DNA from: Escherichia phage 26
Length of the DNA: 42,462 nucleotides
Sequence record: NC_073320.1
Direction: 5' to 3' (one strand)
In this document: positions 1-42,462 of the stretch, in pieces
Position numbering within the stretch: position 1 is the first letter of the stretch
How the letters are laid out: each line of letters starts with the position of its first letter
Made by a program: the position numbers and the translations under genes
Notes under the pieces: generated by a model
What the model saw: the letters and a program-made list of their open reading frames with translations, nothing else
Told to the model about the DNA's origin: nothing
The model's database searches: none

Positions 1-2011
1 CATATGCGAGTAAATCACGGCACAGCGCCTGAACAATGTTTTCGCAGGCTTTGCCGCCGTGGGTGTACAGGGTAGTCCATTGGCGGGTTAACTGGTTTTC
101 ACCCTGATACTTGATTCGCACATTCGTGTTTACTCGTCCGTCTTCGTCTGTTTCCTTTGTCACACTAACGCCGATTCCCGGATACGAGAGGATACGGCCT
201 GACGGCAACTCCACACACAACCACCAACCTGGAACCTTCCTGCCGGATAAATCGGTTTCTACTGTTCTCCAGATTCGGATAGCGCGCTCGCCATTCTTGC
301 GCAGATGCGCCCCCGCCCAAAATTCACGACCCGGATTTCTTACAGCGGCTAAAATACCGTCTTTGAGGTCTCGCCAGAACGCTACTGTTTCCGGGTGTGA
401 CTCACGCCACATACGCTTGATTGCGTCACATGTGCGCCACACTTTCTTGTCCAGAATATACGACGGTCGGTCATCCTTTTCACCTGGATGTGGCGGTCGC
501 TTGGCTTCCTGGATACGCGCCCATTCATACCCTCTCGCAGTGGCCGACCAGATGTGGTCCGGGAATGTACCGTCCATTGTTTTAGCCATCTCAATAAGGT
601 CAAGACCTAGGTTTTTAGCAAACGTAACGAACGCTCCGACACCCCCCTCATAGCCGAGGCCAAGCTCGCATGCTTTGCCTATCTGTCTGATTTCCTTGAA
701 GTTTTTCTTAATATCGTCGGGGTCCATGCCGAACATCTTGCCCGCGGTTACGCAGTAAATATCCAGTCCGGCGCGGAACGTATCGAGCGCGGTTTCTTCG
801 CCCGCCAGCCACGCAAGCCCTCGTCCTTCAACGTTAGAGTAATCAGCAACAACAAACTTATGCCCAGCTTCCGGTATGATGCAACTACGAACCGTCGATG
901 CCGTTAGTTTGGCTACATCGAAACGGCGATGCGCGCGGCCCTTAAGTAACGCAGAAATCCCTTTATCCAGTTCATCATCGTGATAGTACCCGCGCGCCAG
1001 GTTCTGTGGTTGGAAGCCTTTACCCGCCCACCGCAAAGTGCGTTTTGCCCCACCGTACTGTAAACACCCCCGGCGGCGGTCGTCAGAAGAGCGGCCTAAC
1101 AGCAGCGGGTTATATTTCGTTGACGCTGTTGATGCGGCCCCGAGCCGCATTTCGATAATCGTGCGAGCGTCGTCCGGTAAATCATCATCAGCCAACAGGT
1201 CGTTAAGCGTCGATTTCTGTGCGTTGTGGATGCGGTGTGCGGGTGCGAGTTCACGCAGAATCGGAAGGAAGTCTTTACCAGTAAGCGAGCCGCCGTATTT
1301 GCGCTGTGCTTCTTCATGTAACTGTGCCTTGTGTTTCTCCACGGCTTCAATCGCGGATTCCGCCAGTGCAACGTCAACCTTAAACCCACGGTCGTTGATT
1401 AACTGGTCCAGTTCCAGTACACGGTCCTCGAACTCGGAGTTACCCCACCGCGGCAGCTTATGGAAGACTTCACGCATCGCTGTGATGTCGCTAACGGCGT
1501 ACTTGATGAACATCTCCCACTCGTCCGGGTGCGTTTCGGCGGTGTAGCGGCGTATTTTGTAGTTCTTAGGTGTCGGTTTAGAGAAACGCTGAATCAGCGC
1601 CTTACCGCGTTTGTCCTTTGCGTTGTCCGCGGACACGCCCAGCACTTCGCACAACGCATCAAGTGAACCCGGCAGCGCGTGACGAAACGCCCAAATCATC
1701 GTATCAATGGTGTTGCTTACCGGAATATCAAAGCCCCAGCAGTGCTTCATGATGAGCCTATCGAAAAGTCCACCGTTGTGCCACACCATCTTGATGCGGC
1801 TGTTCGGCTTCACCAGGCGGCGTAACGCGCGGTGTAAATCTCCCGGCATGTCGCTGCCGTCGGTGCAATCCCACACCTGCACAGGCTCGTCATCAAAAGC
1901 ATAGGTACAGATTAGCACTTCGGTGGTTGGGTGTTCAGCGTAAGCGTAGGAGCCGACTTTCTTTAAATCGGCTTCGGAGAATGTTTCAAAGTCTAAGAAC
2001 AGGTAACTCAT
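1..2011 (-). CDS. DNA polymerase, family A with 3'-5' exonuclease domain (first 670 codons; gene wraps the window junction and ends at 42272)
   Basis: ATG at 2011-2009; N-terminus MSYLFLDFETFSEADL has a DnaQ-like Exo I (D-x-E) motif; frame stays open to position 2 and joins in-frame with 42462 (..LLAYA/MINVEGGG..). Confidence 0.85.
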   Translation of the reverse strand, partial: MSYLFLDFETFSEADLKKVGSYAYAEHPTTEVLICTYAFDDEPVQVWDCTDGSDMPGDLHRALRRLVKPNSRIKMVWHNGGLFDRLIMKHCWGFDIPVSNTIDTMIWAFRHALPGSLDALCEVLGVSADNAKDKRGKALIQRFSKPTPKNYKIRRYTAETHPDEWEMFIKYAVSDITAMREVFHKLPRWGNSEFEDRVLELDQLINDRGFKVDVALAESAIEAVEKHKAQLHEEAQRKYGGSLTGKDFLPILRELAPAHRIHNAQKSTLNDLLADDDLPDDARTIIEMRLGAASTASTKYNPLLLGRSSDDRRRGCLQYGGAKRTLRWAGKGFQPQNLARGYYHDDELDKGISALLKGRAHRRFDVAKLTASTVRSCIIPEAGHKFVVADYSNVEGRGLAWLAGEETALDTFRAGLDIYCVTAGKMFGMDPDDIKKNFKEIRQIGKACELGLGYEGGVGAFVTFAKNLGLDLIEMAKTMDGTFPDHIWSATARGYEWARIQEAKRPPHPGEKDDRPSYILDKKVWRTCDAIKRMWRESHPETVAFWRDLKDGILAAVRNPGREFWAGAHLRKNGERAIRIWRTVETDLSGRKVPGWWLCVELPSGRILSYPGIGVSVTKETDEDGRVNTNVRIKYQGENQLTRQWTTLYTHGGKACENIVQALCRDLLAY

Positions 2012-2027
2012 TATTTTCGACCCTTAG

Positions 2028-2052
2028 TAAAAAGGCCCAATGAAGGGCCTTA
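2028..2052 (-). terminator. hairpin AAGGCCC-N6-GGGCCTT with U-tract in minus orientation, between SSB-like and polymerase genes (attenuator)
   Basis: 7-bp GC stem, T5 run on minus strand. Confidence 0.4.
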
Positions 2053-2070
2053 GTTAAATTGATTCAGATA

Positions 2071-2697
2071 TTAACGGCGACGACGTTCGCGGCGAGGTGC
2101 TTCGTCTTCTTCGTCGTCTTCCAGGTCATTAACGCTTGCAGCGACTTTAGAACCACCGAATGCTTTACCTTCGCTGACGTATTTAATCGCCAGCAGGTTA
2201 ACACCGAGAACTTTGTATTTCTGGCTGAACCAGATTTCGACGCTTACGTTAGCAACGCAGCCGCTGTAAACCTGTTCACCTTCAATCTGTTCACCGTCTA
2301 CATTGAAGTCCTGTTCTACCTGAGTCTCGCCTTTTTTAGAGGTTACAATCAGCGGTTGTTTCTGTGCCTTCGCTTTGAAGTAGAAACCTTCCGGGAAGTC
2401 TTCAAACGGATTGTCGCGCTCGGCAATGTCTTTAATCGCGCATTTATCCATGTGCTTACCTTCGCCGTAGTTTGACTTCATCCACTTCTCGGCAGCGGCG
2501 GCCCCTAGTGCTTCTTCTACAACCGCGTAAACGGTGTCGTACATTTCGTCGATTTGCGCATGGTCTGACGGCAGGATGATAGTCGCGCTGTACTGACCTT
2601 TAGTGATAGAGCCATCGTCGTTTTCACGGTCTTTTTCGCGTTCGAATACGTTAACCCATGCAGTGTTTACTTTACGCAGATTCAGTTTAATACCCAT
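2071..2697 (-). CDS. ssDNA-binding-like protein (DUF2815-type by context)
   Basis: 208-aa ORF between Cas4-like nuclease and PolA; acidic stretch NDLEDDEEDE near C-terminus; called from position and composition, no diagnostic motif. Confidence 0.45.
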   Translation of the reverse strand: MGIKLNLRKVNTAWVNVFEREKDRENDDGSITKGQYSATIILPSDHAQIDEMYDTVYAVVEEALGAAAAEKWMKSNYGEGKHMDKCAIKDIAERDNPFEDFPEGFYFKAKAQKQPLIVTSKKGETQVEQDFNVDGEQIEGEQVYSGCVANVSVEIWFSQKYKVLGVNLLAIKYVSEGKAFGGSKVAASVNDLEDDEEDEAPRRERRRR

Positions 2698-2765
2698 CGT
2701 GATTTCTCGCTTTTCAGTTTATATTTCAAAGTTTACTCCGGGAAGCTGCCCGGCCAGTGATTAGA

Positions 2766-2794
2766 ACTATAATAGCTAACTATTCAGGTGTCAA
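2766..2794 (-). promoter_or_regulatory. sigma70-type promoter P3 (TTGACA-17-TATAGT) with AATAG-N4-CTATT dyad in the spacer
   Basis: minus-strand reading TTGACAcctgAATAGttagCTATTATAGT just upstream of SSB-like and polymerase genes. Confidence 0.5.
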
Positions 2795-2798
2795 CACT

Positions 2799-4040
2799 TT
2801 ATTCTAAATCTTCTTCACTAACCTGATTCCACTCAGGACGTTTGTCGTCTGCCGTTGCGACACATGGCGCACCGGTCTTGCGGGTAATGAAGTCTTTCAG
2901 TTCTTCTTCCGGTATAACTTTAACGGCCTCGGTCGGCGTCATAAGCACTTCTTTAGTCAGCTTGTCGCCGTACTTCTCGAATACCGCATCGGAATCTTTC
3001 CACGCACGGTTGCCCATCTTACCCTCAACCAGCTTGTACCCCGGCACTTTCTTACCGGAATGCAACGCGGCGGCCATAGCTTTTTCAACCTTATCAATGT
3101 GCTGACGCAACAACGGCAGCTTCTCATACTCAGCGACGAGTTGCTCCGGCGTAAGTTCCGGCGCAAAGTCGTCTTCCAGTTCTTCCGCCAGTACCGCGTT
3201 AACCGTCTTTGTACGCGCGGCGCATTGTTCTGAGAACCGACACCACTGACAACCATCGACCGACGGCCTGAAGTCCGACGCTTTCAGGTTCTTCTTGCCA
3301 CGGAAATACGCATCAAGAGCCAACATCGCACGTTTCTGCGCGAACTTAGCGAACAGTTCCAGACCTTCAACCGAGATGTCCCACTCCGATGCACCGCCAG
3401 CGTATGGCTGAAAGATGACCAGGCGAACAACTGTGATGTTATAACGTCTCTTGAGTCGGCGATAAACACCGAGAGCGTAAAGCATAAGCTGCTTGTTTTC
3501 TTTCGCTTCGACACGATGTCGTCCTGTTTTCAGGTCGCCGATGATTAGCATGTGCTCGTCGGTGTTGGCTAGTTCCTGAACGGCAACAAAGTCAGCGGTT
3601 CCGAACGTCTCTACACCTTCATATCCTGGATGCAATACCTCAGTAAGATTGACACGCATCTCGAGCTTGGCGAAAGTCGCTACATCTATAATCGCTTTGC
3701 AGTAGTCGGTGTACTTTCGCACCTGCTCAATCATGTCAGCCGTAATCAGTACCGCGCCTTTCATCGGACTGATTAGTGCCTTAATCGGGCCTTTACCCCC
3801 ATCCAGCACGTAAGCGCCGACTTCACGCACTAACGGTAACGCAGTGCCCTTGATGTACTGGTTAAGATGGACCTCAGCTATAGTGTGGCCCGCGATTCCT
3901 GTAATGGCGGATTTACCGGATGTGTTAGGAATATCTTTTTCACAGGCCAGTGATGCCGCACAGTAGAGCCACTTCTTGGCGCCTGATGGCGACAGTAGGG
4001 CGTGCACATCGTTATTGCCGCCACGTTCTTTTAAAATCAT
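2799..4040 (-). CDS. PD-(D/E)XK RecB-family nuclease with Cas4-like Cys cluster (DUF2800-type)
   Basis: motifs IIGDLKTG, EAKEN, QLMLYALG; C-terminal CQWCRFSEQC; start placed at ATG 4040 after RBS GGAGAGGG (track ORF begins at upstream TTG 4061). Confidence 0.7.
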   Translation of the reverse strand: MILKERGGNNDVHALLSPSGAKKWLYCAASLACEKDIPNTSGKSAITGIAGHTIAEVHLNQYIKGTALPLVREVGAYVLDGGKGPIKALISPMKGAVLITADMIEQVRKYTDYCKAIIDVATFAKLEMRVNLTEVLHPGYEGVETFGTADFVAVQELANTDEHMLIIGDLKTGRHRVEAKENKQLMLYALGVYRRLKRRYNITVVRLVIFQPYAGGASEWDISVEGLELFAKFAQKRAMLALDAYFRGKKNLKASDFRPSVDGCQWCRFSEQCAARTKTVNAVLAEELEDDFAPELTPEQLVAEYEKLPLLRQHIDKVEKAMAAALHSGKKVPGYKLVEGKMGNRAWKDSDAVFEKYGDKLTKEVLMTPTEAVKVIPEEELKDFITRKTGAPCVATADDKRPEWNQVSEEDLE

Positions 4041-4183
4041 TCTTCTACCCTCTCCACCCAAGCATCGTCAAAAGTATCAAAATCAAGATTATCGTATGCC
4101 GCGTACGCGTCATTTACATCTGAGTATCGGCTGTGCTCTGTAGCCACGCCATTAGTGTAAGTAAATATTGCCCAGTAAATCAT
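4037..4183 (-). CDS. hypothetical protein, 48 aa
   Basis: below track cutoff; RBS GAGGG 9 nt before ATG 4183; stop overlaps nuclease start (ATGA). Confidence 0.4.
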   Translation of the reverse strand: MIYWAIFTYTNGVATEHSRYSDVNDAYAAYDNLDFDTFDDAWVERVEE

Positions 4184-4194
4184 AATTCCGACCC

Positions 4195-4431
4195 TCAATC
4201 CAAACTATCAACGTCAAGTTCGTCCAGCATAGACTCCGCCTCATCTGCTGCGGAAATAAGCGCTTTAGCAAGTTCTCTCGCCATATAAGGCGTATACTCC
4301 ATGAATGAAAGCCCTGTCATATTATCCGCACGGTCGAAATCTAGAGTTACTCTTTTCTGCTTACCCTGTATCGTGTTGCGAACCTCAAGGCTAACTCTGG
4401 TTTCATCGTTGTTAATATCTTTAATAATCAT
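4195..4431 (-). CDS. hypothetical acidic protein, 78 aa
   Basis: start moved to internal ATG 4431, giving ATGA overlap with upstream stop. Confidence 0.5.
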   Translation of the reverse strand: MIIKDINNDETRVSLEVRNTIQGKQKRVTLDFDRADNMTGLSFMEYTPYMARELAKALISAADEAESMLDELDVDSLD

Positions 4432-4700
4432 ACCCTGTTCTCCCACTGGTCAATTAAATGTCGCGTCTTATGGTCACAGTGCATAGCCCATCCATACATT
4501 GACTCGAAGACATAAAAGTCAGGTTTGGCGAAAGTCGTGCGCTTAATCTGCGACACATGACGGCCTATATCTTTAGGCTGTGGTACTTTTCCTAAGTACG
4601 CCATCTCTTCCATCTGGTGCGCACCGGACGTCGCACGCAACAACCACAACGCCTCTGTGTTATCCCGCCGGTCTACGGCTCGGTAGAGTTGGTAAATCAT
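4428..4700 (-). CDS. hypothetical protein, 90 aa
   Basis: start moved to ATG 4700, giving ATGA overlap with upstream stop. Confidence 0.5.
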   Translation of the reverse strand: MIYQLYRAVDRRDNTEALWLLRATSGAHQMEEMAYLGKVPQPKDIGRHVSQIKRTTFAKPDFYVFESMYGWAMHCDHKTRHLIDQWENRV

Positions 4701-5032
4701 TGCGCCTTCTCCTGCATTTTCAGAAAGACAATCATAGCGGCGCGTAGAGGGTTTGTACCGATAACACATGAGTCGTCTACGTAAATCATACTGGTTGCGT
4801 CTCCGGTAATACCGTCAATAACCGCATTATCCGGTAAAGCAATCCATTCTAAATCTGTAGCTACAATCGAGATATTGTTACCGGTGATAACAGGCCACGC
4901 GTCCTGTATCCGATTACAATAATCTACTACTCCAGAAGCTAATGCCATCTGATGTCCTTGTGAGACATCTCCGTATAACGCGCGGCTGACACGTGCATTA
5001 ATTTCTATGTCTGTTAAATTTTCGTATTTCAT
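4697..5032 (-). CDS. hypothetical protein, 111 aa
   Basis: ORF in leftward early operon. Confidence 0.5.
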   Translation of the reverse strand: MKYENLTDIEINARVSRALYGDVSQGHQMALASGVVDYCNRIQDAWPVITGNNISIVATDLEWIALPDNAVIDGITGDATSMIYVDDSCVIGTNPLRAAMIVFLKMQEKAQ

Positions 5033-5075
5033 AATTCCTACCCTCAGTTAAAGCGGCCCGAAGGCCGCCGGATAG

Positions 5076-5546
5076 TTATTCTTCTTCGAAATACTTGTTC
5101 TTGATTGCTGTCAGGCGTTCCAGATATTCAGCCAGGTCTTCGTCTTTAATCGCGGCAATCTTCATCTTCTTACCGGTGAACTCTTCCAGCAGTTCATCGG
5201 AATCATCGCACGCGGCATCGCTCGGACCTTCGTTAATCGCATCGTCGATAGCCTGAATCTGGGCACGCAGAGACTGGTAATCGACTTCTTCTTTCTCTTC
5301 TTCCGGCTCTGGCGTTGGTCCCTCTACTTTAGCTTTACGCGGTTTGCGTTTCGGCTTCTCTTCTTCCGCCGGTTTAGTGTCAACGATGTCTTCACCTTCG
5401 ACCGGGATTTCTTTTGTTGCTTCTTTTGCAACAGTAGGCTCGATTGTTGCGGTTTCAGCAACGGCAACTTGTTTCGCACTGTTCGCAGCAATCAGTTCAT
5501 GCGCGACTACGAAACGTTCCAGTAATTTTAAGAATTGGTCTAACAT
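5076..5546 (-). CDS. hypothetical acidic early protein, 156 aa
   Basis: RBS GAGGAGAG; Lys/Glu/Pro-rich low-complexity middle, acidic tail ..KYFEEE; first gene after promoter P2. Confidence 0.55.
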   Translation of the reverse strand: MLDQFLKLLERFVVAHELIAANSAKQVAVAETATIEPTVAKEATKEIPVEGEDIVDTKPAEEEKPKRKPRKAKVEGPTPEPEEEKEEVDYQSLRAQIQAIDDAINEGPSDAACDDSDELLEEFTGKKMKIAAIKDEDLAEYLERLTAIKNKYFEEE

Positions 5547-5577
5547 TTGTTTCTCTCCTCTCGTTTGGTACGGGCTA

Positions 5578-5607
5578 ACTATAATAGCGAACTATTCATT
5601 ATGTCAA
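5578..5607 (-). promoter_or_regulatory. sigma70-type promoter P2 (TTGACA-18-TATAGT) with AATAG-N4-CTATT dyad; divergent from XRE gene
   Basis: minus-strand reading TTGACAtaatgAATAGttcgCTATTATAGTTAGCC; same block as P1 and P3. Confidence 0.5.
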
Positions 5608-5671
5608 TTGGCTTTCCTAAAATAATTAATATGGTACTATTCACATATAAACTGACTAAGGAGTAATTACT

Positions 5672-5887
5672 ATGCAACCATCTGAACTAGGCATCCGTGT
5701 AGAACAACGCCGTAAAGAACTCGGCATCTCCCAGCGCCGTCTGGCCGTCCTGACTGGCGTTTCCCAGGGCGCGATTAACCAGCTGGCACTCGGGGTAACT
5801 CAGGACGTACGCCCGGCAACGTTGTTTAAACTGGCGGAAGTGCTGCAAGTAGATGCTAAGTGGCTGGCGCTAGGTGAAGGGGCTTAA
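5672..5887 (+). CDS. XRE-family (Cro/CI-like) helix-turn-helix transcriptional regulator
   Basis: 71 aa; HTH LGISQRRLAVLTGVSQGAINQLALG; RBS TAAGGAG; only plus-strand gene in the early arm. Confidence 0.8.
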   Translation: MQPSELGIRVEQRRKELGISQRRLAVLTGVSQGAINQLALGVTQDVRPATLFKLAEVLQVDAKWLALGEGA

Positions 5888-5902
5888 GCCCCTTTCTTTT
5901 TA
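5876..5902 (+). terminator. rho-independent terminator of XRE gene
   Basis: AAGGGGGC-TTAA-GCCCCTT hairpin containing the stop codon, then TTCTTTTT. Confidence 0.45.
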
Positions 5903-6097
5903 TTGCACCTTTATCGGGTATCTTTTGCGAAACTTACCTAACCCGCAGTACACGCTGTAAGCCTCTGTGTAACTGTACACAACATGATACCCACGCCCAT
6001 AAGGAACTACGTTAAGAACTTCTACTATTTCGCCTCTGTGGTTGGTGTATTTATTACCTTTCAGTTCGTCGCTTACTTCTTTAAATTTACCGCTCAT
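5900..6097 (-). CDS. hypothetical protein, 65 aa
   Basis: ATGA overlap with primase-helicase stop. Confidence 0.5.
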   Translation of the reverse strand: MSGKFKEVSDELKGNKYTNHRGEIVEVLNVVPYGRGYHVVYSYTEAYSVYCGLGKFRKRYPIKVQ

Positions 6098-8334
6098 TCC
6101 AAATCCTCCTCTGTCACGGTCAGCATCTCATTCGGTTCGTATATTGTCTTTGGCCTTAATCTGTCACCCATCTTTTCCGGTATCCGGTATGTGCCGGGTA
6201 TAACTTCACCGTTAACATCGCACCCTAACATCAACTCACCGTCTTTCAGCATCTTCTCGAGATGATGGTTGGTGATGGCGTGGTCGCCAGAATTCGCCAC
6301 TATCTGCCGTTGTGTGAAGCCTCGTCCGGTGTCGTCTGACTGTTGCAGGTCTTCCAGCGCTGCAAGTATTGATTCCTTACGCCCTTCATCCTCTCCACGT
6401 TTTACAGCGTTCTTTACGTTTTCTTTACCTTCCTTTGTCAGCCCTTCTTCTCGTTCTTTCTCCTCGTCAGTCTTGAACGGCTCGAAGCCCCACGGCATCA
6501 GTACAAGCGCCTTGTGCGGCTCAGGCAGGTCCAGGTTTACGATTATGCCGTACTCCTCTGTGCTACCCAGGAACTCAACCGCGCGGTATTCTTTCGGCGG
6601 CTGGGCTTCACGGAACTGTACCGACTCAAGCACCATGCCAACCGTTTTCTGTTGGGGCCCGTGCTTAAATTTCGAGTGGTATACGTTTATCTGACGGTCG
6701 GTTGCACGCTCGATTGTCAGTTCCACGTCGACACCTGCATACAGTGCCCCGCTGCCGCGGGCTTTCTTTCCACCCTTCGGTGTATGGTGGACAACGCCTA
6801 CCGCGGCTTTAGTTGCGTCGCGTACTTCTTTCAGAATGGCGATAACTTTACCCATACCGATTGCCGTCGATGAGCTGTTCTCGTCGAACTTATCAATTGT
6901 CAGTGCCAGTGTCTGGTTGAGGGTGTCAAACGCAATCATGCCGATTGGCTCGTCGCCAGCGGTTTCACGCATTATCTTAATCAGGCTTTTCAGTTTTCCG
7001 ACTTCACCCATGTCGATGACGTGTACATAATCTTTACCCTCAACGCCGTATTTAGCCGCGAGTGCATCAATACGTGTACGTGTGGCTGCGCCACCTTCAC
7101 CGTCGATATAGAAGTGGTGGCAACGCTGGGTGTCCGCCCCTGCGAAGCGATAGCCGGCGGCGCTAAGGTACATCATCCCCAGCGTATAAAACGATTTGTA
7201 CGTGCCGGATTCCCCGACGATATCCCAGATACAATCCGACGGCATGTACCCCTCAACGACGAAATCGGCCTTTACCGGTTCCGGTAGCTCGTCCTCCCCT
7301 GAGTCATCCTCGTCTTCCAGGTCGTCGAGGCTGCATGAAACTGACTCACGCGTACCCCAACCGATGGCCTCCGCCACTTCACTGAACGGCAGCCCGGTAG
7401 CATCGCACGCGTATTTCCACACTTCTTTCGGTGACATGCCTTCGGTAGCCGTGATGTCGGTGTCGTGAATCATGGTTACGTTCGGCGCTTCGTACCCTTC
7501 GCGTGGGAAGCACAGCAGGAAGTCGTCTGGGCGCGGCGTCGGGTCGCTGTATTTTCCTGCATGTTCTGGCGTAGCGGGCATTTTCAGTCCGCGTGGTGTC
7601 ATGACGCCGCCGTACTCAAACGCCAGTGCTTCAAACGCGTCAGTAAACGCGGTGCGCAGTTCTTCCGGTATCTGGTAATCCGATGCGCTGCTAACATCAA
7701 CGGCCGGGATGCCTTCCAGTAACTCTTCTTGGTCAATCAGGTCGTTGCGGCGCGACCAGATAACCTGAGAGCCAACTGGTGGCAGGTACATCGGTTGTGA
7801 AAGAGTGAAACCGCTGCGGTCCGCACCCATGCCTTTGAAGAAGTGCTCCAGCAATCCATGACGAACACGGATGATGTCGCCACCTTCGACCGGACGACCC
7901 AATGGCATGACGACACGAAAGCGCGGGGACTCGTCGGTATGTGATGCCGTGGTATATAGACACATCGCCAGGCGGCTGCGCTTAACCAGGCGCACAGCTT
8001 CCTGATACTCTTCCGGTGTTGCGCTGTCGAAGTCCAGATACGCCAGCGACGATTTGCTTACAGATGCATCGCAGCGATAGAAGAACCCTTTACGCGCTTG
8101 CTTAAAGTCACCGGTTTCCGGGTCTTTTACGGTGCTGTGCGTAGCGTCGCACGCGGCAGTGATATAGCCCGGTGCTGTCTTAGGGTTAACCCCATCACGA
8201 ACGGCATCGAGCGGCTGGATCAACTCTTTCAGGTCGTCCAGCGTTGCCGTGTGTGTGGTTCTGACGTTTATATCCTTTTTCTCCGCACGCGCGTTGCGAC
8301 GTGACCACGAGTAGGATAGAATTACATCGGACAT
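6094..8334 (-). CDS. replicative primase-helicase (N-terminal primase-like domain plus RecA/DnaB-like ATPase)
   Basis: 746 aa; Walker A GESGTYKS in C-terminal half; C-terminus ..VTEEDLE. Confidence 0.7.
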   Translation of the reverse strand: MSDVILSYSWSRRNARAEKKDINVRTTHTATLDDLKELIQPLDAVRDGVNPKTAPGYITAACDATHSTVKDPETGDFKQARKGFFYRCDASVSKSSLAYLDFDSATPEEYQEAVRLVKRSRLAMCLYTTASHTDESPRFRVVMPLGRPVEGGDIIRVRHGLLEHFFKGMGADRSGFTLSQPMYLPPVGSQVIWSRRNDLIDQEELLEGIPAVDVSSASDYQIPEELRTAFTDAFEALAFEYGGVMTPRGLKMPATPEHAGKYSDPTPRPDDFLLCFPREGYEAPNVTMIHDTDITATEGMSPKEVWKYACDATGLPFSEVAEAIGWGTRESVSCSLDDLEDEDDSGEDELPEPVKADFVVEGYMPSDCIWDIVGESGTYKSFYTLGMMYLSAAGYRFAGADTQRCHHFYIDGEGGAATRTRIDALAAKYGVEGKDYVHVIDMGEVGKLKSLIKIMRETAGDEPIGMIAFDTLNQTLALTIDKFDENSSSTAIGMGKVIAILKEVRDATKAAVGVVHHTPKGGKKARGSGALYAGVDVELTIERATDRQINVYHSKFKHGPQQKTVGMVLESVQFREAQPPKEYRAVEFLGSTEEYGIIVNLDLPEPHKALVLMPWGFEPFKTDEEKEREEGLTKEGKENVKNAVKRGEDEGRKESILAALEDLQQSDDTGRGFTQRQIVANSGDHAITNHHLEKMLKDGELMLGCDVNGEVIPGTYRIPEKMGDRLRPKTIYEPNEMLTVTEEDLE

Positions 8335-8392
8335 GTTATATTTCCTTCAGCAAGTAATTTGGCCTCGGCGTTCACCGCGTCGGGGCTTTCTT

Positions 8393-8626
8393 TTATTCCA
8401 GGTCTTCTAAAGTAGCTGTCATTCCGCGAACTTCAGCAACAGCACTATATTTCCCACAAACATTTTTCACGACACCGGATTTAACCAACACCTTCAGCGA
8501 CCCTTCAATGATGGCGGAACTATAATACTTAAAATAACTACGTCGCAAGTCGATAACGCTGCACGACCCTTTTTTACGTGTTAATGAAACGACTGCCGTA
8601 AATACGCGTGACTGGAACTCGGTCAT
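8393..8626 (-). CDS. hypothetical protein, 77 aa, C-terminal ..TLEDLE tail
   Basis: ORF upstream of primase-helicase; shares C-terminal EDLE motif with primase-helicase and nuclease. Confidence 0.5.
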   Translation of the reverse strand: MTEFQSRVFTAVVSLTRKKGSCSVIDLRRSYFKYYSSAIIEGSLKVLVKSGVVKNVCGKYSAVAEVRGMTATLEDLE

Positions 8627-8793
8627 TTTACATTCTCCTTAATCCACGATTCCACTTTCTCCGGGTCAAACGTACCTGGCTGGCGGCGGCCCATAATGCG
8701 AATACAACAATCGGGGAACTTCCCACTCTTTAACCAGTTATTCAGTGTGCGGCGAGTAACCCCGATACGCTCGGCTACTTCATTCTGCGTCAT
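8623..8793 (-). CDS. small HTH DNA-binding protein, AlpA/excisionase-like, 56 aa
   Basis: below track cutoff; MTQNEVAERIGVTRRTLNNWLKSGKFP; ATGA overlap with downstream gene; first gene of leftward arm. Confidence 0.55.
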   Translation of the reverse strand: MTQNEVAERIGVTRRTLNNWLKSGKFPDCCIRIMGRRQPGTFDPEKVESWIKENVK

Positions 8794-9262
8794 TCTAAAA
8801 CCCTCATTATCAGTTAACGAAACAGAGTATACATTGCGAATAATGGGAAATCAAACATAATCGCACCTATTGACATTATGAAAATATTCGTTTAAGGTGC
8901 TTCTATATCTTAGTTACTTTGATTCTTGTTCACCTTGTAAGAATGCTTAACCCGTGCGTTAAGCAAAGGGTTAAGCAGCAGGCTTACTGAACACGAGAAT
9001 TATTGTAACTTTCCTTCCTAAGTATCTCCGGTTGCCCTGGGCAAGCTATATTCTCATCGGCAGCATATCTCTTAAGTATCTGATTTTCTTAATGTGCCGT
9101 AGATTCGCAACCGTAAAAATGTAACGATTATTGGGCAGGCTTAAGGCCTGCCCTTTAGTTACCAAGTAATAAGAATAAAGGCACAACCCCTGCATGAAGA
9201 ATCACAACGGCAACGTAACTATCCTCTTGCACACCCCAACATAATAGGATACTATTCACTTA
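8794..9262. other. 469-bp non-coding region between divergent early arms; candidate origin/regulatory hub
   Basis: no ORF over 16 codons on either strand; GTTAAGC x3 (8945-8976), TAAGTATCT x2 (9019-9027, 9073-9081), hairpin GGGCAGGC-TTAAG-GCCTGCCC (9133-9153), dyad copy at 9243. Confidence 0.3.
9243..9256. promoter_or_regulatory. AATAG-N4-CTATT dyad copy upstream of first rightward gene
   Basis: flanks (ccaaCATAATAGGATACTATTCA) match the reverse complement of the 23-bp element at 19486 and 29732. Confidence 0.4.
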
Positions 9263-9289
9263 TTGAAACGAGACAGAGGAGTGAGGGTT

Positions 9290-9478
9290 ATGTTTAAGAA
9301 GGGTCAGTTGGTTAAAATTAAAGAGACCAAAGAACTCTCGGTCATATTCGCGTCCCACAAAGAAAATAGATATTATTTTGCCGCATCTTTAACAGTATCG
9401 TATCTCACCGTTTTATACGCACAGGATATGGAACTCATCGGCAACAATTTTAAATTCAAAGGGCGAAGTGATGTTTAA
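9290..9478 (+). CDS. hypothetical protein, 62 aa
   Basis: ATG after RBS GGAGTGAGGG (track ORF starts at upstream TTG 9263). Confidence 0.5.
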   Translation: MFKKGQLVKIKETKELSVIFASHKENRYYFAASLTVSYLTVLYAQDMELIGNNFKFKGRSDV

Positions 9479-9701
9479 TCATATAATTAAATACGACTAT
9501 CACGATGGGGTTAAACTCGCCAAACATGAGATAGAAACATGGTGCGGCTGTAAGCCTGAATTTAGCGATTGGTTGTTCCAGGATGCACAGCACGCCATGT
9601 TAGTTATGGAGCAGGAAGGGAGAATTGTGCCGTGCAAAAGTTGCCTGAAAAATATAATCAAAACGGCATCGAATCGTGATGCTCGTGCCGACGACTCTTA
9701 G
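9471..9701 (+). CDS. hypothetical Cys-containing protein, 76 aa
   Basis: ORF overlapping upstream stop; CGC..CKSC. Confidence 0.5.
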   Translation: MFNHIIKYDYHDGVKLAKHEIETWCGCKPEFSDWLFQDAQHAMLVMEQEGRIVPCKSCLKNIIKTASNRDARADDS

Positions 9702-9715
9702 GGAGGTTGCCGTTA

Positions 9716-9973
9716 ATGAATAACACTGAACTGAAAACAGTAGCGGAATATAACCGTAAAATACGGGTTATGCGTCGTGGTGCGGGGCTGGAGCAGTTCT
9801 ATAACATGTGGCGCATTGCGACGCGCGACCCTGAGTTTCTTCAGACAGGTTATTATTCCATTAAAGGCATTATACCGATTCGTGCACGTAAGGATTATGG
9901 TTGGGTTCGTGAGACCCCTAATCTTTTGTGGTGCTGGTATTGTGGTGAATTCTGGGTAAGGGTTAAGGACTAA
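9716..9973 (+). CDS. hypothetical protein, 85 aa
   Basis: ATG after RBS GGGAGG; C-terminal CWYCGEFW. Confidence 0.5.
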   Translation: MNNTELKTVAEYNRKIRVMRRGAGLEQFYNMWRIATRDPEFLQTGYYSIKGIIPIRARKDYGWVRETPNLLWCWYCGEFWVRVKD

Positions 9974-9976
9974 GTT

Positions 9977-10120
9977 ATGAGAGAAGCATTCGAACGGTGG
10001 GCTGTCGTCGAGGGTCTGCCGGTTAACAAGGGTTCAAAGAAAGAGTACCTGAACGTTAAGACGCGTCTCGCGTGGCGGGCGTGGAAAGCTGGTGTGCAAG
10101 CTGTGATGAATACGAGGTGA
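9977..10120 (+). CDS. hypothetical protein, 47 aa
   Basis: below track cutoff; tightly packed between neighbours. Confidence 0.35.
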   Translation: MREAFERWAVVEGLPVNKGSKKEYLNVKTRLAWRAWKAGVQAVMNTR

Positions 10121-10123
10121 TTT

Positions 10124-10321
10124 ATGGGTGAGTGGATTAAGTGTAGTGAGCGGATGCCGGGTGATTTTGAAGATGTGCTGGTTACTGATGGGGATAACGT
10201 TGAGGTGATGTGGCGGCATCGCAGTGGTTTATGGGACTATTGGGCCCCGCGTAACCCGAATATCTCTAGTAACGATGTAACCCATTGGATGCCGTTGCCT
10301 GAGCCACCATCGTTGGTATAA
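10124..10321 (+). CDS. DUF551-like phage protein
   Basis: C-terminal VTHWMPLPEPP motif (family recalled from memory). Confidence 0.5.
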   Translation: MGEWIKCSERMPGDFEDVLVTDGDNVEVMWRHRSGLWDYWAPRNPNISSNDVTHWMPLPEPPSLV

Positions 10322-10339
10322 CAGGTGGTGTAACAGGTC

Positions 10340-10353
10340 AATAGGTTACTATT
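10340..10353. promoter_or_regulatory. AATAG-N4-CTATT dyad copy immediately before a terminator
   Basis: caATAGgttaCTATTtgg; no -35/-10 context, so looks like a binding site rather than a promoter. Confidence 0.35.
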
Positions 10354-10367
10354 TGGCTTTGTGACTT

Positions 10368-10400
10368 ACGCTGCTACACAGCAGCGTATCATTTTTCTCA
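10368..10400 (+). terminator. rho-independent terminator
   Basis: ACGCTGCT-ACAC-AGCAGCGT hairpin then ATCATTTTTCTCATTTTT. Confidence 0.55.
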
Positions 10401-10458
10401 TTTTTGTTCTATTTCACCAAACGCAACAATCGAAGCGACTATTGCAGGAGATGCAACA

Positions 10459-10635
10459 ATGAAAACGTTCACAGAGAAACTTATGTGGCTCGTTGCAAAG
10501 CGAGATTCGGCAACCCGAAGCTACCGTAAATGTGCCAACTGCGGCAGCGAGCAGGTGCAGTTAATCCAGTACCTGGGCGACTCGGTTACGCATAAGTGCA
10601 GAAAGTGCCATCACGTGAATACACAACACCAATAA
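10459..10635 (+). CDS. small zinc-ribbon protein, 58 aa
   Basis: below track cutoff; RBS GCAGGAG; CANCGS..CRKCHH (two CxxC pairs). Confidence 0.45.
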   Translation: MKTFTEKLMWLVAKRDSATRSYRKCANCGSEQVQLIQYLGDSVTHKCRKCHHVNTQHQ

Positions 10636-10642
10636 AATTTAC

Positions 10643-10672
10643 TTGCACACTAAGATAGAATAGGCTACTATT
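10643..10672 (+). promoter_or_regulatory. promoter-like element (TTGCAC-17-TACTAT) with AATAG-N4-CTATT dyad in the spacer
   Basis: TTGCACactaagatagAATAGgctaCTATTcat, 30 nt upstream of the 10703 ORF. Confidence 0.4.
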
Positions 10673-10702
10673 CATTTACACAAACGAGAGGAGAGACAGA
10701 AG

Positions 10703-10816
10703 ATGTACAGCGAATTTGATTTGTGGGATGTGGTTCTTATGTGGGCCTCCGGGGAAGATGTTGTTTGCGACGGCGACACATTAAGTATCGTATGCGAGGA
10801 GCCAGAAGATGAGTAA
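10703..10816 (+). CDS. hypothetical acidic peptide, 37 aa
   Basis: strong RBS GAGAGGAGAG; overlaps start of next gene. Confidence 0.3.
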   Translation: MYSEFDLWDVVLMWASGEDVVCDGDTLSIVCEEPEDE

Positions 10817-11447
10817 CAAAAACGAAGTATTCGAGTACCTGATTGACCAGCTACGGCGGCAGGTAAATAAGAAAGATGTCACGTCTTTCAATGTGTCTGT
10901 GCGGATATCCGACCTTGATGAGGTCAAGCAGGTAATCCACAACCTACAGCAGCATATCGCTGGTAAGGACGACGAAATACGTGCGCTGAAAGACAGTTTA
11001 CGGCAGAAGCTACCAGTCGTAGATGTAATGGGTGAAATTAAACGGTGGTGCATAGACCGTAGTATTGCCGGACGGGGTAACTATACCGACGAGGAAAACG
11101 CCATAATCGATGCTTACATCGGCTTGGAGCACAACCCGTACAAGCAACAGTGCGAAGACCTGGCGCACGAGGTGCAGTCACTTAAGAATAAGTTACGAGA
11201 TATGTCGGATCTGGTGGATGAGCTACTGGGGACAATAACGTTAATGAACGGGGAATACGGTTGCCGTAAGGGAAATGCCCGCGAGTGCCACCATAACTGG
11301 CGATTCGTTAATGGTAAAGCTCCCGCGGTATGTATTAATTGCGGGGTGGCTAAATCCAGCGAGTGCGAACATGAGTGGTGTGTCGAAACCTTTTACGGAA
11401 CCCGAGTATCTCCGACGTACTGCCGTAAATGTGGAGCGACCAAATGA
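10809..11447 (+). CDS. hypothetical protein, coiled-coil N-half and Cys/His-rich C-half
   Basis: 212-aa ORF; C-terminal CINCG..CEHEWC..CRKCG. Confidence 0.6.
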   Translation: MSNKNEVFEYLIDQLRRQVNKKDVTSFNVSVRISDLDEVKQVIHNLQQHIAGKDDEIRALKDSLRQKLPVVDVMGEIKRWCIDRSIAGRGNYTDEENAIIDAYIGLEHNPYKQQCEDLAHEVQSLKNKLRDMSDLVDELLGTITLMNGEYGCRKGNARECHHNWRFVNGKAPAVCINCGVAKSSECEHEWCVETFYGTRVSPTYCRKCGATK

Positions 11448-11647
11448 CCAGCATCTTATTTATCTGGGTATTGTCCGCAGGCCAGATGCAACTAGCGGCA
11501 TCAGAAACGTTTTATTCGATGGAGGCGTGCCAGTCAGCGGCACGCGCCGCAGAGAACGCGCACTTCCTGTTTCAGGGGGACAAGCACAACGATTCAGAGG
11601 TACGCGCTATCTGCTCACCTAAGCGACTTGGTAAACAGGAGAAGTGA
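11444..11647 (+). CDS. hypothetical small protein with N-terminal signal-like hydrophobic segment
   Basis: MTSILFIWVLSAGQMQLAA..; ATGA overlap with upstream stop. Confidence 0.45.
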   Translation: MTSILFIWVLSAGQMQLAASETFYSMEACQSAARAAENAHFLFQGDKHNDSEVRAICSPKRLGKQEK

Positions 11648-11649
11648 TT

Positions 11650-11883
11650 ATGGCACTCCAGGAAGAATACACCGTTGTAAAATTCACCACATCACCAGGC
11701 CGCGTTTATGCATTCCCTACTAGCGATTATAGTGACGGAATAATATGTGAGATTGTTGATGGTAAACCTTGCTGCACAACCTGGATGCGTTTCGAACTTC
11801 TTCGCGCAATCAAATATTCGCGTGCAAAAGTAGTAGGAAAGGCTAGCATCGAATTAACTGTTGAGTACGTACAGGAGAAGTGA
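11650..11883 (+). CDS. hypothetical protein, ~77 aa
   Basis: ATG after AGGAGAAG RBS; same 16-nt initiation region repeated at 11866. Confidence 0.5.
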   Translation: MALQEEYTVVKFTTSPGRVYAFPTSDYSDGIICEIVDGKPCCTTWMRFELLRAIKYSRAKVVGKASIELTVEYVQEK

Positions 11884-11885
11884 TT

Positions 11886-12176
11886 ATGGTACAGAGATAC
11901 GAAACATACGGGTACGACTGGGAACTGGAAGTTTACAAATGTGACGCGGGTAATCTTGTAAGTTACGAAGACTACGTGAAACTCGAAGCCGAGTTACAGA
12001 AATACAAAGACCAGTTCCCGGATTACGTCGAGTGCGCGAACTGTGGGTCAATTACACATGTGGAAGGGGCCGAAGACGCTATGGGGCAATCCGGTTGCCA
12101 AATAGGTGAGCATGATTGGGTGCTAGATGCCGACGAGGATTATTTTGTGTGTCGCAGTTGTGGGGAGACGACATGA
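11886..12176 (+). CDS. hypothetical Cys-rich (zinc-ribbon-like) protein, ~96 aa
   Basis: CANCGS and CRSCG pairs. Confidence 0.5.
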   Translation: MVQRYETYGYDWELEVYKCDAGNLVSYEDYVKLEAELQKYKDQFPDYVECANCGSITHVEGAEDAMGQSGCQIGEHDWVLDADEDYFVCRSCGETT

Positions 12177-12466
12177 GACTCGCAACTGACATCCTGAAAC
12201 GAAGCGGCCTTGCGCCGCTGTCACCGAGAGCTAAAACACAGATATACAAGCGCCGCGGCAACGCGCTGTACCCTGAGATTCAGGCCCGGCGCAAAGCTGT
12301 CCGCGCCTGTGGATTCCAGAACGGGAAGGCCGTGAATCTCGGTGAGTTCAAAACGCAGGAACGCGCAGCAATCGCTAACCGGTTATTTAATTACTGGAAA
12401 TCGCTGGGGTACGATGATATTCCGACGAAACCACAGAGACGACAATACATCTGGAGACACAAATAA
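12173..12466 (+). CDS. hypothetical basic protein, 97 aa
   Basis: start ATG 12173 overlaps upstream stop. Confidence 0.5.
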   Translation: MRLATDILKRSGLAPLSPRAKTQIYKRRGNALYPEIQARRKAVRACGFQNGKAVNLGEFKTQERAAIANRLFNYWKSLGYDDIPTKPQRRQYIWRHK

Positions 12467-12497
12467 ACCGTTATTAAGATAATTCCTAAGCGTGGTA

Positions 12498-12535
12498 TCC
12501 TCCAGTTACTGCATACTTAATACGCACCTGGAGGA
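12498..12535 (+). promoter_or_regulatory. stem-loop sequestering the holin Shine-Dalgarno
   Basis: TCCTCCAG-N22-CTGGAGGA; the 3' arm contains the GGAGGA RBS 7 nt before the TTG start. Confidence 0.35.
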
Positions 12536-12541
12536 TTCATC

Positions 12542-12850
12542 TTGGATAAATTTACTGAAACAGTGACAGGCTGGCTTCTCGCTGCAGCACTCGCTGGAGG
12601 GGTAATCGGACTACAACAACATAAGTACGTTATTTCTGGCCCCATCGACGGCTTCTGCTTTATTGCAACTGGCTTCACTTGCGCCGTATTTGGTGCGCCT
12701 CTTGCCGCTCAATGGTTCGGTATCACGGGCGACCGTGAAATCGCTGGTCTGGGCTTCATCATCGCCATTCTCTGGATGCCTATCTATTCCCGCCTTTCCG
12801 GTATCGTAGCCGGAGAATACATCGCACGTCGAGGAGGCCCAGATGAATGA
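12542..12850 (+). CDS. holin (three predicted TM segments)
   Basis: 102-aa membrane protein, TTG start after GGAGGA, directly upstream of endolysin. Confidence 0.55.
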   Translation: MDKFTETVTGWLLAAALAGGVIGLQQHKYVISGPIDGFCFIATGFTCAVFGAPLAAQWFGITGDREIAGLGFIIAILWMPIYSRLSGIVAGEYIARRGGPDE

Positions 12851-13115
12851 GTTATTCTGGTTCGGCGGTATGCTGGCAATAGGCGGCACATCGCTGTTTA
12901 ACGTGTATCACCCCAGCGTGGACGACGGGATATTTGGCCGGGTGCTCTATATCCTGACCACTATTGTCTGCGCCGCCGGATGTATCCACCTGTTACAGGG
13001 CAGCATGTCACCTACGTTGCCTGAGACGTTAATCACATTAGTTGCGCTGCGCCAGATTCGCCAGGCGTGGCTGTCATACGGAGGGTATAAGCGTGTCTCG
13101 AAATATTTCAGATAA
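12843..13115 (+). CDS. small membrane protein (second holin/antiholin-like)
   Basis: 90 aa, two hydrophobic segments; overlaps holin end and endolysin start. Confidence 0.45.
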   Translation: MNELFWFGGMLAIGGTSLFNVYHPSVDDGIFGRVLYILTTIVCAAGCIHLLQGSMSPTLPETLITLVALRQIRQAWLSYGGYKRVSKYFR

Positions 13116-13599
13116 TGGCTTGCAGTTCAAGAAAGCGTGGGAAAAATTTCGCGGAACTGCTTACAAAGCAACAAAGAACGAAAAATACTGGACCATCGGC
13201 TGGGGCCATACCGGGCCGGATGTGTATGAAGGGCAGAAGATTACCGAGGGCCAGGGGTTACTGTTGCTGAACCGCGATATGCAGTGGGCGGTGAAAGCAG
13301 TCGATGAAGTCGCGCACCCATCGCTGACACAGGCACAGTTTGATGCCGTTGTTGACCTGGTGTTTAACGCGGGGACTGGGGTTATCTCGGCGACTACCGG
13401 AACCGGTAAGGCGCTGCGTAGCGGAGACATCCACACCTTACGGCATAAGTTGAGTCAGTTCATCAACCAACGCAACCCGAAAACAGGTAAACTCGAGCCT
13501 GTGCTTGGCCTACGTCGCCGTACTGCGGGACGACTGGCGCTGTTCGACGGTAAACCGTGGCAAGAGGCTGAGGCTATCGGGAGAGCGGTGAAAGGTTGA
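13093..13599 (+). CDS. endolysin, lysozyme (glycoside hydrolase family 24-like)
   Basis: GLQFKKAWEKFRGTAYKATKNEKYWTIGWGHTG signature; GTG start after GGAGGG (track ORF starts upstream at 13042). Confidence 0.85.
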   Translation: MSRNISDNGLQFKKAWEKFRGTAYKATKNEKYWTIGWGHTGPDVYEGQKITEGQGLLLLNRDMQWAVKAVDEVAHPSLTQAQFDAVVDLVFNAGTGVISATTGTGKALRSGDIHTLRHKLSQFINQRNPKTGKLEPVLGLRRRTAGRLALFDGKPWQEAEAIGRAVKG

Positions 13600-13664
13600 C
13601 ACCTAAGACTAATCCGACGATACTTAAATCACCTCCTGTTCCATCCCTCTACTCTCCAGTTTTA

Positions 13665-13695
13665 TCCCGGCCCTGACCCAGCCGGGATTTTTTTT
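13665..13695 (+). terminator. rho-independent terminator after lysis cassette
   Basis: TCCCGGC-N9-GCCGGGA followed by T8. Confidence 0.7.
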
Positions 13696-13717
13696 ATCTA
13701 TTCCCTGCAATGACTAG

Positions 13718-13746
13718 TTGACTATTATCTTCGACCATATTATATT
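13718..13746 (+). promoter_or_regulatory. sigma70-type promoter (TTGACT-17-TATATT) with degenerate dyad ACTAG-N4-CTATT
   Basis: good -35/-10 match 34 nt upstream of the 13780 ORF. Confidence 0.5.
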
Positions 13747-13779
13747 TACTTCATCGACAACGAGAACGGAGTAGAGAAG

Positions 13780-14028
13780 ATGAGTAACGTATCGACGATA
13801 GAAATAACCGAGGAACTTGAAGCTAAATGCATCGCATGGACTATGGATAACGACCTGGTTGCTATGCGTAAATTTCCAATGAAAATCACGGATACCGAGG
13901 CATTCAAAGACGCACAACTGATGGCACGTATCGCCGTTAGTAACCTGAGCAACAGCATTCCGGCGGATGCGTTCTGGTTCTCCGCGATGCAGACACTGAA
14001 AGCAGCTTATGCGGGAGGGAAGAAATGA
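13780..14028 (+). CDS. hypothetical protein, 82 aa
   Basis: RBS GGAGTAGAGAAG; first gene after promoter. Confidence 0.55.
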   Translation: MSNVSTIEITEELEAKCIAWTMDNDLVAMRKFPMKITDTEAFKDAQLMARIAVSNLSNSIPADAFWFSAMQTLKAAYAGGKK

Positions 14029-14219
14029 AAGTTAAAGCAACTAAAGTTACCTGGTTACGCGCCTTGGAATATGTGACAGAGGGTAAAGTGTATGATGTGT
14101 ACAACCCAACAACCAGTGGTCTAGGTTATGTTATAGCCGATGACGGCTGTGATATTTTCATAGATTTTAGTGACGAAGGTGATGGTTTCCACGGTGTTAA
14201 ATGGGAGATTGTAGAATGA
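14025..14219 (+). CDS. hypothetical protein, 64 aa
   Basis: ATGA overlap with upstream gene. Confidence 0.5.
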   Translation: MKVKATKVTWLRALEYVTEGKVYDVYNPTTSGLGYVIADDGCDIFIDFSDEGDGFHGVKWEIVE

Positions 14220-14374
14220 GCGAACAAGGTCCAGCAAGCCAACCATTACGCGTAGGCCGTAAAGTCAGTCACACCCCGTTCCCCACACGCGAGGAACTGA
14301 TGAAACGTAACAGTTTCCCGGGGCCGGACAAGAACAAGTATCTTAATCGCATGTGGGGAGAGCGTAAAGAATGA
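14216..14374 (+). CDS. hypothetical protein, 52 aa
   Basis: below track cutoff; ATGA overlaps at both ends. Confidence 0.4.
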   Translation: MSEQGPASQPLRVGRKVSHTPFPTREELMKRNSFPGPDKNKYLNRMWGERKE

Positions 14375-14595
14375 CTGACCGCGAATACGAAAAGATGATG
14401 GTTGAGGCTGTTAACAGCGGCGCAGACATCAGACACGTGATTCACGTACTGAATACTAAAATCGCGGTTGCCGCGCAAATGGTTGAGTCGCTTTACGAGA
14501 CGCGCCGTGAACTGATTAACCGCTTCAACCTGAACAAAGGTGACACCAATGCCATCGACACCGGCAAAATCTCAGGCGTGAAGCTGGAGGACTAA
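14371..14595 (+). CDS. hypothetical protein, 74 aa
   Basis: ORF in operon context. Confidence 0.5.
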   Translation: MTDREYEKMMVEAVNSGADIRHVIHVLNTKIAVAAQMVESLYETRRELINRFNLNKGDTNAIDTGKISGVKLED

Positions 14596-14600
14596 CAAAA

Positions 14601-14900
14601 ATGAGTAGTAGCACATTAGATAAAATTGAAAAAATGCAGGTCATCCTGCGAAATATGAAATCAGACATTAAGCGGCAGGACAGGTTGAATTCAATAAACA
14701 GAATGGAACTAACTACGAAGCAAGCGCAGAAGCGCAATGCTGACGCAGCATGGATAGCAATGGAACAGATTAAGCGCCGCCATGAATTGCATGCCCTGTC
14801 TGTTGAGTTGGGATTTGCTGAACGAAGGGATGATTATAGCGCAATAGAGTTAACTGACGGATGGCATTGCTTTACCTACAAACCAAGAGAGCCAGATTGA
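14601..14900 (+). CDS. hypothetical protein, 99 aa
   Basis: ORF in operon context. Confidence 0.5.
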   Translation: MSSSTLDKIEKMQVILRNMKSDIKRQDRLNSINRMELTTKQAQKRNADAAWIAMEQIKRRHELHALSVELGFAERRDDYSAIELTDGWHCFTYKPREPD

Positions 14901-15169
14901 GCCACAAGAAATTTGCAATTAGCCGTGAGCACGCCGCCTGTGCGGTAGACGATATACGAGAAACGGCGCGGCTTGGTGATGAGATAGCGGGGGTAAGTAT
15001 GTTCAGTGACATTAACGCAGCAATCGAAGAAGCAATCTGGCGTCGCTACAACGGCGAGCAACAGCGACATTTCTGCCTGGTGCAACGCGGTAACATGATT
15101 GCCGTGGTGCAGGACCGCGATAACAAATACCCGAATGTGATGTGGACAACGAGGAATTTCTTAGGATGA
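14897..15169 (+). CDS. hypothetical protein, ~90 aa (start uncertain)
   Basis: possible TTG start overlapping upstream stop; internal ATG at 14999 is an alternative. Confidence 0.4.
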   Translation: MSHKKFAISREHAACAVDDIRETARLGDEIAGVSMFSDINAAIEEAIWRRYNGEQQRHFCLVQRGNMIAVVQDRDNKYPNVMWTTRNFLG

Positions 15170-15402
15170 TTACCAGCATTCCTAACCTGATTAAAGAATT
15201 TGGCACGATGGCCGAGACATGCCGACAAACCGGCATCAACGAAATGACGATTGCCAAGTACAGCAAAGACGTTAACTGCGAGCGCCACGTAATTTATAAC
15301 AACCGTCTGATGACGCACGTTAAGACAAGCCCGGTGTTATTCACGCGCCGGGGTATCACTAAAACAGAGCAGCGCATTGCTAAAGAGGAGAGCGGGGAAT
15401 GA
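15166..15402 (+). CDS. hypothetical protein with HTH-like segment, 78 aa
   Basis: ATGA overlap; AETCRQTGINEMTIAKYSKD. Confidence 0.45.
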   Translation: MITSIPNLIKEFGTMAETCRQTGINEMTIAKYSKDVNCERHVIYNNRLMTHVKTSPVLFTRRGITKTEQRIAKEESGE

Positions 15403-15548
15403 TTGAATTTGATGATGTTTTATTTGAGGAATACCGAGGAACGGTGTTTTTGACTGTGATGTACGGTGTTTACTCAAAGTCCTTTAACGGGTTTTCGAAA
15501 GCAGATTGCATAAATCAATTACTGCAATGGGTGTCACGCCGAAAATAA
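15399..15548 (+). CDS. hypothetical protein, 49 aa
   Basis: below track cutoff; ATGA overlap with upstream stop. Confidence 0.35.
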   Translation: MIEFDDVLFEEYRGTVFLTVMYGVYSKSFNGFSKADCINQLLQWVSRRK

Positions 15549-15557
15549 CCACACCAC

Positions 15558-15580
15558 AAGCCCTCTACGGAGGGCTTTTC
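15558..15580 (+). terminator. rho-independent terminator
   Basis: AGCCCTC-TACG-GAGGGCT then TTTTC. Confidence 0.5.
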
Positions 15581-15675
15581 TGTACATACCGCCCAATCCC
15601 CTTATATAATCCCTTTAGACGCGTAGGGCGCGTCTAGTGCGCTCTGATGGTCAGACGCATATGCAAGGGGATTCT

Positions 15676-16188
15676 ATGAAGCTGAAACTCAAGCAGCCAT
15701 CGCCAGAGGTGGTGCAAGCTGCACATGAAGAAGCTGTTAGCGCAAACCGTCGCCGTAGACGACCGCGCGGCAAACAGAGCCTTTATCAATCATCCCGTAA
15801 TTCCGCAGCGTTGTGGGACCCGGACTATTGCGATGAGTTAATCGAGTTCTTCGACCGCACGTCGTGGGAGCTTGTGCCTACGTCCAAAGGTGACGAACGC
15901 CCATTAATTCAGGATAAACCGCCATCGCTCGCCCGCTTCGCCTTACACATCGGCGTCACTATCCCGATTATTAAGCTGTGGCTGCGCGAGATTCCCGCAT
16001 TTGCAGAAGCCTATGAAACTGCGCAGGCACTGGAAGAGGCATACTTCACTGAGACAGGGGCTGCGGGCATCTCTGCTACGTTTGCCGCCGCGAAACTGGG
16101 CCTGAATAAGAAAGAAGAATCGACTGGCGAGGGTTCCGAACCTATTGAGATTCGTTTCGTTAAGGCTGTTAAACCGGGGGTTGAGTAA
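15676..16188 (+). CDS. terminase small subunit (by position)
   Basis: 170 aa directly upstream of TerL with shared stop/start (TAATG); basic N-terminus RRRRRPRGK; start ATG 15676 chosen after AAGGGGA. Confidence 0.55.
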   Translation: MKLKLKQPSPEVVQAAHEEAVSANRRRRRPRGKQSLYQSSRNSAALWDPDYCDELIEFFDRTSWELVPTSKGDERPLIQDKPPSLARFALHIGVTIPIIKLWLREIPAFAEAYETAQALEEAYFTETGAAGISATFAAAKLGLNKKEESTGEGSEPIEIRFVKAVKPGVE

Positions 16189-17423
16189 TGGATATTCCAT
16201 TAACAGAACCCCAACAGGACTTTGTATTCAGTACAAAAACACATCCGGCTATTGTCGCAGGACTGGGGGCCGGCAAGTCCCGGGCGGCCACTATGCGTCT
16301 CCTGTATCTCATGTTGCGCGAGCGCGGGATAAATACCCTGTACACCATGCCTACATATGACCTGTTGAAGCTGCGCGCCATCCCCGGTGTGGTTGATGAC
16401 CTGAATATGATGGGGCTTAAGTATGACCTCAACAAATCGGAATACAGTATCCACGTTAAGGGGTACGGCACTATGTTTTTCAGGTCATACGACAACCCGA
16501 ACCGTCTAATCGCTTTTGAAGTAGCCCATTCTGTCGCCGATGAACTTGACGTTCTTACTAAAGAACAGGCATCTCTGGTGTGGCGTAAAATTTCAGAGCG
16601 TACCCGACAGCCTTGCAGAGGGGGTAACAGTATTGCTGCTGTGACCACCCCTGACCAGGGATTCTCTGGATTTGTGTATGACTATTGGGTTACTAACGCC
16701 GATAGTTCTACGGAACTGATTAAGGCTTCTACGTTGTCGAACCCCTATTTACCTGATGGCTACGTCGAACAGATACGCAGGAACTACGACGCGGCTTTAG
16801 CCGATATGTATATCAACGGTGAATTTGTCAGTTTGACGGCCAATAAGGTGTATCACTATTTCAAACGAAGCACCCATGACTCCACTCGCACCTTGCAGAA
16901 CGGGGACGCTCTGCACATAGGGCTGGACTTTAATATCGGTGGATGTTGCGCCACTGTGAGCGTTATCGAAGACGGCAACCCGACGGTGGTTGATGAGTTT
17001 GTTAGCCATAATACCGACGACTTCGTTAATAATGTGAGGATACGGTACCCAGGCCATACGGTTACGGTTTACCCTGACGCCTCGGGCCGCTCAGGCCACA
17101 CTAATGCATCATTATCCGACATAGGTATCATAGAAAAGGCGGGTTTACGTGTTAATGCCCCAAGTAAGAACCCATTCGTTAAAGACAGAATAAACGCGGT
17201 TAACGCTCTTTTGTCGCATAGCCGTTTGAGGGTTAACACTTCAAAATGCCCTAAATTAACGCAGTCACTGGAGACGCAGGGGTATAACGATAATGGTGAA
17301 CCGGAGAAGTTCAAAACACACCCGGCTATTGACGACTGGAACGACAGTTTAGGTTATTGTATGCATAGGCTGTTCCCTGTTGTTCGCCCTGTTATCAATA
17401 CACCAGTTCGTTTCGCAATTTAA
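16188..17423 (+). CDS. terminase large subunit
   Basis: 411 aa; Walker A GLGAGKS; upstream of portal. Confidence 0.8.
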   Translation: MDIPLTEPQQDFVFSTKTHPAIVAGLGAGKSRAATMRLLYLMLRERGINTLYTMPTYDLLKLRAIPGVVDDLNMMGLKYDLNKSEYSIHVKGYGTMFFRSYDNPNRLIAFEVAHSVADELDVLTKEQASLVWRKISERTRQPCRGGNSIAAVTTPDQGFSGFVYDYWVTNADSSTELIKASTLSNPYLPDGYVEQIRRNYDAALADMYINGEFVSLTANKVYHYFKRSTHDSTRTLQNGDALHIGLDFNIGGCCATVSVIEDGNPTVVDEFVSHNTDDFVNNVRIRYPGHTVTVYPDASGRSGHTNASLSDIGIIEKAGLRVNAPSKNPFVKDRINAVNALLSHSRLRVNTSKCPKLTQSLETQGYNDNGEPEKFKTHPAIDDWNDSLGYCMHRLFPVVRPVINTPVRFAI

Positions 17424-17435
17424 GAGGATTATTCA

Positions 17436-18908
17436 ATGTTAACTATGAACGGTCAGAATCAGGGTGTTAAGACTAAACACCGGGAATGGCTGCACCACTT
17501 TAGTAAATGGCAGAAGGTGCGTCATGCCTTAGAGGGCGACCTTATTCGCTATCTGCGCAACGTCGGGAAGAACGAACCAGACCAGACCTACGCAGCCCAG
17601 CGCCAGGAAGAATACGAGAACGGCGCTATCTGCTACAACTTCACCAAGAGAACGCTGGCTGGGATGGTCGGCAGTGTCATGCGCAAAGACCCTGAACAGA
17701 TTATCCCGCCTGAGATGGAATATCTGCTACGTAATGCCGACGGTTCCGGTGTCGGACTGTGGCAGCACGCGCAGGACACGTTGATGGAGATTGACTCGGT
17801 AGGCCGCGGCGGGTTGCTGGTTGATGCACCAGAGACCGCCGCGGCAACGGCAGCCGAACAGAACGCGGGATTATTAAACCCGGTCATCGCATTCTACACC
17901 ACAGAGAACATCATCAACTGGCGACTGACACGAGTCGGTTCAGTTAACCGCGTGACAATGGTCGTGTTGCGTGAGGCGTGGGAATACTCAGAACCGGGCG
18001 CTGAGTTCGAAACAAAGTTCGGCGAACAATACCGCGTCCTTGACTTGATTGACGGTCGCTACCGCCAGCGCATTTATCGCTTCGATGCCGAAGGTGGCGC
18101 TCAGGACGAAGTAATCGAAATATTTCCGGAACTCGGCGAACAGTTACGCGGCAAAATCCCGTTCACGTTCATCGGGGCGAGCAACAACGATGCGACCATC
18201 GACGACGCACCTTTGCTGCCGTTAGCCGAGCTTAATATCGGACATTTCCGCAACAGCGCAGACAACGAGGAGTCCAGCTTCGTCGTAGGTCAGCCAACTC
18301 TGTTCATCGCCCCCGGTGAGAACATGAGCATGGAACAGTGGGCGGAAGCCAACCCCCACGGCGTGCGCATGGGGTCGCGTTCGGGCCATAACATCGGTTA
18401 CGGCGGCAACGCGTTTCTTGTCCAGGCGGGAGAGAACAACCTTGCCAAACAGAACATGCTGGATAAAGAGAATCAGGCCATCCAGATTGGTGCGCAGCTT
18501 ATCACCCCGACACAGCAAATCACCGCCGAATCGGCCCGTCTGCAACGCGGCGCTGATACGTCCGTTATGGCGACAATCGCACGTAACGTAAGCATGGCGT
18601 ATACCGATGCGTTGCGCTGGGTAGCTGCGATGCTGGGGCTGCGCGAAGACACAGAGATTGAATTCAAGCTGAACATGGAGTTCTTCCTGCAACCGATGAC
18701 CTCTCAGGACCGTGCACAGTGGATGGCAGACATTAACGCCGGTTTGCTGCCAACAACTGCTTACTATGCGGCTTTGCGTAAAGCGGGCGTAACTGACTGG
18801 ACTGATGAGGACATCCAGAACGCTATCGAGGATGCGCCGCTGCCGTTAGGTGCTGTCACTCAGGTAGCGGGAGAAATTCCGCAGTCGGCGCAACAACAAC
18901 AGGAGTAA
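17436..18908 (+). CDS. portal protein
   Basis: 490-aa ORF between TerL and head-morphogenesis gene. Confidence 0.65.
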   Translation: MLTMNGQNQGVKTKHREWLHHFSKWQKVRHALEGDLIRYLRNVGKNEPDQTYAAQRQEEYENGAICYNFTKRTLAGMVGSVMRKDPEQIIPPEMEYLLRNADGSGVGLWQHAQDTLMEIDSVGRGGLLVDAPETAAATAAEQNAGLLNPVIAFYTTENIINWRLTRVGSVNRVTMVVLREAWEYSEPGAEFETKFGEQYRVLDLIDGRYRQRIYRFDAEGGAQDEVIEIFPELGEQLRGKIPFTFIGASNNDATIDDAPLLPLAELNIGHFRNSADNEESSFVVGQPTLFIAPGENMSMEQWAEANPHGVRMGSRSGHNIGYGGNAFLVQAGENNLAKQNMLDKENQAIQIGAQLITPTQQITAESARLQRGADTSVMATIARNVSMAYTDALRWVAAMLGLREDTEIEFKLNMEFFLQPMTSQDRAQWMADINAGLLPTTAYYAALRKAGVTDWTDEDIQNAIEDAPLPLGAVTQVAGEIPQSAQQQQE

Positions 18909-18910
18909 AG

Positions 18911-18940
18911 AAAAAGGCCCCATAGCGGGGCCTTAGTTTT
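18911..18940. terminator. bidirectional terminator AAGGCCCC-ATAGC-GGGGCCTT
   Basis: 8-bp GC stem flanked by A-run upstream and T-run downstream; sits between convergent portal (+) and DnaN-like (-) genes. Confidence 0.6.
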
Positions 18941-19460
18941 ATTTAAATCTTGCGGGCATTAGCACCATATATGCAGTGTTTGAAAATGATATTTTGCATC
19001 CTCTGGTTTGGTCCTGGAAATCGAAACGAGCAATTTCATTTTTGTATGCCTTAGAAATCTTGTGCGCGTCCGCCAAGTAGGGCATGGTGAATCCTATGCT
19101 ATCAACCGCCCCAGGCGTGATGTGCGCCACACGCCGCCAGTCAGGAAATTTTCCGTCTACAACATCCACCGGAAGTGTACATATAAGCGAACGACTATCG
19201 TCATAGAAAGAAACACTGCTGTAGTCGTGGTCTACTTCCGCGTAGTTAAATTTATAAGGCTCTCTCCCTTTGATGTCTATGAGAACCCCATTCTCGACGT
19301 TTGTCTTAACATTGTCGCAGAACAATCTATGGCCGTCCGTAGACACTATCAACCCTTCCGGGTCTATGTAAAAAGCATTCAGATAGTAGCGCACATCATT
19401 TTTAGCTCTGCATATTTTTGCCCCTATATACGCAGGGAAAGTAATTACTGTAGTAATCAT
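18939..19460 (-). CDS. truncated beta sliding clamp (DnaN) homolog, 173 aa
   Basis: motifs DVRYYLN, STDGHRL, VDGKFPDWRRV, IGFTMPYL, AYMVLMPARF match domain II and the C-terminal end of domain III of bacterial DnaN (recalled E. coli DnaN); RBS GAGGAGGAG; opposite strand to flanking late genes. Confidence 0.7.
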   Translation of the reverse strand: MITTVITFPAYIGAKICRAKNDVRYYLNAFYIDPEGLIVSTDGHRLFCDNVKTNVENGVLIDIKGREPYKFNYAEVDHDYSSVSFYDDSRSLICTLPVDVVDGKFPDWRRVAHITPGAVDSIGFTMPYLADAHKISKAYKNEIARFDFQDQTRGCKISFSNTAYMVLMPARFK

Positions 19461-19485
19461 TTTAACTCCTCCTCGTTTCGATAAC

Positions 19486-19508
19486 TGAATAGTACCCTAT
19501 TATATTGG
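19486..19508. promoter_or_regulatory. 23-bp promoter-like element TGAATAGTACCCTATTATATTGG, copy 1
   Basis: identical 23-mer at 29732-29754; contains the dyad; reverse complement gives a perfect TATAAT positioned before the DnaN-like gene. Confidence 0.5.
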
Positions 19509-19561
19509 TGTCTGCAAATATTATTTTTATGCGTTACACTGGCGATACTACAGGAGGGCAC

Positions 19562-20605
19562 ATGAGCTTACTTACATCCCTAATCAGCCACCAGATTTGG
19601 CTGCAACGCACCGCATCCGGTGAAGTGAAAGACCTCGCACCGTTCATTGAGGAAATGCGGGACGAAATCAAACGGCAGGTGCTATTATTCGGCGACGACG
19701 GGCGAAGCACCGCGCGACTGAATAAACTGTTACGCGACCTGGAAGAAGCATTAACCGGGCTTACAGGAGACTGGCAAACAAAGCTGACAGAAGACCTTAA
19801 GGAACTGGCGGCGTATGAGGCAGAGTGGAACGTAAAGACACTGGCCGCCAACGTTAACGCGGAATTTGTTACACCTACCGCCGAACAGGTGTGGGCCGCT
19901 GCCGAGTTTCAGCCCTTATCATTAAGCGACAAGCCTGCCGACTTCACTAAGCTGATGTCGGGTTGGGGTGAAACGGAAGTAGCACGTCTCGTAACAGGCG
20001 TTAAGATGGGCTTTGTTCAGGGCCAAACCACGCGGCATATCGTTAAGAATGTCGTAGGCGCTGGTGGACTGGCTGACATCTCTGAACGCAACGCCGCTAC
20101 GGTAATACGTACTGCGCTGTCCCACGTATCCAACGAAGCCCGTAACGAGACATACCGACAGAACGACGACATCATTGAGAAGTACGAAATCGTCGCCACA
20201 CTCGACAGCCGTACATCAACAATATGCCGTAGCCTGGACGGGCAGGAATACGAAATCGGCAAAGGGCCGAGACCCCCTTTCCACCCTAACTGCAGAACGA
20301 CCACTGCGCCCGTAATCAGTTCAGAGTTCGACTTCCTGGATAAAGGCGCAAAACGAGCAGCTAAAGGTGCGGACGGCGGCACTCAAGTGAGCGCGGATAC
20401 CACATACTACGAGTTCCTGAAACAACAGCCGGCGTGGTTCCAGGACCAGGCGCTCGGCCCTGTTCGCGGTAAGATTTTCCGTAACAGCGGTATATCGCCG
20501 GAAGAGTTTCGCGTAATATCTGTAGATGGTTTCGGGAATCCGCTGACGCTTAAGCAGATGGCGGAACTCGATAAACGTGTTGCTGATTATCTGAAAGAGG
20601 AATAA
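19562..20605 (+). CDS. head morphogenesis / minor head protein (by position)
   Basis: 347 aa after portal; ATG 19562 after RBS AGGAGGG (track ORF starts at upstream TTG 19505). Confidence 0.5.
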   Translation: MSLLTSLISHQIWLQRTASGEVKDLAPFIEEMRDEIKRQVLLFGDDGRSTARLNKLLRDLEEALTGLTGDWQTKLTEDLKELAAYEAEWNVKTLAANVNAEFVTPTAEQVWAAAEFQPLSLSDKPADFTKLMSGWGETEVARLVTGVKMGFVQGQTTRHIVKNVVGAGGLADISERNAATVIRTALSHVSNEARNETYRQNDDIIEKYEIVATLDSRTSTICRSLDGQEYEIGKGPRPPFHPNCRTTTAPVISSEFDFLDKGAKRAAKGADGGTQVSADTTYYEFLKQQPAWFQDQALGPVRGKIFRNSGISPEEFRVISVDGFGNPLTLKQMAELDKRVADYLKEE

Positions 20606-21066
20606 TGATGGGCTTTTTCAAAGTAACTGATGCGCCGTCGCGTCGCGTAGTCCAGTACGCCCGCGTGGCTGGCTCTGGTGAGAACGTGGTGTTTATTGAA
20701 GATGAAAGTGTACTTGGTACACCAGTAGACGATATGCCGTTTGCAGATAAAACCGGCATCGCACTACCAGCGGCTGGGATGCTTTACGAGATTCCGTATC
20801 TGGCTGACGCTGGCGATGTGTATTTCTCAGTGCAACCGAAAGACACTGAACTGGTGGACGGAAGCGCAACTATCACTGTCGAAGTTAAGGCGGGCAAAGC
20901 ACCATACGCTCTGACCTGGTACAAAGACGGAAAAGAAGTGGTAAACGCCCCGGAAGAGGCTTTGTCCCTGACGGTTAACGCGGCCGGAGAATACTTCGTT
21001 AAAGTTACTGACGCCGATGGTGTAGAGGCGGTAAGCAAGGCGGCGAAGGTTACTAAGCCCGAATAA
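20605..21066 (+). CDS. Ig-like domain protein (possible decoration protein)
   Basis: LTWYKDGKEV motif shared with the 24065 ORF (QWYKDNNAI). Confidence 0.45.
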   Translation: MMGFFKVTDAPSRRVVQYARVAGSGENVVFIEDESVLGTPVDDMPFADKTGIALPAAGMLYEIPYLADAGDVYFSVQPKDTELVDGSATITVEVKAGKAPYALTWYKDGKEVVNAPEEALSLTVNAAGEYFVKVTDADGVEAVSKAAKVTKPE

Positions 21067-21141
21067 ACTGAAGCCCAGAAAGGGGCTTTTTAGTGTCTGT
21101 GATTATTCCAGTTATTCCACTCAATTGTAAATGTCGGAATA

Positions 21142-21157
21142 AACTATTCGAATAGTT
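21142..21157. repeat. perfect 16-bp palindrome AACTATTCGAATAGTT (everted copy of the dyad half-sites)
   Basis: self-complementary; overlaps a TTGACT -35-like hexamer. Confidence 0.6.
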
Positions 21158-21268
21158 GACTTTTCACTGAAAATGTGCTAAGCTCCACCTGAGCTTGTGA
21201 AGTATGAACAAGCGACCGCGGCGCGGGCAGGTAACGGAGCGGGACGTAAGTCCTGAGTGTAGTTACGC

Positions 21269-21297
21269 TGACGCGTTCGGAAGGGCCATACTATATT
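21269..21297 (+). promoter_or_regulatory. promoter-like element (TGACGC-17-TATATT) upstream of spanin genes
   Basis: -35/-10-like hexamers with 17-bp spacing. Confidence 0.35.
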
Positions 21298-21364
21298 GCT
21301 TGTATAAAAAGTAACTGGTTTACTGAGATTACGCCGTTTCTATGTTTAAATGATAAGCACTAGC

Positions 21365-21391
21365 GCCCCGCTTTAAGGCGGGGCTTTACTT
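21365..21391 (+). terminator. rho-independent terminator/attenuator
   Basis: GCCCCGC-TTTAAG-GCGGGGC then TTTACTT. Confidence 0.5.
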
Positions 21392-21408
21392 ATCGAGAAA
21401 GGGGAAAC

Positions 21409-21795
21409 ATGAATCTTAAAGCAACTGTCGTAGCGGGAGCATGTTTCATAGTCCTGGCTTACGCGCACGGCATCTACCAATACCGCGGCGGCTGGAACGA
21501 AGGCCGGGCGAATCTCGTTTCGCAGCAACAGCAGAAAGCACAGGCTGAGTTAGCGAAGAAAACACAACGGCAGCAGCAGGATGAATCGAAGGCCGCAGCC
21601 GCCGACAACGAAGGCAAGACGAAATCAGAGGTGATTACCCGTGAAGTCGTTAAGTACATTAAAACGCCTGGTCGCAGCGTGTGCACTTTCGACGATACTC
21701 GCGTCCTGCTCAAGTCCCGCGCCGTCGCAAACGCCAATTCCATCCCCGGATACGACAATGATGCAGCCGCCGTGCAAGCTGGCACCCCCAAGTAG
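21409..21795 (+). CDS. i-spanin (Rz-like)
   Basis: N-terminal TM LKATVVAGACFIVLAYAHGIY, Gln/Lys-rich coiled-coil, periplasmic C-terminus; contains embedded lipoprotein gene. Confidence 0.6.
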   Translation: MNLKATVVAGACFIVLAYAHGIYQYRGGWNEGRANLVSQQQQKAQAELAKKTQRQQQDESKAAAADNEGKTKSEVITREVVKYIKTPGRSVCTFDDTRVLLKSRAVANANSIPGYDNDAAAVQAGTPK

Positions 21796-21904
21796 CGACG
21801 CTGACGAGGATTTAGCTATCGACGCCCAGAACGCCGAATGTGTACGGCAACTGAGGCTGAAAGTGTTCATGTTGCAGGATTACGTGAGGAATATTCTGGA
21901 ATAG
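21641..21904 (+). CDS. o-spanin (Rz1-like lipoprotein), out of frame within and extending past the i-spanin gene
   Basis: signal peptide with lipobox ILASC, Pro-rich mature region, GTG start after GAGGTG. Confidence 0.55.
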   Translation: MKSLSTLKRLVAACALSTILASCSSPAPSQTPIPSPDTTMMQPPCKLAPPSSDADEDLAIDAQNAECVRQLRLKVFMLQDYVRNILE

Positions 21905-21986
21905 TTGCCTTGCATGTTGGAATAATTTATTCTTGACATGTAAATCCGGGTGGCCCGGGTTCCAACGTCCAGGGGACATACTGACT

Positions 21987-22688
21987 ATGAATCGTTTTTT
22001 ACGTTATCCGTTCCAGGAAGAAGCTGGGGCAGAAGATAAAGCTGGCGGCGGTGACGCGCCGAAAATGTTCACTGTTGAAGAAGTTCAGGCGCTGATTGAG
22101 AAAGAAGTTGCCGGGCTTAAGGCCAATCAGGAAGCGTTGCTGGCGGAGAAGAAAGAAGCCGCACGTAAAGCAAAAGAGGCTGAAGAAGAACGGCAGCGCG
22201 CACACCAGGAGGCGTTAAAAGCCGCTGGTAAGATGGATGAGTTCGAAAAGACGATTCGTAGCCAGTATGACCCGGTGTTAGCCGAGAAAGATGGGCGCAT
22301 CTCCAAAATGGCGGAGCGCATCCTCGGCAGCGAACGTAAAGCGGTGTTAGGCTCTTTCGCGGGTGACTTTATTACCCCGGAAGCAGTAGACATTCTTGCA
22401 CCGTTCGTTAAGACTGAGTTCGAAGGCGATGATGTGGTTACTAAGTTTGTCGGCGCAGATGGCAACGTAATCACGACTGACCCGGAACAGTTCCGCAAAT
22501 ACCTGCGCGAACACAAAGCGTTTTCGCATTTGATTAAAGCAAATGCAGCTTCCGGCGGCGGGGCTTCCGGTAGCAAAGGCGGCGGGGCCGCACCAGCGTT
22601 TAAAGACATGAGTGAAGCGGAGCGTTTAGCTCTGTATAAATCGAACCCTGCCGAATTTGAACGGCAACTTAAAGCCCTGAGGAAATAA
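21987..22688 (+). CDS. scaffolding protein (by position and composition)
   Basis: 233 aa, Ala/Glu/Lys-rich helical, directly upstream of major capsid gene. Confidence 0.55.
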   Translation: MNRFLRYPFQEEAGAEDKAGGGDAPKMFTVEEVQALIEKEVAGLKANQEALLAEKKEAARKAKEAEEERQRAHQEALKAAGKMDEFEKTIRSQYDPVLAEKDGRISKMAERILGSERKAVLGSFAGDFITPEAVDILAPFVKTEFEGDDVVTKFVGADGNVITTDPEQFRKYLREHKAFSHLIKANAASGGGASGSKGGGAAPAFKDMSEAERLALYKSNPAEFERQLKALRK

Positions 22689-22690
22689 TA

Positions 22691-23740
22691 ATGGCAATTA
22701 CCACTATCGGCGATATCGTAACTGGCAACATCCCGGTCCTGGCGTCTTATATGACTGAGGACCCGGTAGAAAAAACCGCGTTCTTCCAGTCTGGTATTCT
22801 GACCCCGACCCCATACGCTGCCGAGATTGCCCGCGGCCCGTCCAACATCGCTAATATTCCGTTCTGGAAAGCGATTGATACCTCTATCGAGCCGAACTAC
22901 TCGAACGACGTATACCATGACATCGCAACCCCGCGTAACGTGCAGACCGGTGAGATGATGGCGCGCGTTGCATACCTGAACGAAGGTTTTGGCCAGGCCG
23001 ACCTGACTGTCGAACTGACCAGCCAGAACCCGCTGCAATCCGTAGCGTCCCGTCTGGATAACTTCTGGCAGCGTCAGGCGCAACGCCGTCTTATTGCTAC
23101 CGCACTCGGTCTGTACAACGACAACGTAGCCGCTACTGATGCTTACCACGAGCAGAACGACATGGTTATCGACGTGTCCGCTACTCTGGGTTTCGACGCA
23201 GGCGCGTTCATCGACGCTACCCAGACTATGGGTGATGCACTGATTGGCAACGGTGGTGAAGTGCTGGGCGCTATCGCGATGCATAGCTTCGTTTATGCGC
23301 AGGCCCGTAAGCAGCAGCTTATTGACTTCATCAAAGACGCTGACAACGACACCCTGTTCGCCACCTACCAGGGCTACCGCGTGGTTGTTGACGACAGCAT
23401 GACCGTAGTAGGTAGTGGCGGCAGCCGTAAGTTCATCTCCATCATCTTCGGCAACGGCGCTATCGGTTACGGCGAAGGTTCTCCGTCCAACCCGCTGGAG
23501 TACGAGCGCGAAGCGTCCCGCGGCAACGGCGGTGGCGTAGAAACCCTGTGGACCCGTAAGACCTGGTTGCTGCACCCGCTGGGCTACAGCTTCACCAGCG
23601 CAGTAATCACCGGCAACGGCACCGAGACCGTCGCACGTTCTGCTTCCTGGCAGGACCTGGCGAACGCTTCCAACTGGAACCGTGTTGTCGAACGTAAGCA
23701 CGTACCGATCGCCTTCCTGGTAACTGGTGTAGGGGCTTAA
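22691..23740 (+). CDS. major capsid protein
   Basis: 349 aa after scaffold gene, followed by a terminator. Confidence 0.7.
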   Translation: MAITTIGDIVTGNIPVLASYMTEDPVEKTAFFQSGILTPTPYAAEIARGPSNIANIPFWKAIDTSIEPNYSNDVYHDIATPRNVQTGEMMARVAYLNEGFGQADLTVELTSQNPLQSVASRLDNFWQRQAQRRLIATALGLYNDNVAATDAYHEQNDMVIDVSATLGFDAGAFIDATQTMGDALIGNGGEVLGAIAMHSFVYAQARKQQLIDFIKDADNDTLFATYQGYRVVVDDSMTVVGSGGSRKFISIIFGNGAIGYGEGSPSNPLEYEREASRGNGGGVETLWTRKTWLLHPLGYSFTSAVITGNGTETVARSASWQDLANASNWNRVVERKHVPIAFLVTGVGA

Positions 23741-23755
23741 GGTTAAGCTATAATC

Positions 23756-23784
23756 GAGAGGGACTTCTGTCCCTCTTTTCATTT
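23756..23784 (+). terminator. rho-independent terminator after capsid gene
   Basis: AGAGGGA-CTTCTG-TCCCTCT then TTTCATTT. Confidence 0.5.
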
Positions 23785-23799
23785 ACTAAGAGGTAAATT

Positions 23800-24054
23800 A
23801 TGGCCAAGACCGGAAAAGGCTTGCCGCGCAGCCTTGAGAATACCGATTTCAGTAGTGTTGTGCCCGAAGCAACGGCAGAAACCGCTGGACTGGTTAAGAA
23901 AGGAGCCGCAGTAACGAACATCGGTTCGCAAACCGTTACGGGTGAAGACGCCACCGCGGTTGCTACGTCCGCACAGACTGCGGTTAACGCCGTAGGCACT
24001 AAACTAAACGAACTTCTGGCGCAACTCCGCGCCGCTGGCGTAATAGAATCATAA
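23800..24054 (+). CDS. hypothetical structural protein, 84 aa
   Basis: Ala/Thr-rich ORF in head module. Confidence 0.45.
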   Translation: MAKTGKGLPRSLENTDFSSVVPEATAETAGLVKKGAAVTNIGSQTVTGEDATAVATSAQTAVNAVGTKLNELLAQLRAAGVIES

Positions 24055-24064
24055 GGGGATTAAA

Positions 24065-24406
24065 ATGGTTGATGTAATTAAACGTCGTATTACCGGGGTG
24101 TCCGCCGATACAGTAGGTGCTAAAATCGATATGGCAAATATCGCCCCAGCGTCTTTTTCTACCGCACTGAACGCTACCACAGCAGTTACAGCCGGGCAGA
24201 CTATGACACTGACCGTAGTTGTTACCGGTGGCCTAGCTCCGTACACCTACCAGTGGTACAAGGATAACAACGCCATCGCCGGGGCTACCGCAGCTACATA
24301 TGCTAAAGCGTCGACCACTACCGCCGATTCAGGCACGTATAAAGTGGTTGTTCACGATGTGTATGGTAATATTATCTCCAGCAGCACTGTAGCAACTGTG
24401 TCTTAA
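24065..24406 (+). CDS. Ig-like domain protein
   Basis: YTYQWYKDNNAIAG..GTYKVVV Ig-like signature. Confidence 0.5.
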   Translation: MVDVIKRRITGVSADTVGAKIDMANIAPASFSTALNATTAVTAGQTMTLTVVVTGGLAPYTYQWYKDNNAIAGATAATYAKASTTTADSGTYKVVVHDVYGNIISSSTVATVS

Positions 24407-24442
24407 TACAACGGCCCTTCTGGGCCGTAATAAGGAAAGGTC

Positions 24443-24622
24443 ATGGCAGATAATTACGTAATCCGCGAAAAGTACACCCACGTTGACGTTGTTGACGGTC
24501 AGGTGATGCCTGTTCGCGGTGTTGTAGAAGCGGATGAACTGGTTGTGACGCAACCAGACAACGAAGAAGCGCACAACAACGGCGGCGGTACTAAGCGTCG
24601 TCGCCGTAAGTCAGAGGAATAA
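24443..24622 (+). CDS. hypothetical protein, 59 aa
   Basis: below track cutoff; RBS AAGGAAAGG. Confidence 0.35.
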   Translation: MADNYVIREKYTHVDVVDGQVMPVRGVVEADELVVTQPDNEEAHNNGGGTKRRRRKSEE

Positions 24623-24625
24623 TTT

Positions 24626-25138
24626 ATGCCGCTAATCGTGGAAGATGGGTCAATAGTACCCGGCGCTGACAGTTACATTAGTCTGGCTGACGCCCGCGCG
24701 TTAGCGGCTAATTATGGTCTGGAGTTGCCCGCGGATGATACAGCCGCAGAGGTGGCCTTGCGCAATGGTGCTACTTATGTCGGGCTGGCGGAGCCGCAGA
24801 TGTGCGGTCGTCGTGTGTCCGCTGAACAGTCTCTGGCGTATCCTCGCACTGGTGTAACATTGAATGGGTTCCCCGTCGCGAACAACGTTATTCCGGCGCA
24901 GTTAATCCTGGCGCAAGTAATCGCCGCGGTTACGTATGGCGCAGGCACTGATGTTCGGGCTAACTCTGATGGGCGTTCCGTGCAGACTGAGCGTGTTGAT
25001 GGTGTGGTGACAGTGACGTACTTCAACAACGGCAACAGTGGAGCTACAACTGCGATTACCGCTGCGGACGACGCCATACGCCCGTTATTGTGTGGTGGGC
25101 ATAACAATGGCTTCTCGTTTAACGTGTACCGGGGTTAA
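24626..25138 (+). CDS. head-tail joining protein (by position)
   Basis: 170-aa ORF in connector region. Confidence 0.4.
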   Translation: MPLIVEDGSIVPGADSYISLADARALAANYGLELPADDTAAEVALRNGATYVGLAEPQMCGRRVSAEQSLAYPRTGVTLNGFPVANNVIPAQLILAQVIAAVTYGAGTDVRANSDGRSVQTERVDGVVTVTYFNNGNSGATTAITAADDAIRPLLCGGHNNGFSFNVYRG

Positions 25139-25140
25139 AA

Positions 25141-25755
25141 ATGGCGAAGACTAAAACAGAGATGTTTACCCTTATCGGTGAGAACCTCCCCGATAACACC
25201 ACCGGACTTATTACCCCCGAGAAATTACGAGAAGTAATGACGCAGATGGCAGACTCGCCTATTTACGCCACTCCTGGTGTTAAAGAGGTTGAAGTTCTCC
25301 GTGCCGCGTCGACCGCGATACAAGCGCCTACCGCCGCAGACACAGCATTGCAGTTATCGTTTGGCTCCGCCCAGGGGAGCGCATCTGACCCGGTAATGAT
25401 TAATGCAGCGGGGCTGGTTACGTTCAACACCGCAGGTAACTACGCCGTTCGCATCAAGTTACAGGCTGGCCGCACCGGCGCTAGTGGGACGTCCATCCTG
25501 TTATCACGCATTCTCCTGAACGGCGCTCAGTACGGTTCTCCCGCAGCCACAAAACTGGTAAGCGCCGATACTACAATCCCGATTGAATCCCGCGTTGTCA
25601 TTAACCCTACCGCAGGCCAGACGTTTGCCGTTCAGATTATGCGGGACAGCGCCGGGAGTAACTTCGGTGGCGTATACCCTCAAGCGGCTACCGTAACTGC
25701 ATGGGGTACAGCACCGTCCGCTCTACTGGTTATCTCGAGACTGGAGGCAGCCTGA
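25141..25755 (+). CDS. hypothetical structural protein, 204 aa
   Basis: ORF in connector region. Confidence 0.45.
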   Translation: MAKTKTEMFTLIGENLPDNTTGLITPEKLREVMTQMADSPIYATPGVKEVEVLRAASTAIQAPTAADTALQLSFGSAQGSASDPVMINAAGLVTFNTAGNYAVRIKLQAGRTGASGTSILLSRILLNGAQYGSPAATKLVSADTTIPIESRVVINPTAGQTFAVQIMRDSAGSNFGGVYPQAATVTAWGTAPSALLVISRLEAA

Positions 25756-26114
25756 TGAGCACCGCTTTCAGTAAACGTATGCAAGGTGTAGGTACGCGCC
25801 TGCTAACCAAATTCGGCAGCACGGCATCCCTTGTTCGCACTGGCTCGAAAGTATGGGATGAGGTTCTCGGTGAGTTCGTCTGGTCTGACGATGAAGTGTT
25901 GCCGTTGAAGGCTGTTCCGGTTCCGGTTAACGCAGGACTGGTAAACGGTACGACGATTCAGGCGGGCGACATGATTGTTAAAGCAGATTGCAGCGTCGTT
26001 CCGAAGATGGAAGACAAGGTGCAATTCGGCGGCGAGCAATGGTCTGTCGAAGCCATCGAGAAGAAGATGGTTAACGATGATGTCGTGGCCTACTTTATCC
26101 AGGTGAGAAAATGA
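25755..26114 (+). CDS. hypothetical structural protein, 119 aa
   Basis: start at ATG 25755 overlapping upstream stop. Confidence 0.45.
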   Translation: MSTAFSKRMQGVGTRLLTKFGSTASLVRTGSKVWDEVLGEFVWSDDEVLPLKAVPVPVNAGLVNGTTIQAGDMIVKADCSVVPKMEDKVQFGGEQWSVEAIEKKMVNDDVVAYFIQVRK

Positions 26115-26506
26115 GTTTCGCGCTTGATGTCTCTAAGTTCGTGGAAAAGGCGAAGAAGAACCCTGAGAAGGTAATGCGTCAGGTGTCTATCAAGCTATTT
26201 TCCGCTATTATAAAGGCGAGTCCGGTGGATACTGGCCGCTTTCGTATGAACTGGATGGCATCTGGTGGTACTCCTGCCGCCGGAACTACAGACGCTACGG
26301 ATAAATCAGGAAACACGGCAGCCGGAAACGCTACAAGTTTTGTTCTGAACGCCGCTGACTGGCGCGATTTCACGCTGACGAACAACCTGCCGTATGCACA
26401 ACGGCTGGAGTACGGCTGGTCGCAACAGGCCCCGCAAGGATTTGTCAGGGTAAATGTGTCCCGCTTCCAGCAACTCATTAACGAAGAAGCCAACAAGGTG
26501 AAATAA
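26111..26506 (+). CDS. head-tail/tail completion protein (by position)
   Basis: ATGA overlap; connector region. Confidence 0.45.
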   Translation: MSFALDVSKFVEKAKKNPEKVMRQVSIKLFSAIIKASPVDTGRFRMNWMASGGTPAAGTTDATDKSGNTAAGNATSFVLNAADWRDFTLTNNLPYAQRLEYGWSQQAPQGFVRVNVSRFQQLINEEANKVK

Positions 26507-26919
26507 TGGGCTACTTTGAGGACTTAACCAAAGCGTTCGATGTGCCGCTGGTAACATTCGGAACAACCAACGGCATCAAGGTCGCGCTTGAAAATATCGA
26601 CGCGCCGACGTCAACCAATACCCCGTATCTGGCAAGTTACATGTTGCTGGCGAATACGGAACAGGCGGATTTGTTCTTCACGGAACAACGCGCCGGTGTT
26701 TATCAGGTAGACATTAACTACGCATCGGTGAAAGGTAGCGCGCCAATCAATAAAATGGCAGACTTACTTAACACGGCGTTTAAAGCAGGTAAGTCATTTT
26801 CGCGTAACGACATCTGCGCCGAGGTTCAATCGGTTAGCCTGGGGCCGCTGATTGTAGAAAACGGATGGGCCAAACGACCATTGTCTATTAACTTTATTGC
26901 ATTCACCAAGAGGCTGTGA
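26506..26919 (+). CDS. tail terminator-like protein (by position)
   Basis: 137-aa ORF directly before tail tube gene. Confidence 0.45.
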   Translation: MGYFEDLTKAFDVPLVTFGTTNGIKVALENIDAPTSTNTPYLASYMLLANTEQADLFFTEQRAGVYQVDINYASVKGSAPINKMADLLNTAFKAGKSFSRNDICAEVQSVSLGPLIVENGWAKRPLSINFIAFTKRL

Positions 26920-28088
26920 ATATGGCTACAACTCCTTTTAAGGGCGCGACTACCGCGCAATTCTATGTGGCGGAAGTCACCCCGGGCGTAACACCGACTA
27001 ACCCAGTATGGTCGCCGTTGCGTAACACAGGTGGCGTCCCCGCCATTACCCGCGACACACTGACCTCCAACGAACTGGACGGCAGCCGTGAAACTACATC
27101 CATCCGCACGGGCAACAAACAGGTTAGCGGGGAGTACGCCATTGAGCTTAGCTCGAAAAGCCAGGATGACTGGTTAGCGGGTGCTTTAGGCTCTACGTGG
27201 CAATCCGGTGTATCCTTGGCTGACCTGTCAATTACCGTAGCACCGGCTGGCAAGACGTTCACCCGTGCTGATGGCAGCTTCATTACTGACGGCGTTGAAG
27301 TAGGCGACCTGATTGCGTTTACCGACTTAACCGGTGACAACGCAAAACCATTTATCGTCACTGCGGTAGAGGCACTGGTATTGACCGGTGCGGGCATCCA
27401 GCACACTCTCACCACAGAGACCGCTACTACTGCGGCTAAGACCGGCGACAAACTGGAAACCGGTAGCCAGTGTAAGACGTTCTCTATTCTCACATGGTAC
27501 AAAGGCCAGTGCGGCGGGACTGACGCGTACACGCTTACCAAAGGCGTGGAAGTTTCAGGTTTTACCGTCGAGCAGGCTGTTAACGCGATGGTAACGGGCA
27601 GCTTCCCGTTCATCGGGCGCAGCCAGGAGATTCTCACTACGCCACCGTCTGGTTCTGATTTCTCCTCTGTTACGTTTGGTGATGAGCCGTTCTCCTCGGT
27701 TGACGTTTCTGTGTTCGACGGTTCTACGCCGTTGCGTTGTGATAGCCTGACCATCACCAACGATAACAGCGCGTCCGCGCAGTTCGAACTCGGCAACACT
27801 AACGTAGCGTTTGTGGAACGTAGCCGCGCGGCTAACACCTTCTCCATCTCCGGTAAGCTGTACGACATGGCGATGATTCAGAAGTTTATCAACGAGCAGC
27901 AGGTAGAGATTAACTCTATTCTGGCGGGGGTAAACGGGGCTATGTCTTTCAGTCTGAAACGCGCAGAACTCACGGCGGTTACACCAGAGATTGGCGGACC
28001 TGAGTCAATCACTCAGTCCATTGAAGGCCAGGCTACCGGCAACCAGTATCAGTCGTCTATCGTTATCCAGCGTATTAGCTACGCATAA
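26916..28088 (+). CDS. major tail (tube) protein
   Basis: 390 aa upstream of chaperone/tape-measure genes; followed by strong terminator. Confidence 0.6.
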   Translation: MNMATTPFKGATTAQFYVAEVTPGVTPTNPVWSPLRNTGGVPAITRDTLTSNELDGSRETTSIRTGNKQVSGEYAIELSSKSQDDWLAGALGSTWQSGVSLADLSITVAPAGKTFTRADGSFITDGVEVGDLIAFTDLTGDNAKPFIVTAVEALVLTGAGIQHTLTTETATTAAKTGDKLETGSQCKTFSILTWYKGQCGGTDAYTLTKGVEVSGFTVEQAVNAMVTGSFPFIGRSQEILTTPPSGSDFSSVTFGDEPFSSVDVSVFDGSTPLRCDSLTITNDNSASAQFELGNTNVAFVERSRAANTFSISGKLYDMAMIQKFINEQQVEINSILAGVNGAMSFSLKRAELTAVTPEIGGPESITQSIEGQATGNQYQSSIVIQRISYA

Positions 28089-28116
28089 AACTAAGGCCCC
28101 TTTCGGGGCCTTTTTC
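28089..28116. terminator. bidirectional terminator AAGGCCCC-TTTC-GGGGCCTT
   Basis: 8-bp GC stem then T-run; between convergent tail tube (+) and moron cassette (-). Confidence 0.65.
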
Positions 28117-28347
28117 TTACTCGTCGATATTGCTTCGATACTCCCGTAACTTCTCCAGACTTTCAATTGCTTCCGCTAAGTCGGTTCCGGTGTCCTTGTG
28201 CCCACGAAGACCCATACACAGCAGCTTCTTCAATGCGTGCTGTAGCGCCGGGTCGCGTATATCGAAGGCGCGTAGCACATCGTAAACGTCTACTGTCATT
28301 GTGCTGCCGTGAGTATTTGTCATTGTGCGGTTGTATTTTGAAGTCAT
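28117..28347 (-). CDS. hypothetical protein, 76 aa (moron cassette gene 3)
   Basis: ATGA overlap with phosphoesterase stop. Confidence 0.5.
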   Translation of the reverse strand: MTSKYNRTMTNTHGSTMTVDVYDVLRAFDIRDPALQHALKKLLCMGLRGHKDTGTDLAEAIESLEKLREYRSNIDE

Positions 28348-29474
28348 CCCAGCATCTCCGGTGAAATAGTTAAACGTGCGACCTCTCCATATTCTGCGCT
28401 ATATGTTATCACGTTAGCGCTACGACCAGACATCCATCCACCGCGGGAGGCGTATGCGTCTTTCGCGGCTAAGGTGCGGTGTTGCTCAACAATCATGTTA
28501 CGGCTTTCTACAATCTTCTGATGGTGCAGGTGGCCTACGTGGGCGTAGCTATAAACACTCTCGCCAAACGCTTTGCGGAACTTAGCTATCATAATGGGCT
28601 CGACCACCTCAAACCGGCATTTATGCCCGTGGGTAAAGAACAGCGTCGTTTTGCCGTGTCGCACCATCTTGTAAACATCCGGCGACGTATCGACGAACAC
28701 ACGCGGCTCGTTGTCGTACAGCGTACTGAACATCTCGGCCAGCCAAATCATTCCGCTTTCATCGTGGTTCCCTTGCACTATAAGCAAGCGAACATTTTTA
28801 TGCTTAACCAGCGCCATATCTACAACACGGCGCACCATACGAATCATGTAGCGAACAAGTTTTTGGTAGCGAGTGTCCGCGTCAAGGGCGTGACCGCTTG
28901 CCGGCGTAACGGCAACCAGACTATCGAAGTGCGCGAAGTCACCTAACAGGTTAATAACTCCGGTTCCAGCGTCCGGCGCTTTCTGAAACGCCGCGTCGAA
29001 CCATCGGGAGAACAGGCCTTCCGCAATCTTCATATCCCAGTCGTCGCCGCTCTCGTCGGCCCAGGCCAGCATGCCGAGATGGAAATCTGATACCGTGTAA
29101 AGATTGAGTAGTTTATCGTCTCGTTTAGCGCGAACGGCTTTAACAGGCGCAACTGGAGTAATCTCTGACTTCATGCCTTCGATTACGGCTTTCATTAACT
29201 CGACCTGACGTTCGGCGTCAGTGTCGGTCTTAACCCATTGCAATTTAGTGTTGCCGAACTCGTCCACCAGTGACGACGTTCCTTTAATCTTGTAGCCGTC
29301 TGGTACAAGATGACTGACGTCGCGGCCGTGTCCCACGCCTTTCTTAGCCAGCTTTGCTTTACGGATACGAATTACGCGGTCTGAGATGCCATATTTACGG
29401 GCTATATAGATAGTTTTAACTCCGGCGTTCAATTCTTCCTGTAACTGTTCGTCGGTTATTTTCTTCCGGGCCAT
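28344..29474 (-). CDS. HTH domain - calcineurin-like metallophosphoesterase fusion (moron cassette gene 2)
   Basis: N-terminal MARKKITDEQLQEELNAGVKTIYIARKYGISDR; phosphoesterase motifs SDFHLG, GDFAHFD, GNHD, THGH, GHLHH. Confidence 0.7.
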   Translation of the reverse strand: MARKKITDEQLQEELNAGVKTIYIARKYGISDRVIRIRKAKLAKKGVGHGRDVSHLVPDGYKIKGTSSLVDEFGNTKLQWVKTDTDAERQVELMKAVIEGMKSEITPVAPVKAVRAKRDDKLLNLYTVSDFHLGMLAWADESGDDWDMKIAEGLFSRWFDAAFQKAPDAGTGVINLLGDFAHFDSLVAVTPASGHALDADTRYQKLVRYMIRMVRRVVDMALVKHKNVRLLIVQGNHDESGMIWLAEMFSTLYDNEPRVFVDTSPDVYKMVRHGKTTLFFTHGHKCRFEVVEPIMIAKFRKAFGESVYSYAHVGHLHHQKIVESRNMIVEQHRTLAAKDAYASRGGWMSGRSANVITYSAEYGEVARLTISPEMLG

Positions 29475-29512
29475 GCTTACTTCCTCGTGTTTAGGATTTG
29501 TCCTATGCTAGC

Positions 29513-29704
29513 TCACTTCTCGTTAACATTCGAGTTGCAAGCCCAGATTAAAATAAATACCCACGGCAACAGAACCCAACCAAGAAATAGATTAGCCATG
29601 AATATCGCCAACTTCGCTTTATGGTTGCGGAAATACGCAACCAGGAAAGGCGCGAAATAAGCGAGCAGTGCAAACAGAATTAAGGAAACTGGTAAACTTG
29701 ACAT
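29513..29704 (-). CDS. small two-TM membrane protein, superinfection-immunity (Imm)-like (moron cassette gene 1)
   Basis: FAPFLVAYFRNHK..FLGWVLLPW; start ATG 29704 after GGAGGG (track ORF begins at 29719); family match from memory. Confidence 0.5.
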   Translation of the reverse strand: MSSLPVSLILFALLAYFAPFLVAYFRNHKAKLAIFMANLFLGWVLLPWVFILIWACNSNVNEK

Positions 29705-29731
29705 TTTAAATCCCTCCATTGTTGGTGTGGG

Positions 29732-29754
29732 TGAATAGTACCCTATTATATTGG
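29732..29754. promoter_or_regulatory. 23-bp promoter-like element TGAATAGTACCCTATTATATTGG, copy 2
   Basis: identical to 19486-19508; reverse complement supplies TATAAT about 40 nt upstream of the Imm-like gene start. Confidence 0.5.
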
Positions 29755-29871
29755 GGTGCGCAAGTAGTGTGCTAGAATAATTTTGCGCCTAGTGTCGCAC
29801 ACGAAAAGCGGGTGGTTCCCGTCTGGCGCATTTATCGTTAACCAGTAACCTCTTAACCAAAGGATTAAAGA

Positions 29872-30288
29872 ATGAAACTTTCTGATTTTTATTTCGAAGA
29901 GAAAGCACTGGTAGGCAAGAAGATGCCTATTCTCCTGCCAAATGGTGAAGACTCAGGGGAATGGCTTAATGTTGTAAATCCGGATGCGGATGCCGCCGTT
30001 AAAGCGGGGCGTGCTTTCATTATCGCGTACCGCCGCGGGCTAGCGCGTTTTGAAGAACTGGAAAAAGCCGCCAAAGATTCCGGCGACTATACTGAATATA
30101 ACCTGGCGGTTAACGAACTGGCGGAAGACCTCAACCGGCAACTTGCGGCAGAAGTCGTAAACGGGTGGAGCTTTGATGAGCCTTTCTCTAAGGAAGAATT
30201 TAATAATCTCCTCTGCCAGTTCAAGGCATTAGGCACACAGGTTGCAGCGTTCCATAACGCCGAGCGCAAAGCATTACAGGAAAAGTAG
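29872..30288 (+). CDS. tail assembly chaperone (G-like)
   Basis: 138-aa ORF before tape measure; overlapping -1 frame ORF downstream. Confidence 0.6.
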   Translation: MKLSDFYFEEKALVGKKMPILLPNGEDSGEWLNVVNPDADAAVKAGRAFIIAYRRGLARFEELEKAAKDSGDYTEYNLAVNELAEDLNRQLAAEVVNGWSFDEPFSKEEFNNLLCQFKALGTQVAAFHNAERKALQEK

Positions 30289-30653
30289 ACGCGCTGTACA
30301 GGTTCGCCACCTATGAGTTTGTGGATAAGCATAAAATCAGAGAGTTTGATTCTATAGCTGACGGACACGAACAGGCGCTTATCGCGATGGGTGTAATCGA
30401 TAAGAAAAAACGTGCAGCGCGACGGGGTGGGCCAGAATGCCCGCCCCTTTTTATATCCACCTTTGAGACGTATTGCGACATTAAGTTTACGCGACACGTG
30501 CGCGAGGACGCTGTAGTATTGTTTGCAAGAGAATCCGTTACATGGCAAGACCTGAAAGCCTATCTCGGTGTTACGCAAAAGCAGCTTAGTCTGTTCGAGA
30601 TAGACATTATCATGGGCTTAGAAGCAATCTTTGAAGGTAGAAATCATGGCTGA
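30258..30653 (+). CDS. tail assembly chaperone -1 frameshift extension (GT-like)
   Basis: -1 frame open from 30258 to 30653, overlapping the last 10 codons of the chaperone; candidate slip site G GAA AAG / A AAA G at 30279-30285 just before the TAG stop. Confidence 0.45.
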   Translation, partial: RRAQSITGKVDALYRFATYEFVDKHKIREFDSIADGHEQALIAMGVIDKKKRAARRGGPECPPLFISTFETYCDIKFTRHVREDAVVLFARESVTWQDLKAYLGVTQKQLSLFEIDIIMGLEAIFEGRNHG

Positions 30654-32916
30654 TACCGCTAGTTTGATAGTACGAGTATCATCGACCGGCGTCGATAAAA
30701 CCACATCACAACTGAACGGGCTTACCAAAGCCGCAGGTGCTGCCGCGGCTGCCGTTGTCAGTCTGGAAACCGCAAAACAGGTGTTCAGTGCGCTGGTGGA
30801 CTCCCAGCGCAACTTCGATAAACTGAACTCCGGCCTCATCACAATGACCGGGAGTGCTGAGAACGCGGCAAAGGCTTTCAGTGTCCTGCAACAGTTCGCT
30901 AAAGAAACTCCATACGGCCTTAACCAGGCGGTAGAGGGTTTTACCAAGCTAGTAGCGCTCGGGCTTAACCCCAGCAAAGAGGCATTAATCTCCTACGGCA
31001 ACACCGCGGCGGCTATGGGTAAAGACCTTAATCAGATGATTGAGGCCGTGGCGGACGCCAGTACCTTTGAGTTTGAGCGACTGAAAGAGTTTGGCATCAA
31101 GTCGTCGCAGCAGGCGGATACGGTTTCGTTCACGTTCCGTGGCGTAACGACTACTGTTAAGAAGAACTCCGAAGAGATTCAGAAATACCTGTTAAACATC
31201 GGTAACACTGATTTCGCCGGGGCGATGGAGACGCGCTCGAAGACCTTAGACGGTCAGTTGTCGAGCCTGGCGGACTCTTTCGACGGCCTTGTACTTGCCG
31301 TAGCGCAGTCTGGTTTCGGTGATGCGGTAGGCGAACAAGCCGCGACAGCAGAAGATGCCATCACGGCACTCACCGACGCAATCGCGTCTAACGAGATAGC
31401 CGCTACGCTCCAGGATTGGGTGACGCTGTTCAATGAGTCGTTCAAGTTTATTTCTGATGCTTTGAACGACCTTGCGTATGACACAGAAGACAAATCGGCG
31501 GACATGTCGGATTCGCTTGGCACAATCCCTGACGCTATCCGTGAGTGGTTGCCGGATATCCAGCAGACTTTCCACGAGGTTATTGCATGGTTCCAGCGCA
31601 TCGACGACTATGCTGTGGCGTTAGGGCAGACACTTGCCGATGTGTTCGACCCAAGCAAAACGGCAGCGCTCACATTTAAAAACCTGACCGCGGAGGCCGA
31701 CGCCGCGTATGCCGCCAGCATAAAACGCGCTGAGGCGGAATCCCAGGCTATTACTGACAGGTCGAAACAGCGTAAAAAAGAAATTGAGGAACAGCGCAAA
31801 CAGTATGACGAGCGCAAGAAACAAGAAATTGACTTAGCCAGCCTTGTTAATAAAAAAAGCGGGACTGGCGGGGCGGGAGCTACCGACGATAAAGCTGCGA
31901 AAGCCGCCGCTAAGAAAGCAGAGCAATTGCGGAATCAGGCGCAAGATTACCTCGACACTTTGGCCCGTCAGAACAATGACGAGCTAAAAGCCATTGACGC
32001 ACAGGAACAGCAGAAACTGGCTAAAGCGAAAGAGTTCTACAGTCAGGGCGCGCTGTCGTTAAAAGAGTACGAACAGGCTAAAACTGCCATTGTTCTTGAG
32101 GCAGGGCAAAAACGACAAGATGAACTTGATAAACGCCAGAAAGAAGCCCAGGAGAAGCAGCAGAAAGGTGATGATTTCATGGCTCAGATTATGGGTCAGA
32201 ACGCTACTGAGCTTGAGCTTCTCGACATCCAGGAACAGCAGAAACTGGCTGTCGCCGATAAGTATCGAGAACAGGGGCTTATTAACGAGGAACAGTATCA
32301 GGCGGCGCTTAACGCCATCAATGAGCAGTATGCCACGAAACGTGCAGATGCTTTAGGTAGTTCTTTCGGTGACATGGCGGCTAATGCTAAAACGGCATTT
32401 GGCGAGGCGTCCACAGCGTATAAAGCGTTCGCTATTGCACAGGCCACTATCGCAACATACACGTCGGCTATCGAAGCATATAAGTCTACCGCAGCGATAC
32501 CGGTTGTCGGCCCATTCCTGGCGCCGGTTGCCGCGGCTACTGCCGTTGCCGCGGGGCTGGCTAATATAGCCAAAATCCGCTCGGCGCGTGAGCAGGGTGG
32601 CCAGTTATCGGCAGGCCAGATGTCTACCATCGCGGAACGTGGTAAGCCAGAAGTTATCATGCCTGCGGGCGCGTCACGCGTGCGCACCGCGCAGCAGATG
32701 AAAGAGATTATGGGACAAAATGGTGGCAACTCGGGCGGCGATAACGTCACCATAGTCAACAATACCACAGGGCGTGTGGATTCTGCCGTAACAGAACGTG
32801 ATGACGAAGGGCGTTTACGTATTATAATCAGTGAAACAGTAGCGTCGCAGTTACAGGATAACAACTCACCAATTTCTAAAGCTCGCCGCTCTACTCGCGG
32901 TCAGCCGGGGTATTAA
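30646..32916 (+). CDS. tape measure protein
   Basis: 756 aa, long coiled-coil with internal repeats, Ala/Gly-rich hydrophobic segment; start ATG 30646. Confidence 0.8.
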   Translation: MADTASLIVRVSSTGVDKTTSQLNGLTKAAGAAAAAVVSLETAKQVFSALVDSQRNFDKLNSGLITMTGSAENAAKAFSVLQQFAKETPYGLNQAVEGFTKLVALGLNPSKEALISYGNTAAAMGKDLNQMIEAVADASTFEFERLKEFGIKSSQQADTVSFTFRGVTTTVKKNSEEIQKYLLNIGNTDFAGAMETRSKTLDGQLSSLADSFDGLVLAVAQSGFGDAVGEQAATAEDAITALTDAIASNEIAATLQDWVTLFNESFKFISDALNDLAYDTEDKSADMSDSLGTIPDAIREWLPDIQQTFHEVIAWFQRIDDYAVALGQTLADVFDPSKTAALTFKNLTAEADAAYAASIKRAEAESQAITDRSKQRKKEIEEQRKQYDERKKQEIDLASLVNKKSGTGGAGATDDKAAKAAAKKAEQLRNQAQDYLDTLARQNNDELKAIDAQEQQKLAKAKEFYSQGALSLKEYEQAKTAIVLEAGQKRQDELDKRQKEAQEKQQKGDDFMAQIMGQNATELELLDIQEQQKLAVADKYREQGLINEEQYQAALNAINEQYATKRADALGSSFGDMAANAKTAFGEASTAYKAFAIAQATIATYTSAIEAYKSTAAIPVVGPFLAPVAAATAVAAGLANIAKIRSAREQGGQLSAGQMSTIAERGKPEVIMPAGASRVRTAQQMKEIMGQNGGNSGGDNVTIVNNTTGRVDSAVTERDDEGRLRIIISETVASQLQDNNSPISKARRSTRGQPGY

Positions 32917-32919
32917 TTA

Positions 32920-33414
32920 ATGAGCGATTTGAGGTTCCCTATGTCCCTTCGGCCTATAGTGTCGAAGGGGTACTCCCAGACCAGAGGGAGTAATATCTGG
33001 CGCACCGAGGTTCAGGGCGGATTACCTCGTCAGGGGCGAGACACGTACTTCGAACCGGTCCCCATTAGTGTAACGCTTGTCGTGTCTTCTCTCGGGCGTC
33101 AGGCGTTCTATAGCTTTCTTAATAACATAGACGGTGGCGCGTCTTCGTTTATCATGCCGCATGACACCGGTTTAGGTATTGAAGACCACCAGGTGCTTAT
33201 CACGTCGGACATTAGTGACAGCACCGACGATGGCAAGAACTGGGTAATCTCGTTCACTGCTACGGCGGAGAGAACAGCGATTCAGGAAGACACATGTCTT
33301 ACGAAGAATCTGCCCGATTTGTTCGGTTGTTATGGCGATTGCTTAGGCGGTTTCCTTAAAGCATACGGATCTGCACAATCAACGTTTCCACGAATTTGGG
33401 GCCCAATGCAATGA
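32920..33414 (+). CDS. minor tail protein (distal tail)
   Basis: 164-aa ORF directly after tape measure. Confidence 0.5.
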   Translation: MSDLRFPMSLRPIVSKGYSQTRGSNIWRTEVQGGLPRQGRDTYFEPVPISVTLVVSSLGRQAFYSFLNNIDGGASSFIMPHDTGLGIEDHQVLITSDISDSTDDGKNWVISFTATAERTAIQEDTCLTKNLPDLFGCYGDCLGGFLKAYGSAQSTFPRIWGPMQ

Positions 33415-33926
33415 GTCAGGAATCAGTAGAAGCCGCTTATCGCCGTAAACTGGCATCTAACCCAGACGGCGAACTGGATTACATTACTCTTGAAATAACG
33501 CACCCGCTTCTCTCGAAGCGGTGGCTGCTTGTGCGCGGTACGTCTGACCTTACCGCTACGCTTGAGACTGGCGAAACTGTTACGTTTGAAGCCACCCCTA
33601 TGGACGCCAAGAACGCCGCGAACAATAATGACATGGACCAGACAGCATCATTCTCGCTGCCAGATGTTCTTAACATTCTCGATGAAGAGATGGACCGCAT
33701 CCCCTACAGCAATACGGAGATGCCTAAATTCATATTCCGTCGCTACGTAAGCACCGACCTGTCGTACCCGTGCGACGGCCCTGTAGTGTACGAGTTGCAG
33801 ACTTTGACGCAAGAAAAAGGCGTGTTCACCGCAGAGACCGGAACGCCTATGCTCAACCAACGGCAGACAGGAATCCTGATGACGCCGGAAGAGATACCGC
33901 TGTTGCGTGGGGTGCTTTTGTCATGA
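33411..33926 (+). CDS. minor tail protein
   Basis: 171 aa, ATGA overlap. Confidence 0.5.
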   Translation: MSQESVEAAYRRKLASNPDGELDYITLEITHPLLSKRWLLVRGTSDLTATLETGETVTFEATPMDAKNAANNNDMDQTASFSLPDVLNILDEEMDRIPYSNTEMPKFIFRRYVSTDLSYPCDGPVVYELQTLTQEKGVFTAETGTPMLNQRQTGILMTPEEIPLLRGVLLS

Positions 33927-34288
33927 GTATAACTGAATATACGGGCCTCCCTTATGATTTCCGTCGTTACAATTGTTGGCATCACGTGCGCAGGGTGCGC
34001 GGTGATGTTGGACTATCTACCCCGACTTTCGACGTAACCTCCCCGACGGCGATAGACGCGGCGTTTGACGCAGGTCACTCCAACCCTAAAGGTCTGGAAC
34101 GTGCCGCCAGTCCGCAGAACTATGACGCCGTGTTGCTAGGCAGCTACCACAGAGGGCGTGTAGTGTGGCATGCAGGCGTGTATTATGACGGTATGGTAAG
34201 CCACTGTGAGTTAGCGTCCAGACAAGTGCGCCTCGACCGCCTGGACGATTTACGCGACACATATCAGGAGATTGAATTTTGGCGATAG
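33923..34288 (+). CDS. minor tail protein with Cys/His motif (gpK-like?)
   Basis: 121 aa; YNCWHHVRRV; ATGA overlap. Confidence 0.4.
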   Translation: MSITEYTGLPYDFRRYNCWHHVRRVRGDVGLSTPTFDVTSPTAIDAAFDAGHSNPKGLERAASPQNYDAVLLGSYHRGRVVWHAGVYYDGMVSHCELASRQVRLDRLDDLRDTYQEIEFWR

Positions 34289-36828
34289 TCATCCACTACA
34301 CCCGCAACGAAGACGGGACGTTCTCACAAAAACGGCATAACGACTCGCCGCTGAATTTCGTCGTAAACCATATCCCTGACGGTGTGCCGTTTCGCGTTTT
34401 CCTCGAAGAGATAGGAGAGGATAGCGACGTAACAGAAGATTTTGACGCGTTAAAACAGGATGCTGTTTTCCACGTCCTGGAGGGCGCTGGCGGCGGTGCT
34501 ATCAAGGGTGTGATGAAAGTGTTCAGCATAATCCTTAAACCACTAGCTAAATTACTCACACCATCAACAAAAGGCGCGTCTAACAATCTCGCTAACCAGC
34601 AAGCAGACTCTCCGAACAACAGCCTGACAGACCGGAATAACAAGGCCCGCCCATACGAGCGAACTTATGACATCTGCGGCCGGGTGCAGACGATACCTAA
34701 TAACCTTATGACCACTTATAAGGTTTTCGATAATGCAGGCCGTATCATCGAGTACGGCTACTATGACGCCGGGCGTGGGTATCTCGACGTTAAAGCAGAA
34801 GACATCACGGACGGTGACACCAAAGTCCAGGAGATAACCGGAACTTCTGTCGCTGTGTATGCTCCGTACACATCACCCAATAACACAAGCTCACCGCAAC
34901 TTCTTGTCGGCGAACCTATCGACCAAAAGTTGTATATCACCATCGCATCTAATGAAGTAGACGGTGTGGTACTGAAAGCTCAAAACGGCATAAGAGTAAA
35001 CCCAAGCGATACCGGCGAGATATCGCTGCAAGGGACAACGGGTATTGTACGTGACGCAACCGGTGATTCCGCGTTTACAGAGATTTTGTCAGTTGGGGAC
35101 GTGGCGGTTTTCAATCTCATTCTGGTAAAAGATGTCGCTAACGTAAGCGGTAATTACACGGTCACTTACGTCGATGATTTCGAGGTTAGAGTCTCTGTAG
35201 GCGGTATGCTCGCCGAATGGCAGAAGCTACCGTCTGGTTTTACCCGGCTTACACAGGGCAATGAGGCGTGGATTTCACCCTCAAACACATACGATAAATC
35301 ATTAACCGACTGGACAACGCTTAACCGTCTGCCAGTAGAGCGCATCGTTGCAAATATTGCCGCCGCTAATGGCATGTATAAAGACAATGGCAGTAAACTA
35401 AGGGCCTCTGTCACCGTCGAGTTGCAGTATCAGTTACTTGATGACACAGGAACGCCTTACGGTCCTGTATACAGTAAACAAGGCACTATCTCCGGGCGCT
35501 CATCGGATTACACTGGCGTGACAATATATGCTGACCTGCCGTCGGCGTATAATGTTCGTGTACGGGCGCGAAGGGTGACAAACCTGGACCTTGCTTTCGA
35601 GGGTACCGTAGTTGATGAGGTTTCGTACATAAACCTGTACGGGCAAATACGCGACACCACACCTAACTACGGCAACAGAACCACCGTACATTCCGCACGT
35701 AAACAGACACCCAGGGCCGCAGAGGTTAAACAGCCACAATTGCGAATGGTGGTAACTGAGATGGTGCACAAGTACCTCGGTAACGGTGTTTTCGACTCCG
35801 TAAGAACACCAAACACGCAAGCGGTACAGTCGCTGATTCGTCTTGCACGTGACCCGGATGTTGGTGCGTTGAATCTGACAACGGCAAATATGGACAAACT
35901 GCTGGCGGTACAAAGCGAAATTGAGAGTTATTTCGGTAACGCATCAGCAGGAGAGTTTTGCTATACGTTTGACGATTACAAAACTACGATGCAGGACATA
36001 GTAACTACGATAGCGGAAGCGATTTTCTGCACTCCATATCGGAGAGGCGCCGACATTCTTCTTGACTTTGAACGCCCACGGATTGGCCCTGAGATGGTAT
36101 TCACCCACCGCAGCAAAACTACCGCTTCGGAAAAGTGGACGCGCACATTCAACGACGCTCAGGTATACGATAGTCTTAAGTTCTCCTACATCGACCCAGA
36201 TACTAACGTAAAAGAGACCATCAGCATTCCCGCCGAGGGCGGTGTTAACACAGAAACGTATGACTCTAAAGGTATCCGTAACTATCGACAGGCATACTGG
36301 GCCGCATACCGCCGATATCAGAAAAACCTGTTGAAAAAGGTCACGGTATCTTTCACGGCGACAGAAGAAGGGGTTTTTGCGATGCCAGGACGTGCCGTAA
36401 GTGTGGTGAAAGGTTCTCGCATGGCCCCTCAGGATGGCTATATAGTCGCCGTTAACGGCCTGACGCTTACGCTATCGCAACCAGTTACGTTTACCCCAGG
36501 GGATGACCACTCACTGATTCTCAAGAAGCGGGACGGAGGTGTTCAGAGTGTTACCGTTGTTCCGGGAAGTCATGACCGTGAAGTGATTATGTTATCCGCA
36601 CCGCAGGAAGCAATTTACACAGGTAATAGTGCACTAAAAACTGAGTTTTCATTCGGCAACGAAGCAAGGCATAATGCTCAGAAGATAGTTGTTTCTTCAA
36701 TCGACCCGGGCGACGACCGCACGGTCAAGATTACAGGCTACAACTATGACGACGGATTCTATAAATACGACGGCGTCGCACCTTTCGGTCGCGGTTTCTC
36801 CGACGGATTCAGCAATGGTTTTAGTTAA
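34279..36828 (+). CDS. tail tip / central fibre protein (J-like)
   Basis: 849 aa after minor tail proteins; TTG start after AGGAG. Confidence 0.6.
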   Translation: MAIVIHYTRNEDGTFSQKRHNDSPLNFVVNHIPDGVPFRVFLEEIGEDSDVTEDFDALKQDAVFHVLEGAGGGAIKGVMKVFSIILKPLAKLLTPSTKGASNNLANQQADSPNNSLTDRNNKARPYERTYDICGRVQTIPNNLMTTYKVFDNAGRIIEYGYYDAGRGYLDVKAEDITDGDTKVQEITGTSVAVYAPYTSPNNTSSPQLLVGEPIDQKLYITIASNEVDGVVLKAQNGIRVNPSDTGEISLQGTTGIVRDATGDSAFTEILSVGDVAVFNLILVKDVANVSGNYTVTYVDDFEVRVSVGGMLAEWQKLPSGFTRLTQGNEAWISPSNTYDKSLTDWTTLNRLPVERIVANIAAANGMYKDNGSKLRASVTVELQYQLLDDTGTPYGPVYSKQGTISGRSSDYTGVTIYADLPSAYNVRVRARRVTNLDLAFEGTVVDEVSYINLYGQIRDTTPNYGNRTTVHSARKQTPRAAEVKQPQLRMVVTEMVHKYLGNGVFDSVRTPNTQAVQSLIRLARDPDVGALNLTTANMDKLLAVQSEIESYFGNASAGEFCYTFDDYKTTMQDIVTTIAEAIFCTPYRRGADILLDFERPRIGPEMVFTHRSKTTASEKWTRTFNDAQVYDSLKFSYIDPDTNVKETISIPAEGGVNTETYDSKGIRNYRQAYWAAYRRYQKNLLKKVTVSFTATEEGVFAMPGRAVSVVKGSRMAPQDGYIVAVNGLTLTLSQPVTFTPGDDHSLILKKRDGGVQSVTVVPGSHDREVIMLSAPQEAIYTGNSALKTEFSFGNEARHNAQKIVVSSIDPGDDRTVKITGYNYDDGFYKYDGVAPFGRGFSDGFSNGFS

Positions 36829-36840
36829 AGAGGACTCTAT

Positions 36841-38817
36841 ATGTCAAGCGGATGTGGTGATGTTGTAAGTCTGGAGTCGATGCAAATCGCACGTAAACAC
36901 CAGATTTTCGAAATCGAGGTTATCACCGGTAAATCCGGCGGTGTTTCCGGTGGTGCGGATATTGATTACGCGACCAACGCAGTTACTGGCCAGACCCAAA
37001 AGACGCTCCCGGCCGTGTTGCGCGACGTTGGGTTTCTTCCTGCTGGCTTTGATTTTTCCACAGGTGGCACCTTATCTATAAATGATAGAAATAAATCAGT
37101 TTTGTGGCCTTCTTCCTCAGGCGGCGATGACCAGTACTACACATGGCAGGGGGTTCTACCTAAAGTTATTCCCGCTTCCAGTTCTCCTAGTGCATCAGGA
37201 GGAGTAGCACCAGGTGCTTGGGTTCAGGTATCGTATTTAGCGTTAAAAACCGATTTAGCCTCTGTTTTAGGGGCTTCCATGATAGGGCTGCCTGCTGGTG
37301 GCTCTCTTGATATGGCCTTAAAATACACGACGCCAGAGCAATTTCTTGCTTCAGCAACTGATATGACTGAAGCCATCCAGATGGCCTTTGATTACGGGGA
37401 CGTAGTAGACTTGTCAGGGTCGAACTATACAATAGCTCGCACGATAAATATTCCGGACGGTCGTGTGCTGCGCATGCAAGGCTCCAACATTACGGCGGCT
37501 ACGGGGGTCACACCCCTATTCTCTTTCTCAGGAAAGAACTTAGGTCTAACAATCATTGGCGGCAGTGGTGTAGTGACAGGGTCAGCTAGTGCCTTTTTGT
37601 ACTGCGAGGGCGCGAGCGACACCCCGGTAAACGCGGACTATGTTAAGCAAGTACGTATTTATGGGGTAAACGTATCTTCTGCTACGTTTGAACGGGCTAT
37701 ACTGTTCGACAAAGCGGTACGTCAAGTGTTTATAGATAGCTGCATGTTCTATACACGCAACGGCATTGAGTCTACTGGTAAATGCGTAGAAGTAATGATT
37801 AATAAATCCATTATTTATGGCGCTACCTCTGATACCGATACATTCGGCGTTAAATTGTCCAGCACGGGAGGTACAAACTTCTACAATGAAGGGTGGCGTC
37901 TAACCGACTGCACAGTTGATAACTTTGCTAATTCAATTGACCTAGCTGATGTGTTTGTATTTACATTCAAGAACGGATATGTGGCTTGTAATGCAACAAC
38001 AGCTTTTGCCGTTACTGTTCGCGGGGTTACCACAACAACGCATTGTCGAGAAATTAACTTTGATGGGGTTATTGGCGGTAAGGTGCGTTTCTTAGATAAT
38101 GCGTCCGGCTCATTGACCATGCATACTCTTATTACAGGAGAGATTACGAACTGTAAACCTGGAACGTGTATAGCTATCGGGGCAAACTTGGCAGGTATTG
38201 ATATCCGCAATATCAAAATCACTTCAAGTCCATCTTGCATACTGGCTTCTGTAGCTAACAACAGTGGTAATATCCATTTTGCAGGCGTTTCTACCGACAG
38301 CACCCTAACCGCGGGCATTATCTTCAACGGAACAAACGGCGGAAACTGTAGCATCTCTGATTTTATATACGCTGGCTCTGGCGAGGCTCTTTCTCTCGCG
38401 CGGGCGGTTCTGCTGTCCAATGTGCCGGTTGTTGGGGCGACGACACCAATTTGGTCTGTGCGTCACGGCTATCAATCTACAACAACGACGGTTACTACAG
38501 GTAATTATATTTCTAGCACTCAATTCACTGCTGCGAAAGGCTCTAAACTACTGTTTAATATTAACATGTCGTACACTGGGGCGGCCGGGTCTAACGGGCA
38601 GTCAATCGGGATAAATGTACCGGCGAATGTATCGCTGCCGAATGGTGCGAAAAGTATGACATTAATACTTCCTGCGGCATCCGGAACAGTTGGATTGACA
38701 CTAGTATGTACTGTTACTGATGATTTTATAAATAATTTATTCAGCGTGACAAATAACACAGGCAACACCTTATCAATACTACCCGGTGCGCACGTTTCAG
38801 TATCGCTATGTAATTAA
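36841..38817 (+). CDS. tailspike / receptor-binding depolymerase with beta-helix
   Basis: 658 aa; N-terminal anchor MSSGCGDVVSLESMQ..; Gly/Ser/Thr/Asn-rich repetitive region typical of right-handed beta-helix. Confidence 0.65.
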   Translation: MSSGCGDVVSLESMQIARKHQIFEIEVITGKSGGVSGGADIDYATNAVTGQTQKTLPAVLRDVGFLPAGFDFSTGGTLSINDRNKSVLWPSSSGGDDQYYTWQGVLPKVIPASSSPSASGGVAPGAWVQVSYLALKTDLASVLGASMIGLPAGGSLDMALKYTTPEQFLASATDMTEAIQMAFDYGDVVDLSGSNYTIARTINIPDGRVLRMQGSNITAATGVTPLFSFSGKNLGLTIIGGSGVVTGSASAFLYCEGASDTPVNADYVKQVRIYGVNVSSATFERAILFDKAVRQVFIDSCMFYTRNGIESTGKCVEVMINKSIIYGATSDTDTFGVKLSSTGGTNFYNEGWRLTDCTVDNFANSIDLADVFVFTFKNGYVACNATTAFAVTVRGVTTTTHCREINFDGVIGGKVRFLDNASGSLTMHTLITGEITNCKPGTCIAIGANLAGIDIRNIKITSSPSCILASVANNSGNIHFAGVSTDSTLTAGIIFNGTNGGNCSISDFIYAGSGEALSLARAVLLSNVPVVGATTPIWSVRHGYQSTTTTVTTGNYISSTQFTAAKGSKLLFNINMSYTGAAGSNGQSIGINVPANVSLPNGAKSMTLILPAASGTVGLTLVCTVTDDFINNLFSVTNNTGNTLSILPGAHVSVSLCN

Positions 38818-38847
38818 AACTAAGGCCCCAAACGGGGCCTTTTCTCT
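38818..38847. terminator. terminator AAGGCCCC-AAAC-GGGGCCTT at end of late arm (likely bidirectional)
   Basis: 8-bp GC stem then TTCTCT; between convergent tailspike (+) and HNH remnant (-). Confidence 0.65.
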
Positions 38848-38979
38848 ACTCTTCGGATAACTTCTCCAGTACAAACGCCAGTTGTGCATTAGCAGCGTCT
38901 CTCTGTTGCCGTAGGCGTATAACCTCCTCTTCGAGTTCCTTGATACGTTTTTGCAATGCGGGAATCGGGGCTATGATGT

Positions 38980-39465
38980 TCACGCGGTTTCTCCGTGTTT
39001 TTCATGAAATCCGTAAGCAGCCTCCGCAGCTTTACGTGCGGCAACAGCTTCGTCAAAATTATCAAACTGTCCTAGATGTATTTTTCTTCTGTCGACTTTT
39101 ATCTATGCCACCCATTTGTTTCTTCTCTTTTCCCGCCATACGCCAAGAGCGCCACTAGTATTGTTTACCCCTATTGATGCGTTGCGGCTATTTCCGGTGT
39201 TGGTAACTTTCCGTAGGTTGCATATTCGGTTATCAGTTCGAATATGATTGATGTGGTCTATCTGTTCCTGTGGCGTAAGTGGGTTATCTGGGTTGCAGAT
39301 ATTCCACGCTAACCGGTGCGCCAGTTATAATTTTCCGTTTACTCGGATACGAATGTACCCATCCCGTGGGCAAAAACATCCTGCTTTCTTTCCGATAAAA
39401 CCCATACGTTTTGTTTCTACCCATGTAAAAATACCGGTTTCTGGGTCGTAAGATATCTTGCTCAT
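38980..39465 (-). pseudogene. HNH-AP2 homing endonuclease gene disrupted by two in-frame stop codons
   Basis: frame from ATG 39465 reads MSKISYDPETGIFTW..GYIRIRVNGKL-TAA-LAHRLAWN..IDHINHIRTDNRICNLR..NKWVA-TAG-IKVDRRKIHLGQFDNFDEAVAARKAAEAAYGF..-TGA; no frameshift, stops at 39325-39327 and 39103-39105. Confidence 0.7.
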
Positions 39466-40886
39466 TTCTTACTCCTACGTTTCATATACTCAAGGAGGAT
39501 ATCCTGCACCTGTTTTTTCTCGTCTGTACGAGCGGCGACAACTTCATCAAGAGTATCTCGGGCTATTATTTTATAAATGAATACAGACCGTTTGTATCCG
39601 GATTGCATCTGCCTTACCGGGCCTATGCGCTCGATAACCTGCAAATAGTGTTCCAGGTTCCACCCCTGACTCATAAAGGCCATGTGATGCCCGCCGTGTT
39701 GTAGCGACAGCCCGTGACCTGCGGACGCTGGGTGTATCAGGAGCATAGGTATTTCACCACGGTTCCACGCTTCCATCTGCTTATTACCCTTAGCCCCTTT
39801 GGCGAACGCCTGTGCTTGCGGGAATCGCTTAAGGATACGCTCCAGTTCGTGCTTAAACTGATATGCCACCAGTAGCGGCGCGCCATGTAACTCCTCAACA
39901 ATGGACTCCAGCGCATCCAGTTTCGTGTCGTGCACTTTCTCCCAGTCTTTTGTTGCTTCGCCGTCTGGCCCTGACACATATACGGCACCAGATGCAATCT
40001 GCAAACACTTCGACGTCTTCGCTGCGGCGTTAGCGGCTTCAACTTCCCCGCTCTCCAGTTCCGCAAATAACTTCTCCTCCATATCTATGTACGCCTGACG
40101 CGCCTTCTTCGGAAGGTCTATTTCAACCGGCACAATAATCGGCGATTCACATCCGAACCACTCGGCGGCGTCAATCGTGAGACTAATGTCCTTCATCTTC
40201 TGGTGAATTTCATTATCCGCCCCCGGGCGGGCATGATACTCCCGTGCCATAGCCGATTTGCCTTTTTGCACCGAGTTAAACCAGCGGTCGGTGAACGCTG
40301 TGTACGAAGAACCGAGGCGCTCGCCTGCGTCGATAAACCAGTTCTGACCCCACAAGTCTTTTAGGCCGTTTGGCGATGGCGTACCAGTCAGGTTGATAAA
40401 ACGCTTAACCTTACCGAACGCAACCTTACTGAGCGCCTTCGCCCTCTTGCTGCCACCTGAACGACTACGGAACGATTTCAGCTTAGTGCTTTCATCCGCA
40501 ACAATAACCGTAAAAGGCCAGTCGTCTTTGCCGTAGTAGTCAATCAGCCACTCGATAACTTCGTAGTTCGTGCACACCACGTTGGCATCGGACTCCAGCG
40601 CCGCGATGCGGCGCTTCTCTGAACCGGTCGCATCTACAACACTCAGGCATGGGAATTGCCATTTCTCTTGTTCTGCGGGCCACGTACCAGACGCAACACG
40701 TAAAGGAGCCAGAATTAACACTCGGTCATCGTCATTAAGTTGCCCATTACGGAACAGTCTGTTGAGAACCCACAACGTTGACCCTGACTTACCACTGCCC
40801 ATCGAAGCCCATATGTTACATCGAGGGTGCCGCAACATGAACGAAGTCATGAGCTTCTGATATTCGCGCCTTTGAAACTTAGACAT
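39462..40886 (-). CDS. SNF2/DEAD-like superfamily 2 helicase
   Basis: Walker A MGSGKS, motif II IVADEST, motif VI QVIERIGPVRQ. Confidence 0.8.
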   Translation of the reverse strand: MSKFQRREYQKLMTSFMLRHPRCNIWASMGSGKSGSTLWVLNRLFRNGQLNDDDRVLILAPLRVASGTWPAEQEKWQFPCLSVVDATGSEKRRIAALESDANVVCTNYEVIEWLIDYYGKDDWPFTVIVADESTKLKSFRSRSGGSKRAKALSKVAFGKVKRFINLTGTPSPNGLKDLWGQNWFIDAGERLGSSYTAFTDRWFNSVQKGKSAMAREYHARPGADNEIHQKMKDISLTIDAAEWFGCESPIIVPVEIDLPKKARQAYIDMEEKLFAELESGEVEAANAAAKTSKCLQIASGAVYVSGPDGEATKDWEKVHDTKLDALESIVEELHGAPLLVAYQFKHELERILKRFPQAQAFAKGAKGNKQMEAWNRGEIPMLLIHPASAGHGLSLQHGGHHMAFMSQGWNLEHYLQVIERIGPVRQMQSGYKRSVFIYKIIARDTLDEVVAARTDEKKQVQDILLEYMKRRSKK

Positions 40887-41562
40887 GATTAGCCTCGTAA
40901 ACTGCTTTTGCGAAACCCCGCGGAGTAAGGCTGCGTATTGTTTTTGTCCCCACCGATTTACCGCCTAATTTATTGTGTTGGTCAGAGTAACCGCCAACCA
41001 CGGCGACACATGATTTAACAGGCATCACAAAACCGTTACCCGCCCAAATACATGTCTTCTTAGGGTACGCGTCCCGCGGTTTTATGTATTCGGGGAACAT
41101 TGGGTGCGTGTCGTCTTCGGGTAAATAGCCGCCGTATTCGTATGGATTGAACGCGTAGTCAGGCTTACGCCATAAAGACGAAAGAACGCTAACAGGGTTC
41201 TCAATCATATAAGGTACGTTGTACTTTTTAGCCAGACGCGCCGCCACTTTGCATGTAATTACGGCCTCTACCTGAAACGTGGGGTTCTTCTTCCGCTTCG
41301 TTTCAAAATGCGCCGCGCCGCTAACGGCTAAATCTGTGCACGGAGGGAACGCAAAAATAATATCCGGCGCAACCCCGAAGTCGAATTTATTGTCAATCCA
41401 AGCGTTTATATAGTGGATGTTTTCGTGTTCAACTTTTGCACCCAATCGTGCGTAGTCTCCGTGGTCGGCGCCATCGTAGTTGAAACAATAGCAAGTATGG
41501 CCTGCTTCCGCCCACGGTTGGGCCATAAGGCCCGAACCGTCAAACAATGACCAGACAATCAT
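40879..41562 (-). CDS. C5-cytosine DNA methyltransferase-like protein (short, no obvious target-recognition domain)
   Basis: motif I-like LFDGSG, motif IV-like FPPCT, motif VI-like ENP; 227 aa. Confidence 0.5.
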   Translation of the reverse strand: MIVWSLFDGSGLMAQPWAEAGHTCYCFNYDGADHGDYARLGAKVEHENIHYINAWIDNKFDFGVAPDIIFAFPPCTDLAVSGAAHFETKRKKNPTFQVEAVITCKVAARLAKKYNVPYMIENPVSVLSSLWRKPDYAFNPYEYGGYLPEDDTHPMFPEYIKPRDAYPKKTCIWAGNGFVMPVKSCVAVVGGYSDQHNKLGGKSVGTKTIRSLTPRGFAKAVYEANHV

Positions 41563-41750
41563 TTCAGCACCAGAACTAACTCTTTACGCCCGAACGCCGT
41601 AACGTTACCGGTTACATCTTCGATAACCAGTTTACCGTTCGACTCGACGTACACCGTATCAACGGCAACAGGACTACGGGTCTTAACGTTGAAAATCATG
41701 TCGCCTGGTACGATGTCACGTGCGGGTTTGCGGTCATATTCGTGTTTCAT
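41559..41750 (-). CDS. hypothetical protein, 63 aa
   Basis: ATGA overlap with methyltransferase-like gene. Confidence 0.5.
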   Translation of the reverse strand: MKHEYDRKPARDIVPGDMIFNVKTRSPVAVDTVYVESNGKLVIEDVTGNVTAFGRKELVLVLK

Positions 41751-41780
41751 TTCTCAATTCCTTATATTGTTGGTGTAAGG

Positions 41781-42068
41781 CTAACTATAATAGTTCGCTA
41801 TTAGGTCGTCAACCTGTTTAAACGAACCGACGACAAAAACATTCGCACCACGTTTCCGGAATCTCTCATGTTCCCGTAGCTGGTGCGGGTCTGGCTTCGT
41901 GTTTTCGTCTTTCTTTATCTCAACGAACCAGATGATGCCGCCGGGGAGAATTACCAGGAGGTCCATGGCGGCTCGCCGACCTTCAAATGCCATCTTGCGA
42001 ACGAGGCCACCAATGGCCTCGAATCGGTATTTTGCGTATTTCTGGATTCGCCCTTCAGGCGTACTCAT
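41781..42068 (-). CDS. VRR-NUC domain nuclease
   Basis: DLLVILPGGIIWFVEIKKDENTKPDPHQLREHERF; start ATG 42068 (track ORF begins at 42077). Confidence 0.65.
   Translation of the reverse strand: MSTPEGRIQKYAKYRFEAIGGLVRKMAFEGRRAAMDLLVILPGGIIWFVEIKKDENTKPDPHQLREHERFRKRGANVFVVGSFKQVDDLIANYYS
41784..41812 (-). promoter_or_regulatory. sigma70-type promoter P1 (TTGACG-17-TATAGT) with dyad, embedded in the 3' coding end of the VRR-NUC gene
   Basis: minus-strand TTGACGacctAATAGcgaaCTATTATAGT-TAG; the TAG is the VRR-NUC stop. Confidence 0.45.
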
Positions 42069-42154
42069 AATACGCACCCCTCACGTTTCGTATGCTCAAT
42101 CCCGCAGCGTGGACAGATTCGACAGTCTTCTTCGTATAGCCAGTAAATTTTCAT
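42065..42154 (-). CDS. possible 29-aa Cys-rich peptide
   Basis: MKIYWLYEEDCRICPRCG..; ATGA overlaps at both ends; very short. Confidence 0.2.
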   Translation of the reverse strand: MKIYWLYEEDCRICPRCGIEHTKREGCVL

Positions 42155-42282
42155 TCCAGCACCCACAGATAAATTGCGATGAACATACCTAATACGGCGA
42201 CAATCATGCCGTATTGGCCTTCGTGACAGTAGACCCCAGCGGCGAATCCCGCCAGTACCGCGATAATCAGTTTACTTAGCAT
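42151..42282 (-). CDS. possible 43-aa membrane peptide
   Basis: MLSKLIIAVLAGFAAGVYC..MIVAVLGMFIAIYLWVLE, two hydrophobic segments; start overlaps polymerase end. Confidence 0.3.
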   Translation of the reverse strand: MLSKLIIAVLAGFAAGVYCHEGQYGMIVAVLGMFIAIYLWVLE

Positions 42283-42462
42283 AACGCTTCATCTCCGCAC
42301 CTTCCGCTACAAGAGGGAAACCCTCAGCCCATTCCGGCAGCGAGCACATTAATTTTTCCAGTTCGCCCACCGTGTACTCTGTGGTATCCGGAGTTTCACA
42401 TACCAATTCATCGTGTACCGAAAGCACGATGGGATACCCGCCACCCTCAACATTAATCATCG
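42272..42462 (-). CDS. DNA polymerase, family A, C-terminal 63 codons (continuation of 1..2011 across the window junction)
   Basis: contains motif C LSVHDELV; stop TAA 42274-42272; frame contiguous with position 1. Confidence 0.85.
   Translation of the reverse strand, partial: MINVEGGGYPIVLSVHDELVCETPDTTEYTVGELEKLMCSLPEWAEGFPLVAEGAEMKRYAK

What the first reader, a model, noticed from the sequence alone, without database searches (positions are those of the whole stretch)
1..42462. Window ends are contiguous: polymerase ORF wraps in-frame, so this is a complete circularly permuted genome
The minus-strand polymerase frame starting at ATG 2011 is still open at position 2. Joining position 1 to 42462 continues the same frame into the ORF ending at 42272 (..RDLLAYA-MINVEGGGYPIVLSVHDELV..), giving one 733-aa family-A polymerase with exonuclease motifs at the N-terminus and motif C at the C-terminus. 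Annotation should therefore treat the sequence as circular, and the physical ends (pac or cos) are elsewhere, not at the window boundaries.
Basis: seen in the sequence. Interest (0 to 1): 0.4.

Follow-up and report, generated by a model that had tools for sequence, protein, structure and literature searches.

The report
Phage genome opened inside its polymerase gene
The window is one complete genome of a Kagunavirus-type phage whose circular assembly was cut open in the middle of the DNA polymerase gene; this is an ordinary record-keeping artefact that matters only for annotation.

Summary
On the minus strand, the ORF from ATG 2011 is open to position 2. Position 1 plus 42462-42461 form codon GCG (Ala671), and the frame runs on to TAA 42274-42272, giving 733 aa.

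The join is real, not chance:
- An independent ENA scaffold (99.7% identical) aligns without gaps for 11,971 nt straight through the junction, and its polymerase is 733/733 identical to the joined ORF.
- A Logan contig, six IMG/VR contigs and hundreds of GenBank relatives also carry the junction internally.

The window is collinear with Raoultella phage RP180 around the whole circle. RP180's own record ends map to adjacent window bases (15556|15558), so the window is a complete genome of a Kagunavirus-like phage (Guernseyvirinae).

Virion DNA that is terminally redundant and circularly permuted (headful packaging) is inferred, not shown:
- A profile of the large terminase subunit (TerL) matches headful terminases (SPP1, Sf6, T4, P1) and not cos terminases.
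- Relatives were found permuted by PhageTerm, restriction digests and Bal31.
- One caveat: this TerL is a minority allele, only about 39% identical to the genus-typical one.

This is ordinary and already known. The practical step is to rotate the sequence before annotation.

The parts
1..2011 (-). DNA polymerase gene, 5' part: codons 1-670 (2011..2) plus the first base of codon 671 (position 1). Holds the 3'-5' exonuclease region and polymerase motifs A and B.
   Evidence: Collinear with the RP180 and PST-H1 polymerases.
42272..42462 (-). DNA polymerase gene, 3' part: the last two bases of codon 671 (42462-42461), codons 672-733 and the TAA stop (42274-42272). Holds motif C (HDE, residues 687-689).
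   Evidence: A linear ORF scan lists it as an orphan 62-aa ORF.
42461..42462 (-). The junction codon GCG (Ala671), completed by window position 1. This is an arbitrary opening point of a circular assembly, not a physical end.
   Evidence: ENA scaffold L033 aligns without gaps, at 99.69% identity, from window 34533 through the junction to 4041. The exact 33-nt junction word lies inside six IMG/VR contigs.
39462..42271 (-). Downstream part of the minus-strand replication gene block that the window boundary cuts through: a 43-aa membrane peptide ORF overlapping the polymerase stop, a VRR-NUC/resolvase-like nuclease (41781-42077), a 63-aa ORF (41559-41750), a DNA methyltransferase (40879-41562) and an SNF2-type helicase (39462-40886).
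   Evidence: The same gene order is seen in L032/L033.
2071..8334 (-). Upstream part of the same replication block: an Enc34-type ssDNA-binding protein (2071-2697), a DUF2800/PD-(D/E)XK nuclease (2799-4061), small ORFs and a replicative primase-helicase (6094-8334).
15556..15558 (.). The place where the ends of the RP180 GenBank record (44851|1-2) map. It lies about 80 nt upstream of the small terminase gene terS and is the conventional start point for this genus.
   Evidence: window 14912-15556 matches RP180 44209-44851, and window 15558-16109 matches RP180 2-553.
15637..16188 (+). Small terminase subunit (TerS). This is the most likely location of the pac site (inference by analogy with P22, SPP1, Sf6 and P1).
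   Evidence: phrog_3064, E = 6e-72. 89.9% identical to RP180 TerS. The pac location itself was not tested.
16188..17423 (+). Large terminase subunit (TerL), minority allele. Its profile groups with headful terminases.
   Evidence: Pfam Terminase_6N/6C. hhalign probabilities: SPP1 97.8%, Sf6 95.9%, T4 94.8%, P1 79%; lambda, HK97 and P2 below 1%. 39% identical to the typical Kagunavirus/Jerseyvirus TerL, 99.8% to phage AV104.
17436..18908 (+). Portal protein.
   Evidence: phrog_145, E = 7e-148. 97% identical to the RP180 portal.

Best explanation
The window is one full unit length (42,462 bp) of the genome of a virulent Kagunavirus-like siphophage (Guernseyvirinae, Sarkviridae). Its reads assembled into a circle, and the circle was written out as a line from an arbitrary point. 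That point falls inside codon 671 of the family-A DNA polymerase gene, in the middle of the minus-strand replication gene block. All of this is shown.

The inferred step concerns the virion DNA. It is most likely linear, terminally redundant and circularly permuted. Replication would make concatemers. The terminase (TerS 15637-16188, TerL 16188-17423) would make a first cut at a pac site, probably in or near terS. It would then fill successive heads with slightly more than one genome length. Ends would therefore be spread around the map, and no unique physical end would exist at the window boundary or elsewhere.
For: Ends contiguous:
- In-frame 733-aa ORF across the join.
- ENA ERZ28613977 scaffold_561 aligns without gaps over 11,971 nt at 99.69% identity through the junction, and its polymerase is 733/733 identical.
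- Logan contig SRR21357621 is 99.2% identical and also spans the junction.
- ENA ERZ10551855 contig (42,440 bp) has an internal 733-aa polymerase.
- Six IMG/VR contigs hold the exact 33-nt junction word internally.
- The join aligns without gaps in RP180, PST-H1 and BCH953P1, and 266 phage records cover at least 80% of a 2-kb junction query.

Complete genome:
- Collinear with RP180 all round the circle, and RP180's own ends are adjacent in the window.
- 50 of 64 RP180 proteins are present in the same order, including all packaging, head, tail, lysis and replication genes.
- The length lies within the 40.6-45.8 kb range of relatives.

Arbitrary opening:
- Related records and contigs break at different places. 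RP180 breaks upstream of terS. The ENA scaffold end maps to window ~10415. PV656001.1 breaks at polymerase codon 137.

Headful packaging (inferred):
- The TerL profile matches SPP1 G2P over its full length (hhalign 97.8%), then Sf6, T4 and P1 PacB. It does not match lambda A, HK97 gp2 or P2 P.
- Jerseyvirus Se_F1 was called redundant, random-ended and permuted by PhageTerm (PMC9409062).
- Jerseyvirus K47 was called headful by PhageTerm, with a circular-like restriction map and a broad PFGE band (PMC10783031).
- Serratia phage eta, whose TerL is 33% identical to the window's over its full length, is highly permuted by Bal31, restriction digests and PCR (PMC3918226).
- Kagunavirus fBC-Eco01 showed no obvious termini with PhageTerm (PMC9825357).
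- The window has no terminal or internal repeats.
Against: - No reads are available, so neither junction-spanning coverage for this particular assembly nor the distribution of ends could be examined.
- A circular assembly is also what cos phages and short-direct-repeat phages give.
- The window's TerL is not the genus-typical one. It is about 39% identical to the Jerseyvirus/Kagunavirus TerL for which packaging data exist and 33% identical to that of eta. The transfer of packaging mode from relatives is therefore weaker than the genome-wide ~90% nucleotide identity suggests.
- TerL-based prediction of packaging type is a correlation, not a test.
- One paper on a Kagunavirus speaks of a cos site, without evidence for it.
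Confidence: 0.85

Rival explanations
1. The genome is complete and the window ends are contiguous, but the virion DNA has fixed ends (cohesive ends or short direct terminal repeats) somewhere else in the map. The assembly closed into a circle only because of concatemer-derived reads or a collapsed repeat.
For: Circular assembly alone does not distinguish packaging modes. The TerL allele is divergent from those of relatives with packaging data. For two Kagunaviruses PhageTerm gave no call at all.
Against: The TerL profile has no detectable affinity to the lambda, HK97 or P2 cos terminases, and only weak affinity to T7 (hhalign 18%), against 95-98% for SPP1 and Sf6. Independent assemblies of the same or related phages break at different positions rather than at a shared end. 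Relatives tested experimentally are permuted.
Confidence: 0.11
2. The window boundary is a real packaging start: a termini-prediction tool or the packaging series itself placed position 1 at a pac cut that happens to lie inside the polymerase gene.
For: Some pipelines re-orient headful genomes to a predicted pac position. Nothing in the sequence alone can exclude a cut site here.
Against: Known pac sites of P22, SPP1, Sf6 and P1 lie in or next to the small terminase gene (established knowledge; the P22 and P1 annotations show this). Position 1 is about 15.6 kb from terS. No repeat or notable motif is present at the boundary. Related records and contigs do not break here.
Confidence: 0.03
3. 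The in-frame continuation is a coincidence or a mis-join: the two polymerase pieces come from different molecules, or the window is a fragment of something larger.
For: None found.
Against: An independent scaffold has a 733/733 identical polymerase and an ungapped 12-kb alignment across the join. Whole-circle synteny with RP180 has nothing missing at the join. The polymerase length is identical in relatives.
Confidence: 0.01

Closest known systems
Raoultella phage RP180 (MK737937; Kagunavirus, Guernseyvirinae) and other Kagunavirus isolates (K1G, fFiEco03, BCH953P1, CR01)
   Same: Same gene order around the whole circle. The polymerase is 733 aa and 96.9% identical, the portal 97% and the major capsid protein 96%. 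Nucleotide identity is about 88-93% where the genomes align.
   Different: Only about 73% of the window aligns to RP180 at the DNA level. TerL (39% aa), the primase-helicase (31% aa) and the tailspike receptor-binding part are different alleles. 14 small or accessory RP180 genes are absent. No isolate record in the phage collection reaches 95% identity.
ENA metagenome scaffold ERZ28613977 scaffold_561 (43,577 bp) and Logan contig SRR21357621_37529
   Same: 99.2-99.7% nucleotide identity over 12-14 kb spanning the junction. The polymerase, helicase and ssDNA-binding proteins are identical or nearly so, and the tailspike gene has the same 658-aa length. These are the same phage lineage.
   Different: Opened at other points, with the scaffold end at window ~10415. 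They carry an intact HNH gene where the window has 384 bp of different sequence (4044-4428), and an intact HNH/AP2 gene where the window has two stop codons.
Headful (pac) packaging phages SPP1, Sf6, P22, P1 and T4
   Same: The TerL profile is related over its full length to SPP1 G2P and, in the ATPase domain, to Sf6 gp2, T4 gp17 and P1 PacB. The terS-terL-portal gene order is shared.
   Different: Pairwise sequence similarity is marginal. The pac site, terminal redundancy and processivity of the packaging series are unknown for this phage.
GenBank record PV656001.1 (Escherichia phage vB_Eco_ORH_001)
   Same: A 'complete genome' record opened inside the same polymerase gene. Joining its ends restores a 733-aa ORF that is 721/733 identical to the window's.
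   Different: It is opened at codon 137 rather than 671, and the polymerase is not annotated at all in that record.

Membership tests
Family A DNA polymerase (Pfam PF00476) with N-terminal 3'-5' exonuclease | Match to the DNA_pol_A profile above Pfam's gathering score | tested here: met
   65.4 bits against a cut-off of 34.3 for the joined protein. PDB hits are to Taq, Bst and Klenow polymerases.
Family A DNA polymerase (Pfam PF00476) with N-terminal 3'-5' exonuclease | Catalytic motifs A (DYSxxE), B (R...K...Y) and C (HDE) in order | tested here: met
   Residues 390, 442 and 687. Motif C aligns with Taq QVHDE. Motif C is encoded only after the join.
Family A DNA polymerase (Pfam PF00476) with N-terminal 3'-5' exonuclease | Proofreading exonuclease domain (DnaQ-like, ExoI D-x-E) | tested here: inconclusive
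   PF01612 scores 22.7 bits, just below its 23.6 cut-off; RNase_H_2 scores 19.9 against 22. A D-F-E-T motif is present at residues 7-10. The ExoII and ExoIII motifs were not examined.
Genus Kagunavirus (Guernseyvirinae, Sarkviridae) | Shared gene order and core proteins with genus members | tested here: met
   Whole-circle collinearity with RP180, with 50 of 64 proteins shared. The best DNA matches are Kagunavirus records.
Genus Kagunavirus (Guernseyvirinae, Sarkviridae) | ICTV genus criterion of about 70% nucleotide similarity over the full genome length | tested here: inconclusive
   Against RP180, 73% of the window aligns at roughly 88% identity, or about 65% overall. Other members cover 65-87% of each half at 86-90%. 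No VIRIDIC-type calculation was run.
Headful (pac) packaging with terminally redundant, circularly permuted virion DNA | The genome map closes into a circle with no unique ends in assemblies | tested here: met
   The junction is internal in independent assemblies, and reciprocally RP180's ends are internal in the window. Breakpoints differ between records.
Headful (pac) packaging with terminally redundant, circularly permuted virion DNA | Large terminase groups with terminases of known headful phages | tested here: met
   hhalign of a 9-sequence TerL profile gives SPP1 97.8%, Sf6 95.9%, T4 94.8% and P1 PacB 79.2%, against lambda 0.2%, HK97 0.1%, P2 0.3% and T7 18%. T1, which is also headful, scores only 1%, so the test is imperfect.
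Headful (pac) packaging with terminally redundant, circularly permuted virion DNA | Random or redundant read starts, more than 100% of a genome per virion, no Bal31-sensitive fragment | not testable with these tools
   This needs reads or virion DNA. It is shown only for relatives: Se_F1, K47 and eta.
Cohesive-end (cos) packaging | Large terminase of the lambda, HK97 or P2 type | tested here: not met
   No significant profile match to lambda A, HK97 gp2 or P2 P. Pfam assigns Terminase_6N/6C, not the Terminase_GpA or Terminase_1 families.

The most novel reading that the evidence does not exclude
The minority TerL allele has been swapped almost gene-for-gene between a conserved terS and a conserved portal gene. 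It may give this lineage a packaging behaviour different from that of typical Kagunavirus/Jerseyvirus phages, such as another pac specificity or even fixed ends. That would be a natural packaging-motor exchange within a single genus.
Probability: 0.07. Interest if true: 0.35.

Novelty: already known. Interest (0 to 1): 0.1.

Why it matters
The value is practical. Annotated as a line, the record yields a polymerase without its catalytic motif C plus a meaningless 62-aa ORF, or no polymerase at all, as happened in GenBank record PV656001.1. Rotating the sequence to start just upstream of terS (window 15557/15558, the RP180 convention) fixes this and makes the genome comparable with its relatives. 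It also warns against describing the window boundaries as genome termini. Biologically nothing new follows, because permuted, terminally redundant genomes are the known state of this phage group.

Tried and rejected
- Pairwise phmmer and blastp of the window and RP180 TerL against eleven reference terminases gave only marginal hits. A 9-sequence profile was needed.
- A single-sequence PDB search with TerL found nothing useful. The profile search found the Thermus-phage, T4 and Sf6 terminases, but I do not know the packaging mode of the best hit (5oe8), so I did not use it.
- I tried to find the window's own source, or an identical genome, with a 40-nt word from the tailspike gene in IMG/VR and JGI metagenomes and with an exact look-up of the tailspike protein. 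Nothing was found. Look-ups of the helicase and the ssDNA-binding protein then succeeded.
- Literature searches for a direct determination of Kagunavirus ends found only 'no obvious termini' and 'not determined'. Evidence had to be taken from Jerseyvirus and Serratia phage eta.
- A terminal overlap or direct terminal repeat at the window ends was looked for and is absent. No tRNA genes were found.
- I considered that relatives' polymerase genes interrupted by HNH genes might mean something is missing at the window junction. This is rejected because the junction aligns without gaps in every relative examined.
Full report
**1. The observation**

Read on the minus strand, the window has ATG at 2011-2009 followed by 670 open codons that end at position 2 with ..R-D-L-L-A-Y. 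Position 1 (g) and positions 42462-42461 (c, g) make GCG (Ala). The frame then continues M-I-N-V-E-G-G-G-Y-P-I-V-L-S-V-H-D-E-L-V.. to TAA at 42274-42272.

A scripted join gives a 733-aa ORF. Of the three minus-strand frames across the join, only this one is open (737 codons between stops); the other two are densely stopped. The ends share no overlap, and blast of the first against the last 3 kb, and of the window against itself, finds no repeat.

**2. Is the join real?**

By my estimate, a random join would preserve the frame and stay open for 62 codons about 1.7% of the time. Homology settles the matter.

- The polymerases of Raoultella phage RP180 and Salmonella phage PST-H1 are annotated at exactly 733 aa. 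They align to the joined protein without gaps at 96.9% and 89.5% identity.
- 600 nt centred on the join align without gaps in three relatives.
- On a doubled copy of the window, the RP180 polymerase aligns as a single tblastn HSP covering residues 1-733.
- A 2-kb junction query is covered at least 80% in 266 phage records.
- The exact 33-nt word spanning the join occurs inside six IMG/VR contigs of 43.7-44.6 kb, and each of them aligns across the junction.

The strongest evidence comes from exact-protein look-ups, which found independent assemblies of the same lineage.

- ENA ERZ28613977 scaffold_561 (43,577 bp) aligns without a single gap over 11,971 nt at 99.69% identity, from window 34533 through the junction to 4041. 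Its polymerase is 733/733 identical to the joined ORF.
- Logan contig SRR21357621_37529 does the same at 99.2% identity, with 730/733 polymerase residues identical.
- A third contig, ENA ERZ10551855 (42,440 bp, 98-99% identical), has the 733-aa polymerase called internally.

**3. What the protein is**

Pfam places the joined protein in DNA_pol_A (65.4 bits, cut-off 34.3). The exonuclease domain hit falls just under threshold (22.7 vs 23.6 bits). ExoI D-x-E is at residues 7-9, motif A DYSNVE at 390, motif B at 442 and motif C HDE at 687-689.

The Taq alignment places the junction in the helix just before motif C. A linear annotation would therefore give a polymerase without its motif C aspartate, plus the orphan 62-aa ORF 42272..42460 that the mechanical ORF list indeed shows.

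**4. What the window is**

The DNA matches are to Kagunavirus and Jerseyvirus phages (Guernseyvirinae, now in the family Sarkviridae). The best identities are about 90-93%, and no isolate record reaches 95%.

Against the full RP180 genome the window is collinear all the way round. RP180's own record ends (44851|1) map to window 15556|15558, about 80 nt upstream of terS. Each record thus bridges the other's ends, which defines a circular map.

50 of 64 RP180 proteins are present in the same order. They include TerS, TerL, portal, head morphogenesis, scaffold, capsid, tail, tape measure, tailspike, helicase, methyltransferase, nuclease, polymerase, ssDNA-binding protein, primase-helicase, holins and endolysin. 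The missing 14 are small or accessory genes. At 42,462 bp the window sits within the 40.6-45.8 kb range of relatives. It is one complete genome, and the boundary cuts through the minus-strand replication gene block (39462-42462 plus 1-8334).

**5. Where the physical ends are**

A circular map does not by itself show permuted virion DNA. Three lines of evidence point to headful packaging.

(a) Terminase type.
- TerL (16188-17423) hits Pfam Terminase_6N/6C.
- Pairwise comparison with reference terminases was uninformative.
- A profile of nine homologues matched SPP1 G2P over its full length (hhalign 97.8%), then Sf6 gp2 (95.9%), T4 gp17 (94.8%) and P1 PacB (79%). It gave below 1% for lambda A, HK97 gp2 and P2 P, and 18% for T7 gp19.
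- T1, also a headful phage, scored only 1%, so the test is imperfect.

(b) Relatives with packaging data.
- Jerseyvirus Se_F1 was called 'redundant, random, permuted' by PhageTerm (PMC9409062).
- Jerseyvirus K47 was called headful, with a circular-like restriction pattern and a broad PFGE band (PMC10783031).
- Serratia phage eta is linear and highly permuted by Bal31, restriction digests and PCR (PMC3918226).
- Kagunavirus fBC-Eco01 showed no obvious termini (PMC9825357).

(c) Breakpoints. Independent records and contigs break at different points: upstream of terS in RP180, at window ~10415 in the ENA scaffold, and at polymerase codon 137 in PV656001.1.

There is a caveat. The window's TerL is a minority allele, only about 39% identical to the usual Kagunavirus/Jerseyvirus TerL and 33% identical to eta's, although homologous over its full length. 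The transfer from relatives is therefore weaker than overall genome similarity suggests.

I put contiguity and completeness at about 0.98 and headful permutation at about 0.8. The pac site is most likely in or near terS, by analogy with P22 and P1 (annotated). This was not tested.

**6. Comparison, novelty and verdict**

This is the known situation for this phage group, and the same artefact exists in GenBank. Record PV656001.1 is opened at codon 137 of the homologous polymerase gene and carries no polymerase annotation. Joining its ends restores a 733-aa ORF that is 721/733 identical to the window's.

The finding is correct, useful for annotation and scientifically ordinary. The sensible action is to rotate the sequence to begin upstream of terS (15557/15558) and annotate it as a circular map of a linear, probably permuted genome.

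**7. Things seen along the way**

- TerL and the primase-helicase are allelic replacements relative to close relatives.
- Two HNH-type homing endonuclease loci differ between the window and its 99.7% twin.
- A RusA-like gene sits backwards in the head operon.
- The receptor-binding part of the tailspike has almost no relatives among sequenced phages.

Details are in the list of items noticed in passing.

Noticed in passing
window 16188-17423 (+), boundaries about 16109-16170 and 17388: TerL is a minority allele. It is about 39% identical to the TerL of nearly all Kagunavirus and Jerseyvirus records. It is 99.8% identical to that of Escherichia phage AV104, and about 93-96% identical at the DNA level to hz69, Ec1-ASingh, LM02P1 and BCH953P1. 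The swap is almost exactly gene-sized. terS upstream (90% nt) and the last ~12 TerL codons plus the portal gene downstream (88% nt; portal 97% aa) stay RP180-like.
   Followed up: partly
window 6094-8334 (-): The replicative primase-helicase (746 aa, phrog_3228) is only 31% identical to RP180's 753-aa protein, and only over the C-terminal half. The otherwise 98-99% identical ENA contig ERZ10551855 carries a 753-aa gene at this position, with no DNA match to the window there. This is a second allelic replacement.
   Followed up: partly
window 38980-39465 (-): An HNH/AP2-type homing endonuclease gene just downstream of the helicase has two in-frame stop codons in the window (G>T at nt 139 and 361 of the gene). 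It is intact (161 aa) in the 99.7% identical ENA scaffold. This is either a decaying gene or sequencing errors.
   Followed up: partly
window 4044-4428: The near-identical contigs L032 and L033 carry an intact 165-aa HNH_3 endonuclease gene here. The window instead has 384 bp of unrelated sequence with no long ORF in the corresponding position. This is a presence/absence polymorphism of a homing endonuclease.
   Followed up: partly
window 18939-19460 (-): A 173-aa RusA-like Holliday junction resolvase gene (phrog_3007, E = 5e-37) lies on the opposite strand between the portal and head-morphogenesis genes, inside the plus-strand structural operon. The same gene is called in L034 and L035.
   Followed up: no
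window 36841-38817 (+), especially 37300-38817: The N-terminal ~146 aa of the tailspike is Kagunavirus-like. The receptor-binding part has only two tblastn hits in 50,697 phage records. The best is 56% identity to the tailspike of podophage vB_EcoP_PAS61 (host E. coli O146:H21). The host glycan specificity is therefore unusual and the host is unknown.
   Followed up: partly
GenBank PV656001.1 (L039, L040): This public 'complete genome' record is opened at codon 137 of the homologous polymerase gene. Record positions 1-1781 and 43988-44456 carry no CDS, so the polymerase is missing from the annotation. Joining the ends restores a 733-aa ORF.
   Followed up: yes
window 22127-23782 (-): A 551-aa ATG-started ORF runs antisense to the scaffold and major capsid genes. 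It has no PHROG family match and is most likely a chance open frame opposite highly expressed genes.
   Followed up: partly
window about 2025-2050 (-): A GGCCC-loop-GGGCC hairpin followed by a T run lies between the ssDNA-binding gene and the polymerase start. It looks like an intrinsic terminator or attenuator just upstream of the polymerase gene. It was seen by eye, and no scan was run.
   Followed up: no
relatives (e.g. OR061068 CR01, OR061069 M01, OM272052 fBC-Eco01, PQ423993): In several Kagunavirus records the polymerase region aligns in 2-3 pieces. It is annotated as several 'DNA polymerase I' CDSs with HNH or homing endonuclease genes between them. The window's polymerase gene is uninterrupted.
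   Followed up: no

What the first reader, a model, noticed from the sequence alone, without database searches (positions are those of the whole stretch)
2771..41802. Dyad AATAG-N4-CTATT at nine promoter-proximal sites: candidate operator network
An inverted repeat AATAG-N4-CTATT occurs at 2771-2784, 5583-5596, 9243-9256, 10340-10353, 10659-10672, 19488-19501, 29734-29747 and 41789-41802, plus a degenerate ACTAG-N4-CTATT at 13713-13726 and an everted perfect palindrome at 21142-21157. In the three leftward early promoters (P3 2766-2794, P2 5578-5607, P1 41784-41812) it sits exactly in the spacer between TTGAC(A/G) and TATAGT, within a conserved ~30-bp block. At 10340 it has no promoter context, which argues for a protein-binding site rather than simple promoter duplication. 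A dimeric HTH protein is the obvious candidate binder; the genome encodes an XRE/Cro-like protein (5672-5887) and an AlpA-like protein (8623-8793). Occurrence counts are from manual scanning of intergenic regions, so more copies may exist.
Basis: partly seen in the sequence, partly recalled or inferred. Interest (0 to 1): 0.6.

Follow-up and report, generated by a model that had tools for sequence, protein, structure and literature searches.

The report
Repressor-binding dyad on phage early promoters
A 14-bp inverted repeat sits on the core of almost every early promoter of this virulent E. coli phage and its relatives, and is most likely the binding site of the phage's own small Cro-like repressor; this is an ordinary kind of phage gene switch, and the repeat was already published under a mistaken label.

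Summary
AATAG-N4-CTATT occurs exactly 8 times (0.04 expected), only with a 4-bp gap, and is the commonest inverted repeat in the window.

The window is a Kagunavirus (Guernseyvirinae). Seven exact sites overlap the spacer or -10 of sigma-70-type promoters from two unrelated promoter families, in different registers. One site (10340) is an orphan.

In 39 related loci both half-sites of P2 are invariant, while the central 4 bp and neighbouring spacer bases vary. The dyad persists in Jerseyvirus, Serratia phage Tsm2 and Enterobacter phage phiEap-2. In TS6/Cornellvirus it is replaced, symmetrically, by TATTA-N6-TAATA. The motif follows phage lineage, not host.

The only recognisable DNA-binding protein shared by all eight genomes compared is the 71-aa XRE protein. 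Its best sequence and fold match is phage 434 Cro. The AlpA-like protein is missing from four genomes that still carry a dyad.

The best reading is a dispersed operator set for a Cro-like repressor of early promoters. Binding is not shown.

The motif was already published as PHIRE "phage RNAP promoters", but this genome shows no RNA polymerase gene. This is a new member of a known kind, of modest interest.

The parts
41789..41802 (.). Exact dyad AATAGTTCGCTATT inside leftward promoter P1 (41812-41784, TTGACG-17-TATAGT). It occupies the spacer plus the first T of the -10 (class A register). Downstream genes are 41559-41750, 40879-41562 and the SNF2 helicase 39462-40886.
   Evidence: conserved in 34 Kagunavirus loci
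5583..5596 (.). Exact dyad AATAGCGAACTATT inside leftward promoter P2 (5607-5578, TTGACA-18-TATAGT). P2 is divergent from the XRE gene and drives 5076-5546 and downstream genes, including nuclease 2799-4061.
   Evidence: both half-sites invariant in 39/39 loci anchored independently of the dyad
2771..2784 (.). Exact dyad AATAGCTAACTATT inside leftward promoter P3 (2794-2766, TTGACA-17-TATAGT). P3 drives the DUF2815 gene 2071-2697 and the DNA polymerase gene that runs off the window start.
9243..9256 (+). Exact dyad AATAGGATACTATT in rightward class B promoter (-35 TTGCAC 9227-9232, -10 TACTAT 9250-9255). The right half-site lies inside the -10. The leader, RBS and ATG follow at about 9290.
10659..10672 (+). 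Exact dyad AATAGGCTACTATT in rightward class B promoter (-35 TTGCAC 10643-10648, -10 TACTAT 10666-10671). An ATG follows at about 10703.
19488..19501 (-). Exact dyad (AATAGGGTACTATT on the minus strand) in leftward class B promoter (-35 TTGCAG = plus-strand 19512-19517; -10 TACTAT = 19489-19494). It drives the 173-aa gene 18939-19460, a RusA-like PHROG, which sits antisense inside the late region.
29734..29747 (-). Exact dyad (AATAGGGTACTATT on the minus strand) in leftward class B promoter (-35 TTGCGC = plus-strand 29758-29763). It drives the superinfection-immunity-like gene 29513-29719 and the metallophosphatase gene 28344-29474.
   Evidence: In the Jerseyvirus orthologue the dyad lies 7 rather than 11 bp from the -35, with -10 TATTAT
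10340..10353 (.). Orphan exact dyad AATAGGTTACTATT with no -35. It lies between the stop of gene 10124-10321 and terminator hairpin 10367-10388, and is preceded by the direct repeat GGT(A/G)TAACAGGT x2 (10314-10337).
   Evidence: It is conserved in about 9 related loci and in RP180, with the central 4 bp varying
5628..5641 (+). One-mismatch dyad AATATGGTACTATT over the XRE gene's own promoter. This is an extended -10 (TG 5632-5633, TACTAT 5635-5640) with no recognisable -35. The mismatch creates the TG. Its centre is 45 bp from the centre of the P2 dyad.
   Evidence: AATATG(G/A)TACTATT is present in 39/39 Kagunavirus loci
5672..5887 (+). Gene for the 71-aa XRE/HTH_3 protein, the proposed dyad-binding repressor. 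It converges with the helicase-primase gene on terminator 5876-5895.
   Evidence: Pfam HTH_3 E=1.1e-12. Best PDB sequence hits are 434-derived: the designed 434 variant dh434, then 434 Cro and 434 repressor. AF2 model pLDDT 77.5, top fold hit 2cro. Present in all 8 Guernseyvirinae genomes compared
13713..13726 (+). One-mismatch dyad ACTAGTTGACTATT centred on the -35 of promoter 13718-13746 (TTGACT-17-TATATT), downstream of a terminator. The Jerseyvirus orthologue reads AATAGTTGACTAGT.
21142..21164 (+). Everted perfect palindrome AACTATTCGAATAGTT (21142-21157) overlapping the one-mismatch dyad AATAGTTGACTTTT (21151-21164). That dyad covers the -35 of promoter 21156-21184 (TTGACT-17-TAAGCT). Whether this belongs to the same regulon is uncertain.
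   Evidence: conserved in RP180

Best explanation
The dyad is the operator of a phage-encoded dimeric DNA-binding protein, most probably the 71-aa 434-Cro-like XRE protein (5672-5887). Host sigma-70 RNA polymerase fires the early promoters on infection. These are three strong leftward ones for the replication genes and four TTGC-type ones for small early genes, superinfection immunity and accessory enzymes. The XRE protein is made from its own extended -10 promoter. As it accumulates, a dimer binds the 14-bp sites. The sites span about -25 to -12 in class A and -19 to -6 in class B, so binding would exclude polymerase and turn early transcription down. The conserved imperfect site on its own promoter would give weaker negative autoregulation. 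Shown here: the motif, its statistics, its promoter positions, its conservation pattern, the lineage-specific symmetric switch, and the fold and distribution of the candidate proteins. Inferred: that a protein binds, that it is the XRE protein, and that the effect is repression.
For: 1. There are 8 exact sites against 0.04 expected, with strict 4-bp spacing, and this is the top dyad in the genome. 2. The same dyad lies in two otherwise dissimilar promoter families: TTGACA...TATAGT with the dyad 4-5 bp from the -35, and TTGCAC...TACTAT with the dyad 11 bp from the -35. The orthologous Jerseyvirus immunity-gene promoter uses a third register. The extended motif TGAATAG..CTATTAT occurs in both orientations relative to the downstream gene. 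3. In alignments anchored on downstream leader sequence, the -35, both half-sites and the -10 are conserved, while the central 4 bp and the 4-5 bp next to the -35 vary. P2 shows this in 39/39 loci and 35 unique sequences. 4. All class B promoters found in Kagunavirus, and the orthologous first rightward promoter in Jerseyvirus, SS3e and Tsm2, keep the non-consensus -10 TACTAT; the exception is the Jerseyvirus/SS3e immunity-gene promoter, which uses TATTAT. 5. The K-type dyad is enriched in Kagunavirus, Jerseyvirus, Tsm2 and phiEap-2. It is absent from TS6 and Cornellvirus SP-031, where TATTA-N6-TAATA is enriched instead (7 sites and 9 sites at up to one mismatch, about 1 expected). This is a change in both half-sites. 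6. The motif follows phage lineage, not host. Jerseyvirus and Cornellvirus both infect Salmonella, yet their dyads differ. 7. The XRE protein is the only recognisable sequence-specific DNA-binding protein present in all 8 genomes. It is 434 Cro-like in length, sequence and predicted fold. From my own knowledge, 434 Cro binds 14-bp dyad operators. 8. The XRE gene is flanked by two sites in a divergent-promoter arrangement.
Against: No binding or expression data exist for this protein or these sites. The XRE recognition helix differs between Kagunavirus (SQGAINQ) and Jerseyvirus (SQSLITH) although the dyad is the same. The only helix-3 residue unique to the lineage with the altered dyad is S31T, so protein-operator covariation is weak. 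The AlpA-like protein is far better conserved between Kagunavirus and Jerseyvirus (86%) than the XRE protein (48%), which on its own would fit an unchanged site better. Sites within one class are paralogous promoter copies, so the 8 sites are not 8 independent events. The one published Kagunavirus RNA-seq is too coarse to show early shut-off, and it places DNA polymerase, methylase and immunity genes in its 'late' class. The helicase-primase/AlpA operon promoter (8854-8826) carries no dyad, so the network does not cover all early genes.
Confidence: 0.55

Rival explanations
1. The dyad is an operator, but for a different phage protein. That could be the 56-aa AlpA-like HTH_17 protein (8623-8793) or an unannotated small protein such as the conserved 156-aa product of 5076-5546.
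For: The AlpA-like protein is an HTH (Pfam HTH_17). It is 84-86% identical across Kagunavirus and Jerseyvirus, the genera with the most exact dyads. Its own operon promoter lacks the dyad, as might be expected of an upstream regulator. The 156-aa protein is present in all genomes and has no known function.
Against: The AlpA-like protein is undetectable by tblastn (E up to 1) in Tsm2, phiEap-2, TS6 and SP-031. Tsm2 and phiEap-2 still carry the K-type dyad at orthologous promoters, with 1 exact plus 9 one-mismatch sites in phiEap-2 against 1.3 expected. From my own knowledge, HTH_17/excisionase-type proteins are not typical binders of 14-bp perfect dyads. The 156-aa protein has no DNA-binding signature.
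Confidence: 0.15
2. The dyad has no function of its own. It is a by-product of a few duplicated or gene-converted promoter modules whose AT-rich -10-like sequences happen to be palindromic.
For: Sites within a class share 30-35 bp beyond the dyad, and 19488 and 29734 share an identical 20-mer. Half-site CTATT overlaps or abuts the -10 in every promoter copy. PHIRE detects the motif simply as a repeated 20-mer.
Against: The same perfect dyad occurs in two promoter families with different -35, -10 and register, and in an orphan copy without a promoter. Half-sites are invariant while the interspersed spacer bases drift. In the orthologous immunity-gene promoter the dyad moved relative to the -35 but stayed intact. 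The left half-site changes together with the -10-overlapping half in the Cornellvirus lineage.
Confidence: 0.1
3. The motif is a phage-specific promoter, read by a phage-encoded RNA polymerase or by host polymerase redirected by a phage factor. This is how it is labelled for Kagunavirus fBC-Eco01.
For: PMC9825357 lists seven such 20-mers as 'Phage RNAP promoter', consensus tgAATAGTa-ccTATTat-T. Class B promoters match the sigma-70 consensus in only about 7 of 12 positions, so they might need help (my reading).
Against: No RNA polymerase gene is evident. All ORFs over 400 aa are nuclease, helicase-primase, terminase, portal, tape measure, tail, tailspike, SNF2 helicase or DNA polymerase. The motif is symmetric and occurs in both orientations and three registers relative to the downstream gene. 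A directional promoter element would not behave that way. Class A copies sit inside near-consensus sigma-70 promoters.
Confidence: 0.07
4. The dyad is bound by a host transcription factor or nucleoid protein that the phage exploits.
For: The K-type dyad is shared by phages of E. coli, Salmonella, Serratia and Enterobacter, which have many conserved regulators in common.
Against: Jerseyvirus and Cornellvirus/TS6 infect the same host species but carry different dyads, so the motif tracks phage lineage. The composite promoter-dyad pattern occurs in IMG/VR only on contigs of 45 kb or less, nearly all 41-45 kb and many of them the Kagunavirus contigs already fetched. I recall no enterobacterial regulator with this consensus, which is memory and not a test.
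Confidence: 0.05

Closest known systems
Phage 434 Cro / 434 repressor with their 14-bp operators (ACAA-N6-TTGT)
   Same: The protein has the same length (71 aa) and five-helix XRE fold, about 40% identity over 60 aligned residues to 2cro, and the helix-3 'Q' start. The operator is a 14-bp dyad whose centre is not sequence-conserved. Sites overlap core promoter elements, and the regulator gene sits beside divergent promoters.
   Different: The half-site sequence differs (AATAG). There are no tandem tripartite OR/OL arrays and no CI partner, integrase or lysogeny module, and the phage is virulent. Sites are single and dispersed over at least 8 promoters across 42 kb. Binding is untested.
Dispersed-operator regulons of phage repressors: P1 C1 operators, mycobacteriophage L5 gp71 'stoperators', phiC31 conserved inverted repeats (from my own knowledge)
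   Same: One small repressor has many near-identical sites scattered through the genome, mostly at or near promoters, with occasional non-promoter copies comparable to 10340.
   Different: Those systems maintain lysogeny in temperate phages, and the P1 and L5 sites are asymmetric. Here the phage is virulent and the sites are perfect dyads restricted to early promoters.
PHIRE 'phage-specific promoter' motif reported for Kagunavirus fBC-Eco01 (PMC9825357) and, by count only, vB_EcoS-Golestan (PMC7203180)
   Same: For fBC-Eco01 it is the same sequence element: PP1/PP2 TGAATAGTACCCTATTATAT is identical to window 19488 and 29734, and PP5 corresponds to the XRE-promoter site. For Golestan I saw only that PHIRE found seven promoters; the sequences were not read.
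   Different: The paper ascribes it to a phage-encoded RNA polymerase. No such gene is evident here, and the symmetry, orientation and register data argue for an operator overlapping host-type promoters.
Restriction-modification controller (C) proteins such as C.AhdI and C.BclI
   Same: They are small XRE-fold dimers among the top fold matches. From my own knowledge, they bind dyad operators overlapping their own promoter and autoregulate.
   Different: C-proteins act at one locus, upstream of their own gene and the endonuclease gene, and both activate and repress. Here there are many sites genome-wide and no R-M context at the XRE gene.

Membership tests
XRE / Cro-C1-type HTH proteins (Pfam HTH_3): applies to the candidate binder 5672-5887 | Significant match to the HTH_3 profile above the curated cut-off | tested here: met
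   PF01381 E=1.1e-12, 48.2 bits against cut-off 23
XRE / Cro-C1-type HTH proteins (Pfam HTH_3): applies to the candidate binder 5672-5887 | Five-helix 434 Cro/repressor-like fold with helix 2 - turn - helix 3 | tested here: met
   AF2 model with helices 5-17, 21-28, 32-39, 48-57 and 62-66. Top Foldseek hit is 2cro, TM 0.69/0.75. phmmer to 434 Cro gives E=7e-6
Cro/CI-type dyad operator overlapping a promoter | Two-fold symmetric site with fixed half-site spacing, conserved half-sites and a variable centre | tested here: met
   Only gap 4 occurs. Half-sites are invariant and the centre varies across 39 loci. At least 18 different central tetranucleotides are seen
Cro/CI-type dyad operator overlapping a promoter | Site overlaps the -35, spacer or -10 so that bound protein would occlude RNA polymerase | tested here: met
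   Seven of 8 exact sites span about -25..-12 or -19..-6 of sigma-70-type promoters. Promoters and start sites are predicted, not mapped
Cro/CI-type dyad operator overlapping a promoter | Operator(s) adjacent to the regulator gene (autoregulation, divergent promoters) | tested here: met
   The exact site in P2 and the one-mismatch site in the XRE promoter have centres 45 bp apart, directly upstream of the XRE gene. The latter is invariant in 39/39 loci
Cro/CI-type dyad operator overlapping a promoter | Specific binding by the cognate protein and repression in vivo | not testable with these tools
   Needs EMSA or footprinting and reporter or infection assays
Cro/CI-type dyad operator overlapping a promoter | Covariation of operator sequence with the regulator's recognition residues across lineages | tested here: inconclusive
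   The dyad switches symmetrically in TS6/Cornellvirus. The only lineage-unique helix-3 change is S31T, and Kagunavirus and Jerseyvirus helices differ without a change of dyad
Lambdoid genetic switch (CI + Cro + tandem operators, temperate) | CI-type repressor with C-terminal oligomerisation/peptidase domain, integrase, tandem OR/OL arrays | tested here: not met
   No integrase or CI-type repressor appears in any annotation or family hit seen, though not every window ORF was scanned. Operators are single and dispersed
Phage-RNA-polymerase-specific promoter (the literature label) | Phage encodes its own RNA polymerase | tested here: not met
   All large ORFs are assigned to other functions
Phage-RNA-polymerase-specific promoter (the literature label) | Motif has a fixed orientation and distance relative to the transcribed gene | tested here: not met
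   The extended motif lies in opposite orientations in class A and class B, three registers relative to the -10 are seen, and one copy is an orphan
MerR-type spacer operators | Dyad in an over-long (19-20 bp) -35/-10 spacer | tested here: not met
   Spacers are 17-18 bp

The most novel reading that the evidence does not exclude
A whole subfamily of virulent siphophages used for biocontrol (Guernseyvirinae) runs its early programme through one Cro-like repressor without a CI partner. Its operators are built into the -10/spacer of nearly all early promoters. Operator and -10 hexamer co-evolve: TACTAT with AATAG/CTATT in most genera, and TAATAT with TATTA/TAATA in Cornellvirus. A single helix-3 N-cap change (S31T) would be a candidate specificity switch. 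The imperfect dyads over the -35 of the two late-type promoters might make the same protein the early-to-late switch.
Probability: 0.3. Interest if true: 0.5.

Novelty: new member of a known kind. Interest (0 to 1): 0.33.

Why it matters
Kagunaviruses and Jerseyviruses are among the phages most often isolated for E. coli and Salmonella therapy and food biocontrol, yet their transcription programme is essentially unstudied. Published genome papers label this motif as a promoter for a phage RNA polymerase, and I found no such gene. Reassigning it as an operator set for a Cro-like repressor gives a testable model of early gene shut-off. It also yields a compact orthogonal repressor/operator pair, with a natural variant pair in Cornellvirus, and corrects the annotation. 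It does not reveal a new kind of mechanism.

Tried and rejected
1. I tried to retrieve distant XRE homologues with genomic context, to see whether the dyad travels with the gene outside the subfamily. The Tsm2 XRE scan of IMG/VR found nothing. The word-indexed protein search returned only relatives at 75% identity or more, on Kagunavirus-size contigs. The test could not be run.

2. The published Kagunavirus RNA-seq (PMC12645636) uses 5-120 min sampling and classes defined by peak time. It is too coarse and probably spans several infection rounds, so I did not use it for or against shut-off.

3. The Rfam scan of the whole window gave no hits. An RNA role for the dyad is rejected anyway. A 5-bp AU-rich stem is weak, and class A copies lie upstream of the predicted start site.

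4. A bidirectional -10 idea, in which the palindrome serves divergent promoters, was rejected. The opposite strand lacks an acceptable -10 or -35 at most sites. Only 19488 has a weak 9/12 opposite-strand match.

5. MerR-like spacer activation was rejected because spacers are 17-18 bp.

6. A resemblance of the 13713 site (ACTAGTTGACTATT) to the TrpR operator is recalled from memory only. It does not extend to the exact dyads and is inconsistent with the lineage-not-host pattern.

7. Literature searches for MB78 promoters and for Cro-like regulators of virulent phages gave nothing usable.


Full report
**What the window is.** The first 12 kb are about 90% identical to Kagunavirus genomes of the subfamily Guernseyvirinae, such as phages M01, ZCEC5 and fFiEco02. 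Gene order matches fFiEco02 and RP180. The 42.5-kb window looks like a whole genome opened inside the DNA polymerase gene. These are virulent siphophages. No integrase or CI-type repressor appears in any annotation or family hit I saw.

**Checking the observation.**
Expectation is 0.04 and no shuffle reached eight.
- With one mismatch there are eleven sites against 1.02 expected.
- Among all AATAG...CTATT pairs with gaps of 0-20 bp, only the 4-bp gap occurs.
- It is the most frequent 5-Nx-5 inverted repeat in the window. The runners-up are terminator stems.

**Anatomy: class A.** Read in the direction of the downstream gene, the sites fall into two promoter families. Class A comprises P1, P2 and P3, all leftward. 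Its form is TTGAC(A/G)-N4/5-AATAG-N4-CTATT-ATAGT. The -10 TATAGT starts at the last T of the dyad and the spacer is 17-18 bp. These are the three best sigma-70 consensus matches in the genome, and they head the replication-gene operons.

**Anatomy: class B.** Class B comprises 9243 and 10659 (rightward) and 19488 and 29734 (leftward). Its form is TTGC(A/G)(C/G)-N11-AATAGGnTACTATTCA. The -10 TACTAT lies inside the right half-site. A conserved leader, RBS and start codon follow within about 30 nt. Class B promoters head small early genes, a 173-aa gene, and a superinfection-immunity plus metallophosphatase pair. The last two units sit antisense inside the late region.

**Anatomy: other sites.**
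- Site 10340 has the class B form of the dyad but no -35. It lies between a stop codon and a terminator.
- Site 5628-5641 (AATATGGTACTATT) covers an extended -10 promoter (TGgTACTAT) 31 nt upstream of the XRE start codon. The single mismatch is what creates the TG.
- Two late-type promoters, 13718-13746 and 21156-21184, carry one-mismatch dyads centred on their -35.
- The promoter of the AlpA-like/helicase-primase operon (8854-8826) has no dyad.

**Evidence that the dyad is a separate element.**
- The same perfect dyad sits in two families with different -35, different -10 and a 6-bp difference in register.
- In the orthologous immunity-gene promoter of Jerseyvirus it sits in a third register: 7 rather than 11 bp from the -35, with -10 TATTAT.
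- The slightly longer shared motif TGAATAG...CTATTAT points in opposite directions relative to the gene in the two classes.
- I extracted P1, P2 and P3 from 34-39 related loci by anchoring on downstream leader sequence, independently of the dyad. The -35, both half-sites and the -10 are conserved. The central four bases and the bases between -35 and dyad vary. For P2 both half-sites are invariant in 39 of 39 loci, representing 35 unique sequences.
- At least 18 different central tetranucleotides occur.
- The imperfect XRE-promoter site stays imperfect, as AATATG(G/A)TACTATT, in 39 of 39 loci.

**Across genera.** The table gives counts of each dyad type, exact plus one-mismatch, with the expected number of sites at up to one mismatch.

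| Genome | K-type AATAG-N4-CTATT | Expected | C-type TATTA-N6-TAATA | Expected |
|---|---|---|---|---|
| Window | 8+3 | 1.0 | 0+1 | 1.25 |
| RP180 | 8+4 | 1.1 | 0+1 | 0.9 |
| Jerseyvirus jersey | 4+3 | 1.35 | 0+2 | 1.6 |
| SS3e | 3+6 | 0.97 | 0+2 | 1.32 |
| Serratia phage Tsm2 | 2+2 | 0.47 | 0+1 | 0.25 |
| Enterobacter phage phiEap-2 | 1+9 | 1.28 | 0+0 | 0.93 |
| Salmonella phage TS6 | 0+0 | 1.08 | 3+4 | 1.03 |
| Cornellvirus SP-031 | 0+1 | 1.07 | 3+6 | 0.77 |

- The K-type sites lie at orthologous promoters.
- In TS6 and SP-031 the orthologous promoters carry the C-type dyad with -10 TAATAT. This is one change mirrored in both half-sites.
- Jerseyvirus and Cornellvirus share a host species. 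Phages of four host genera share the K-type dyad. The motif therefore follows the phage and not the host, which argues for a phage-encoded symmetric binder.
- The composite class A pattern occurs in IMG/VR in 62 stretches, all on contigs of 45 kb or less and nearly all on 41-45 kb contigs, many of them the Kagunavirus contigs already fetched.

**Which protein binds.**
- The 71-aa product of 5672-5887 matches Pfam HTH_3 with E=1e-12. Its best solved relatives by sequence are 434-derived: a designed 434 variant, then 434 Cro (also 71 aa) and the 434 repressor.
- Its AF2 model (pLDDT 77.5) has the five-helix fold, with 2cro as top hit. From my own knowledge, 434 Cro and 434 repressor bind 14-bp dyads with a non-contacted centre. 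They share one specificity at about 48% identity.
- A presence/identity matrix of all window ORFs against seven other Guernseyvirinae genomes shows the XRE protein in all of them, at 38-97% identity. It is the only recognisable sequence-specific DNA-binding protein among the universal genes.
- The AlpA-like HTH_17 protein (8623-8793) is 84-86% conserved in Kagunavirus and Jerseyvirus. It is undetectable in Tsm2, phiEap-2, TS6 and SP-031, although Tsm2 and phiEap-2 keep the K-type dyad.
- The XRE gene is flanked by two sites in a divergent-promoter arrangement.
- Weak points: helix 3 differs between Kagunavirus and Jerseyvirus without a change of dyad. The only helix-3 residue unique to the switched lineage is S31T. 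From memory of the 434 repressor-operator complex, the equivalent Thr27 helps form a thymine-methyl pocket, so this change is a plausible determinant. It remains unproven.

**Mechanism proposed.** Host sigma-70 polymerase fires the dyad-bearing early promoters. The XRE protein accumulates from its extended -10 promoter. Dimers then occupy sites spanning roughly -25..-12 (class A) or -19..-6 (class B) and block polymerase. The conserved weaker site on its own promoter would give autoregulation. The roles of the orphan site and of the imperfect -35-centred sites are unknown. Binding, the identity of the binder and the sign of regulation are all inferred.

**Relation to the literature.** The repeat is not new. 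The fBC-Eco01 genome paper lists seven 'Phage RNAP promoters' with consensus tgAATAGTa-ccTATTat-T. PP1 and PP2 are identical to window 19488 and 29734, and PP5 corresponds to the XRE-promoter site. Golestan reports seven PHIRE promoters. No RNA polymerase gene is evident here, since all large ORFs have other assignments. The symmetry, dual orientation and variable register do not fit a directional promoter element. The label is probably a misattribution. The only Kagunavirus RNA-seq is too coarse to test the model.

**Verdict.** This is a real, strongly non-random, subfamily-wide regulatory dyad. It is best explained as the dispersed operator set of a 434-Cro-like repressor acting on early host-type promoters of a virulent phage. 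It is a new member of a known kind, so its general interest is modest. Its value lies in correcting annotation and in giving a directly testable model for a phage group widely used in biocontrol.

Noticed in passing
window 21142-21408: Promoter 21156-21184 (TTGACT-17-TAAGCT) is preceded by a perfect 16-bp everted palindrome. About 180 nt of non-coding sequence and a strong terminator (21365-21384) follow it, just before the gene at 21409. The layout recalls lambda PR'-6S RNA-tR', where late genes need antitermination. The RNA folds moderately better than shuffles (z = -2.1), there is no Rfam hit, and the arrangement is conserved in RP180.
   Followed up: partly
window 8860-9240: About 380 bp of non-coding DNA lie between the AlpA-like/helicase-primase operon promoter and the first rightward class B promoter. 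The stretch contains a symmetric GC-rich hairpin (9133-9153). It could be a replication origin or a small RNA locus.
   Followed up: no
window 10314-10388: A tandem direct repeat GGT(A/G)TAACAGGT x2 lies just upstream of the orphan dyad and is followed by a terminator hairpin. The whole block is conserved in about 9 related loci and in RP180. It might be a second protein-binding element, or a tiny transcript consisting of little more than the terminator.
   Followed up: partly
window 8826-8854 (minus strand): The predicted promoter (TTGATT-17-TATACT) of the AlpA-like/helicase-primase operon is the one replication-region promoter without the dyad, which suggests a separately controlled, possibly immediate-early, unit. 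The K1B4 RNA-seq paper lists an HTH-domain gene among its four 'early' genes.
   Followed up: partly
L052 (Raoultella phage RP180) 34870-35082; L039 (Jerseyvirus jersey): The XRE gene is intact in RP180 (97% identity) but is not annotated as a CDS in the GenBank record. Every one of the 58 CDS in the Jerseyvirus record used here is named 'hypothetical protein'.
   Followed up: no
L042 (Serratia phage Tsm2) about 13720-13760 and 36800-36840: Two Tsm2 promoters share an identical non-symmetric variant, AGTAGAATACGATT (with -10 TACGAT), in place of the dyad. This shows that promoter copies can drift together away from symmetry in a lineage with few exact sites.
   Followed up: no
window 19478-19506 (+): A weak opposite-strand sigma-70 match (TCGATA-17-TATATT, 9/12) overlaps the 19488 dyad and points into the head-morphogenesis gene 19505-20605. 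One bound protein could therefore affect divergent transcription at this site.
   Followed up: no

What the first reader, a model, noticed from the sequence alone, without database searches (positions are those of the whole stretch)
2799..8416. Shared C-terminal -EDLE tail on three replication-arm proteins
The Cas4-like nuclease (..VSEEDLE), the primase-helicase (..VTEEDLE) and the 77-aa protein at 8393-8626 (..ATLEDLE) all end with the same acidic pentapeptide immediately before the stop. In T7, acidic C-terminal tails on the helicase-primase and SSB dock onto the DNA polymerase, so a shared tail here may be a docking motif that assembles a replisome or recombination complex around a common partner (PolA, the SSB-like protein, or possibly the clamp homolog).
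Basis: partly seen in the sequence, partly recalled or inferred. Interest (0 to 1): 0.5.

Follow-up and report, generated by a model that had tools for sequence, protein, structure and literature searches.

The report
Shared docking tail on replication proteins
Four DNA-replication and recombination proteins of this E. coli phage carry the same short acidic peptide (…EDLE), a conserved tag whose sequence changes from phage group to phage group and which most likely plugs them all into one common partner, much as the acidic tails of phage T7's helicase and DNA-binding protein do.

Summary
In this window (complete genome of Escherichia phage 26, a Kagunavirus), exactly three ORFs end in -EDLE: the DUF2800/Cas4-like nuclease, the primase-helicase and a 77-aa protein. 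About 2e-5 such triples are expected by chance.

The motif [ST]-x-[DE]-D-L-[DE] occurs twice more. One copy opens the disordered tail of the gp2.5-like SSB. The other lies in the primase-helicase interdomain linker.

It is selected at protein level, because codons and stop codons vary. In the enterobacterial clade, 'DL' lies in the last 5 residues of 50/50 primase-helicases, 60/63 nucleases and 17/17 P77 proteins, against 7/1602 other ORFs.

Across the widespread duf2800–gp2.5–polymerase module each lineage has its own version, shared by 2–5 replication proteins:
- -EDLE
- DDF…DLV
- WDDEDEV
- -DLLG
- -DDF

Nuclease and SSB tails co-vary within genomes. No polymerase carries the tail.

Best reading: a T7-type acidic/hydrophobic docking motif aimed at a common phage-encoded receptor. 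The best-evidenced receptor is the SSB's β-sheet groove, seen binding this segment in the Enc34 ORF6 crystal. The DNA polymerase is the alternative or additional receptor. No interaction was tested. It is a new variant of a known kind.

The parts
2799..4040 (-). DUF2800 / PD-(D/E)XK Cas4-like exonuclease (413 aa). It is a client protein carrying the tail.
   Evidence: Pfam DUF2800 E=2.7e-66 and PDDEXK_1. PHROG 69 'exonuclease'. Four invariant Cys. 100% identical to a protein of Escherichia phage 26.
2802..2816 (-). Nuclease C-terminal tail EEDLE, immediately before the TAA stop.
   Evidence: Among 120 clusters at over 92% identity, D-L is invariant and the last five residues are E-[ED]-D-L-E in 115 of the 120. 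At least 5 synonymous codon versions exist.
6094..8334 (-). Primase-helicase (746 aa; N-terminal primase domain plus AAA_25 helicase domain). It is a client protein with two motif copies.
   Evidence: Pfam AAA_25. PHROG 3228 'replicative helicase-primase', E=1e-299.
6097..6111 (-). Primase-helicase C-terminal tail EEDLE.
   Evidence: 'DL' lies in the last 5 residues in 50/50 unique homolog C-termini of the clade. At least 8 synonymous codon versions and all three stop codons occur.
7306..7335 (-). Internal second copy of the motif (CSLDDLEDED) in the acidic linker between the primase and helicase domains.
   Evidence: The pattern C-[TSQDH]-x-x-D-L-x-[DN] is conserved in all 13 aligned clade members.
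8393..8626 (-). P77: a 77-aa winged-helix protein ending in LEDLE (tail codons 8396..8410). Its function is unknown.
   Evidence: AF2 pLDDT 90.8 with an H-H-H-β-hairpin topology. Fold hits are MotA NTD, LexA DBD and RPA32C-type winged helices, all weak in E-value. PHROG 5169, unknown function. The tail is kept in 17/17 unique homologs, including a divergent variant ending ..ISRDLE.
2071..2697 (-). gp2.5-like SSB/annealase (DUF2815, Enc34_ssDNA-bd). It carries the motif and is the candidate receptor through its OB-fold groove.
   Evidence: Pfam PF10991 E=3e-16. PHROG 112. Weak PDB hits 4jg2 and 5odj. AF2 gives a confident OB core and a disordered tail, residues 182-208.
2101..2136 (-). SSB motif copy SVNDLEDDEEDE at the start of the disordered tail. 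It is followed by an Arg-rich end, APRRERRRR (2074..2100).
   Evidence: It aligns with DDF[DE] of F-type SSBs and with SDAWDE of Chi-like SSBs.
1..2011 (-). DNA polymerase A, N-terminal 670 aa. The gene wraps round the ends of the window. It is a candidate receptor and never carries the tail.
   Evidence: A continuous 733-aa ORF appears when the window ends are joined. It is a remote family A polymerase.
42272..42462 (-). DNA polymerase A, C-terminal part (..AEGAEMKRYAK*).

Best explanation
The -EDLE tail is one lineage's version of a short linear docking motif: acidic residues followed by a hydrophobic residue, here [ST]-x-[DE]-D-L-[DE]. It sits on disordered C-terminal tails and one interdomain linker of proteins of the duf2800–gp2.5–polymerase replication/recombination module.

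In this phage it marks the Cas4-like nuclease, the primase-helicase (twice), the small winged-helix protein P77 and the gp2.5-like SSB. The motif would let these otherwise unrelated proteins bind, one at a time or competitively, to the same phage-encoded receptor surface. That would concentrate them where ssDNA is made, at forks and at resected ends.

The most likely receptor is the concave β-sheet groove of the gp2.5-like SSB. In that case SSB-SSB contacts and client-SSB contacts use the same plug. My sub-probability is about 0.4. The DNA polymerase, as in T7, is the alternative or additional receptor, at about 0.35.

Shown: the presence of the motif, its conservation, protein-level selection, lineage-specific co-variation and tail disorder. 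Inferred: that it binds anything, and what it binds.
For: 1. Far beyond chance and confined to replication proteins.

2. Protein-level purifying selection. EEDLE is encoded by at least 5 codon versions in the nuclease and at least 8 in the primase-helicase, with TAA, TAG and TGA stops.

3. Clade-wide conservation. 'DL' lies in the last 5 residues of 50/50 primase-helicases, 60/63 nucleases and 17/17 P77 proteins. It is absent from PolA (55), SSB extreme ends (48), SNF2 (33) and VRR-NUC (44), and occurs in 7/1602 other ORFs.

4. Of 127 DUF2800 50%-cluster representatives with the D-x-R anchor, 83% have [DE][FLW] in the 10-38-aa tail. Shuffled tails give 52% on average and 65% at most.

5. Each lineage has its own version, shared by several proteins:
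- Chivirus: primase ..FDDEDEV, nuclease ..WDDEDDDEV, SSB ..WEDEV, SNF2 ..WDDEE, hyp71 ..EEDDV.
- Ruegeria phage: five proteins end -D[LI]L[GA].
- BcepC6B: nuclease and primase-helicase both end -GSDLA.
- Environmental clade: the last 3 residues of nuclease and SSB are identical in 10/42 unique pairs, against 2.5 expected.
- The hydrophobic residue matches perfectly between nuclease and SSB (F-F 32, L-L 54).

6. Phages of the same host carry different versions: Salmonella Jerseyvirus -EDLE and Chivirus -DEDEV. This points to a phage-encoded partner rather than a host one.

7. The tails are disordered. AF2 gives the SSB tail pLDDT below 50. The Bas14 DUF2800 protein has a predicted disordered C-terminal region that is trimmed by proteolysis (bioRxiv 10.64898/2026.07.14.737667).

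8. Receptor evidence. In the Enc34 ORF6 crystal the last traceable tail residues (..TSDAYD, the positional equivalent of SVNDLE) insert into the groove of a neighbouring SSB and bury 842 Å². The authors report similar tail-mediated contacts in both DUF2815 crystal structures and in T7 gp2.5 (PMC5686142).

9. DUF2815 SSB accompanies the nuclease in 138/139 loci.

10. T7 precedent: gp2.5 ..EDGDF* and gp4 ..NDTDF* bind gp5. This rests on established T7 biochemistry, cited in PMC5686142 and PMC4124056.
Against: - No binding was measured or modelled. Co-folding was not possible.
- AF2 did not dock the SSB tail onto its own core.
- Crystal-packing contacts may not be physiological.
- Co-variation is confounded by phylogeny: there are few independent switches of version, perhaps 6-8 lineages.
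- In this phage the terminal residue is Glu and the hydrophobic residue is Leu. T7 and bacterial SSB tails need a terminal Phe.
- In several lineages the primase-helicase lacks the motif.
- Acidic tails could also act in cis on each protein's own DNA-binding surface.
Confidence: 0.62

Rival explanations
1. The DNA polymerase is the sole hub, as in a strict T7 model. The tails of nuclease, primase-helicase, P77 and SSB all dock on basic patches of PolA, and the SSB groove plays no part.
For: - T7 gp4 and gp2.5 tails bind gp5 (established T7 biochemistry; tails shown).
- In about 15 lineages examined, the polymerase is the only large core protein that never carries the tail.
- PolA is present in 113/116 loci.
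Against: - In L056, L067, L070 and Pseudoalteromonas phage AL, PolA is replaced by a family-B-like polymerase, yet the nuclease and SSB tails are retained.
- There is no structural evidence for a receptor on this remote PolA, which matches Klenow/Taq only around motif A.
- The only observed receptor for this tail segment is the SSB groove (PMC5686142).
Confidence: 0.2
2. Each acidic tail acts in cis as a DNA mimic or autoinhibitor of its own protein's DNA-binding surface. There is no common partner, and the resemblance is convergent.
For: - The T7 gp2.5 tail competes with ssDNA for its own cleft.
- Enc34 ORF6 lacking its tail gains dsDNA binding (PMC5686142).
- All carriers are DNA-binding proteins.
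Against: - Unrelated folds (PD-(D/E)XK nuclease, AAA_25 helicase, winged helix, OB fold) would not be expected to select the same tetrapeptide.
- They would also not be expected to switch version together from lineage to lineage.
- A strain-specific 70-aa accessory ORF between the nuclease and SSB genes also ends ..KKEDLE.
Confidence: 0.1
3. The tail docks onto a host factor (mimicking the host SSB C-terminal tip or a β-clamp-binding motif), or it is a degron for a protease.
For: - Bacterial SSB tips (D-D-D-[IL]-P-F) are acidic plus hydrophobic and recruit many proteins. This is recalled knowledge, not tested here.
- Firmicute versions (..DDDFLG*) resemble it loosely.
- Relatives encode an HslV-family peptidase.
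Against: - Phages of one host use different versions. In Salmonella they are -EDLE and -DEDEV. In E. coli they are -EDLE and -DDLKD/-DLSNE.
- There is no Q-L-x-L-F clamp motif.
- Internal copies show that a free C-terminus is not required.
Confidence: 0.06
4. The feature is a nucleic-acid signal (a Shine-Dalgarno site for a coupled downstream gene, or a terminator), or it is pure chance or compositional bias.
For: The primase-helicase stop overlaps the start of the next ORF (ATGA), and GAGGAGGA lies 8 nt upstream.
Against: - The other two tails have no coupled downstream gene.
- Codons and stop codons vary while the peptide is kept.
- About 2e-5 triples are expected by chance.
Confidence: 0.02

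Closest known systems
Acidic C-terminal tails of phage T7 gp4 (helicase-primase) and gp2.5 (SSB), which dock on T7 DNA polymerase gp5/thioredoxin
   Same: - Disordered, acidic tails with a hydrophobic or aromatic residue near the end.
- Shared by the helicase-primase and a gp2.5-type SSB.
- The SSB here is a gp2.5 homolog by family.
- T7 tails read ..SWDEDDEESEEADEDGDF* and ..STDWSNDTDF*.
   Different: - The motif here is also on a Cas4-like nuclease, a winged-helix protein and (in other lineages) SNF2 helicase and small proteins. The T7 exonuclease gp6 has none.
- The hydrophobic residue is Leu and the last residue is Glu, not a terminal Phe.
- One copy is internal.
- The polymerase is a remote family A enzyme and in some relatives a family B one.
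- No binding was demonstrated.
Tail-in-groove contacts of DUF2815 / T7-type SSBs (Enc34 ORF6, PDB 5odj; also 4jg2, 4klk and T7 gp2.5)
   Same: - Same protein family as the window's SSB.
- The tail segment seen in the neighbour's groove (..SDAYD) aligns with SVNDLE.
   Different: - It is a crystal-packing observation on SSB-SSB contacts only.
- Client proteins carrying the same plug were not considered there.
- The Enc34 version is aromatic (Y/W).
Bacterial SSB C-terminal tip (D-D-D-[IL]-P-F) as an interaction hub
   Same: An acidic-hydrophobic short motif on a disordered tail organises genome-maintenance proteins around SSB.
   Different: - The polarity is inverted in the proposed model: many clients carry the plug and the SSB (or polymerase) carries the socket.
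- The sequence differs and no terminal Phe is present.
Clamp-binding motifs (bacterial Q-L-[SD]-L-F, PIP boxes; T4 gp43 and RB69 C-terminal tails)
   Same: One short motif is shared by many replication proteins that compete for one hub.
   Different: - There is no sequence resemblance.
- The clamp-like protein here is sporadic and is sometimes itself tailed.
Cognate exonuclease-annealase pairs (λ Exo-Redβ, RecE-RecT)
   Same: A nuclease and an ssDNA annealing protein encoded side by side are expected to interact specifically. Co-varying tails would give that specificity.
   Different: Those pairs interact through folded domains rather than a shared tail, and the protein families are different.

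Membership tests
T7-type acidic C-terminal docking tails (gp2.5 and gp4 onto gp5) | The tail is carried by the helicase-primase and by a gp2.5-type SSB. | tested here: met
   The primase-helicase ends ..EEDLE*. The SSB is PF10991/PHROG 112 and has SVNDLEDDEEDE in its tail.
T7-type acidic C-terminal docking tails (gp2.5 and gp4 onto gp5) | The tail is acidic and intrinsically disordered. | tested here: met
   SSB residues 182-208 have pLDDT below 50. Nuclease tails are 26% acidic against 15% for the protein body. The DUF2800 C-terminal region is reported as disordered.
T7-type acidic C-terminal docking tails (gp2.5 and gp4 onto gp5) | The C-terminal residue is aromatic (Phe). | tested here: not met
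   The window tails end -D-L-E*. Sister clades have F or W, but often not as the last residue.
T7-type acidic C-terminal docking tails (gp2.5 and gp4 onto gp5) | The tail binds basic patches of the DNA polymerase. | not testable with these tools
Bacterial SSB-Ct hub motif | A D-D-D-[IL]-P-F motif at the extreme C-terminus of the SSB. | tested here: not met
   The window SSB ends ..APRRERRRR*. The motif lies on client proteins and lacks P-F.
β-clamp-binding motif | A Q-L-[SD]-L-F or Q-L-x-L-x-L consensus. | tested here: not met
   The tails read S/T-E-E-D-L-E, with no Gln and no paired hydrophobic residues.
duf2800–gp2.5–polA phage replication/recombination module (PMC8093625) | Adjacent DUF2800 nuclease, DUF2815 SSB and family A polymerase genes. 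| tested here: met
   Nuclease at 2799-4040, SSB at 2071-2697 and PolA at 1-2011 plus 42272-42462, all on the minus strand. The same order is found in relatives.
Short linear motif (SLiM) under selection | The motif is conserved while its flanks and codons vary, and it is independent of domain context. | tested here: met
   It is kept in a divergent P77 variant with a different linker.

The most novel reading that the evidence does not exclude
The duf2800–gp2.5–polymerase module uses an inverted SSB hub. The gp2.5-like SSB provides the socket (its β-sheet groove). Every enzyme that makes or uses ssDNA carries a lineage-specific plug: nuclease, primase-helicase, SNF2 helicase and small winged-helix or accessory proteins. 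Plug and socket co-evolve rapidly, giving each phage lineage a private address code that insulates its replication/recombination machinery from co-infecting phages and from the host.
Probability: 0.3. Interest if true: 0.7.

Novelty: new variant of a known kind. Interest (0 to 1): 0.5.

Why it matters
The duf2800–gp2.5–polymerase module is one of the commonest replication/recombination cassettes of tailed phages and prophages. It occurs in Enterobacteria, Staphylococcus, Streptococcus, Clostridium, Bacteroides, marine Alphaproteobacteria and others. The nuclease search alone returned 11,066 representative proteins (50%-identity clusters) with E ≤ 0.001. Its protein-protein architecture is unknown.

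A shared tail specific to each phage lineage gives a direct, cheap handle on that architecture:
- Peptides of 8-12 residues can be used as baits to find the hub.
- Tail swaps can test specificity.
- The motif can flag unannotated small proteins such as P77 as replisome or recombination accessories.

The finding also extends the T7 acidic-tail principle from two proteins to a whole set that includes a nuclease. That nuclease family is already known as a trigger of retron type IX immunity.

Tried and rejected
1. The search for homologous proteins on the nuclease returned only clusters over 92% identical in the listed top 120. This was useless for distant conservation, so I switched to the 50%-cluster search and to loci.

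2. The search for related loci failed three times. A 25-sequence alignment had no conserved stretch. Single divergent proteins P0135 and P0129 found nothing. Clade-specific alignments worked.

4. AF2 of the full SSB was run to see whether the tail docks in cis. The tail has pLDDT below 50, which is uninformative about the receptor.

5. P77 was compared with the winged-helix C-terminal domain of the ~680-aa primase-helicases of the other clade. hhalign gave probability 1.3%, so there is no evidence of homology.

6. RBS or DNA-signal explanation: rejected on codon and stop-codon variation.

7. The clamp-like 173-aa protein as hub: rejected as unlikely. It gives only sub-threshold DnaN-domain hits, was found in about 9 of roughly 170 loci, and is itself tailed in L050 and L071.

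8. My greedy ORF caller misses genes in high-GC loci because of antisense ORFs. Presence and absence of SSB and PolA were therefore redone with HMMs on stop-to-stop ORFs.

9. The automatic parser for the motif's hydrophobic residue produced 8 apparent mismatches. All were parsing artefacts on inspection.

10. Literature searches found no description of shared tails in this module. The library is not exhaustive.

Full report
**What the window is.** The 42,462-bp window is the complete, circularly permuted genome of Escherichia phage 26. Its nuclease is 100% identical to a protein of that phage on a 42,462-bp contig. It is about 90% identical at DNA level to Kagunavirus phages such as Bas73.

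The replication arm runs on the minus strand in this order:
- HTH_17 protein
- 77-aa protein (P77)
- primase-helicase
- small ORFs
- P156
- DUF2800 nuclease
- gp2.5-like SSB
- PolA

The PolA gene is split by the ends of the window, at 1-2011 and 42272-42462.

**Checking the observation.** The nuclease ends ..VSEEDLE*, the primase-helicase ..VTEEDLE* and P77 ..ATLEDLE*.
- Of 510 stop-to-stop ORFs of at least 40 aa in six frames, only these three end this way.
- With 70 genes and the window's composition, 1.3-2.1e-5 triples sharing any C-terminal tetrapeptide are expected.
- The three DNA versions differ at synonymous positions.
- Two further copies of [DEN]DLE exist: SVNDLEDDEEDE at the start of the SSB tail, and CSLDDLEDED in the linker between the primase and helicase domains. 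These five are the only such strings in the proteome.

The shared feature is therefore a motif, [ST]-x-[DE]-D-L-[DE]. It is carried by four proteins, and a free C-terminus is not obligatory.

**Conservation in the enterobacterial clade.** I fetched 80 IMG/VR loci plus annotated Kagunavirus, Jerseyvirus, Dhillonvirus and Serratia phage records. The nucleases in this set are as little as 36-45% identical to the query P0128, itself about 45% identical to the window's nuclease.

| Protein | Unique C-termini with 'DL' in the last 5 residues |
|---|---|
| Primase-helicase | 50/50 |
| Nuclease | 60/63 |
| P77 | 17/17 |
| PolA | 0/55 |
| SSB (extreme end) | 0/48 |
| SNF2 | 0/33 |
| VRR-NUC | 0/44 |
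| Other ORFs | 7/1602 |

. One of the seven other ORFs is a 70-aa accessory ORF inserted between the nuclease and SSB genes, ending ..KKEDLE.

- The residues after D-L vary together. Examples are nuclease ..DDDLAN with primase-helicase ..DEDLEN..DADLSD with ..DDDLSD, and ..DEDLSNE with ..DDDLKD.
- The internal linker copy is conserved in all 13 aligned primase-helicases.
- The SSBs of this clade keep the motif at the start of a longer tail: ATDDDLDGD and CSDEDLDND.
- A divergent P77 variant with a different body and linker still ends ..ISRDLE.
- EEDLE is written with at least 5 codon combinations in the nuclease and at least 8 in the primase-helicase, and all three stop codons occur. Selection therefore acts on the peptide.

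**Beyond the clade.** The DUF2800 nuclease family is large: 11,066 representatives at E ≤ 0.001.
- The best 150 representatives nearly all show ..SDKRPA.. followed 5-12 residues later by x-D-D-[F/L]-[DE]-D-[VLI]. Many have a second acidic-hydrophobic element at the very end, -DL[IVLA]*.
- [DE][FLW] occurs in 83% of tails, against 52% in composition-preserving shuffles and a maximum of 65% over 1000 shuffles.

In every lineage examined, two to five replication proteins share that lineage's own version:

| Lineage | Proteins and tails |
|---|---|
| Staphylococcus Triavirus | nuclease ..AEDDFDKL*, SSB ..AEDDFDEL..DEDFL*, VirE ..SLEDLI* |
| Burkholderia BcepC6B | nuclease ..DDFEV..GSDLA*, primase-helicase ..VDFEGSDLA*, SSB ..DDFEA..EDELD* |
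| Chivirus SeWh-1 | primase ..PFDDEDEV*, nuclease ..AWDDEDDDEV*, SSB ..AWDEDEDWEDEV*, SNF2 ..VWDDEE*, hyp71 ..EEDDV* |
| Ruegeria DSS3-P1 | five proteins ending -D[LI]L[GA]* |
| Pseudoalteromonas AL | primase ..DEDYF*, SSB ..FEDDF*, p53 ..SGDF* |
| Erwinia SNUABM_08 | primase ..DDDDML*, SSB ..DDDDAL*, SNF2 ..DEDDLL*, hyp03 ..AEEDL* |

Further points:
- In 42 unique nuclease/SSB pairs of an environmental proteobacterial clade, the last three residues are identical in 10 (-DLV, -DLA, -DMI, -GLV, -ALA). Shuffling loci gives 2.5.
- The motif's hydrophobic residue matches perfectly between nuclease and SSB: F-F 32, L-L 54. Every apparent mismatch was a parser artefact.
- These co-variation numbers are inflated by shared ancestry. 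The number of independent switches is small, roughly 6-8 lineages, but they all go the same way.

**What the carriers are.**
- The nuclease is a PD-(D/E)XK, Cas4/RecB-like enzyme with four invariant cysteines. A Dhillonvirus homolog (Bas14_0045) is an experimentally active nuclease whose C-terminal part is disordered and is trimmed by proteolysis (bioRxiv 10.64898/2026.07.14.737667).
- The SSB belongs to the Enc34 ORF6 / T7 gp2.5 family. AF2 gives a confident OB core and a disordered tail.
- P77 is predicted with pLDDT 90.8 as a minimal winged helix. It has only generic fold neighbours: MotA NTD, LexA DBD and RPA32C/Stn1-type winged helices.
- 'duf2800-gp2.5-polA' is a recognised conserved module (PMC8093625).

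**Which partner.**

A host partner is unlikely, because phages of the same host use different versions.

Among phage proteins, only the polymerase and the small VRR-NUC resolvase never carry the tail. By analogy with T7, this favours the polymerase. T7 gp2.5 ends ..EDGDF* and gp4 ends ..NDTDF*, while gp5 and gp6 have no such tail.

Two facts favour the SSB itself:
- In the Enc34 ORF6 crystal the last ordered residues of the tail insert into the concave β-sheet of the neighbouring SSB and bury 842 Å². These residues are ..TSDAYD, which align with SVNDLE here and with the shared W/F-D-D-E-D motif of Chi-like phages. The authors report similar tail-mediated contacts in both DUF2815 crystal structures and in T7 gp2.5 (PMC5686142).
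- The SSB accompanies the nuclease in 138/139 loci. PolA is replaced by a family-B-like polymerase in L056, L067, L070 and phage AL without loss of the tails.

Neither argument is decisive, and as in T7 both receptors may be used. The clamp-like 173-aa protein gives only sub-threshold DnaN-domain hits. It is sporadic and carries a tail itself in two loci, so it is a client at most.

**Mechanism proposed.** The presence, conservation and disorder of the motif are shown. The binding is inferred. The motif is a plug on flexible tails or linkers, and the socket is on the SSB, the polymerase or both.
- SSB-SSB contacts through the same plug would give cooperativity.
- The nuclease, the primase-helicase (two plugs per subunit) and P77 would compete for sockets. 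They would thus be held where ssDNA is produced, handing nascent ssDNA to the SSB/annealase or coupling to the polymerase.
- Co-evolution of plug and socket would explain why each lineage has its own version.

**Rivals.**
- Cis-acting DNA-mimic tails explain the acidity. They do not explain the identical, co-switching sequence on unrelated folds.
- Host-factor docking conflicts with the diversity of versions among phages of one host.
- An RBS or DNA signal, or chance, is excluded.

**Comparison and novelty.** The principle is known from the T7 acidic tails, the bacterial SSB-Ct hub and clamp-binding motifs. I found four things described nowhere:
- extension of the shared tail to the Cas4-like nuclease, a winged-helix protein, SNF2 and small proteins
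- the internal copy in the primase-helicase linker
- the lineage-specific versions and their within-genome co-variation across a very widespread module
- the possibility that the SSB is the socket rather than the plug-bearer

The defining T7 feature of a terminal Phe is not met in this phage, and binding was not testable. I therefore file this as a new variant of a known kind, not as a member of the T7 case.

Noticed in passing
window 1-2011 and 42272-42462 (minus strand): The PolA gene (733 aa) is split by the ends of the window. The record is a circularly permuted complete genome that starts inside PolA. The ORF listing therefore shows only spurious ORFs in 1-2000.
   Followed up: yes
window 5076-5546 (minus strand); L002 8043-8573, L003 3433-3912, L004 9705-10427, L088 6308-6784: P156 (PHROG 3127, unknown function) belongs to a family encoded just upstream of the nuclease in several clades. 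It shares a ..LKxEDYxAxLxEL.. C-terminal region. In the enterobacterial clade it has its own conserved aromatic-acidic end (KYFEEE*, EFYDAE*, TYFELED*, KYYEVEE*). This may be a second kind of docking tail.
   Followed up: partly
window 2074-2100 (minus strand): In the enterobacterial clade the SSB tail does not end with the motif. It continues into Arg-rich and acidic blocks: ..EDEAPRRERRRR*, ..RKKRRNYEDDEE*, and long repeats in Smarc3 and JL1. The F-type and Chi-type SSBs lack this extension. Its role is unknown.
   Followed up: no
window 18939-19460 (minus strand); L006 13231-13746: A 173-aa protein lies on the opposite strand inside the structural module. It gives sub-threshold hits to the DnaN central domain (E=0.005) and to PHROG 947 'processivity factor'. 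Its best PHROG hit, 3007, is named 'RusA-like resolvase'. A 171-aa counterpart lies next to PolA in BcepC6B. In L050 and L071 the homologs end -EGLV* and -GDLV*, like the nuclease and SSB tails of that clade.
   Followed up: partly
L056 ~8217-10030, L067 12314-14116, L070 12654-14423, L173 4984-6759: In three metagenomic loci and in Pseudoalteromonas phage AL, the PolA slot of the module holds a ~590-600-aa family-B-like polymerase. It matches PHROG 1252, and its PDB hits are Sulfolobus PolB1 and E. coli Pol II. The rest of the module is unchanged.
   Followed up: partly
window 4195-4446 (minus strand): An 83-aa ORF ending ..MLDELDVDSLD* has no homolog in any fetched locus. Its acidic, Leu-containing end loosely resembles the motif. 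It may be a strain-specific accessory client or an unrelated acidic protein.
   Followed up: partly
L120 11194-11406: A 70-aa accessory ORF inserted between the nuclease and SSB genes of one Kagunavirus-like contig ends ..EMCKKEDLE*. It is an unrelated small protein that has the same tail.
   Followed up: no
window 6094-6097: The primase-helicase stop codon overlaps the start of the next 65-aa ORF (ATGA). The GAGGAGGA that encodes E-E-D can double as its Shine-Dalgarno site, so this tail's DNA has a dual use in this phage only.
   Followed up: yes
window 28344-29474 (minus strand): A 376-aa metallophosphoesterase (PHROG 704 'DNA repair exonuclease', SbcD/Mre11-like) is encoded on the opposite strand within the tail-gene region, away from the replication arm. 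It ends ..ISPEMLG*, with no tail motif.
   Followed up: no
L002 10982-14080 and 14674-17139: In Jerseyvirus Ent1 the PolA and SNF2 helicase genes carry annotated inteins. The window's orthologs do not.
   Followed up: no

What the first reader, a model, noticed from the sequence alone, without database searches (positions are those of the whole stretch)
9290..12466. Rightward early cluster of about 12 small proteins, several with zinc-ribbon Cys pairs
Densely packed ORFs of 37-212 aa with frequent ATGA overlaps and multiple CxxC pairs (10459, 10809, 11886 ORFs), a DUF551-like protein and a signal-peptide-bearing small protein. Two adjacent genes share an identical 16-nt initiation region (CAGGAGAAGTGATTATGG at 11634 and 11870). 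This is the typical location of host-takeover and anti-defence genes; none can be assigned a function from sequence alone.
Basis: inference. Interest (0 to 1): 0.4.

Follow-up and report, generated by a model that had tools for sequence, protein, structure and literature searches.

The report
Shuffled accessory-gene region of a Kagunavirus phage
This is the ordinary but real accessory-gene arm of a Kagunavirus-type E. coli phage: twelve small genes of mostly unknown function, sitting in slots between conserved promoter and terminator islands and swapped between related phages.

Summary
There are 12 Shine-Dalgarno-preceded small genes (37-212 aa) on the + strand. The DUF551 protein, the CxxC proteins and the repeated start region are all present; the repeat is really 19 nt, at 11635-11653 and 11871-11889.

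The window is a Kagunavirus-like (Guernseyvirinae) siphophage. The "cluster" is three units framed by non-coding islands that are 92-100% conserved in 42 relatives:
- P1 -> g1-g5 -> terminator.
- A leader slot holding g6.
- P2 -> g7-g12, which runs without a terminator into the holin-holin-endolysin genes.

Gene content between the islands is shuffled. The repeated start region is the duplicated g9/g11 junction left by insertion of g10. That cassette is absent from all 42 relatives and is related to genes of T1-like phages and of phage Bas100.

Protein leads:
- g5 is DUF551.
- g12 has an AP2-like DNA-binding fold (weak support).
- g8 is a hyper-modular coiled-coil protein with C-x-H-x-W...CxxC zinc modules.
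- g11 is a chimera carrying one g8-type module.
- g9 is a conserved, probably exported peptide.

No known anti-defence or defence family matched, and "early" timing is unproven. Verdict: ordinary phage accessory region, with useful regulatory and mosaicism detail.

The parts
9226..9256 (+). Promoter P1: TTGCAC (9227-9232), 17-nt spacer, TACTAT (9250-9255). The 14-bp palindrome AATAGGATACTATT (9243-9256) overlaps the -10 element.
   Evidence: 48-nt repeat with P2. Palindrome census. The island is 92-100% conserved in relatives.
9290..9478 (+). g1, 62 aa, unknown function (phrog_12538).
   Evidence: Homologues at 34-81% identity in 30 of 42 relatives.
9471..9701 (+). g2, 76 aa, rare cassette (phrog_4090); contains CGC...CxxC.
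   Evidence: E=3e-38. Found in 2 of 42 relatives.
9716..9973 (+). g3, 85 aa, cassette with no family match.
   Evidence: Found in 10 of 42 relatives.
9977..10120 (+). g4, 47 aa, conserved backbone gene (phrog_15836). Public precomputed hit to PF26207 Phage_phiTE_015.
   Evidence: Found in 38 of 42 relatives. Precomputed Pfam hit.
10124..10321 (+). g5, 65 aa, DUF551 domain protein.
   Evidence: PF04448 E=4.1e-14, above the gathering score. Found in 33 of 42 relatives.
10367..10400 (+). Intrinsic terminator ending the P1 unit: 9-bp stem TACGCUGCU/AGCAGCGUA followed by a U-rich tail.
   Evidence: Fold -15.8 kcal/mol, z=-3.5. The stem is invariant in all aligned relatives and the loop changes in L032.
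10404..10462 (+). Conserved leader with SD and mini-ORF ATG-CAA-CAA-TGA (10451-10462). This is the cassette insertion slot.
   Evidence: The slot is empty (mini-ORF MQQYKHQ*) in many relatives. At least 5 unrelated cassettes start at the same ATG.
10459..10635 (+). g6, 58 aa, CxxC-x18-CxxC zinc-ribbon-like cassette (phrog_1474).
   Evidence: Found in 1 of 42 relatives.
10642..10672 (+). Promoter P2: TTGCAC (10643-10648), 17-nt spacer, TACTAT (10666-10671). Palindrome AATAGGCTACTATT at 10659-10672.
10703..10816 (+). g7, 37 aa acidic peptide (phrog_29113), rare cassette.
   Evidence: Found in 1 of 42 relatives, Bas73.
10809..11447 (+). g8, 212 aa. Invariant N-terminus, coiled coil, and two C-terminal C-x-H-x-W...CxxC zinc modules (160-178 and 186-208).
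   Evidence: 1085 homologue clusters. Modular alignment. 29 architectures among 120 homologues. AF2 model with pLDDT 62.
11444..11647 (+). g9, 67 aa, conserved small protein with a hydrophobic N-terminus (probable signal peptide or membrane anchor) and 2 Cys in the mature part.
   Evidence: phrog_3766. Found in 40 of 42 relatives. 50 clusters, all Guernseyvirinae.
11635..11653 (+). Left copy of the 19-nt direct repeat: last codons and stop of g9, plus SD and start of g10.
11650..11883 (+). g10, 77 aa, inserted cassette.
   Evidence: Absent from 42 relatives. Present in 23 contigs of the sister lineage. 73.6% identical to the C-terminal domain of Bas100_0085 and 35-38% identical to T1-like phage proteins.
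11871..11889 (+). Right copy of the 19-nt direct repeat: last codons and stop of g10, plus SD and start of g11.
11886..12176 (+). g11, 96 aa chimera. Residues 1-63 belong to the MVQRY family (phrog_29624). The C-terminal 33 aa (DNA 12070-12178) carry a g8-type zinc module.
12173..12466 (+). g12, 97 aa basic protein with an AP2-like beta-hairpin-plus-helix core (residues about 41-80); conserved backbone gene.
12499..12534 (+). Hairpin CCUCCAG/CUGGAGG that sequesters the holin SD, upstream of the TTG start at 12542. There is no terminator here, so P2 transcripts should continue into the lysis genes.
   Evidence: -17.3 kcal/mol, z=-2.3. The island is conserved in 43 of 43 sequences.

Best explanation
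The interval is the rightward accessory-gene arm of a virulent Kagunavirus-like (Guernseyvirinae) siphophage. It lies between the leftward replication genes and the lysis cassette.

Shown:
- It holds 12 real protein genes arranged in slots between short non-coding islands that are almost invariant across relatives.
- Promoter P1 precedes g1-g5, which end at an intrinsic terminator.
- A conserved leader carrying a tiny ORF holds one cassette, g6.
- Promoter P2 precedes g7-g12, with no terminator before holin-holin-endolysin.
- Gene content between the islands differs from phage to phage.
- New genes sit exactly at gene junctions, flanked by direct repeats of the Shine-Dalgarno/start region. The 'identical initiation region' is such a repeat around the imported gene g10.
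- g11 has additionally acquired a zinc module of the g8 type.

Inferred:
- Homologous recombination in the conserved islands, together with microhomology-mediated joins at SD/start junctions, shuffles the cassettes while keeping every gene translatable.
- Both promoters carry a 14-bp palindrome, AATAG-N4-CTATT, which is also present in the promoters of the replication genes. It is probably the operator of one phage regulator, so the region would be co-regulated with replication functions.
- The conserved members (g4, g5 DUF551, g9 exported peptide, g12 AP2-like DNA binder) probably serve the phage's own programme.
- The variable cassettes (g2, g3, g6, g7, g10) and the variable g8/g11 zinc-module proteins are probably dispensable fitness factors that bind host or phage macromolecules.
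For: Identity and gene reality:
- Gene reality rests on SD sites, PHROG families, matching public gene calls on a 99.65%-identical contig, and cross-family homologues of g10.

Conserved islands versus variable slots:
- The four islands are found in 42-43 of 43 sequences, mostly at 92-100% identity.
- Window genes g2, g3, g6, g7 and g10 occur in 2, 10, 1, 1 and 0 of 42 relatives.
- Slot lengths range over 666-1557, 22-535, 305-1294 and 317-1210 nt.

Promoters and terminators:
-.
- The palindrome occurs 8 times perfectly against about 1.2 expected, always intergenic.

Insertion scars:
- 19-nt repeat around g10.
- About 45-nt repeat around a different cassette at the same junction in L041.
- 18-nt repeat around the L040 leader cassette.
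- Five unrelated leader cassettes share the same start and the same terminal codons.

g11 chimera:
- The 109-nt segment 12070-12178 is replaced by 13 nt in the sister contig.
- 63 nt of it are 89% identical to the 3' end of a g8 allele.

Protein leads.
Against: - No transcript, protein or phenotype data exist for this phage.
- P1 and P2 match the sigma-70 consensus at only 7 of 12 positions and were not called by the promoter scan, so they may need an activator.
- The operator reading is untested and no regulator is assigned to it.
- Direct repeats at junctions could also arise by mechanisms I cannot distinguish here, such as template switching, unequal crossover or a site-specific process.
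- The functions of 10 of the 12 proteins remain unknown.
Confidence: 0.65

Rival explanations
1. Anti-defence / host-takeover island: the small proteins are made immediately after injection, and they inhibit host defence systems or redirect host machinery.
For: - The region lies next to the divergent promoter area, opposite the replication genes.
- Cassette content varies strongly between relatives.
- The g8 family is extremely diverse, with 1085 clusters against 41-50 for its neighbours. This is the pattern expected under an arms race.
Against: - No match to any named anti-defence family. Lar scored 13.7 bits against a cutoff of 28.6, and NCBIfam and PADLOC gave nothing.
- BASEL Kagunavirus isolates with homologous regions are reported as highly RM-sensitive and variably Old-sensitive (PMC11990801).
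- g7-g12 appear to be co-transcribed with the lysis genes.
- No dedicated anti-defence HMM library was available, so the test is incomplete.
Confidence: 0.2
2. Phage-internal regulatory and lysis-timing module: the P2 unit (g7-g12) works with the lysis cassette. g9 would act in the envelope, and g12 would be a DNA-binding regulator of late or lysis transcription.
For: - There is no terminator between g12 and the holin. The next strong terminator is at 13664-13695.
- g9 and g12 are the most conserved members: 40 and 42 of 42 relatives, and g9 is shared with Salmonella Jerseyviruses.
- g12 has an AP2-like fold.
- The holin SD is sequestered in a conserved hairpin.
Against: - This does not explain the variable cassettes.
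- No binding site has been linked to g12.
- The spanins lie elsewhere in relatives.
- All of it is inference from position.
Confidence: 0.1
3. A dedicated, site-specific gene-capture system (integron-like) inserts cassettes at fixed junctions and creates the direct repeats.
For: - Three independent cassettes are flanked by 18-45-nt direct repeats of the target junction.
- Two fixed insertion points are reused by unrelated cassettes.
Against: - No integrase or recombinase was seen in the locus or in the annotated genome of relative Bas73.
- Repeat lengths and sequences differ between sites.
- No attC-like structure was noted.
- Selection for retained SD and start signals, combined with ordinary recombination, explains the pattern.
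Confidence: 0.04
4. Several of the ORFs are chance reading frames or non-coding DNA.
For: - The ORF 10361-10462 is annotated as a CDS in Bas73 and K-01.
- It spans the terminator and loses its frame through a 10-11-nt indel in variant relatives.
Against: All 12 listed genes have SD sites, and each has either a PHROG family or homologues in other phages.
Confidence: 0.02

Closest known systems
Accessory ('moron' / nin / ea-type) regions of lambdoid and other siphophages, with mosaic joints at gene boundaries (Hendrix-type mosaicism; named from my own knowledge)
   Same: Dense small genes of unknown function. Presence or absence varies between close relatives. Novel joints fall exactly at gene borders. 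The region includes DUF551, and NinH-like and DUF2737 genes lie nearby.
   Different: This is a virulent phage. The slots are framed by near-invariant promoter, terminator and leader islands. Several insertions keep direct repeats of the SD/start junction.
Annotated Kagunavirus genomes (Bas70-76, K1G-like, phiWAO78-1, vB_Eco_K-01, NTEC3)
   Same: Same position and backbone: g1-like, g4, DUF551, leader, g8-like, g9, MVQRY family and g12, then the holins.
   Different: Only 45-58% of 9200-12600 aligns, at about 90% identity. The window carries g2, g3, g6, g7 and g10, which are rare or absent in relatives, plus a chimeric g11. It lacks the HslV-like peptidase gene. A metagenomic sister lineage is 99.65% identical over 8601-12069.
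Lambda / Stx-phage Ea22 proteins (PMC10834534)
   Same: g8 resembles them in architecture: a shared N-terminal segment, a central coiled coil and swapped C-terminal domains ('mosaic organisation'). One Ea22 variant carries DUF551, the domain that g5 carries here.
   Different: No sequence match of g8 to the Ead_Ea22 family among the best 25 Pfam hits listed at E<=1. The g8 C-termini are tandem zinc modules. The function of g8 is untested.
AP2/ERF-type DNA-binding domains of phage HNH homing endonucleases and stand-alone phage AP2 proteins
   Different: No Pfam AP2 hit at E<=1. There is no nuclease domain. The scores are weak. The family is confined to Guernseyvirinae-type contigs.
Small phage / prophage zinc-ribbon proteins (Lar PF14354, ECs_2282 family NF047912, generic Zn_ribbon families)
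   Same: Paired CxxC knuckles in 50-100-aa proteins encoded among phage accessory genes.
   Different: All matches fall below the curated cut-offs. The g8/g11 modules use a C-x-H-x-W...CxxC (CHCC) pattern that matched no library model.

Membership tests
DUF551 (PF04448) | Match to the Pfam model above the gathering score. | tested here: met
   g5: 53.6 bits against 22, E=4.1e-14, covering profile positions 1-67 of 68.
AP2/ERF DNA-binding domain | Sequence match to the Pfam AP2 model. | tested here: not met
   No Pfam family at E<=1 for g12. No PDB sequence match.
AP2/ERF DNA-binding domain | Beta-sheet packed on a C-terminal helix (AP2 fold). | tested here: inconclusive
Zinc ribbon | Two zinc knuckles (CxxC or CxH) on beta-hairpins. 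| tested here: inconclusive
   The motifs are present in g6, g8 and g11. The g8 model shows beta-hairpins at 164-175 and 190-205. All Pfam and NCBIfam zinc-ribbon matches are below their cut-offs.
Zinc ribbon | Bound zinc. | not testable with these tools
   Requires metal analysis of purified protein.
Sec signal peptide (g9) | Positive n-region, hydrophobic h-region, small residues at -3 and -1. | tested here: inconclusive
   An h-region (ILFIWVLSAG) and AAS|E are present. The n-region (MTS) has no K or R. Some relatives have an upstream in-frame start giving MR.... No predictor was available.
Known anti-restriction / anti-defence proteins | Homology to a named family (for example Lar). | tested here: not met
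   Lar_restr_allev scored 13.7 bits against a cutoff of 28.6. There were no named hits in PHROGs, NCBIfam or PDB. A dedicated anti-defence library was not available.
Anti-phage defence system components (PADLOC) | Match to any PADLOC model. | tested here: not met
   0 families for 10 proteins at E<=0.01.
Sigma-70 promoter | -35 and -10 hexamers with a 16-18-nt spacer and good consensus match. | tested here: inconclusive
   P1 and P2 read TTGCAC-17-TACTAT, which is 7 of 12 and below the scan threshold. The 31-48-nt element recurs 4 times in the genome in front of operons and is conserved in relatives.
Intrinsic terminator | GC-rich hairpin followed by a U tract. | tested here: met
   10367-10388 has 9 bp with 5 GC pairs, then UCAUUUUUCUCAUUUUUG. 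Fold -15.8 kcal/mol, z=-3.5.
Integron-like cassette system | Integrase plus attC/attI recombination sites. | tested here: not met
   No recombinase among the locus proteins or in the annotated relative genome. The flanking repeats differ between sites.

The most novel reading that the evidence does not exclude
The g8 family would be a hypervariable specificity factor, for example one that counters or evades strain-specific host immunity or excludes competing phages. It has an invariant N-terminus, a coiled coil and 0-3 interchangeable C-x-H-x-W...CxxC zinc modules. On this reading, its modules are a mobile currency that can be grafted onto neighbouring genes, as in the window's g11. The conserved-island and junction-repeat architecture would then be an evolved scaffold for rapid cassette turnover.
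Probability: 0.12. Interest if true: 0.6.

Novelty: new member of a known kind. Interest (0 to 1): 0.28.

Why it matters
Kagunaviruses are common, small (about 43 kb) E. coli phages being adopted for synthetic biology and therapy, and a quarter of their genes are unnamed.

This analysis provides four practical things:
- A map of which parts of the accessory arm are a fixed regulatory scaffold: two promoters with a shared palindrome, a terminator, a leader slot and the holin SD hairpin.
- A list of the interchangeable parts, which indicates where genes can probably be deleted or inserted safely.
- An explanation of the duplicated start region as an insertion scar.
- Three testable leads: g12 as a DNA binder, g8 as a hyper-modular zinc protein, and the palindrome as a global operator.

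It does not reveal a new kind of system.

Tried and rejected
Searches that gave nothing usable:
- Pfam, PHROGs, NCBIfam and PADLOC scans of all 12 proteins gave only DUF551 and unnamed PHROGs.
- PDB sequence searches for g8 and g12 found nothing.
- The fold search of the g8 model returned only coiled-coil noise, with no hit at E<=0.001.
- The exhaustive representative search for g10 found 5 weak relatives and no link to a known family.
- Rfam on 8300-13700 gave no credible RNA family.

Literature that did not resolve the question:
- The K1B4 time-course paper and its supplements do not say which accessory genes are early.
- The genome-reduction paper (CiPGr) turned out to concern a Skatevirus, not a relative.
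- A search for promoter literature on Jersey-type phages found nothing relevant.

Ideas considered and rejected:
- ORF 10361-10462 as a gene. It is rejected because its frame is broken by a 10-11-nt indel in variants and it spans the terminator.
- A third promoter at 10340. It is rejected because it has no -35 element and is degenerate in about half of the relatives.
- g12 being the 'HslV family peptidase' annotated in relatives. That is a separate 146-aa gene, absent from this window.
- The repeat as convergent RBS optimisation. It is rejected because of 19/19 identity including the codons and stop of the upstream genes, and a single copy in relatives lacking g10.

Full report
**What the window is.** Megablast of 9200-12600 hits 339 phage records, led by Kagunavirus isolates (NRG857CP3, phiWAO78-1, Bas70, Bas73). 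No record covers more than 58% of the query, at about 90% identity. The first 25 kb behaves the same way, with at most 74% covered at about 90% identity. Annotated relatives place the interval between the leftward helicase-primase/HTH genes and the rightward holin-holin-endolysin cassette. The window is therefore a complete or near-complete genome of a Kagunavirus-like (Guernseyvirinae) virulent siphophage. The finding is its rightward accessory arm.

**Checking the observation.** Twelve + strand genes fill 9290-12466 (coordinates are in the parts list). Each is preceded by a GGAG/GAGG-type Shine-Dalgarno. Spacing is tight:
- ATGA overlaps at g8/g9 and g11/g12.
- 8-nt overlaps at g1/g2 and g7/g8.
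- Gaps of 2-14 nt elsewhere within each unit.

A public metagenomic contig 99.65% identical over 8601-12069 carries independent gene calls of 60, 76, 85, 47, 65, 58, 37, 212, 67, 77, 63 and 97 aa. This is the same series apart from g1 and g11.

The individual claims check out as follows:
- DUF551 is confirmed for g5 (E=4.1e-14, above the gathering score).
- CxxC pairs are present in g6, g8 and g11.
- The repeat is real and exact, but it is 19 nt (ACAGGAGAAGTGATTATGG) at 11635-11653 and 11871-11889. None was expected by chance.
- g9 has a hydrophobic N-terminus and an AAS|E site but no basic n-region. 'Signal peptide' is plausible and untested.

**The cluster is three units on a conserved scaffold.** I fetched 40 IMG/VR loci around holin homologues and added two GenBank relatives. 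Four non-coding islands are present in 42-43 of 43 sequences, mostly at 92-100% identity:
- 9197-9295
- 10322-10462
- 10636-10705
- 12467-12545

The window's genes are much less constant. g2, g3, g6, g7 and g10 occur in 2, 10, 1, 1 and 0 of 42 relatives. g4, g5, g9 and g12 occur in 38, 33, 40 and 42. Distances between the islands vary widely: 666-1557, 22-535, 305-1294 and 317-1210 nt. A family map of all loci shows a backbone interrupted by dozens of alternative small genes.

**The islands read as regulatory elements.**
- 9226-9273 and 10642-10689 are a 48-nt repeat. Both contain TTGCAC, a 17-nt spacer and TACTAT.
- 10367-10388 is a 9-bp hairpin followed by a U-rich tract (-15.8 kcal/mol, z=-3.5). 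Its stem is invariant in relatives, while the loop (in L032) and the downstream tract vary.
- No terminator lies between g12 and the holin. The next strong one is at 13664-13688 plus U8.

The likely units are therefore P1 -> g1-g5 -> terminator, then a leader with g6, then P2 -> g7-g12 -> holin, holin, endolysin.

P1 and P2 match the sigma-70 consensus at only 7 of 12 positions and were not called by the scan. Their function is inferred from conservation, position and recurrence.

**A shared palindrome.** The 14-bp palindrome AATAG-N4-CTATT occurs 8 times perfectly, plus 3 times with one mismatch. About 1.2 occurrences are expected by chance, and every perfect copy is intergenic.
- Four copies overlap the -10 of TTGCAC-type elements: P1, P2, and - strand sites at about 19.5 kb and 29.7 kb in front of leftward operons.
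- Three fill the spacer of near-consensus TTGACA/TTGACG...TATAGT promoters of the leftward replication genes, at about 2.8, 5.6 and 41.8 kb.
- The half-sites are invariant and the central four bases vary, as expected for the operator of a dimeric regulator.

This is inference. If it is right, the accessory arm is co-regulated with the replication genes. That is the best available argument for pre-late expression. Direct evidence is lacking: the K1B4 transcriptome classifies only 4 genes as early and names only the HTH gene (PMC12645636).

**What the repeated start region is.** In relatives, g9 is followed directly by an MVQRY-family gene across a single junction, TTGGTAAACAGGAGAA(G/A)T(G/A)A(TT/C)ATGGTACAG. 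In the window that junction is present twice, and the 236 bp between the copies is exactly g10. Both g9 and g10 end in QEK-stop.

g10 is absent from all 42 relatives but present in 23 contigs of the window's own sublineage. Its other relatives are outside the group:
- 73.6% identity to the C-terminal domain of a 221-aa protein of the 68-kb phage Bas100.
- 35-38% identity to small proteins of T1-like phages such as Tls gp84 and DanielBernoulli.
- Only 5 weak relatives in the 1.84-billion-protein representative library.

The same pattern recurs independently:
- L041 carries a different 101-aa gene at the same junction, flanked by a direct repeat of about 45 nt.
- In the leader slot, at least five unrelated cassettes begin at the same ATG (GCAACAATG) and end in frame in the same last codons (ACACCAATAA).
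- The empty site is a 7-codon mini-ORF, MQQYKHQ*.
- The L040 cassette is flanked by an 18-nt repeat of the leader.

I conclude that the repeat is an insertion scar. Cassette turnover proceeds by recombination in the conserved islands and by short-homology joins at SD/start junctions, with selection keeping both genes translatable. The mechanism is inferred; the pattern is shown.

**g11 is a chimera.** Relatives encode 58-93-aa MVQRY proteins ending ...ECANCGSVTHVEGVE*, often followed by a paralogue. The window's g11 continues for 33 further residues...AEDAMGQSGCQIGEHDWVLDADEDYFVCRSCGETT. The corresponding DNA (12070-12178) is replaced by 13 nt in the 99.65%-identical sister contig. Of that DNA, 63 nt are 89% identical to the 3' end of a g8 allele in another sister contig.

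**Protein leads.**
- **g8.** It has 1085 homologue clusters at E<=0.001, against 41 for g12 and 50 for g9.
  - The alignment shows an invariant N-terminus (MSNKNEVFEYLIDQLRQQ), two optional helical modules and a conserved coiled-coil core (QCEDLAHEVQSLKNQLRD).
  - It carries 0-3 C-terminal modules of the form C-x-H-x-W-(n)-CxxC.
  - There are 29 architectures and 125 distinct module sequences among the best 120 homologues.
  - The AF2 model is helical up to about residue 150, followed by beta-hairpins (pLDDT 62, pTM 0.27).
  - Foldseek against PDB found nothing meaningful.
  - The architecture recalls the mosaic Ea22 proteins of lambda and Stx phages (PMC10834534), but there is no sequence match.
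- **g12.** It is a basic 97-aa protein confined to this phage group.
  - Its modelled core 41-80 is a beta-hairpin plus helix with pLDDT 77-87.
  - BFVD hits are mostly phage AP2 and HNH-AP2 proteins at E 1e-2 to 1e-1 with probability about 1.0.
  - This is coherent but weak, and Pfam AP2 does not match.
- **g9.** It is 69-97% conserved across Kagunavirus and Salmonella Jerseyvirus.
- **Others.** g1, g2, g4, g6 and g7 match only unnamed PHROGs, and g3 and g10 match none. NCBIfam and PADLOC gave nothing usable.

The location and the variability fit 'accessory / host-interaction genes'. Anti-defence function is not supported by any homology. BASEL Kagunavirus isolates with homologous arms are reported as highly RM-sensitive and variably Old-sensitive (PMC11990801). 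This argues against broad anti-restriction, though not against narrower activities. 'Early' remains unproven, and half of the cluster is probably on the same transcript as the lysis genes.

**Verdict.** This is a real but ordinary phage accessory region, and a new member of a known kind. The added value is:
- the regulatory scaffold;
- the explanation of the repeat;
- the chimeric g11;
- the hyper-modular g8 family;
- the AP2-like g12;
- the candidate global operator.

I score interest at about 0.28.

Noticed in passing
window 2771-2784, 5583-5596, 9243-9256, 10340-10353, 10659-10672, 19488-19501, 29734-29747, 41789-41802: A perfect 14-bp palindrome, AATAG-N4-CTATT, occurs 8 times against about 1.2 expected by chance, and always intergenic. 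It overlaps the -10 of four TTGCAC-type elements and fills the spacer of three near-consensus leftward replication promoters. It is probably the operator of one phage regulator.
   Followed up: partly
window 12499-12544: A conserved hairpin, CCUCCAG-N22-CUGGAGG (-17.3 kcal/mol, z=-2.3), sequesters the Shine-Dalgarno of the first holin gene, which starts with TTG at 12542. This may be translational control of lysis timing.
   Followed up: partly
window 14601-14900; also 15142-15402 and 14201-14374: In the second small-gene cluster after the endolysin, the 99-aa protein corresponds to sister-contig products that carry a precomputed PF26859 Phage_N_antitermin hit. The local Pfam copy found nothing. 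Neighbouring genes match NinH (E=1.8e-4, below cutoff) and DUF2737 (E=9.5e-10).
   Followed up: partly
window 10361-10462: This ORF is annotated as a CDS in GenBank relatives (Bas73_0061, K-01 CDS0025) but is probably not a gene. It spans the terminator hairpin, and a 10-11-nt indel breaks its frame in variant relatives, while the flanking RNA elements stay conserved.
   Followed up: yes
window 8794-9190, especially 9133-9153: The divergent intergenic region contains a very stable hairpin, GGGCAGGCUUAAGGCCUGCCC (-21.9 kcal/mol, z=-5.4), with a short U tract on the + strand. A promoter-like site lies at 8834-8861. The region aligns in only 15 related loci (16 sequences counting the window itself). 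It may be a small RNA or a terminator; Rfam found nothing.
   Followed up: partly
between window 12466 and 12542 (absent); L003 40115-40555: Many relatives carry a 146-aa gene annotated 'HslV family peptidase' between g12 and the holin. Its Pfam Proteasome match is only E=0.019. The window and its sister contigs lack this gene.
   Followed up: partly
window 10319-10338: Tandem TAACAGGTG-type units begin at the g5 stop codon. Relatives L037 and L039 have an expanded array with three or more copies of GGTGTAACA. The role is unknown; it may be a protein-binding site upstream of the terminator.
   Followed up: no
L044 1054-1719 (phage Bas100) against window 11650-11883: g10 is a stand-alone copy of what forms the C-terminal domain of a 221-aa hypothetical protein in the unrelated 68-kb phage Bas100. 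That protein has no Pfam family.
   Followed up: partly
window 13664-13727: A strong terminator (8-bp stem plus U8) follows the endolysin gene. A TTGACT-17-TATATT promoter-like site with a degenerate half-palindrome comes immediately after it, ahead of the second small-gene cluster.
   Followed up: no

What the first reader, a model, noticed from the sequence alone, without database searches (positions are those of the whole stretch)
15558..15675. Structured leader upstream of the small terminase gene (possible packaging or regulatory signal)
After the terminator at 15558-15580 the leader contains TTATATAAT (15602-15610) and a perfect hairpin AGACGCG-TAGGG-CGCGTCT (15617-15635), followed by AGACGC again about 40 nt later. 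pac sites often lie in or near the small terminase gene, but this assignment is weak.
Basis: inference. Interest (0 to 1): 0.25.

Follow-up and report, generated by a model that had tools for sequence, protein, structure and literature searches.

The report
Conserved two-hairpin leader RNA before terminase
The stretch in front of the phage's small-terminase gene is a terminator, then a host-type promoter whose transcript starts with two small RNA hairpins; these hairpins are kept, with compensating mutations, across at least six groups of related phages, so this is an undescribed regulatory RNA leader, with no evidence that it is a DNA-packaging site.

Summary
The parts fit together differently from its reading. 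AAGCCCTC-TACG-GAGGGCTT plus a T-run (15558-15583) is an intrinsic terminator. TGTACA-18 nt-TATAAT (15581-15610) is a sigma-70-type promoter. The perfect hairpin HP1 (15617-15635) begins at the predicted transcription start. The Shine-Dalgarno sequence and the terS ATG (15676) follow.

The window is a Kagunavirus-like phage. The same layout precedes terS in Jerseyvirus, Cornellvirus, Dhillonvirus, Eiauvirus and Serratia phage Tsm2, whose TerS proteins are only 25-30% identical to this one. The stems change by compensatory mutation: 99% of cells stay paired, 10-15 pairs change on both sides, and 0 of 500 shuffles reach this. The loops, (Y)AGGG and GAUGGUC, stay fixed. G·U pairs outnumber A·C by 24 to 1, so the structure is read on the + strand as RNA.

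There is one copy per genome, no Rfam match and no match in E. coli genomes. Relatives package by headful with no mapped end here. I conclude it is a new cis-acting 5' leader RNA of the terS-terL-portal operon. The mechanism is inferred: 5'-end protection and/or docking of a host factor. The resemblance to HK022 put RNA is local only.

The parts
15558..15583 (+). Intrinsic terminator that closes the upstream small-gene (nin-like) block. Stem 15558-15565 / 15570-15577, loop TACG, then TTCTGT.
   Evidence: Read. Fold -14.8 kcal/mol, z = -4.85. The hairpin is kept with compensatory changes: GCCCTC/GAGGGC in Kagunavirus, GCCCGC/GCGGGC in Jerseyvirus, Cornellvirus and Tsm2, and CCCGCC/GGTGGG in Dhillonvirus.
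15581..15610 (+). Sigma-70-type promoter: -35 TGTACA (15581-15586), 18-nt spacer, -10 TATAAT (15605-15610).
   Evidence: The consensus scan gives 10 of 12 matches. Across Kagunavirus and Jerseyvirus the hexamers are invariant while the spacer sequence diverges at constant length. TATAAT or TACAAT sits at the same place in Cornellvirus, Dhillonvirus (extended -10, TGTTATAAT), eiAU and Tsm2. No experimental transcription start is available.
15611..15616 (+). Discriminator between the -10 box and the start site (CCCTTT). It is variable and is not part of the RNA motif.
   Evidence: Variants seen among close relatives: CCCTTT, CCATTT, CCAATT, CTATTT, CCTTTT and CCTTAAT. This rules out the outer stem with the SD that RNAfold proposed.
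15617..15635 (+). Hairpin 1 (HP1): AGACGCG-UAGGG-CGCGUCU. It starts at the predicted +1, the 7th nt after the -10 box. The AGGG in the loop is conserved.
   Evidence: Fold -11.0 kcal/mol, z = -4.16. All 7 pairs show double-sided changes and 100% of cells are paired; on the model-made alignment it is 6 of 7 pairs.
15637..15660 (+). Hairpin 2 (HP2): GUGCG-C-UCUGA-UGG-UCAGA-CGCAU. The apex GAUGGUC (15646-15652) is invariant.
   Evidence: Fold -11.0 kcal/mol, z = -2.99. The inner stem changes UCUGA/UCAGA -> UAUGA/UCAUA -> GCCGA/UCGGC -> UGGA/UCCA, while G38-C44, A39-U43 and the UGG loop never vary except for one G->A.
15613..15664 (+). Extent of the covariance-model match (both hairpins plus 4-nt flanks). 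It is the only copy in the window.
   Evidence: R1 scores 81.5 bits, E = 8e-16. R2 scores 76.1 bits.
15665..15678 (+). Ribosome-binding site AAGGGGA (15665-15671) and the terS start codon ATG (15676-15678).
   Evidence: Read. HP2 ends 4 nt before the SD. In the six groups the distance from HP2 to the ATG is about 14-21 nt.
15676..16188 (+). terS (small terminase, 170 aa), first gene of the unit.
   Evidence: phrog_3064 'terminase', E = 4.6e-72. ORF list.
16188..18908 (+). terL (16188-17423) and the 490-aa ORF I take to be portal (17436-18908). These are the other genes served by this promoter.
   Evidence: terL: Pfam Terminase_6N and 6C. The portal label is my reading of the 490-aa ORF that directly follows terL; no family search was run on it.
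18914..18934 (.). Bidirectional terminator AAGGCCCC-N5-GGGGCCTT. It is the probable 3' end of the terS-terL-portal unit, just before an antisense gene.
   Evidence: Terminator scan on both strands. The antisense ORF 18939-19460 matches phrog_3007. Dhillonvirus has the same layout.

Best explanation
The interval holds the control region of the phage's packaging operon (terS-terL-portal). An intrinsic terminator stops transcription coming from the upstream small-gene block. Host RNA polymerase with sigma-70 then starts afresh at TGTACA-18-TATAAT.

The new transcript begins, at or within a nucleotide or two of its 5' end, with a conserved 44-nt RNA element made of two adjacent hairpins. HP1 has the loop (Y)AGGG. 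One nucleotide separates it from HP2, whose apex is GAUGGUC. HP2 ends 4 nt before the Shine-Dalgarno sequence.

The element acts in cis, as RNA, on expression of the operon. My preferred mechanism has three parts:

- The 5'-terminal HP1 leaves no single-stranded 5' end, so it protects the message from 5'-end-dependent decay (RppH, RNase E), as in ompA-type 5' stabilisers.
- HP2 keeps the ribosome-binding site free.
- The invariant loops are a docking surface for a highly conserved, probably host, partner that sets how much terminase and portal is made.

Shown: the terminator, the promoter consensus and its phylogenetic footprint, the two hairpins, their covariation, their strand, their single copy per genome, and their spread across genera.

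Inferred: the exact start site, the stabilising effect, and the identity of any partner.
For: 1. Anatomy is at the stated coordinates. The promoter matches 10 of 12 consensus positions.

2. Phylogenetic footprint. In 50 viral-contig loci and 415 GenBank phage records the hexamers are fixed while the spacer and discriminator vary.

3. The same order is found in Cornellvirus, Dhillonvirus, Eiauvirus and Serratia phage Tsm2: terminator, -10 box, 5-8 nt, HP1, 1-3 nt, HP2, SD, terS. TerS identity to the window in these groups is only 25-30%.

4. Between the window and Cornellvirus, the only blastn-alignable DNA in 2.6 kb is part of the NinH-like gene and 15603-15673, the -10 box plus leader.

5. 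Covariation.
- Manual alignment: 99.7% of 321 cells paired, 15 of 18 pairs changed on both sides, 0 of 500 shuffles as high, and slid controls 20-52% paired.
- Model-made alignment: 99.1% paired, 10 of 17 pairs, 0 of 500 shuffles.

6. Strand: 296 Watson-Crick, 24 G·U and 1 A·C cells. This means a + strand transcript, not a symmetric double-stranded DNA site.

7. Each genus folds on its own into the same two hairpins.

8. Specificity. Model R2 searched over 770 kb, including about 70 unrelated loci that match the bare sequence pattern. It hits only terS leaders, once per genome.

9. HP1 starts with a purine 6-9 nt after the -10 box in every group, as expected if it is the 5' end of the RNA.

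10. The transcription unit ends at a bidirectional terminator after portal. The later head and tail blocks carry a different promoter family. The leader is therefore specific to the packaging genes.
Against: - No transcription start, half-life or binding data exist for any of these phages. The one Kagunavirus RNA-seq paper gives only coarse timing (PMC12645636).
- A generic 5' stabiliser does not need invariant loop sequences or a second hairpin, so stabilisation alone under-explains the conservation.
- In Cornellvirus, HP1 may start 1-3 nt after the start site.
- The manual alignment was fitted to the structure. The model-made one leans the same way.
- The sequences come from related phages, so cell counts are not independent events.
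Confidence: 0.6

Rival explanations
1. A compact put-like RNA. The nascent two-hairpin leader binds the transcribing host RNA polymerase, as HK022 put binds the beta' zinc-binding domain, and makes it resistant to pausing and termination through the packaging operon. No phage protein is needed.
For: - Same position and outline as putL: it begins at +1 to +3 of a sigma-70 promoter and consists of two adjacent stem-loops (PMC9378689).
- The essential first helix of putL, A3GACG7/C15GUCU19, has the same sequence as the outer 5 bp of HP1. UAGACG and GGCGCGUCU are identical in both.
- With filters off, the best R2 hit in the 4-kb HK022 immunity region falls exactly on the 5' end of putL.
- Loops that stay invariant across phages of Escherichia, Salmonella, Serratia and Edwardsiella fit a host partner.
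- None of the seven small ORFs upstream of terS matches a family of known function, so no Q- or N-like protein is recognisable there.
Against: - The put hit is 8.3 bits, E = 0.27, and covers HP1 only. R1 finds nothing at E <= 10.
- put is about 73 nt with a pseudoknot-like stem I, a triplex, and essential U28, G35·A9 and A64. None of these has a counterpart here.
- The unit served is short (3.3 kb) with no strong internal terminator, and it ends at a strong bidirectional terminator before an antisense gene, in Dhillonvirus as well. There is little to antiterminate.
- Later gene blocks have their own promoters.
Confidence: 0.17
2. An operator for a translational repressor or other RNA-binding protein. 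The protein could be phage-encoded (for example a packaging or head protein feeding back) or a host protein. It binds the HP1 and HP2 loops and blocks or times ribosome entry at the nearby terS ribosome-binding site.
For: - HP2 ends only 4 nt before the SD in the window, and 14-21 nt before the ATG across the groups.
- The apical nucleotides are invariant while the stems co-vary, which is typical of protein-recognised hairpins.
- Serratia phage Susuwatari replaces HP2 with a second HP1-like hairpin carrying a UCAGGGG loop, as if the loop were a repeated binding site.
- Terminase and portal are needed in small amounts.
Against: - Phage protein-RNA pairs usually co-evolve, yet the loops are unchanged across genera with 25-30% TerS identity.
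- No RNA-binding protein is recognisable among the neighbouring genes.
- The loops lack the GGA core of CsrA sites (my own knowledge of that consensus).
Confidence: 0.13
3. One reading: the DNA here is, or overlaps, the pac site where terminase starts headful packaging.
For: - pac sites of headful phages often lie in or next to terS (established for P22, Sf6 and SPP1; my own knowledge).
- Relatives are headful packagers. K47 was called 'P1-like headful, likely pac' (PMC10783031).
- Many deposited genomes start inside this leader.
Against: - The structure is strand-specific, with G·U pairs, and tied to the promoter. That is an RNA signature.
- The AGACGC repeat is not conserved.
- The motif does not change with TerS.
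- PhageTerm on relatives gave 'Random/Random' for SeF1 at 796x coverage, and 'no obvious termini' for fBC-Eco01.
- The shared record start is a convention. SeF1 has random ends yet the same start, and Dhillonvirus records start at TATAAT.
- No pac position is published in the papers I could read.
Confidence: 0.06
4. The conservation is due to coding rather than RNA structure. Either TerS really starts at GTG 15637, with AGGG of the HP1 loop 8 nt upstream as its SD, or a short upstream ORF from the AUG in the HP2 loop (15647) is translated and coupled to terS through the overlapping ATGA.
For: - GTG or ATG at the base of HP2 is in frame with terS and free of stops in Kagunavirus, Jerseyvirus and Cornellvirus, reading MR(S/Y)DG(Q/H). 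It is annotated as the TerS start in FSL SP-031.
- The 10-codon ORF 15647-15679 ends at a TGA that overlaps the terS ATG, both in the window and in Cornellvirus.
Against: - The frame is broken or closed by stop codons in Tsm2, Dhillonvirus and eiAU, where the RNA motif persists.
- The peptide after residue 7 is not conserved.
- Both candidate start codons are buried in a -11 kcal/mol hairpin.
- ATG 15676 has a strong, unpaired SD.
- Compensatory pair changes are not what coding constraint produces.
Confidence: 0.04

Closest known systems
HK022 put RNAs (putL, putR): cis-acting, protein-independent antiterminator RNAs of lambdoid phages
   Same: Both lie on the transcribed strand just after a sigma-70 promoter (putL starts at +3), and both consist of two adjacent stem-loops. 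The first helix AGACG/CGUCU and the 9-mer GGCGCGUCU are identical to HP1. In both cases a host-conserved partner is plausible.
   Different: put is about 73 nt against 44 nt here. put has a pseudoknot-like stem I, a triplex strand, and essential U28, G35·A9 and A64, none of which is found here. Covariance-model similarity is not significant: 8.3 bits, HP1 only. put serves long early operons with terminators, whereas this leader serves a 3.3-kb packaging unit. The hosts here are virulent siphoviruses, not lambdoid temperate phages.
5'-terminal stem-loop mRNA stabilisers (E. coli ompA 5' UTR type)
   Same: A hairpin flush with the 5' end, then a second hairpin, then a single-stranded ribosome-binding site. 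The predicted effect is protection from RppH and RNase E.
   Different: ompA-type stabilisers work largely independently of loop sequence (my own knowledge). Here the loops are invariant across genera, which implies something more specific. The 5' end itself is predicted, not mapped.
pac sites of headful phages (P22, Sf6, SPP1, P1)
   Same: Location next to or in terS, in a phage group that packages by headful.
   Different: pac sites are double-stranded DNA sequences recognised by the cognate TerS, and they differ between phages with different TerS. This element shows RNA-type covariation on one strand and does not change with TerS. No virion ends are mapped here.
Lambda-type nut sites (boxA plus the boxB hairpin bound by N) and Q-dependent late promoters
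   Same: A promoter-proximal RNA hairpin with a 5-nt loop, at the head of an operon that follows a nin-like gene block.
   Different: None of the seven small upstream ORFs matches a family of known function, so no N- or Q-like protein is recognisable there. The loop is (Y)AGGG, not a GNRA-like boxB loop. The boxA-like CGCUCU in the window is not conserved in other genera.

Membership tests
Sigma-70 promoter | -35 and -10 hexamers near consensus with a 16-18 nt spacer | tested here: met
   TGTACA-18-TATAAT, 10 of 12 matches.
Sigma-70 promoter | Hexamers conserved while the spacer and discriminator drift (phylogenetic footprint) | tested here: met
   The -10 box is present in all seven groups. 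The -35 differs between groups: TGTACA, TTGCCT, or an extended -10.
Sigma-70 promoter | Mapped transcription start | not testable with these tools
   No 5' end data were found.
Intrinsic (Rho-independent) terminator | G+C-rich hairpin followed directly by a T-run, downstream of a stop codon | tested here: met
   15558-15583, -14.8 kcal/mol, z = -4.85. It begins 10 nt after the stop of ORF 15399-15548. The stem is kept by compensatory changes. The scan tool missed it because it counts the A-T pairs as part of the stem, which shortens the T-run.
HK022 put RNA family | Two stem-loops in the nascent RNA just downstream of a sigma-70 promoter | tested here: met
   with the description of put.
HK022 put RNA family | Sequence and structure homology to put (about 70 nt, stem I with its pseudoknot and triplex, U28, G35·A9, A64) | tested here: not met
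   R1 gives no hit at E <= 10. R2 with filters off gives 8.3 bits, E = 0.27, over the HP1 part only. The element is 44 nt and has no triplex strand.
HK022 put RNA family | Antitermination or anti-pausing that depends on the beta' zinc-binding domain | not testable with these tools
   This needs in vitro transcription and rpoC mutants.
pac site (headful packaging initiation) | Virion DNA ends or read starts cluster at the site | not testable with these tools
   No reads are available. Published relatives show random termini (SeF1) and no obvious termini (fBC-Eco01). K47 was called 'P1-like headful' without a position.
pac site (headful packaging initiation) | Recognition sequence specific to the cognate TerS, so that it changes as TerS diverges | tested here: not met
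   The loops and helix ends are invariant although TerS identity is 25-30%.
pac site (headful packaging initiation) | Acts as double-stranded DNA, so no strand bias is expected | tested here: not met
   24 G·U cells against 1 A·C in the pairs.
Any Rfam 15 family | Covariance-model match | tested here: not met
   cmscan of 15300-15900 at E <= 10 gives only two chance hits, both in 15491-15583, and nothing over the leader.
5'-terminal stem-loop mRNA stabiliser | Hairpin with no more than about 2 unpaired nucleotides at the 5' end of the transcript | tested here: inconclusive
   HP1 starts 6-9 nt after the -10 box with a purine in all groups. The real 5' end is not mapped.
5'-terminal stem-loop mRNA stabiliser | Longer mRNA half-life with the hairpin than without it | not testable with these tools
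   This needs rifampicin-chase measurements.

The most novel reading that the evidence does not exclude
The 44-nt two-hairpin leader is a new class of host-machinery-binding RNA. The most attractive version is a minimal, protein-independent put-like element that reprograms E. coli-type RNA polymerase at the start of the packaging operon. It would be shared by several genera of virulent siphoviruses (Guernseyvirinae, Dhillonvirus, Eiauvirus), and its invariant AGGG and GAUGGUC loops would be the contact surface.
Probability: 0.17. Interest if true: 0.75.

Novelty: new member of a known kind. Interest (0 to 1): 0.5.

Why it matters
Gene regulation in these small virulent siphoviruses is essentially unstudied, although Kagunavirus, Jerseyvirus and Dhillonvirus are common in phage-therapy collections, in the BASEL set and in synthetic-phage work.

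This 44-nt RNA is more conserved than the proteins around it. It sits exactly where the phage decides how much terminase and portal to make. It has clean covariation support and no Rfam entry.

If it binds RNA polymerase, it would extend RNA-only antitermination beyond lambdoid phages and provide a much smaller model than put. If it is a stabiliser or an operator, it is a ready-made, portable expression element for enterobacteria. In either case it is directly testable with a handful of mutants.

The analysis also corrects two points of annotation practice. The common record start between the hairpins is not a genome end. The upstream ATG or GTG annotated as the TerS start in some records is probably wrong.

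Tried and rejected
- Rfam search of 15300-15900 at E <= 10: nothing over the leader.
- RNAfold of 15611-15700 proposed an outer stem, CCCUU with the SD AAGGGG. I rejected it because CCCTTT varies freely without compensation and lies upstream of the predicted start.
- AGACGC as a repeated protein-binding half-site: rejected. It reads ATACGC in Jerseyvirus and co-varies as a stem arm.
- Symmetric DNA operator: rejected on the G·U to A·C count of 24 to 1.
- Plain MAFFT plus RNAalifold (A1) gave a meaningless consensus because the Dhillonvirus and Cornellvirus indels were misaligned. I replaced it with an N-padded manual alignment and with model-made alignments.
- Alignments A3 and A8 were spoiled by weak minus-strand hits and were discarded.
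- Pattern scan of viral contigs with TATAAT-N13-20-GGG-N17-26-GATGGTC: it returned only known relatives plus chance matches. L100 and L128 looked hairpin-like, but the L100 match lies inside a minus-strand ORF (L128 was not checked) and R2 hits neither.
- blastn of the leader against 5,426 complete E. coli genomes: no match, so there is no prophage copy at that sensitivity.
- Genome-record starts as evidence for a physical end: rejected as a convention.
- Search for a published pac position in Jerseyvirus or Kagunavirus: none found.
- King et al. 2011 on put-like RNAs (PMC3187212) is not held.
- The Arg-rich N-terminus of TerS as an RNA-binding arm matched to the leader: not conserved across genera.
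- boxA-like CGCUCU, an RfaH ops-like sequence and CsrA GGA sites: checked by eye and not conserved or absent.

Full report
**What the window is.** The 1-kb stretch around the finding matches 168 phage records at 80-99% identity. Nearly all are Kagunavirus, with some Jerseyvirus. The window is therefore a Kagunavirus-like virulent siphovirus of E. coli (subfamily Guernseyvirinae).

The genes after the interval are:
- terS, 15676-16188 (phrog_3064);
- terL, 16188-17423 (Pfam Terminase_6N and 6C);
- a 490-aa ORF, 17436-18908, which I take to be portal from its size and position. I ran no family search on it.

Upstream lies a block of small genes including a NinH-like one.

**Checking the observation.** Every element is at the stated coordinates.
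- AAGCCCTC-TACG-GAGGGCTT at 15558-15577, then TTCTGT, folds at -14.8 kcal/mol, z = -4.85.
- TTATATAAT is at 15602-15610.
- AGACGCG-TAGGG-CGCGTCT is at 15617-15635 (-11.0 kcal/mol, z = -4.16).
- A second AGACGC is at 15653-15658.

On its own, a perfect 7-bp hairpin is not remarkable. The window has 41 such stems (nested registers counted) against 16.6 expected from a Markov-1 model. The G+C-rich ones, 26 against 3.9, are mostly terminators. The palindrome pattern with 3 mismatches allowed is at chance level.

The two hairpins together fold at -23.0 kcal/mol, z = -3.50.

**Promoter.** TATAAT (15605-15610) pairs with TGTACA (15581-15586) at an 18-nt spacing, which is 10 of 12 consensus positions.

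The phylogenetic footprint argues for function. Across 50 related viral-contig loci and the GenBank relatives, the hexamers and the spacer length are fixed. The spacer sequence and the six bases between the -10 box and the hairpin vary freely: CCCTTT, CCATTT, CCAATT, CTATTT, CCTTAAT.

That variability also removes the outer stem between CCCUU and the Shine-Dalgarno sequence that RNAfold proposed. HP1 begins with a purine 6-9 nt after the -10 box in every group, which is the predicted transcription start.

**Conservation beyond the genus.** The same order appears in five further groups: terminator, -10 box, short discriminator, HP1, 1-3 nt, HP2, SD, terS.
- Jerseyvirus.
- Cornellvirus FSL SP-031 and its relatives TO17 and STP-1.
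- Dhillonvirus.
- Edwardsiella phage eiAU.
- Serratia phage Tsm2.

TerS in these groups is only 25-30% identical to the window's. Between the window and Cornellvirus, the only nucleotide-level similarity in 2.6 kb is part of the NinH-like gene and 15603-15673, the -10 box plus leader.

Two more distant phages differ. Vibrio phage NF keeps the terminator and promoter but has no hairpins. Serratia phage Susuwatari has two HP1-like hairpins instead.

**Covariation.** The stems are rewritten while pairing is kept.
- HP1: AGACGCG/CGCGUCU -> AGACGCU/GGUGUCU -> AGGUGCG/CGCGUCU -> AGAUGGC/GCCGUCU -> AGGUGGU/GCCACCU -> GGCGGGC/GUCCGCC.
- HP2 inner stem: UCUGA/UCAGA -> UAUGA/UCAUA -> GCCGA/UCGGC -> UGGA/UCCA.

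On a manual alignment of 19 distinct sequences, 99.7% of 321 cells form standard pairs and 15 of 18 pairs show changes on both sides. None of 500 shuffles reaches any of the five measures, and sliding the partners gives 20-52% pairing.

A manual alignment can flatter a structure, so I repeated the count on an alignment produced by a covariance model (R2). It gives 99.1% paired, 10 of 17 pairs changed on both sides, 0 of 500 shuffles, and slid controls of 19-61%.

The loops do not vary. GGG in the HP1 loop and GAUGGUC at the apex of HP2 are invariant, apart from one G->A.

**Strand.** The pairs comprise 296 Watson-Crick, 24 G·U and 1 A·C cells. On the opposite strand the 24 wobbles would be mismatches. 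The structure is therefore read on the + strand, as RNA. This argues against a symmetric protein-binding site in double-stranded DNA.

**Specificity and copy number.** Model R1 (Kagunavirus plus Jerseyvirus) finds one copy in the window: 15613-15664, 81.5 bits. Model R2 was searched over 770 kb. That set included the whole window, a 24.7-kb Dhillonvirus locus, the HK022 immunity region, and about 70 unrelated viral contigs that match the bare pattern TATAAT...GGG...GATGGTC. It hits only terS leaders, once per genome, including Tsm2 (E = 0.003), which was not in the training set. Rfam 15 has nothing over the leader. The leader has no blastn match in 5,426 complete E. coli genomes.

**Which genes it serves.** A strong bidirectional terminator (18914-18934) follows portal. 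After it comes an antisense gene (18939-19460, phrog_3007). The next + strand blocks start behind a different, repeated promoter-like element, GAATAGTACCCTATTATATTGG, at 19487 and 29733, with a third copy at 9236 on the minus strand. Dhillonvirus has the same interruption after the portal and minor-capsid genes. The leader therefore belongs to a short packaging operon, terS-terL-portal, and not to the whole late region.

**Packaging.**
- Relatives package by headful, and their genomes are circularly permuted.
- PhageTerm gave 'Random/Random' for Jerseyvirus SeF1 at 796x coverage (PMC9409062).
- It gave 'no obvious termini' for Kagunavirus fBC-Eco01 (PMC9825357).
- It gave 'P1-like headful' without a position for K47 (PMC10783031).
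- Many records start 39 nt before the terS ATG, which is window 15637, between the hairpins (SETP3, SeF1, ZCSE9, UTI-CM001, Bas74, Bas76). SeF1 has random ends yet the same start, and Dhillonvirus records start at TATAAT. I read these starts as a shared convention, not mapped ends.
- The RNA-type covariation and the lack of change with TerS add to this.

Taken together, nothing supports a pac site here, although one overlapping this DNA cannot be excluded without virion-end data.

**Comparison with put.** HK022 putL starts at +3 of PL with the helix AGACG/CGUCU, which is essential for its activity (PMC9378689). The window's UAGACG...GGCGCGUCU is identical over those bases, and both RNAs are two adjacent stem-loops.

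With filters off, the top R2 hit in the HK022 region falls exactly on the 5' end of putL. It scores only 8.3 bits, E = 0.27, and covers HP1 alone. put is about 73 nt with a pseudoknot-like stem I, a triplex and specific essential bases, none of which is found here. The operon served here has little to antiterminate. I keep 'works like put' as a live minority hypothesis and reject membership of the put family.

**Coding alternatives.** GTG 15637 has AGGG 8 nt upstream. It is in frame with terS in Kagunavirus, Jerseyvirus and Cornellvirus, and it is the annotated start in FSL SP-031. A 10-codon ORF from the AUG in the HP2 loop ends at a TGA that overlaps the terS ATG. Neither frame is kept in Tsm2, Dhillonvirus or eiAU. 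Both candidate start codons are buried in a stable hairpin, whereas ATG 15676 has a strong, open SD.

**Verdict.**
- The element is a well-supported, apparently undescribed cis-acting leader RNA of the packaging operon, conserved in at least six phage groups.
- How it works is inferred. My estimates are 5'-end protection plus a conserved host partner (about 0.35), put-like action on RNA polymerase (about 0.17), a translational operator (about 0.13), pac (about 0.06) and coding (about 0.04).

Noticed in passing
window 19487-19508 (+), 29733-29754 (+), 9236-9257 (-). Looser copies at 2769, 5581, 5626, 10338, 10657 (-), 13713 (+) and 41787/41789.: A separate repeated promoter-like element, GAATAGTACCCTATTATATTGG: 3 copies against 0 expected. 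The looser form AATAGT-N4-TATTAT has 12 matches against 2.9 expected. The copies I read in sequence (19487, 29733) are intergenic and point towards the genes that follow them. The element contains the inverted repeat AATAG...CTATT overlapping a -10-like TATTAT, and it matches the 'phage promoter' consensus reported for Kagunavirus fBC-Eco01. It probably marks a regulated promoter class distinct from the terS promoter.
   Followed up: partly
window 18914-18934 and 28093-28112: Two near-identical bidirectional terminators, AAGGCCCC-N4/5-GGGGCCTT. Each sits at the end of a minus-strand gene embedded in the + strand structural region: 18939-19460 (clamp- or RusA-like, phrog_3007) and 28344-29474 (exonuclease, phrog_704). 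Dhillonvirus also has an antisense clamp-like gene after its portal and minor-capsid genes.
   Followed up: partly
window 15637; records NC_009232 (SETP3), ON809761 (SeF1), NC_073212, OM810255, PQ850627, PQ850632; loci L028, L040, L044, L046, L047; Dhillonvirus L060, L061, L065, L068: Dozens of deposited genomes begin exactly 39 nt before the terS ATG, between the two hairpins. Dhillonvirus records begin at the TATAAT box. This looks like a physical end but is a convention: SeF1 has random termini yet the same start.
   Followed up: yes
window 15637-15675; L051 1042: An in-frame GTG or ATG at the base of HP2, with AGGG 8 nt upstream, gives a possible 13-15 residue N-terminal extension of TerS, MR(S/Y)DG(Q/H). 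It is annotated as the TerS start in FSL SP-031 but is closed by a stop codon, or out of frame, in Tsm2, Dhillonvirus and eiAU. It is probably an annotation artefact.
   Followed up: partly
window 15647-15679: The invariant AUG in the HP2 loop opens a 10-codon ORF (MVRRICKGIL) whose TGA overlaps the terS ATG (ATGA). Cornellvirus has the same overlap. The ORF ends elsewhere in Jerseyvirus, Tsm2, Dhillonvirus and eiAU.
   Followed up: partly
L081 about 590-660 (Serratia phage Susuwatari, ON287371): Upstream of its terS this phage has two hairpins that both carry HP1-type loops, UCUGGGG and UCAGGGG, and no GAUGGUC hairpin. This hints that the G-rich loop is the key recognised feature.
   Followed up: no
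L078 (Salmonella phage PSP2-22, ON886116, marked UNVERIFIED_ORG): In this record a terminase large-subunit CDS ends about 100 nt upstream of the Cornellvirus-type leader and terS, and the usual terminator is missing. This is an odd gene order that may be an assembly or permutation artefact.
   Followed up: no
window 15142-15402 and L051 564-716: Apart from the leader, the NinH-like gene is the only DNA in this 2.6-kb region that still aligns between Kagunavirus and Cornellvirus (71% over 153 nt).
   Followed up: no

Follow-up and report, generated by a model that had tools for sequence, protein, structure and literature searches.

A mobile phage gene encodes a shortened sliding clamp that keeps a predicted client-docking cleft but not the ring

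Why would a phage carry, among its virion genes and against their direction, a gene for part of a bacterial sliding clamp? The window analyzed here, 42,462 nucleotides in all, holds the complete genome, circularly permuted, of a Kagunavirus-like siphophage (Guernseyvirinae) that is 88 to 90% identical to several Escherichia phages. Its replication genes include one for a family-A DNA polymerase (PolA) of 733 amino acids, which is continuous across the window ends (about 41560-42462 joined to 1-2050, minus strand) and is therefore missed in open reading frame (ORF) lists of the linear window, and a 746-amino-acid ORF (6094-8334) encoding a primase-helicase. Annotations of the related genomes that we examined include no clamp-loader gene. 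The gene in question, which we call the mini-clamp gene, lies between two genes of the late operon, with signals of its own:

17436-18908, plus strand: portal gene, converging on the mini-clamp gene
18912-19522, minus strand: mobile cassette of terminator, ORF, ribosome-binding site and promoter region, a 611-bp block shared with phage Ivi
18914-18934, both strands: G+C-rich hairpin with T-runs on both strands, terminator-like both ways, common to the mini-clamp and portal genes
18939-19460, minus strand: 173-amino-acid short beta-clamp homolog with an ATG start, identified by DnaN homology and phrog_3007
19466-19474, minus strand: ribosome-binding site GAGGAGGAG, read from the sequence, ending 5 nt upstream of the ATG
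19486-19517, minus strand: promoter-type element, with TTGCAG at 19512-19517, a 17-nt spacer and TACTAT at 19489-19494
19505-20605, plus strand: head-morphogenesis gene

A preliminary description of this DNA had placed a minus-strand ORF of 173 amino acids here and had taken it, from five motifs, for a truncated homolog of the beta clamp, DnaN. The ORF is confirmed, and the motifs DVRYYLN, STDGHRL, VDGKFPDWRRV, IGFTMPYL and AYMVLMPARF follow one another in the order given. The proposed identity is likewise borne out by profile and structural evidence, as homology to DnaN is detectable in both sequence and fold. The phrog_3007 profile matched the protein with an E value of 4.7e-37 across residues 13-172. 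Models built for the complete clamp scored below their thresholds: the only Pfam match was to the central domain (PF02767; 17.6 bits against a cut-off of 27), so that the N-terminal, central and C-terminal domains above cut-off that mark a three-domain DnaN were not recovered, and TIGR00663 gave 16.9 bits against a cut-off of 137.65. In PHROG, and in genomes annotated with pharokka, phrog_3007 is labeled "RusA-like Holliday junction resolvase." We rejected this label, which the sliding-clamp fold contradicts; neither a RusA fold nor a RusA Pfam domain was found in the mini-clamp. The label is an error that propagates, for example in the annotations of phages Bas81 (L002) and SHAK7693 (L010).

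Which parts of the clamp remain? The alignment to DnaN covers residues 144-252 and 311-365 only, that is, domain II together with the adjoining part of domain III, one helix and three strands. Domain I and residues ~253-310 are absent. This division, which the preliminary description had also proposed, agrees with a structure model of very high confidence, in which the retained parts adopt their native DnaN geometry. The subgroup to which the mini-clamp belongs has a loop in place of the second inner helix of domain II. In native beta, the interface that closes the ring includes I272 and L273 of domain III (PMC3022782). Both faces of the head-to-tail dimer interface are missing from the mini-clamp, one with domain I and the other with the I272/L273 segment of domain III. 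Having lost domain I and the interface-bearing half of domain III, the mini-clamp cannot, judging from the alignment, form a canonical DNA-encircling ring; a noncanonical ring, such as a tetramer, is still conceivable. An AF2 homodimer prediction (obtained with a linker trick and an unpaired alignment) has the truncated half-domain seeking a partner, and the protein is probably soluble and homodimeric. Its pI of 6.9, compared to a family median of 7.7 (range, 5.45 to 9.05) and to 5.25 for E. coli DnaN, is near neutral and would be compatible with direct DNA binding.

The retained parts hold the docking site. Peptides bound to the clamp touch a hydrophobic pocket formed by V247, L177, V360, P242 and M362, and make further contacts with the backbone of G174, M362 and P363 and with the side chains of R152, H175 and R246 (PMC3716654). 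All 10 of these documented contact residues are identical in the mini-clamp (DnaN residue first):

Hydrophobic pocket: V247, V111; L177, L46; V360, V166; P242, P106; M362, M168
Further contacts: G174, G43; P363, P169; R152, R24; H175, H44; R246, R110

An alignment of 61 family members contains 22 positions that are at least 90% conserved, and these, Met1 apart, all fall within the four motifs that form the cleft; this set includes seven of the ten contact residues (p = 2e-5). The mini-clamp keeps what is predicted to be a complete hydrophobic cleft for clamp-binding motifs of the QL[SD]LF type. DnaN proteins at large are likewise most conserved in the cleft motifs, so that keeping these motifs would by itself be no proof of ligand binding. 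Its anatomy leads us firmly to read the mini-clamp as a clamp derivative selected for its predicted client-docking cleft and not for the ring.

Compared with its orthologs, the mini-clamp gene has a dN/dS of 0.125 to 0.155, which indicates purifying selection. Its relatives are numerous. By tblastn, 218 of 50,697 phage records contain a homolog; the hosts of these phages include Salmonella, Escherichia, Klebsiella, Proteus, Vibrio and Shewanella. A profile search against 1.84 billion representatives returned 259 clusters at an E value of 1e-30 or below. Among the best 150 of these 259 clusters, 149 are 141 to 255 amino acids long and nearly all match the profile from end to end. Stable length and end-to-end matches imply that the truncated architecture, as far as these searches can tell, is old and stable.

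We inspected the short-clamp gene in Kagunavirus (at two sites), the T1-like phage Bas81, Dhillonvirus, the Proteus Gorganvirus and Shewanella phage 1/41. In all of these phage lineages it sits inside the virion-structure module, on the opposite strand. Outside Kagunavirus, the genes are found at the following positions:

L002, 5968-6504: Bas81
L003, 5926-6480: Dhillonvirus
L004, 5968-6465: Proteus Gorganvirus
L005, 5974-6522: Shewanella phage 1/41

None of the lineages examined has the gene in a replication module, and no neighboring gene shared across the lineages was found. The idea that a conserved neighbor might point to a partner was dropped, as neighbors differ from lineage to lineage: the gene stands alone in Kagunavirus and in Shewanella phage 1/41, next to a ParB-like gene in Bas81 and next to a gene for a 254-amino-acid hypothetical protein in Dhillonvirus. 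Shewanella phage 1/41 carries P2 gpD-like tail genes. A family-A polymerase is encoded by Dhillonvirus and Kagunavirus, and no DNA polymerase is annotated in Bas81 or Shewanella phage 1/41.

Bacterial copies of the short clamp occur in an integrase-flanked island of P. aeruginosa and in a prophage (L007) with DUF4942, Metallophos and RdgC genes. In the island (L006, 6974-8699), a 232-amino-acid short-clamp gene overlaps the preceding gene, which encodes the nucleoid-associated protein NA37, by 8 nt, and this overlap suggests translational coupling. Candidate plasmid copies were rejected: the 120 tblastn hits are full-length DnaN paralogs of about 425 amino acids, carried by large enterobacterial plasmids (170 to 220 kb; 120 records, mostly from Citrobacter and Klebsiella). 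In the two plasmids inspected (L016, 8482-9759; L017, 8536-9804), the paralog lies beside genes for a Dam methylase and RdgC, to which one plasmid adds DinG and the other SSB and DUF4942 genes, a set partly like that around the prophage short clamp.

How would the phage express a gene that opposes its late operon? The preliminary description had credited the ORF with a strong ribosome-binding site, a promoter-like element and a bidirectional terminator, and we found counterparts of all three: GAGGAGGAG 5 nt from the ATG, a conserved promoter-type element and a hairpin on both strands. The conserved core of the mini-clamp element reads AATAGGGTACTATTCA (19486-19501). Aligning the copies of the element gave the consensus cTTGCaC-N17-TACTAT, with the core AATAnGnTACTATTCA, of which the window holds five exact copies, compared to 0.00 expected by chance: 5628-5643 (+), 9243-9258 (+), 10659-10674 (+), 19486-19501 (−) and 29732-29747 (−). 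Related Kagunavirus genomes have four to six. Judged by where they lie, the remaining copies precede a transcriptional-regulator gene, blocks of small early-type ORFs and a superinfection-immunity/exonuclease island; no structural operon begins with one. Position and consensus together point to promoter function for this element, in which case the mini-clamp would be transcribed with a nonlate promoter class. A generic sigma-70 scan missed the conserved element on account of its weak −35 element, which matches at three of six positions. Strong conservation of the spacer might mark an operator. On the plus strand, 19478-19506 resembles a promoter.

Downstream, the hairpin at 18914-18934 has a folding energy of −15.4 kcal/mol for the minus strand and −19.0 kcal/mol for the plus strand, values that no shuffled sequence out of 200 equaled. 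Because the portal and head-morphogenesis genes flank it within the late operon, late transcripts have to pass through it or start anew. Pieces of its sequence recur at other convergent gene junctions (28085-28118 and 38815-38829).

These signals travel with the gene. Phage Ivi has the same 611-bp block at 88.6% identity in a different site (L001, 10243-10853), between an Ig-like decoration gene and the spanins, and the flanks of the block align elsewhere. Phage SHAK7693 has the cassette at the same site as the window (mini-clamp gene at L010, 2763-3284), and in K1ind2 and Bas74 it is absent, with the head-morphogenesis gene coming immediately after the portal gene. Between the Ivi copy (site B) and the SHAK7693 copy (site A), dS is only 0.027, compared to ~0.36 to 0.41 between the window copy and either of them. 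Such near-identical copies at different sites imply, on this comparison, that the cassette has recently moved between sites. Prophage copies in E. coli were rejected as well, the cassette finding no match in 5,426 E. coli genomes. With its own predicted promoter and terminator, an orientation against the operon, two insertion sites and presence or absence among close relatives, the unit has the properties of a moron or accessory cassette, as had been proposed from its expression signals, and the gene is dispensable in close relatives with the same replication genes.

Of the two alternative sites in Kagunavirus late operons (loci L001, 10243-10853; L010, 2763-3284; and L012, 4880-5151), site B is occupied by the clamp cassette in Ivi, by a 67-amino-acid ORF in Bas74 and by a small ORF like it in SHAK7693. 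Copies of the promoter core and of terminator-hairpin-like sequence lie close by, and recombination between such repeated regulatory elements may drive module swapping. GenBank classes SHAK7693 (vB_EcoM_SHAK7693; OR594180.1) as Autographiviridae/Kayfunavirus and its name is that of a myovirus; its genome is collinear with Kagunavirus siphophages and 89% identical to the window over the 1.3-kb region compared.

What might such a protein do? Three mechanisms had been put forward in the preliminary description: that it sequesters host clamp partners, poisons host clamp rings as a heterodimer or recruits the host clamp to PolA. Only the first of these fits the anatomy, and our leading reading, which we hold tentatively and at a little short of an even chance, is that the mini-clamp is a cleft-only competitor for host clamp partners. 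It would be transcribed alone, against the late operon, from the promoter class of the early, regulator and superinfection-immunity units, with transcription ending at its own terminator. The soluble protein would accumulate, probably as a homodimer, and compete against the host beta2 ring for binding partners that carry a clamp-binding motif, candidate clients being Pol III alpha, epsilon and delta, Hda, Pol II, IV and V, MutS/MutL and similar proteins. Host clamp-dependent DNA transactions would be diverted or silenced, and phage replication would meanwhile rely on the family-A polymerase and primase-helicase that the phage itself encodes. A soluble competitor is the most economical reading of the anatomy, and the dominant-negative monomeric clamp offers a precedent for it. 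Ligand binding, oligomeric state, the timing of expression and the host or phage client that matters are points that we infer. Phages with no annotated polymerase presumably need host Pol III and beta, so that indiscriminate titration of clients would harm them; across the family, the protein may instead aim at a restricted set of clients, such as Hda, enzymes of repair or translesion synthesis or a toxin directed at the clamp, or it may serve to recruit.

A partner encoded by the phage itself was sought among its clamp-binding motifs. The only strict match in the genome is QLSLF, at residue 88 of the gpT-like frameshift extension of the tail assembly chaperone (30321-30653, plus strand). At this position the clamp-positive phages Ivi and SHAK7693 have QNIGMF, and the clamp-negative phages K1ind2 and Bas74 have QLSLF. 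Since the residue pattern does not track the presence of the mini-clamp, we rejected QLSLF as a dedicated ligand; it is probably a structural helix. Looser motifs number five in 12,978 amino acids, which is no more than a rough, hand-made estimate from composition. One of them, QVLLF at residue 58 of the head-morphogenesis protein (19505-20605, plus strand), is likely due to chance. PolA contains no Q..L.F-type motif and was therefore rejected as a partner of the mini-clamp. Recruitment of the host clamp to PolA is unsupported, both for lack of this motif and because no beta-binding surface was identified.

These results weigh on the possibility, which we regard as unlikely though worth keeping in view, that the mini-clamp is an adaptor or non-ring processivity accessory whose cleft tethers a host enzyme (Pol III, Pol I or ligase) or a phage protein to phage DNA or the replisome. 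Against such a role stand not only the motif-less PolA, the proteome matches at the level of composition and the failure of the one exact consensus to covary with the gene, but also the gene's dispensability in relatives with the same replication genes, its position outside replication modules in every lineage examined, a pI that is not strongly basic and the missing second inner helix of domain II. A basic, high-pI face and a polymerase with a docking peptide, which characterize factors of the UL42/UL44 type, were not found here, the pI being 6.9 and PolA lacking the motif.

Bacteria do possess toxins that target the cleft (SocB), and extra DnaN copies that act as resistance decoys (GriR). 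The mini-clamp could be a counterdefense decoy of this kind, its cleft soaking up a clamp-attacking effector of host, prophage or toxin-antitoxin origin or blocking a defense protein that docks on the clamp. We think this doubtful, even though the distribution is that expected of an accessory function: the cassette is self-contained, is present or absent among near-identical phages and swaps sites, it shares its promoter class with the "superinfection immunity" unit, and short clamps occur in virulent phages irrespective of replication strategy. We know of no E. coli defense system that depends on the clamp cleft. As a component of a defense system the mini-clamp was discarded, no PADLOC model matching it; the lack of a match also speaks against a decoy, with the proviso that PADLOC models represent defense, not antidefense, proteins.

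It is very improbable that the mini-clamp enters mixed rings with host beta and inactivates them. Homology to beta and the partner-seeking half-domain of the AF2 prediction would agree with the heterodimer suggested earlier, but both partners of the native head-to-tail interface, domain I and the I272/L273 segment, are deleted. That the gene is a decaying, functionless remnant of a captured dnaN, as its truncation and its scores below the Pfam and TIGRFAM cut-offs might suggest, is effectively refuted by a dN/dS of 0.13 to 0.16, the same boundaries in 259 clusters, the very confident model and the intact expression signals.

Returning to the competitor for clamp partners, we can imagine a more specific form of it, which is speculative and in our view improbable as a whole. 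Two mini-clamps would pair their orphan half-domains into one complete, two-fold-symmetric domain. The product, an arc of three domains or, if a second dimer joined, a new kind of ring, would carry two clefts. Diverse virulent phages, dependent on Pol III or not, would use this assembly as an early-expressed "client sponge" that selectively reprograms the host clamp interactome, for example by disabling Hda/RIDA, mismatch repair or clamp-directed defense while sparing replication. If true, this would be a previously unrecognized oligomeric form of the sliding-clamp fold.

The preliminary description implied that the likeness to DnaN was new, which overstates the case. GenBank records of related phages already carry the names "DNA polymerase III sliding clamp," "beta subunit" and "beta clamp domain-containing protein," and a genome paper assigns the gene a processivity role with the truncation unmentioned (PMC9825357). 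The clamp homology is already known; no study of function or structure turned up in our literature search. What appears to be new, from the sequence analyses, is the half-domain III architecture, the full cleft with the ring interface lost and the predicted dimer, together with a mobile cassette of promoter, ORF and terminator, the class to which that promoter belongs, the repeated antisense placement in structural modules and the family's size. The processivity and RusA labels are both misleading and both propagating. In bacteria, replication, repair, translesion synthesis and the control of initiation are organized through the clamp cleft as a hub, which is also a target for antibiotics. A natural and widespread cleft-only protein of 173 residues would serve as a ready-made dominant-negative probe of the clamp interactome and as a compact scaffold for screening cleft ligands.

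Compared with E. coli DnaN (2POL/1MMI), the mini-clamp shares the fold, the identical cleft residues and the native geometry of the retained parts. It differs in length, 173 amino acids against 366, and falls below the family cut-offs. Among non-ring processivity factors are herpesvirus UL42, UL44 and BMRF1, of which UL42 and UL44 have the clamp fold, and it is UL42/UL44 that a tethering accessory would resemble. E. coli beta*, reportedly described by Skaliter et al. in 1996, is said to be a UV-inducible short beta made from an internal dnaN start, to retain domain III in full and to function as a clamp; our literature search on it found no paper. Like the mini-clamp, it would be a naturally occurring clamp that lacks its N-terminal part up to about the start of domain II, but half of the domain III that it keeps whole is lost in the mini-clamp.

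Short phage polIII-beta homologs covering "the second and third domains" were described by Kazlauskas and Venclovas in 2011 (PMC3201878), where function, cleft analysis, oligomer prediction and genomic behavior are not reported. The mini-clamp belongs to the same class as these and the phrog_3007 homologs, phage-encoded, about 170 to 230 amino acids long and without domain I; in contrast to that description, its domain III is reduced to half. Experimentally, the proposed competition has its best analogue in the engineered monomeric beta I272A/L273A, a non-ring clamp with an intact cleft, reported to be unclonable, which suggests dominant negativity (PMC3022782). By this analogy, the mini-clamp would be in effect a natural version of that construct, with the difference that I272A/L273A beta is a full-length, three-domain laboratory mutant and the mini-clamp a natural truncated protein. 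Other phage strategies also center on the clamp and its binding motifs, among them that of Gp168 (PDB entry 7evp), a protein of phage Twort. Another is that of Mu C, overexpression of which perturbs Hda/clamp function (PMC12867686). Gp168 and Mu C bind the host clamp, whereas the mini-clamp imitates it, and could represent viral takeover or counterdefense by imitating a hub instead of binding it.
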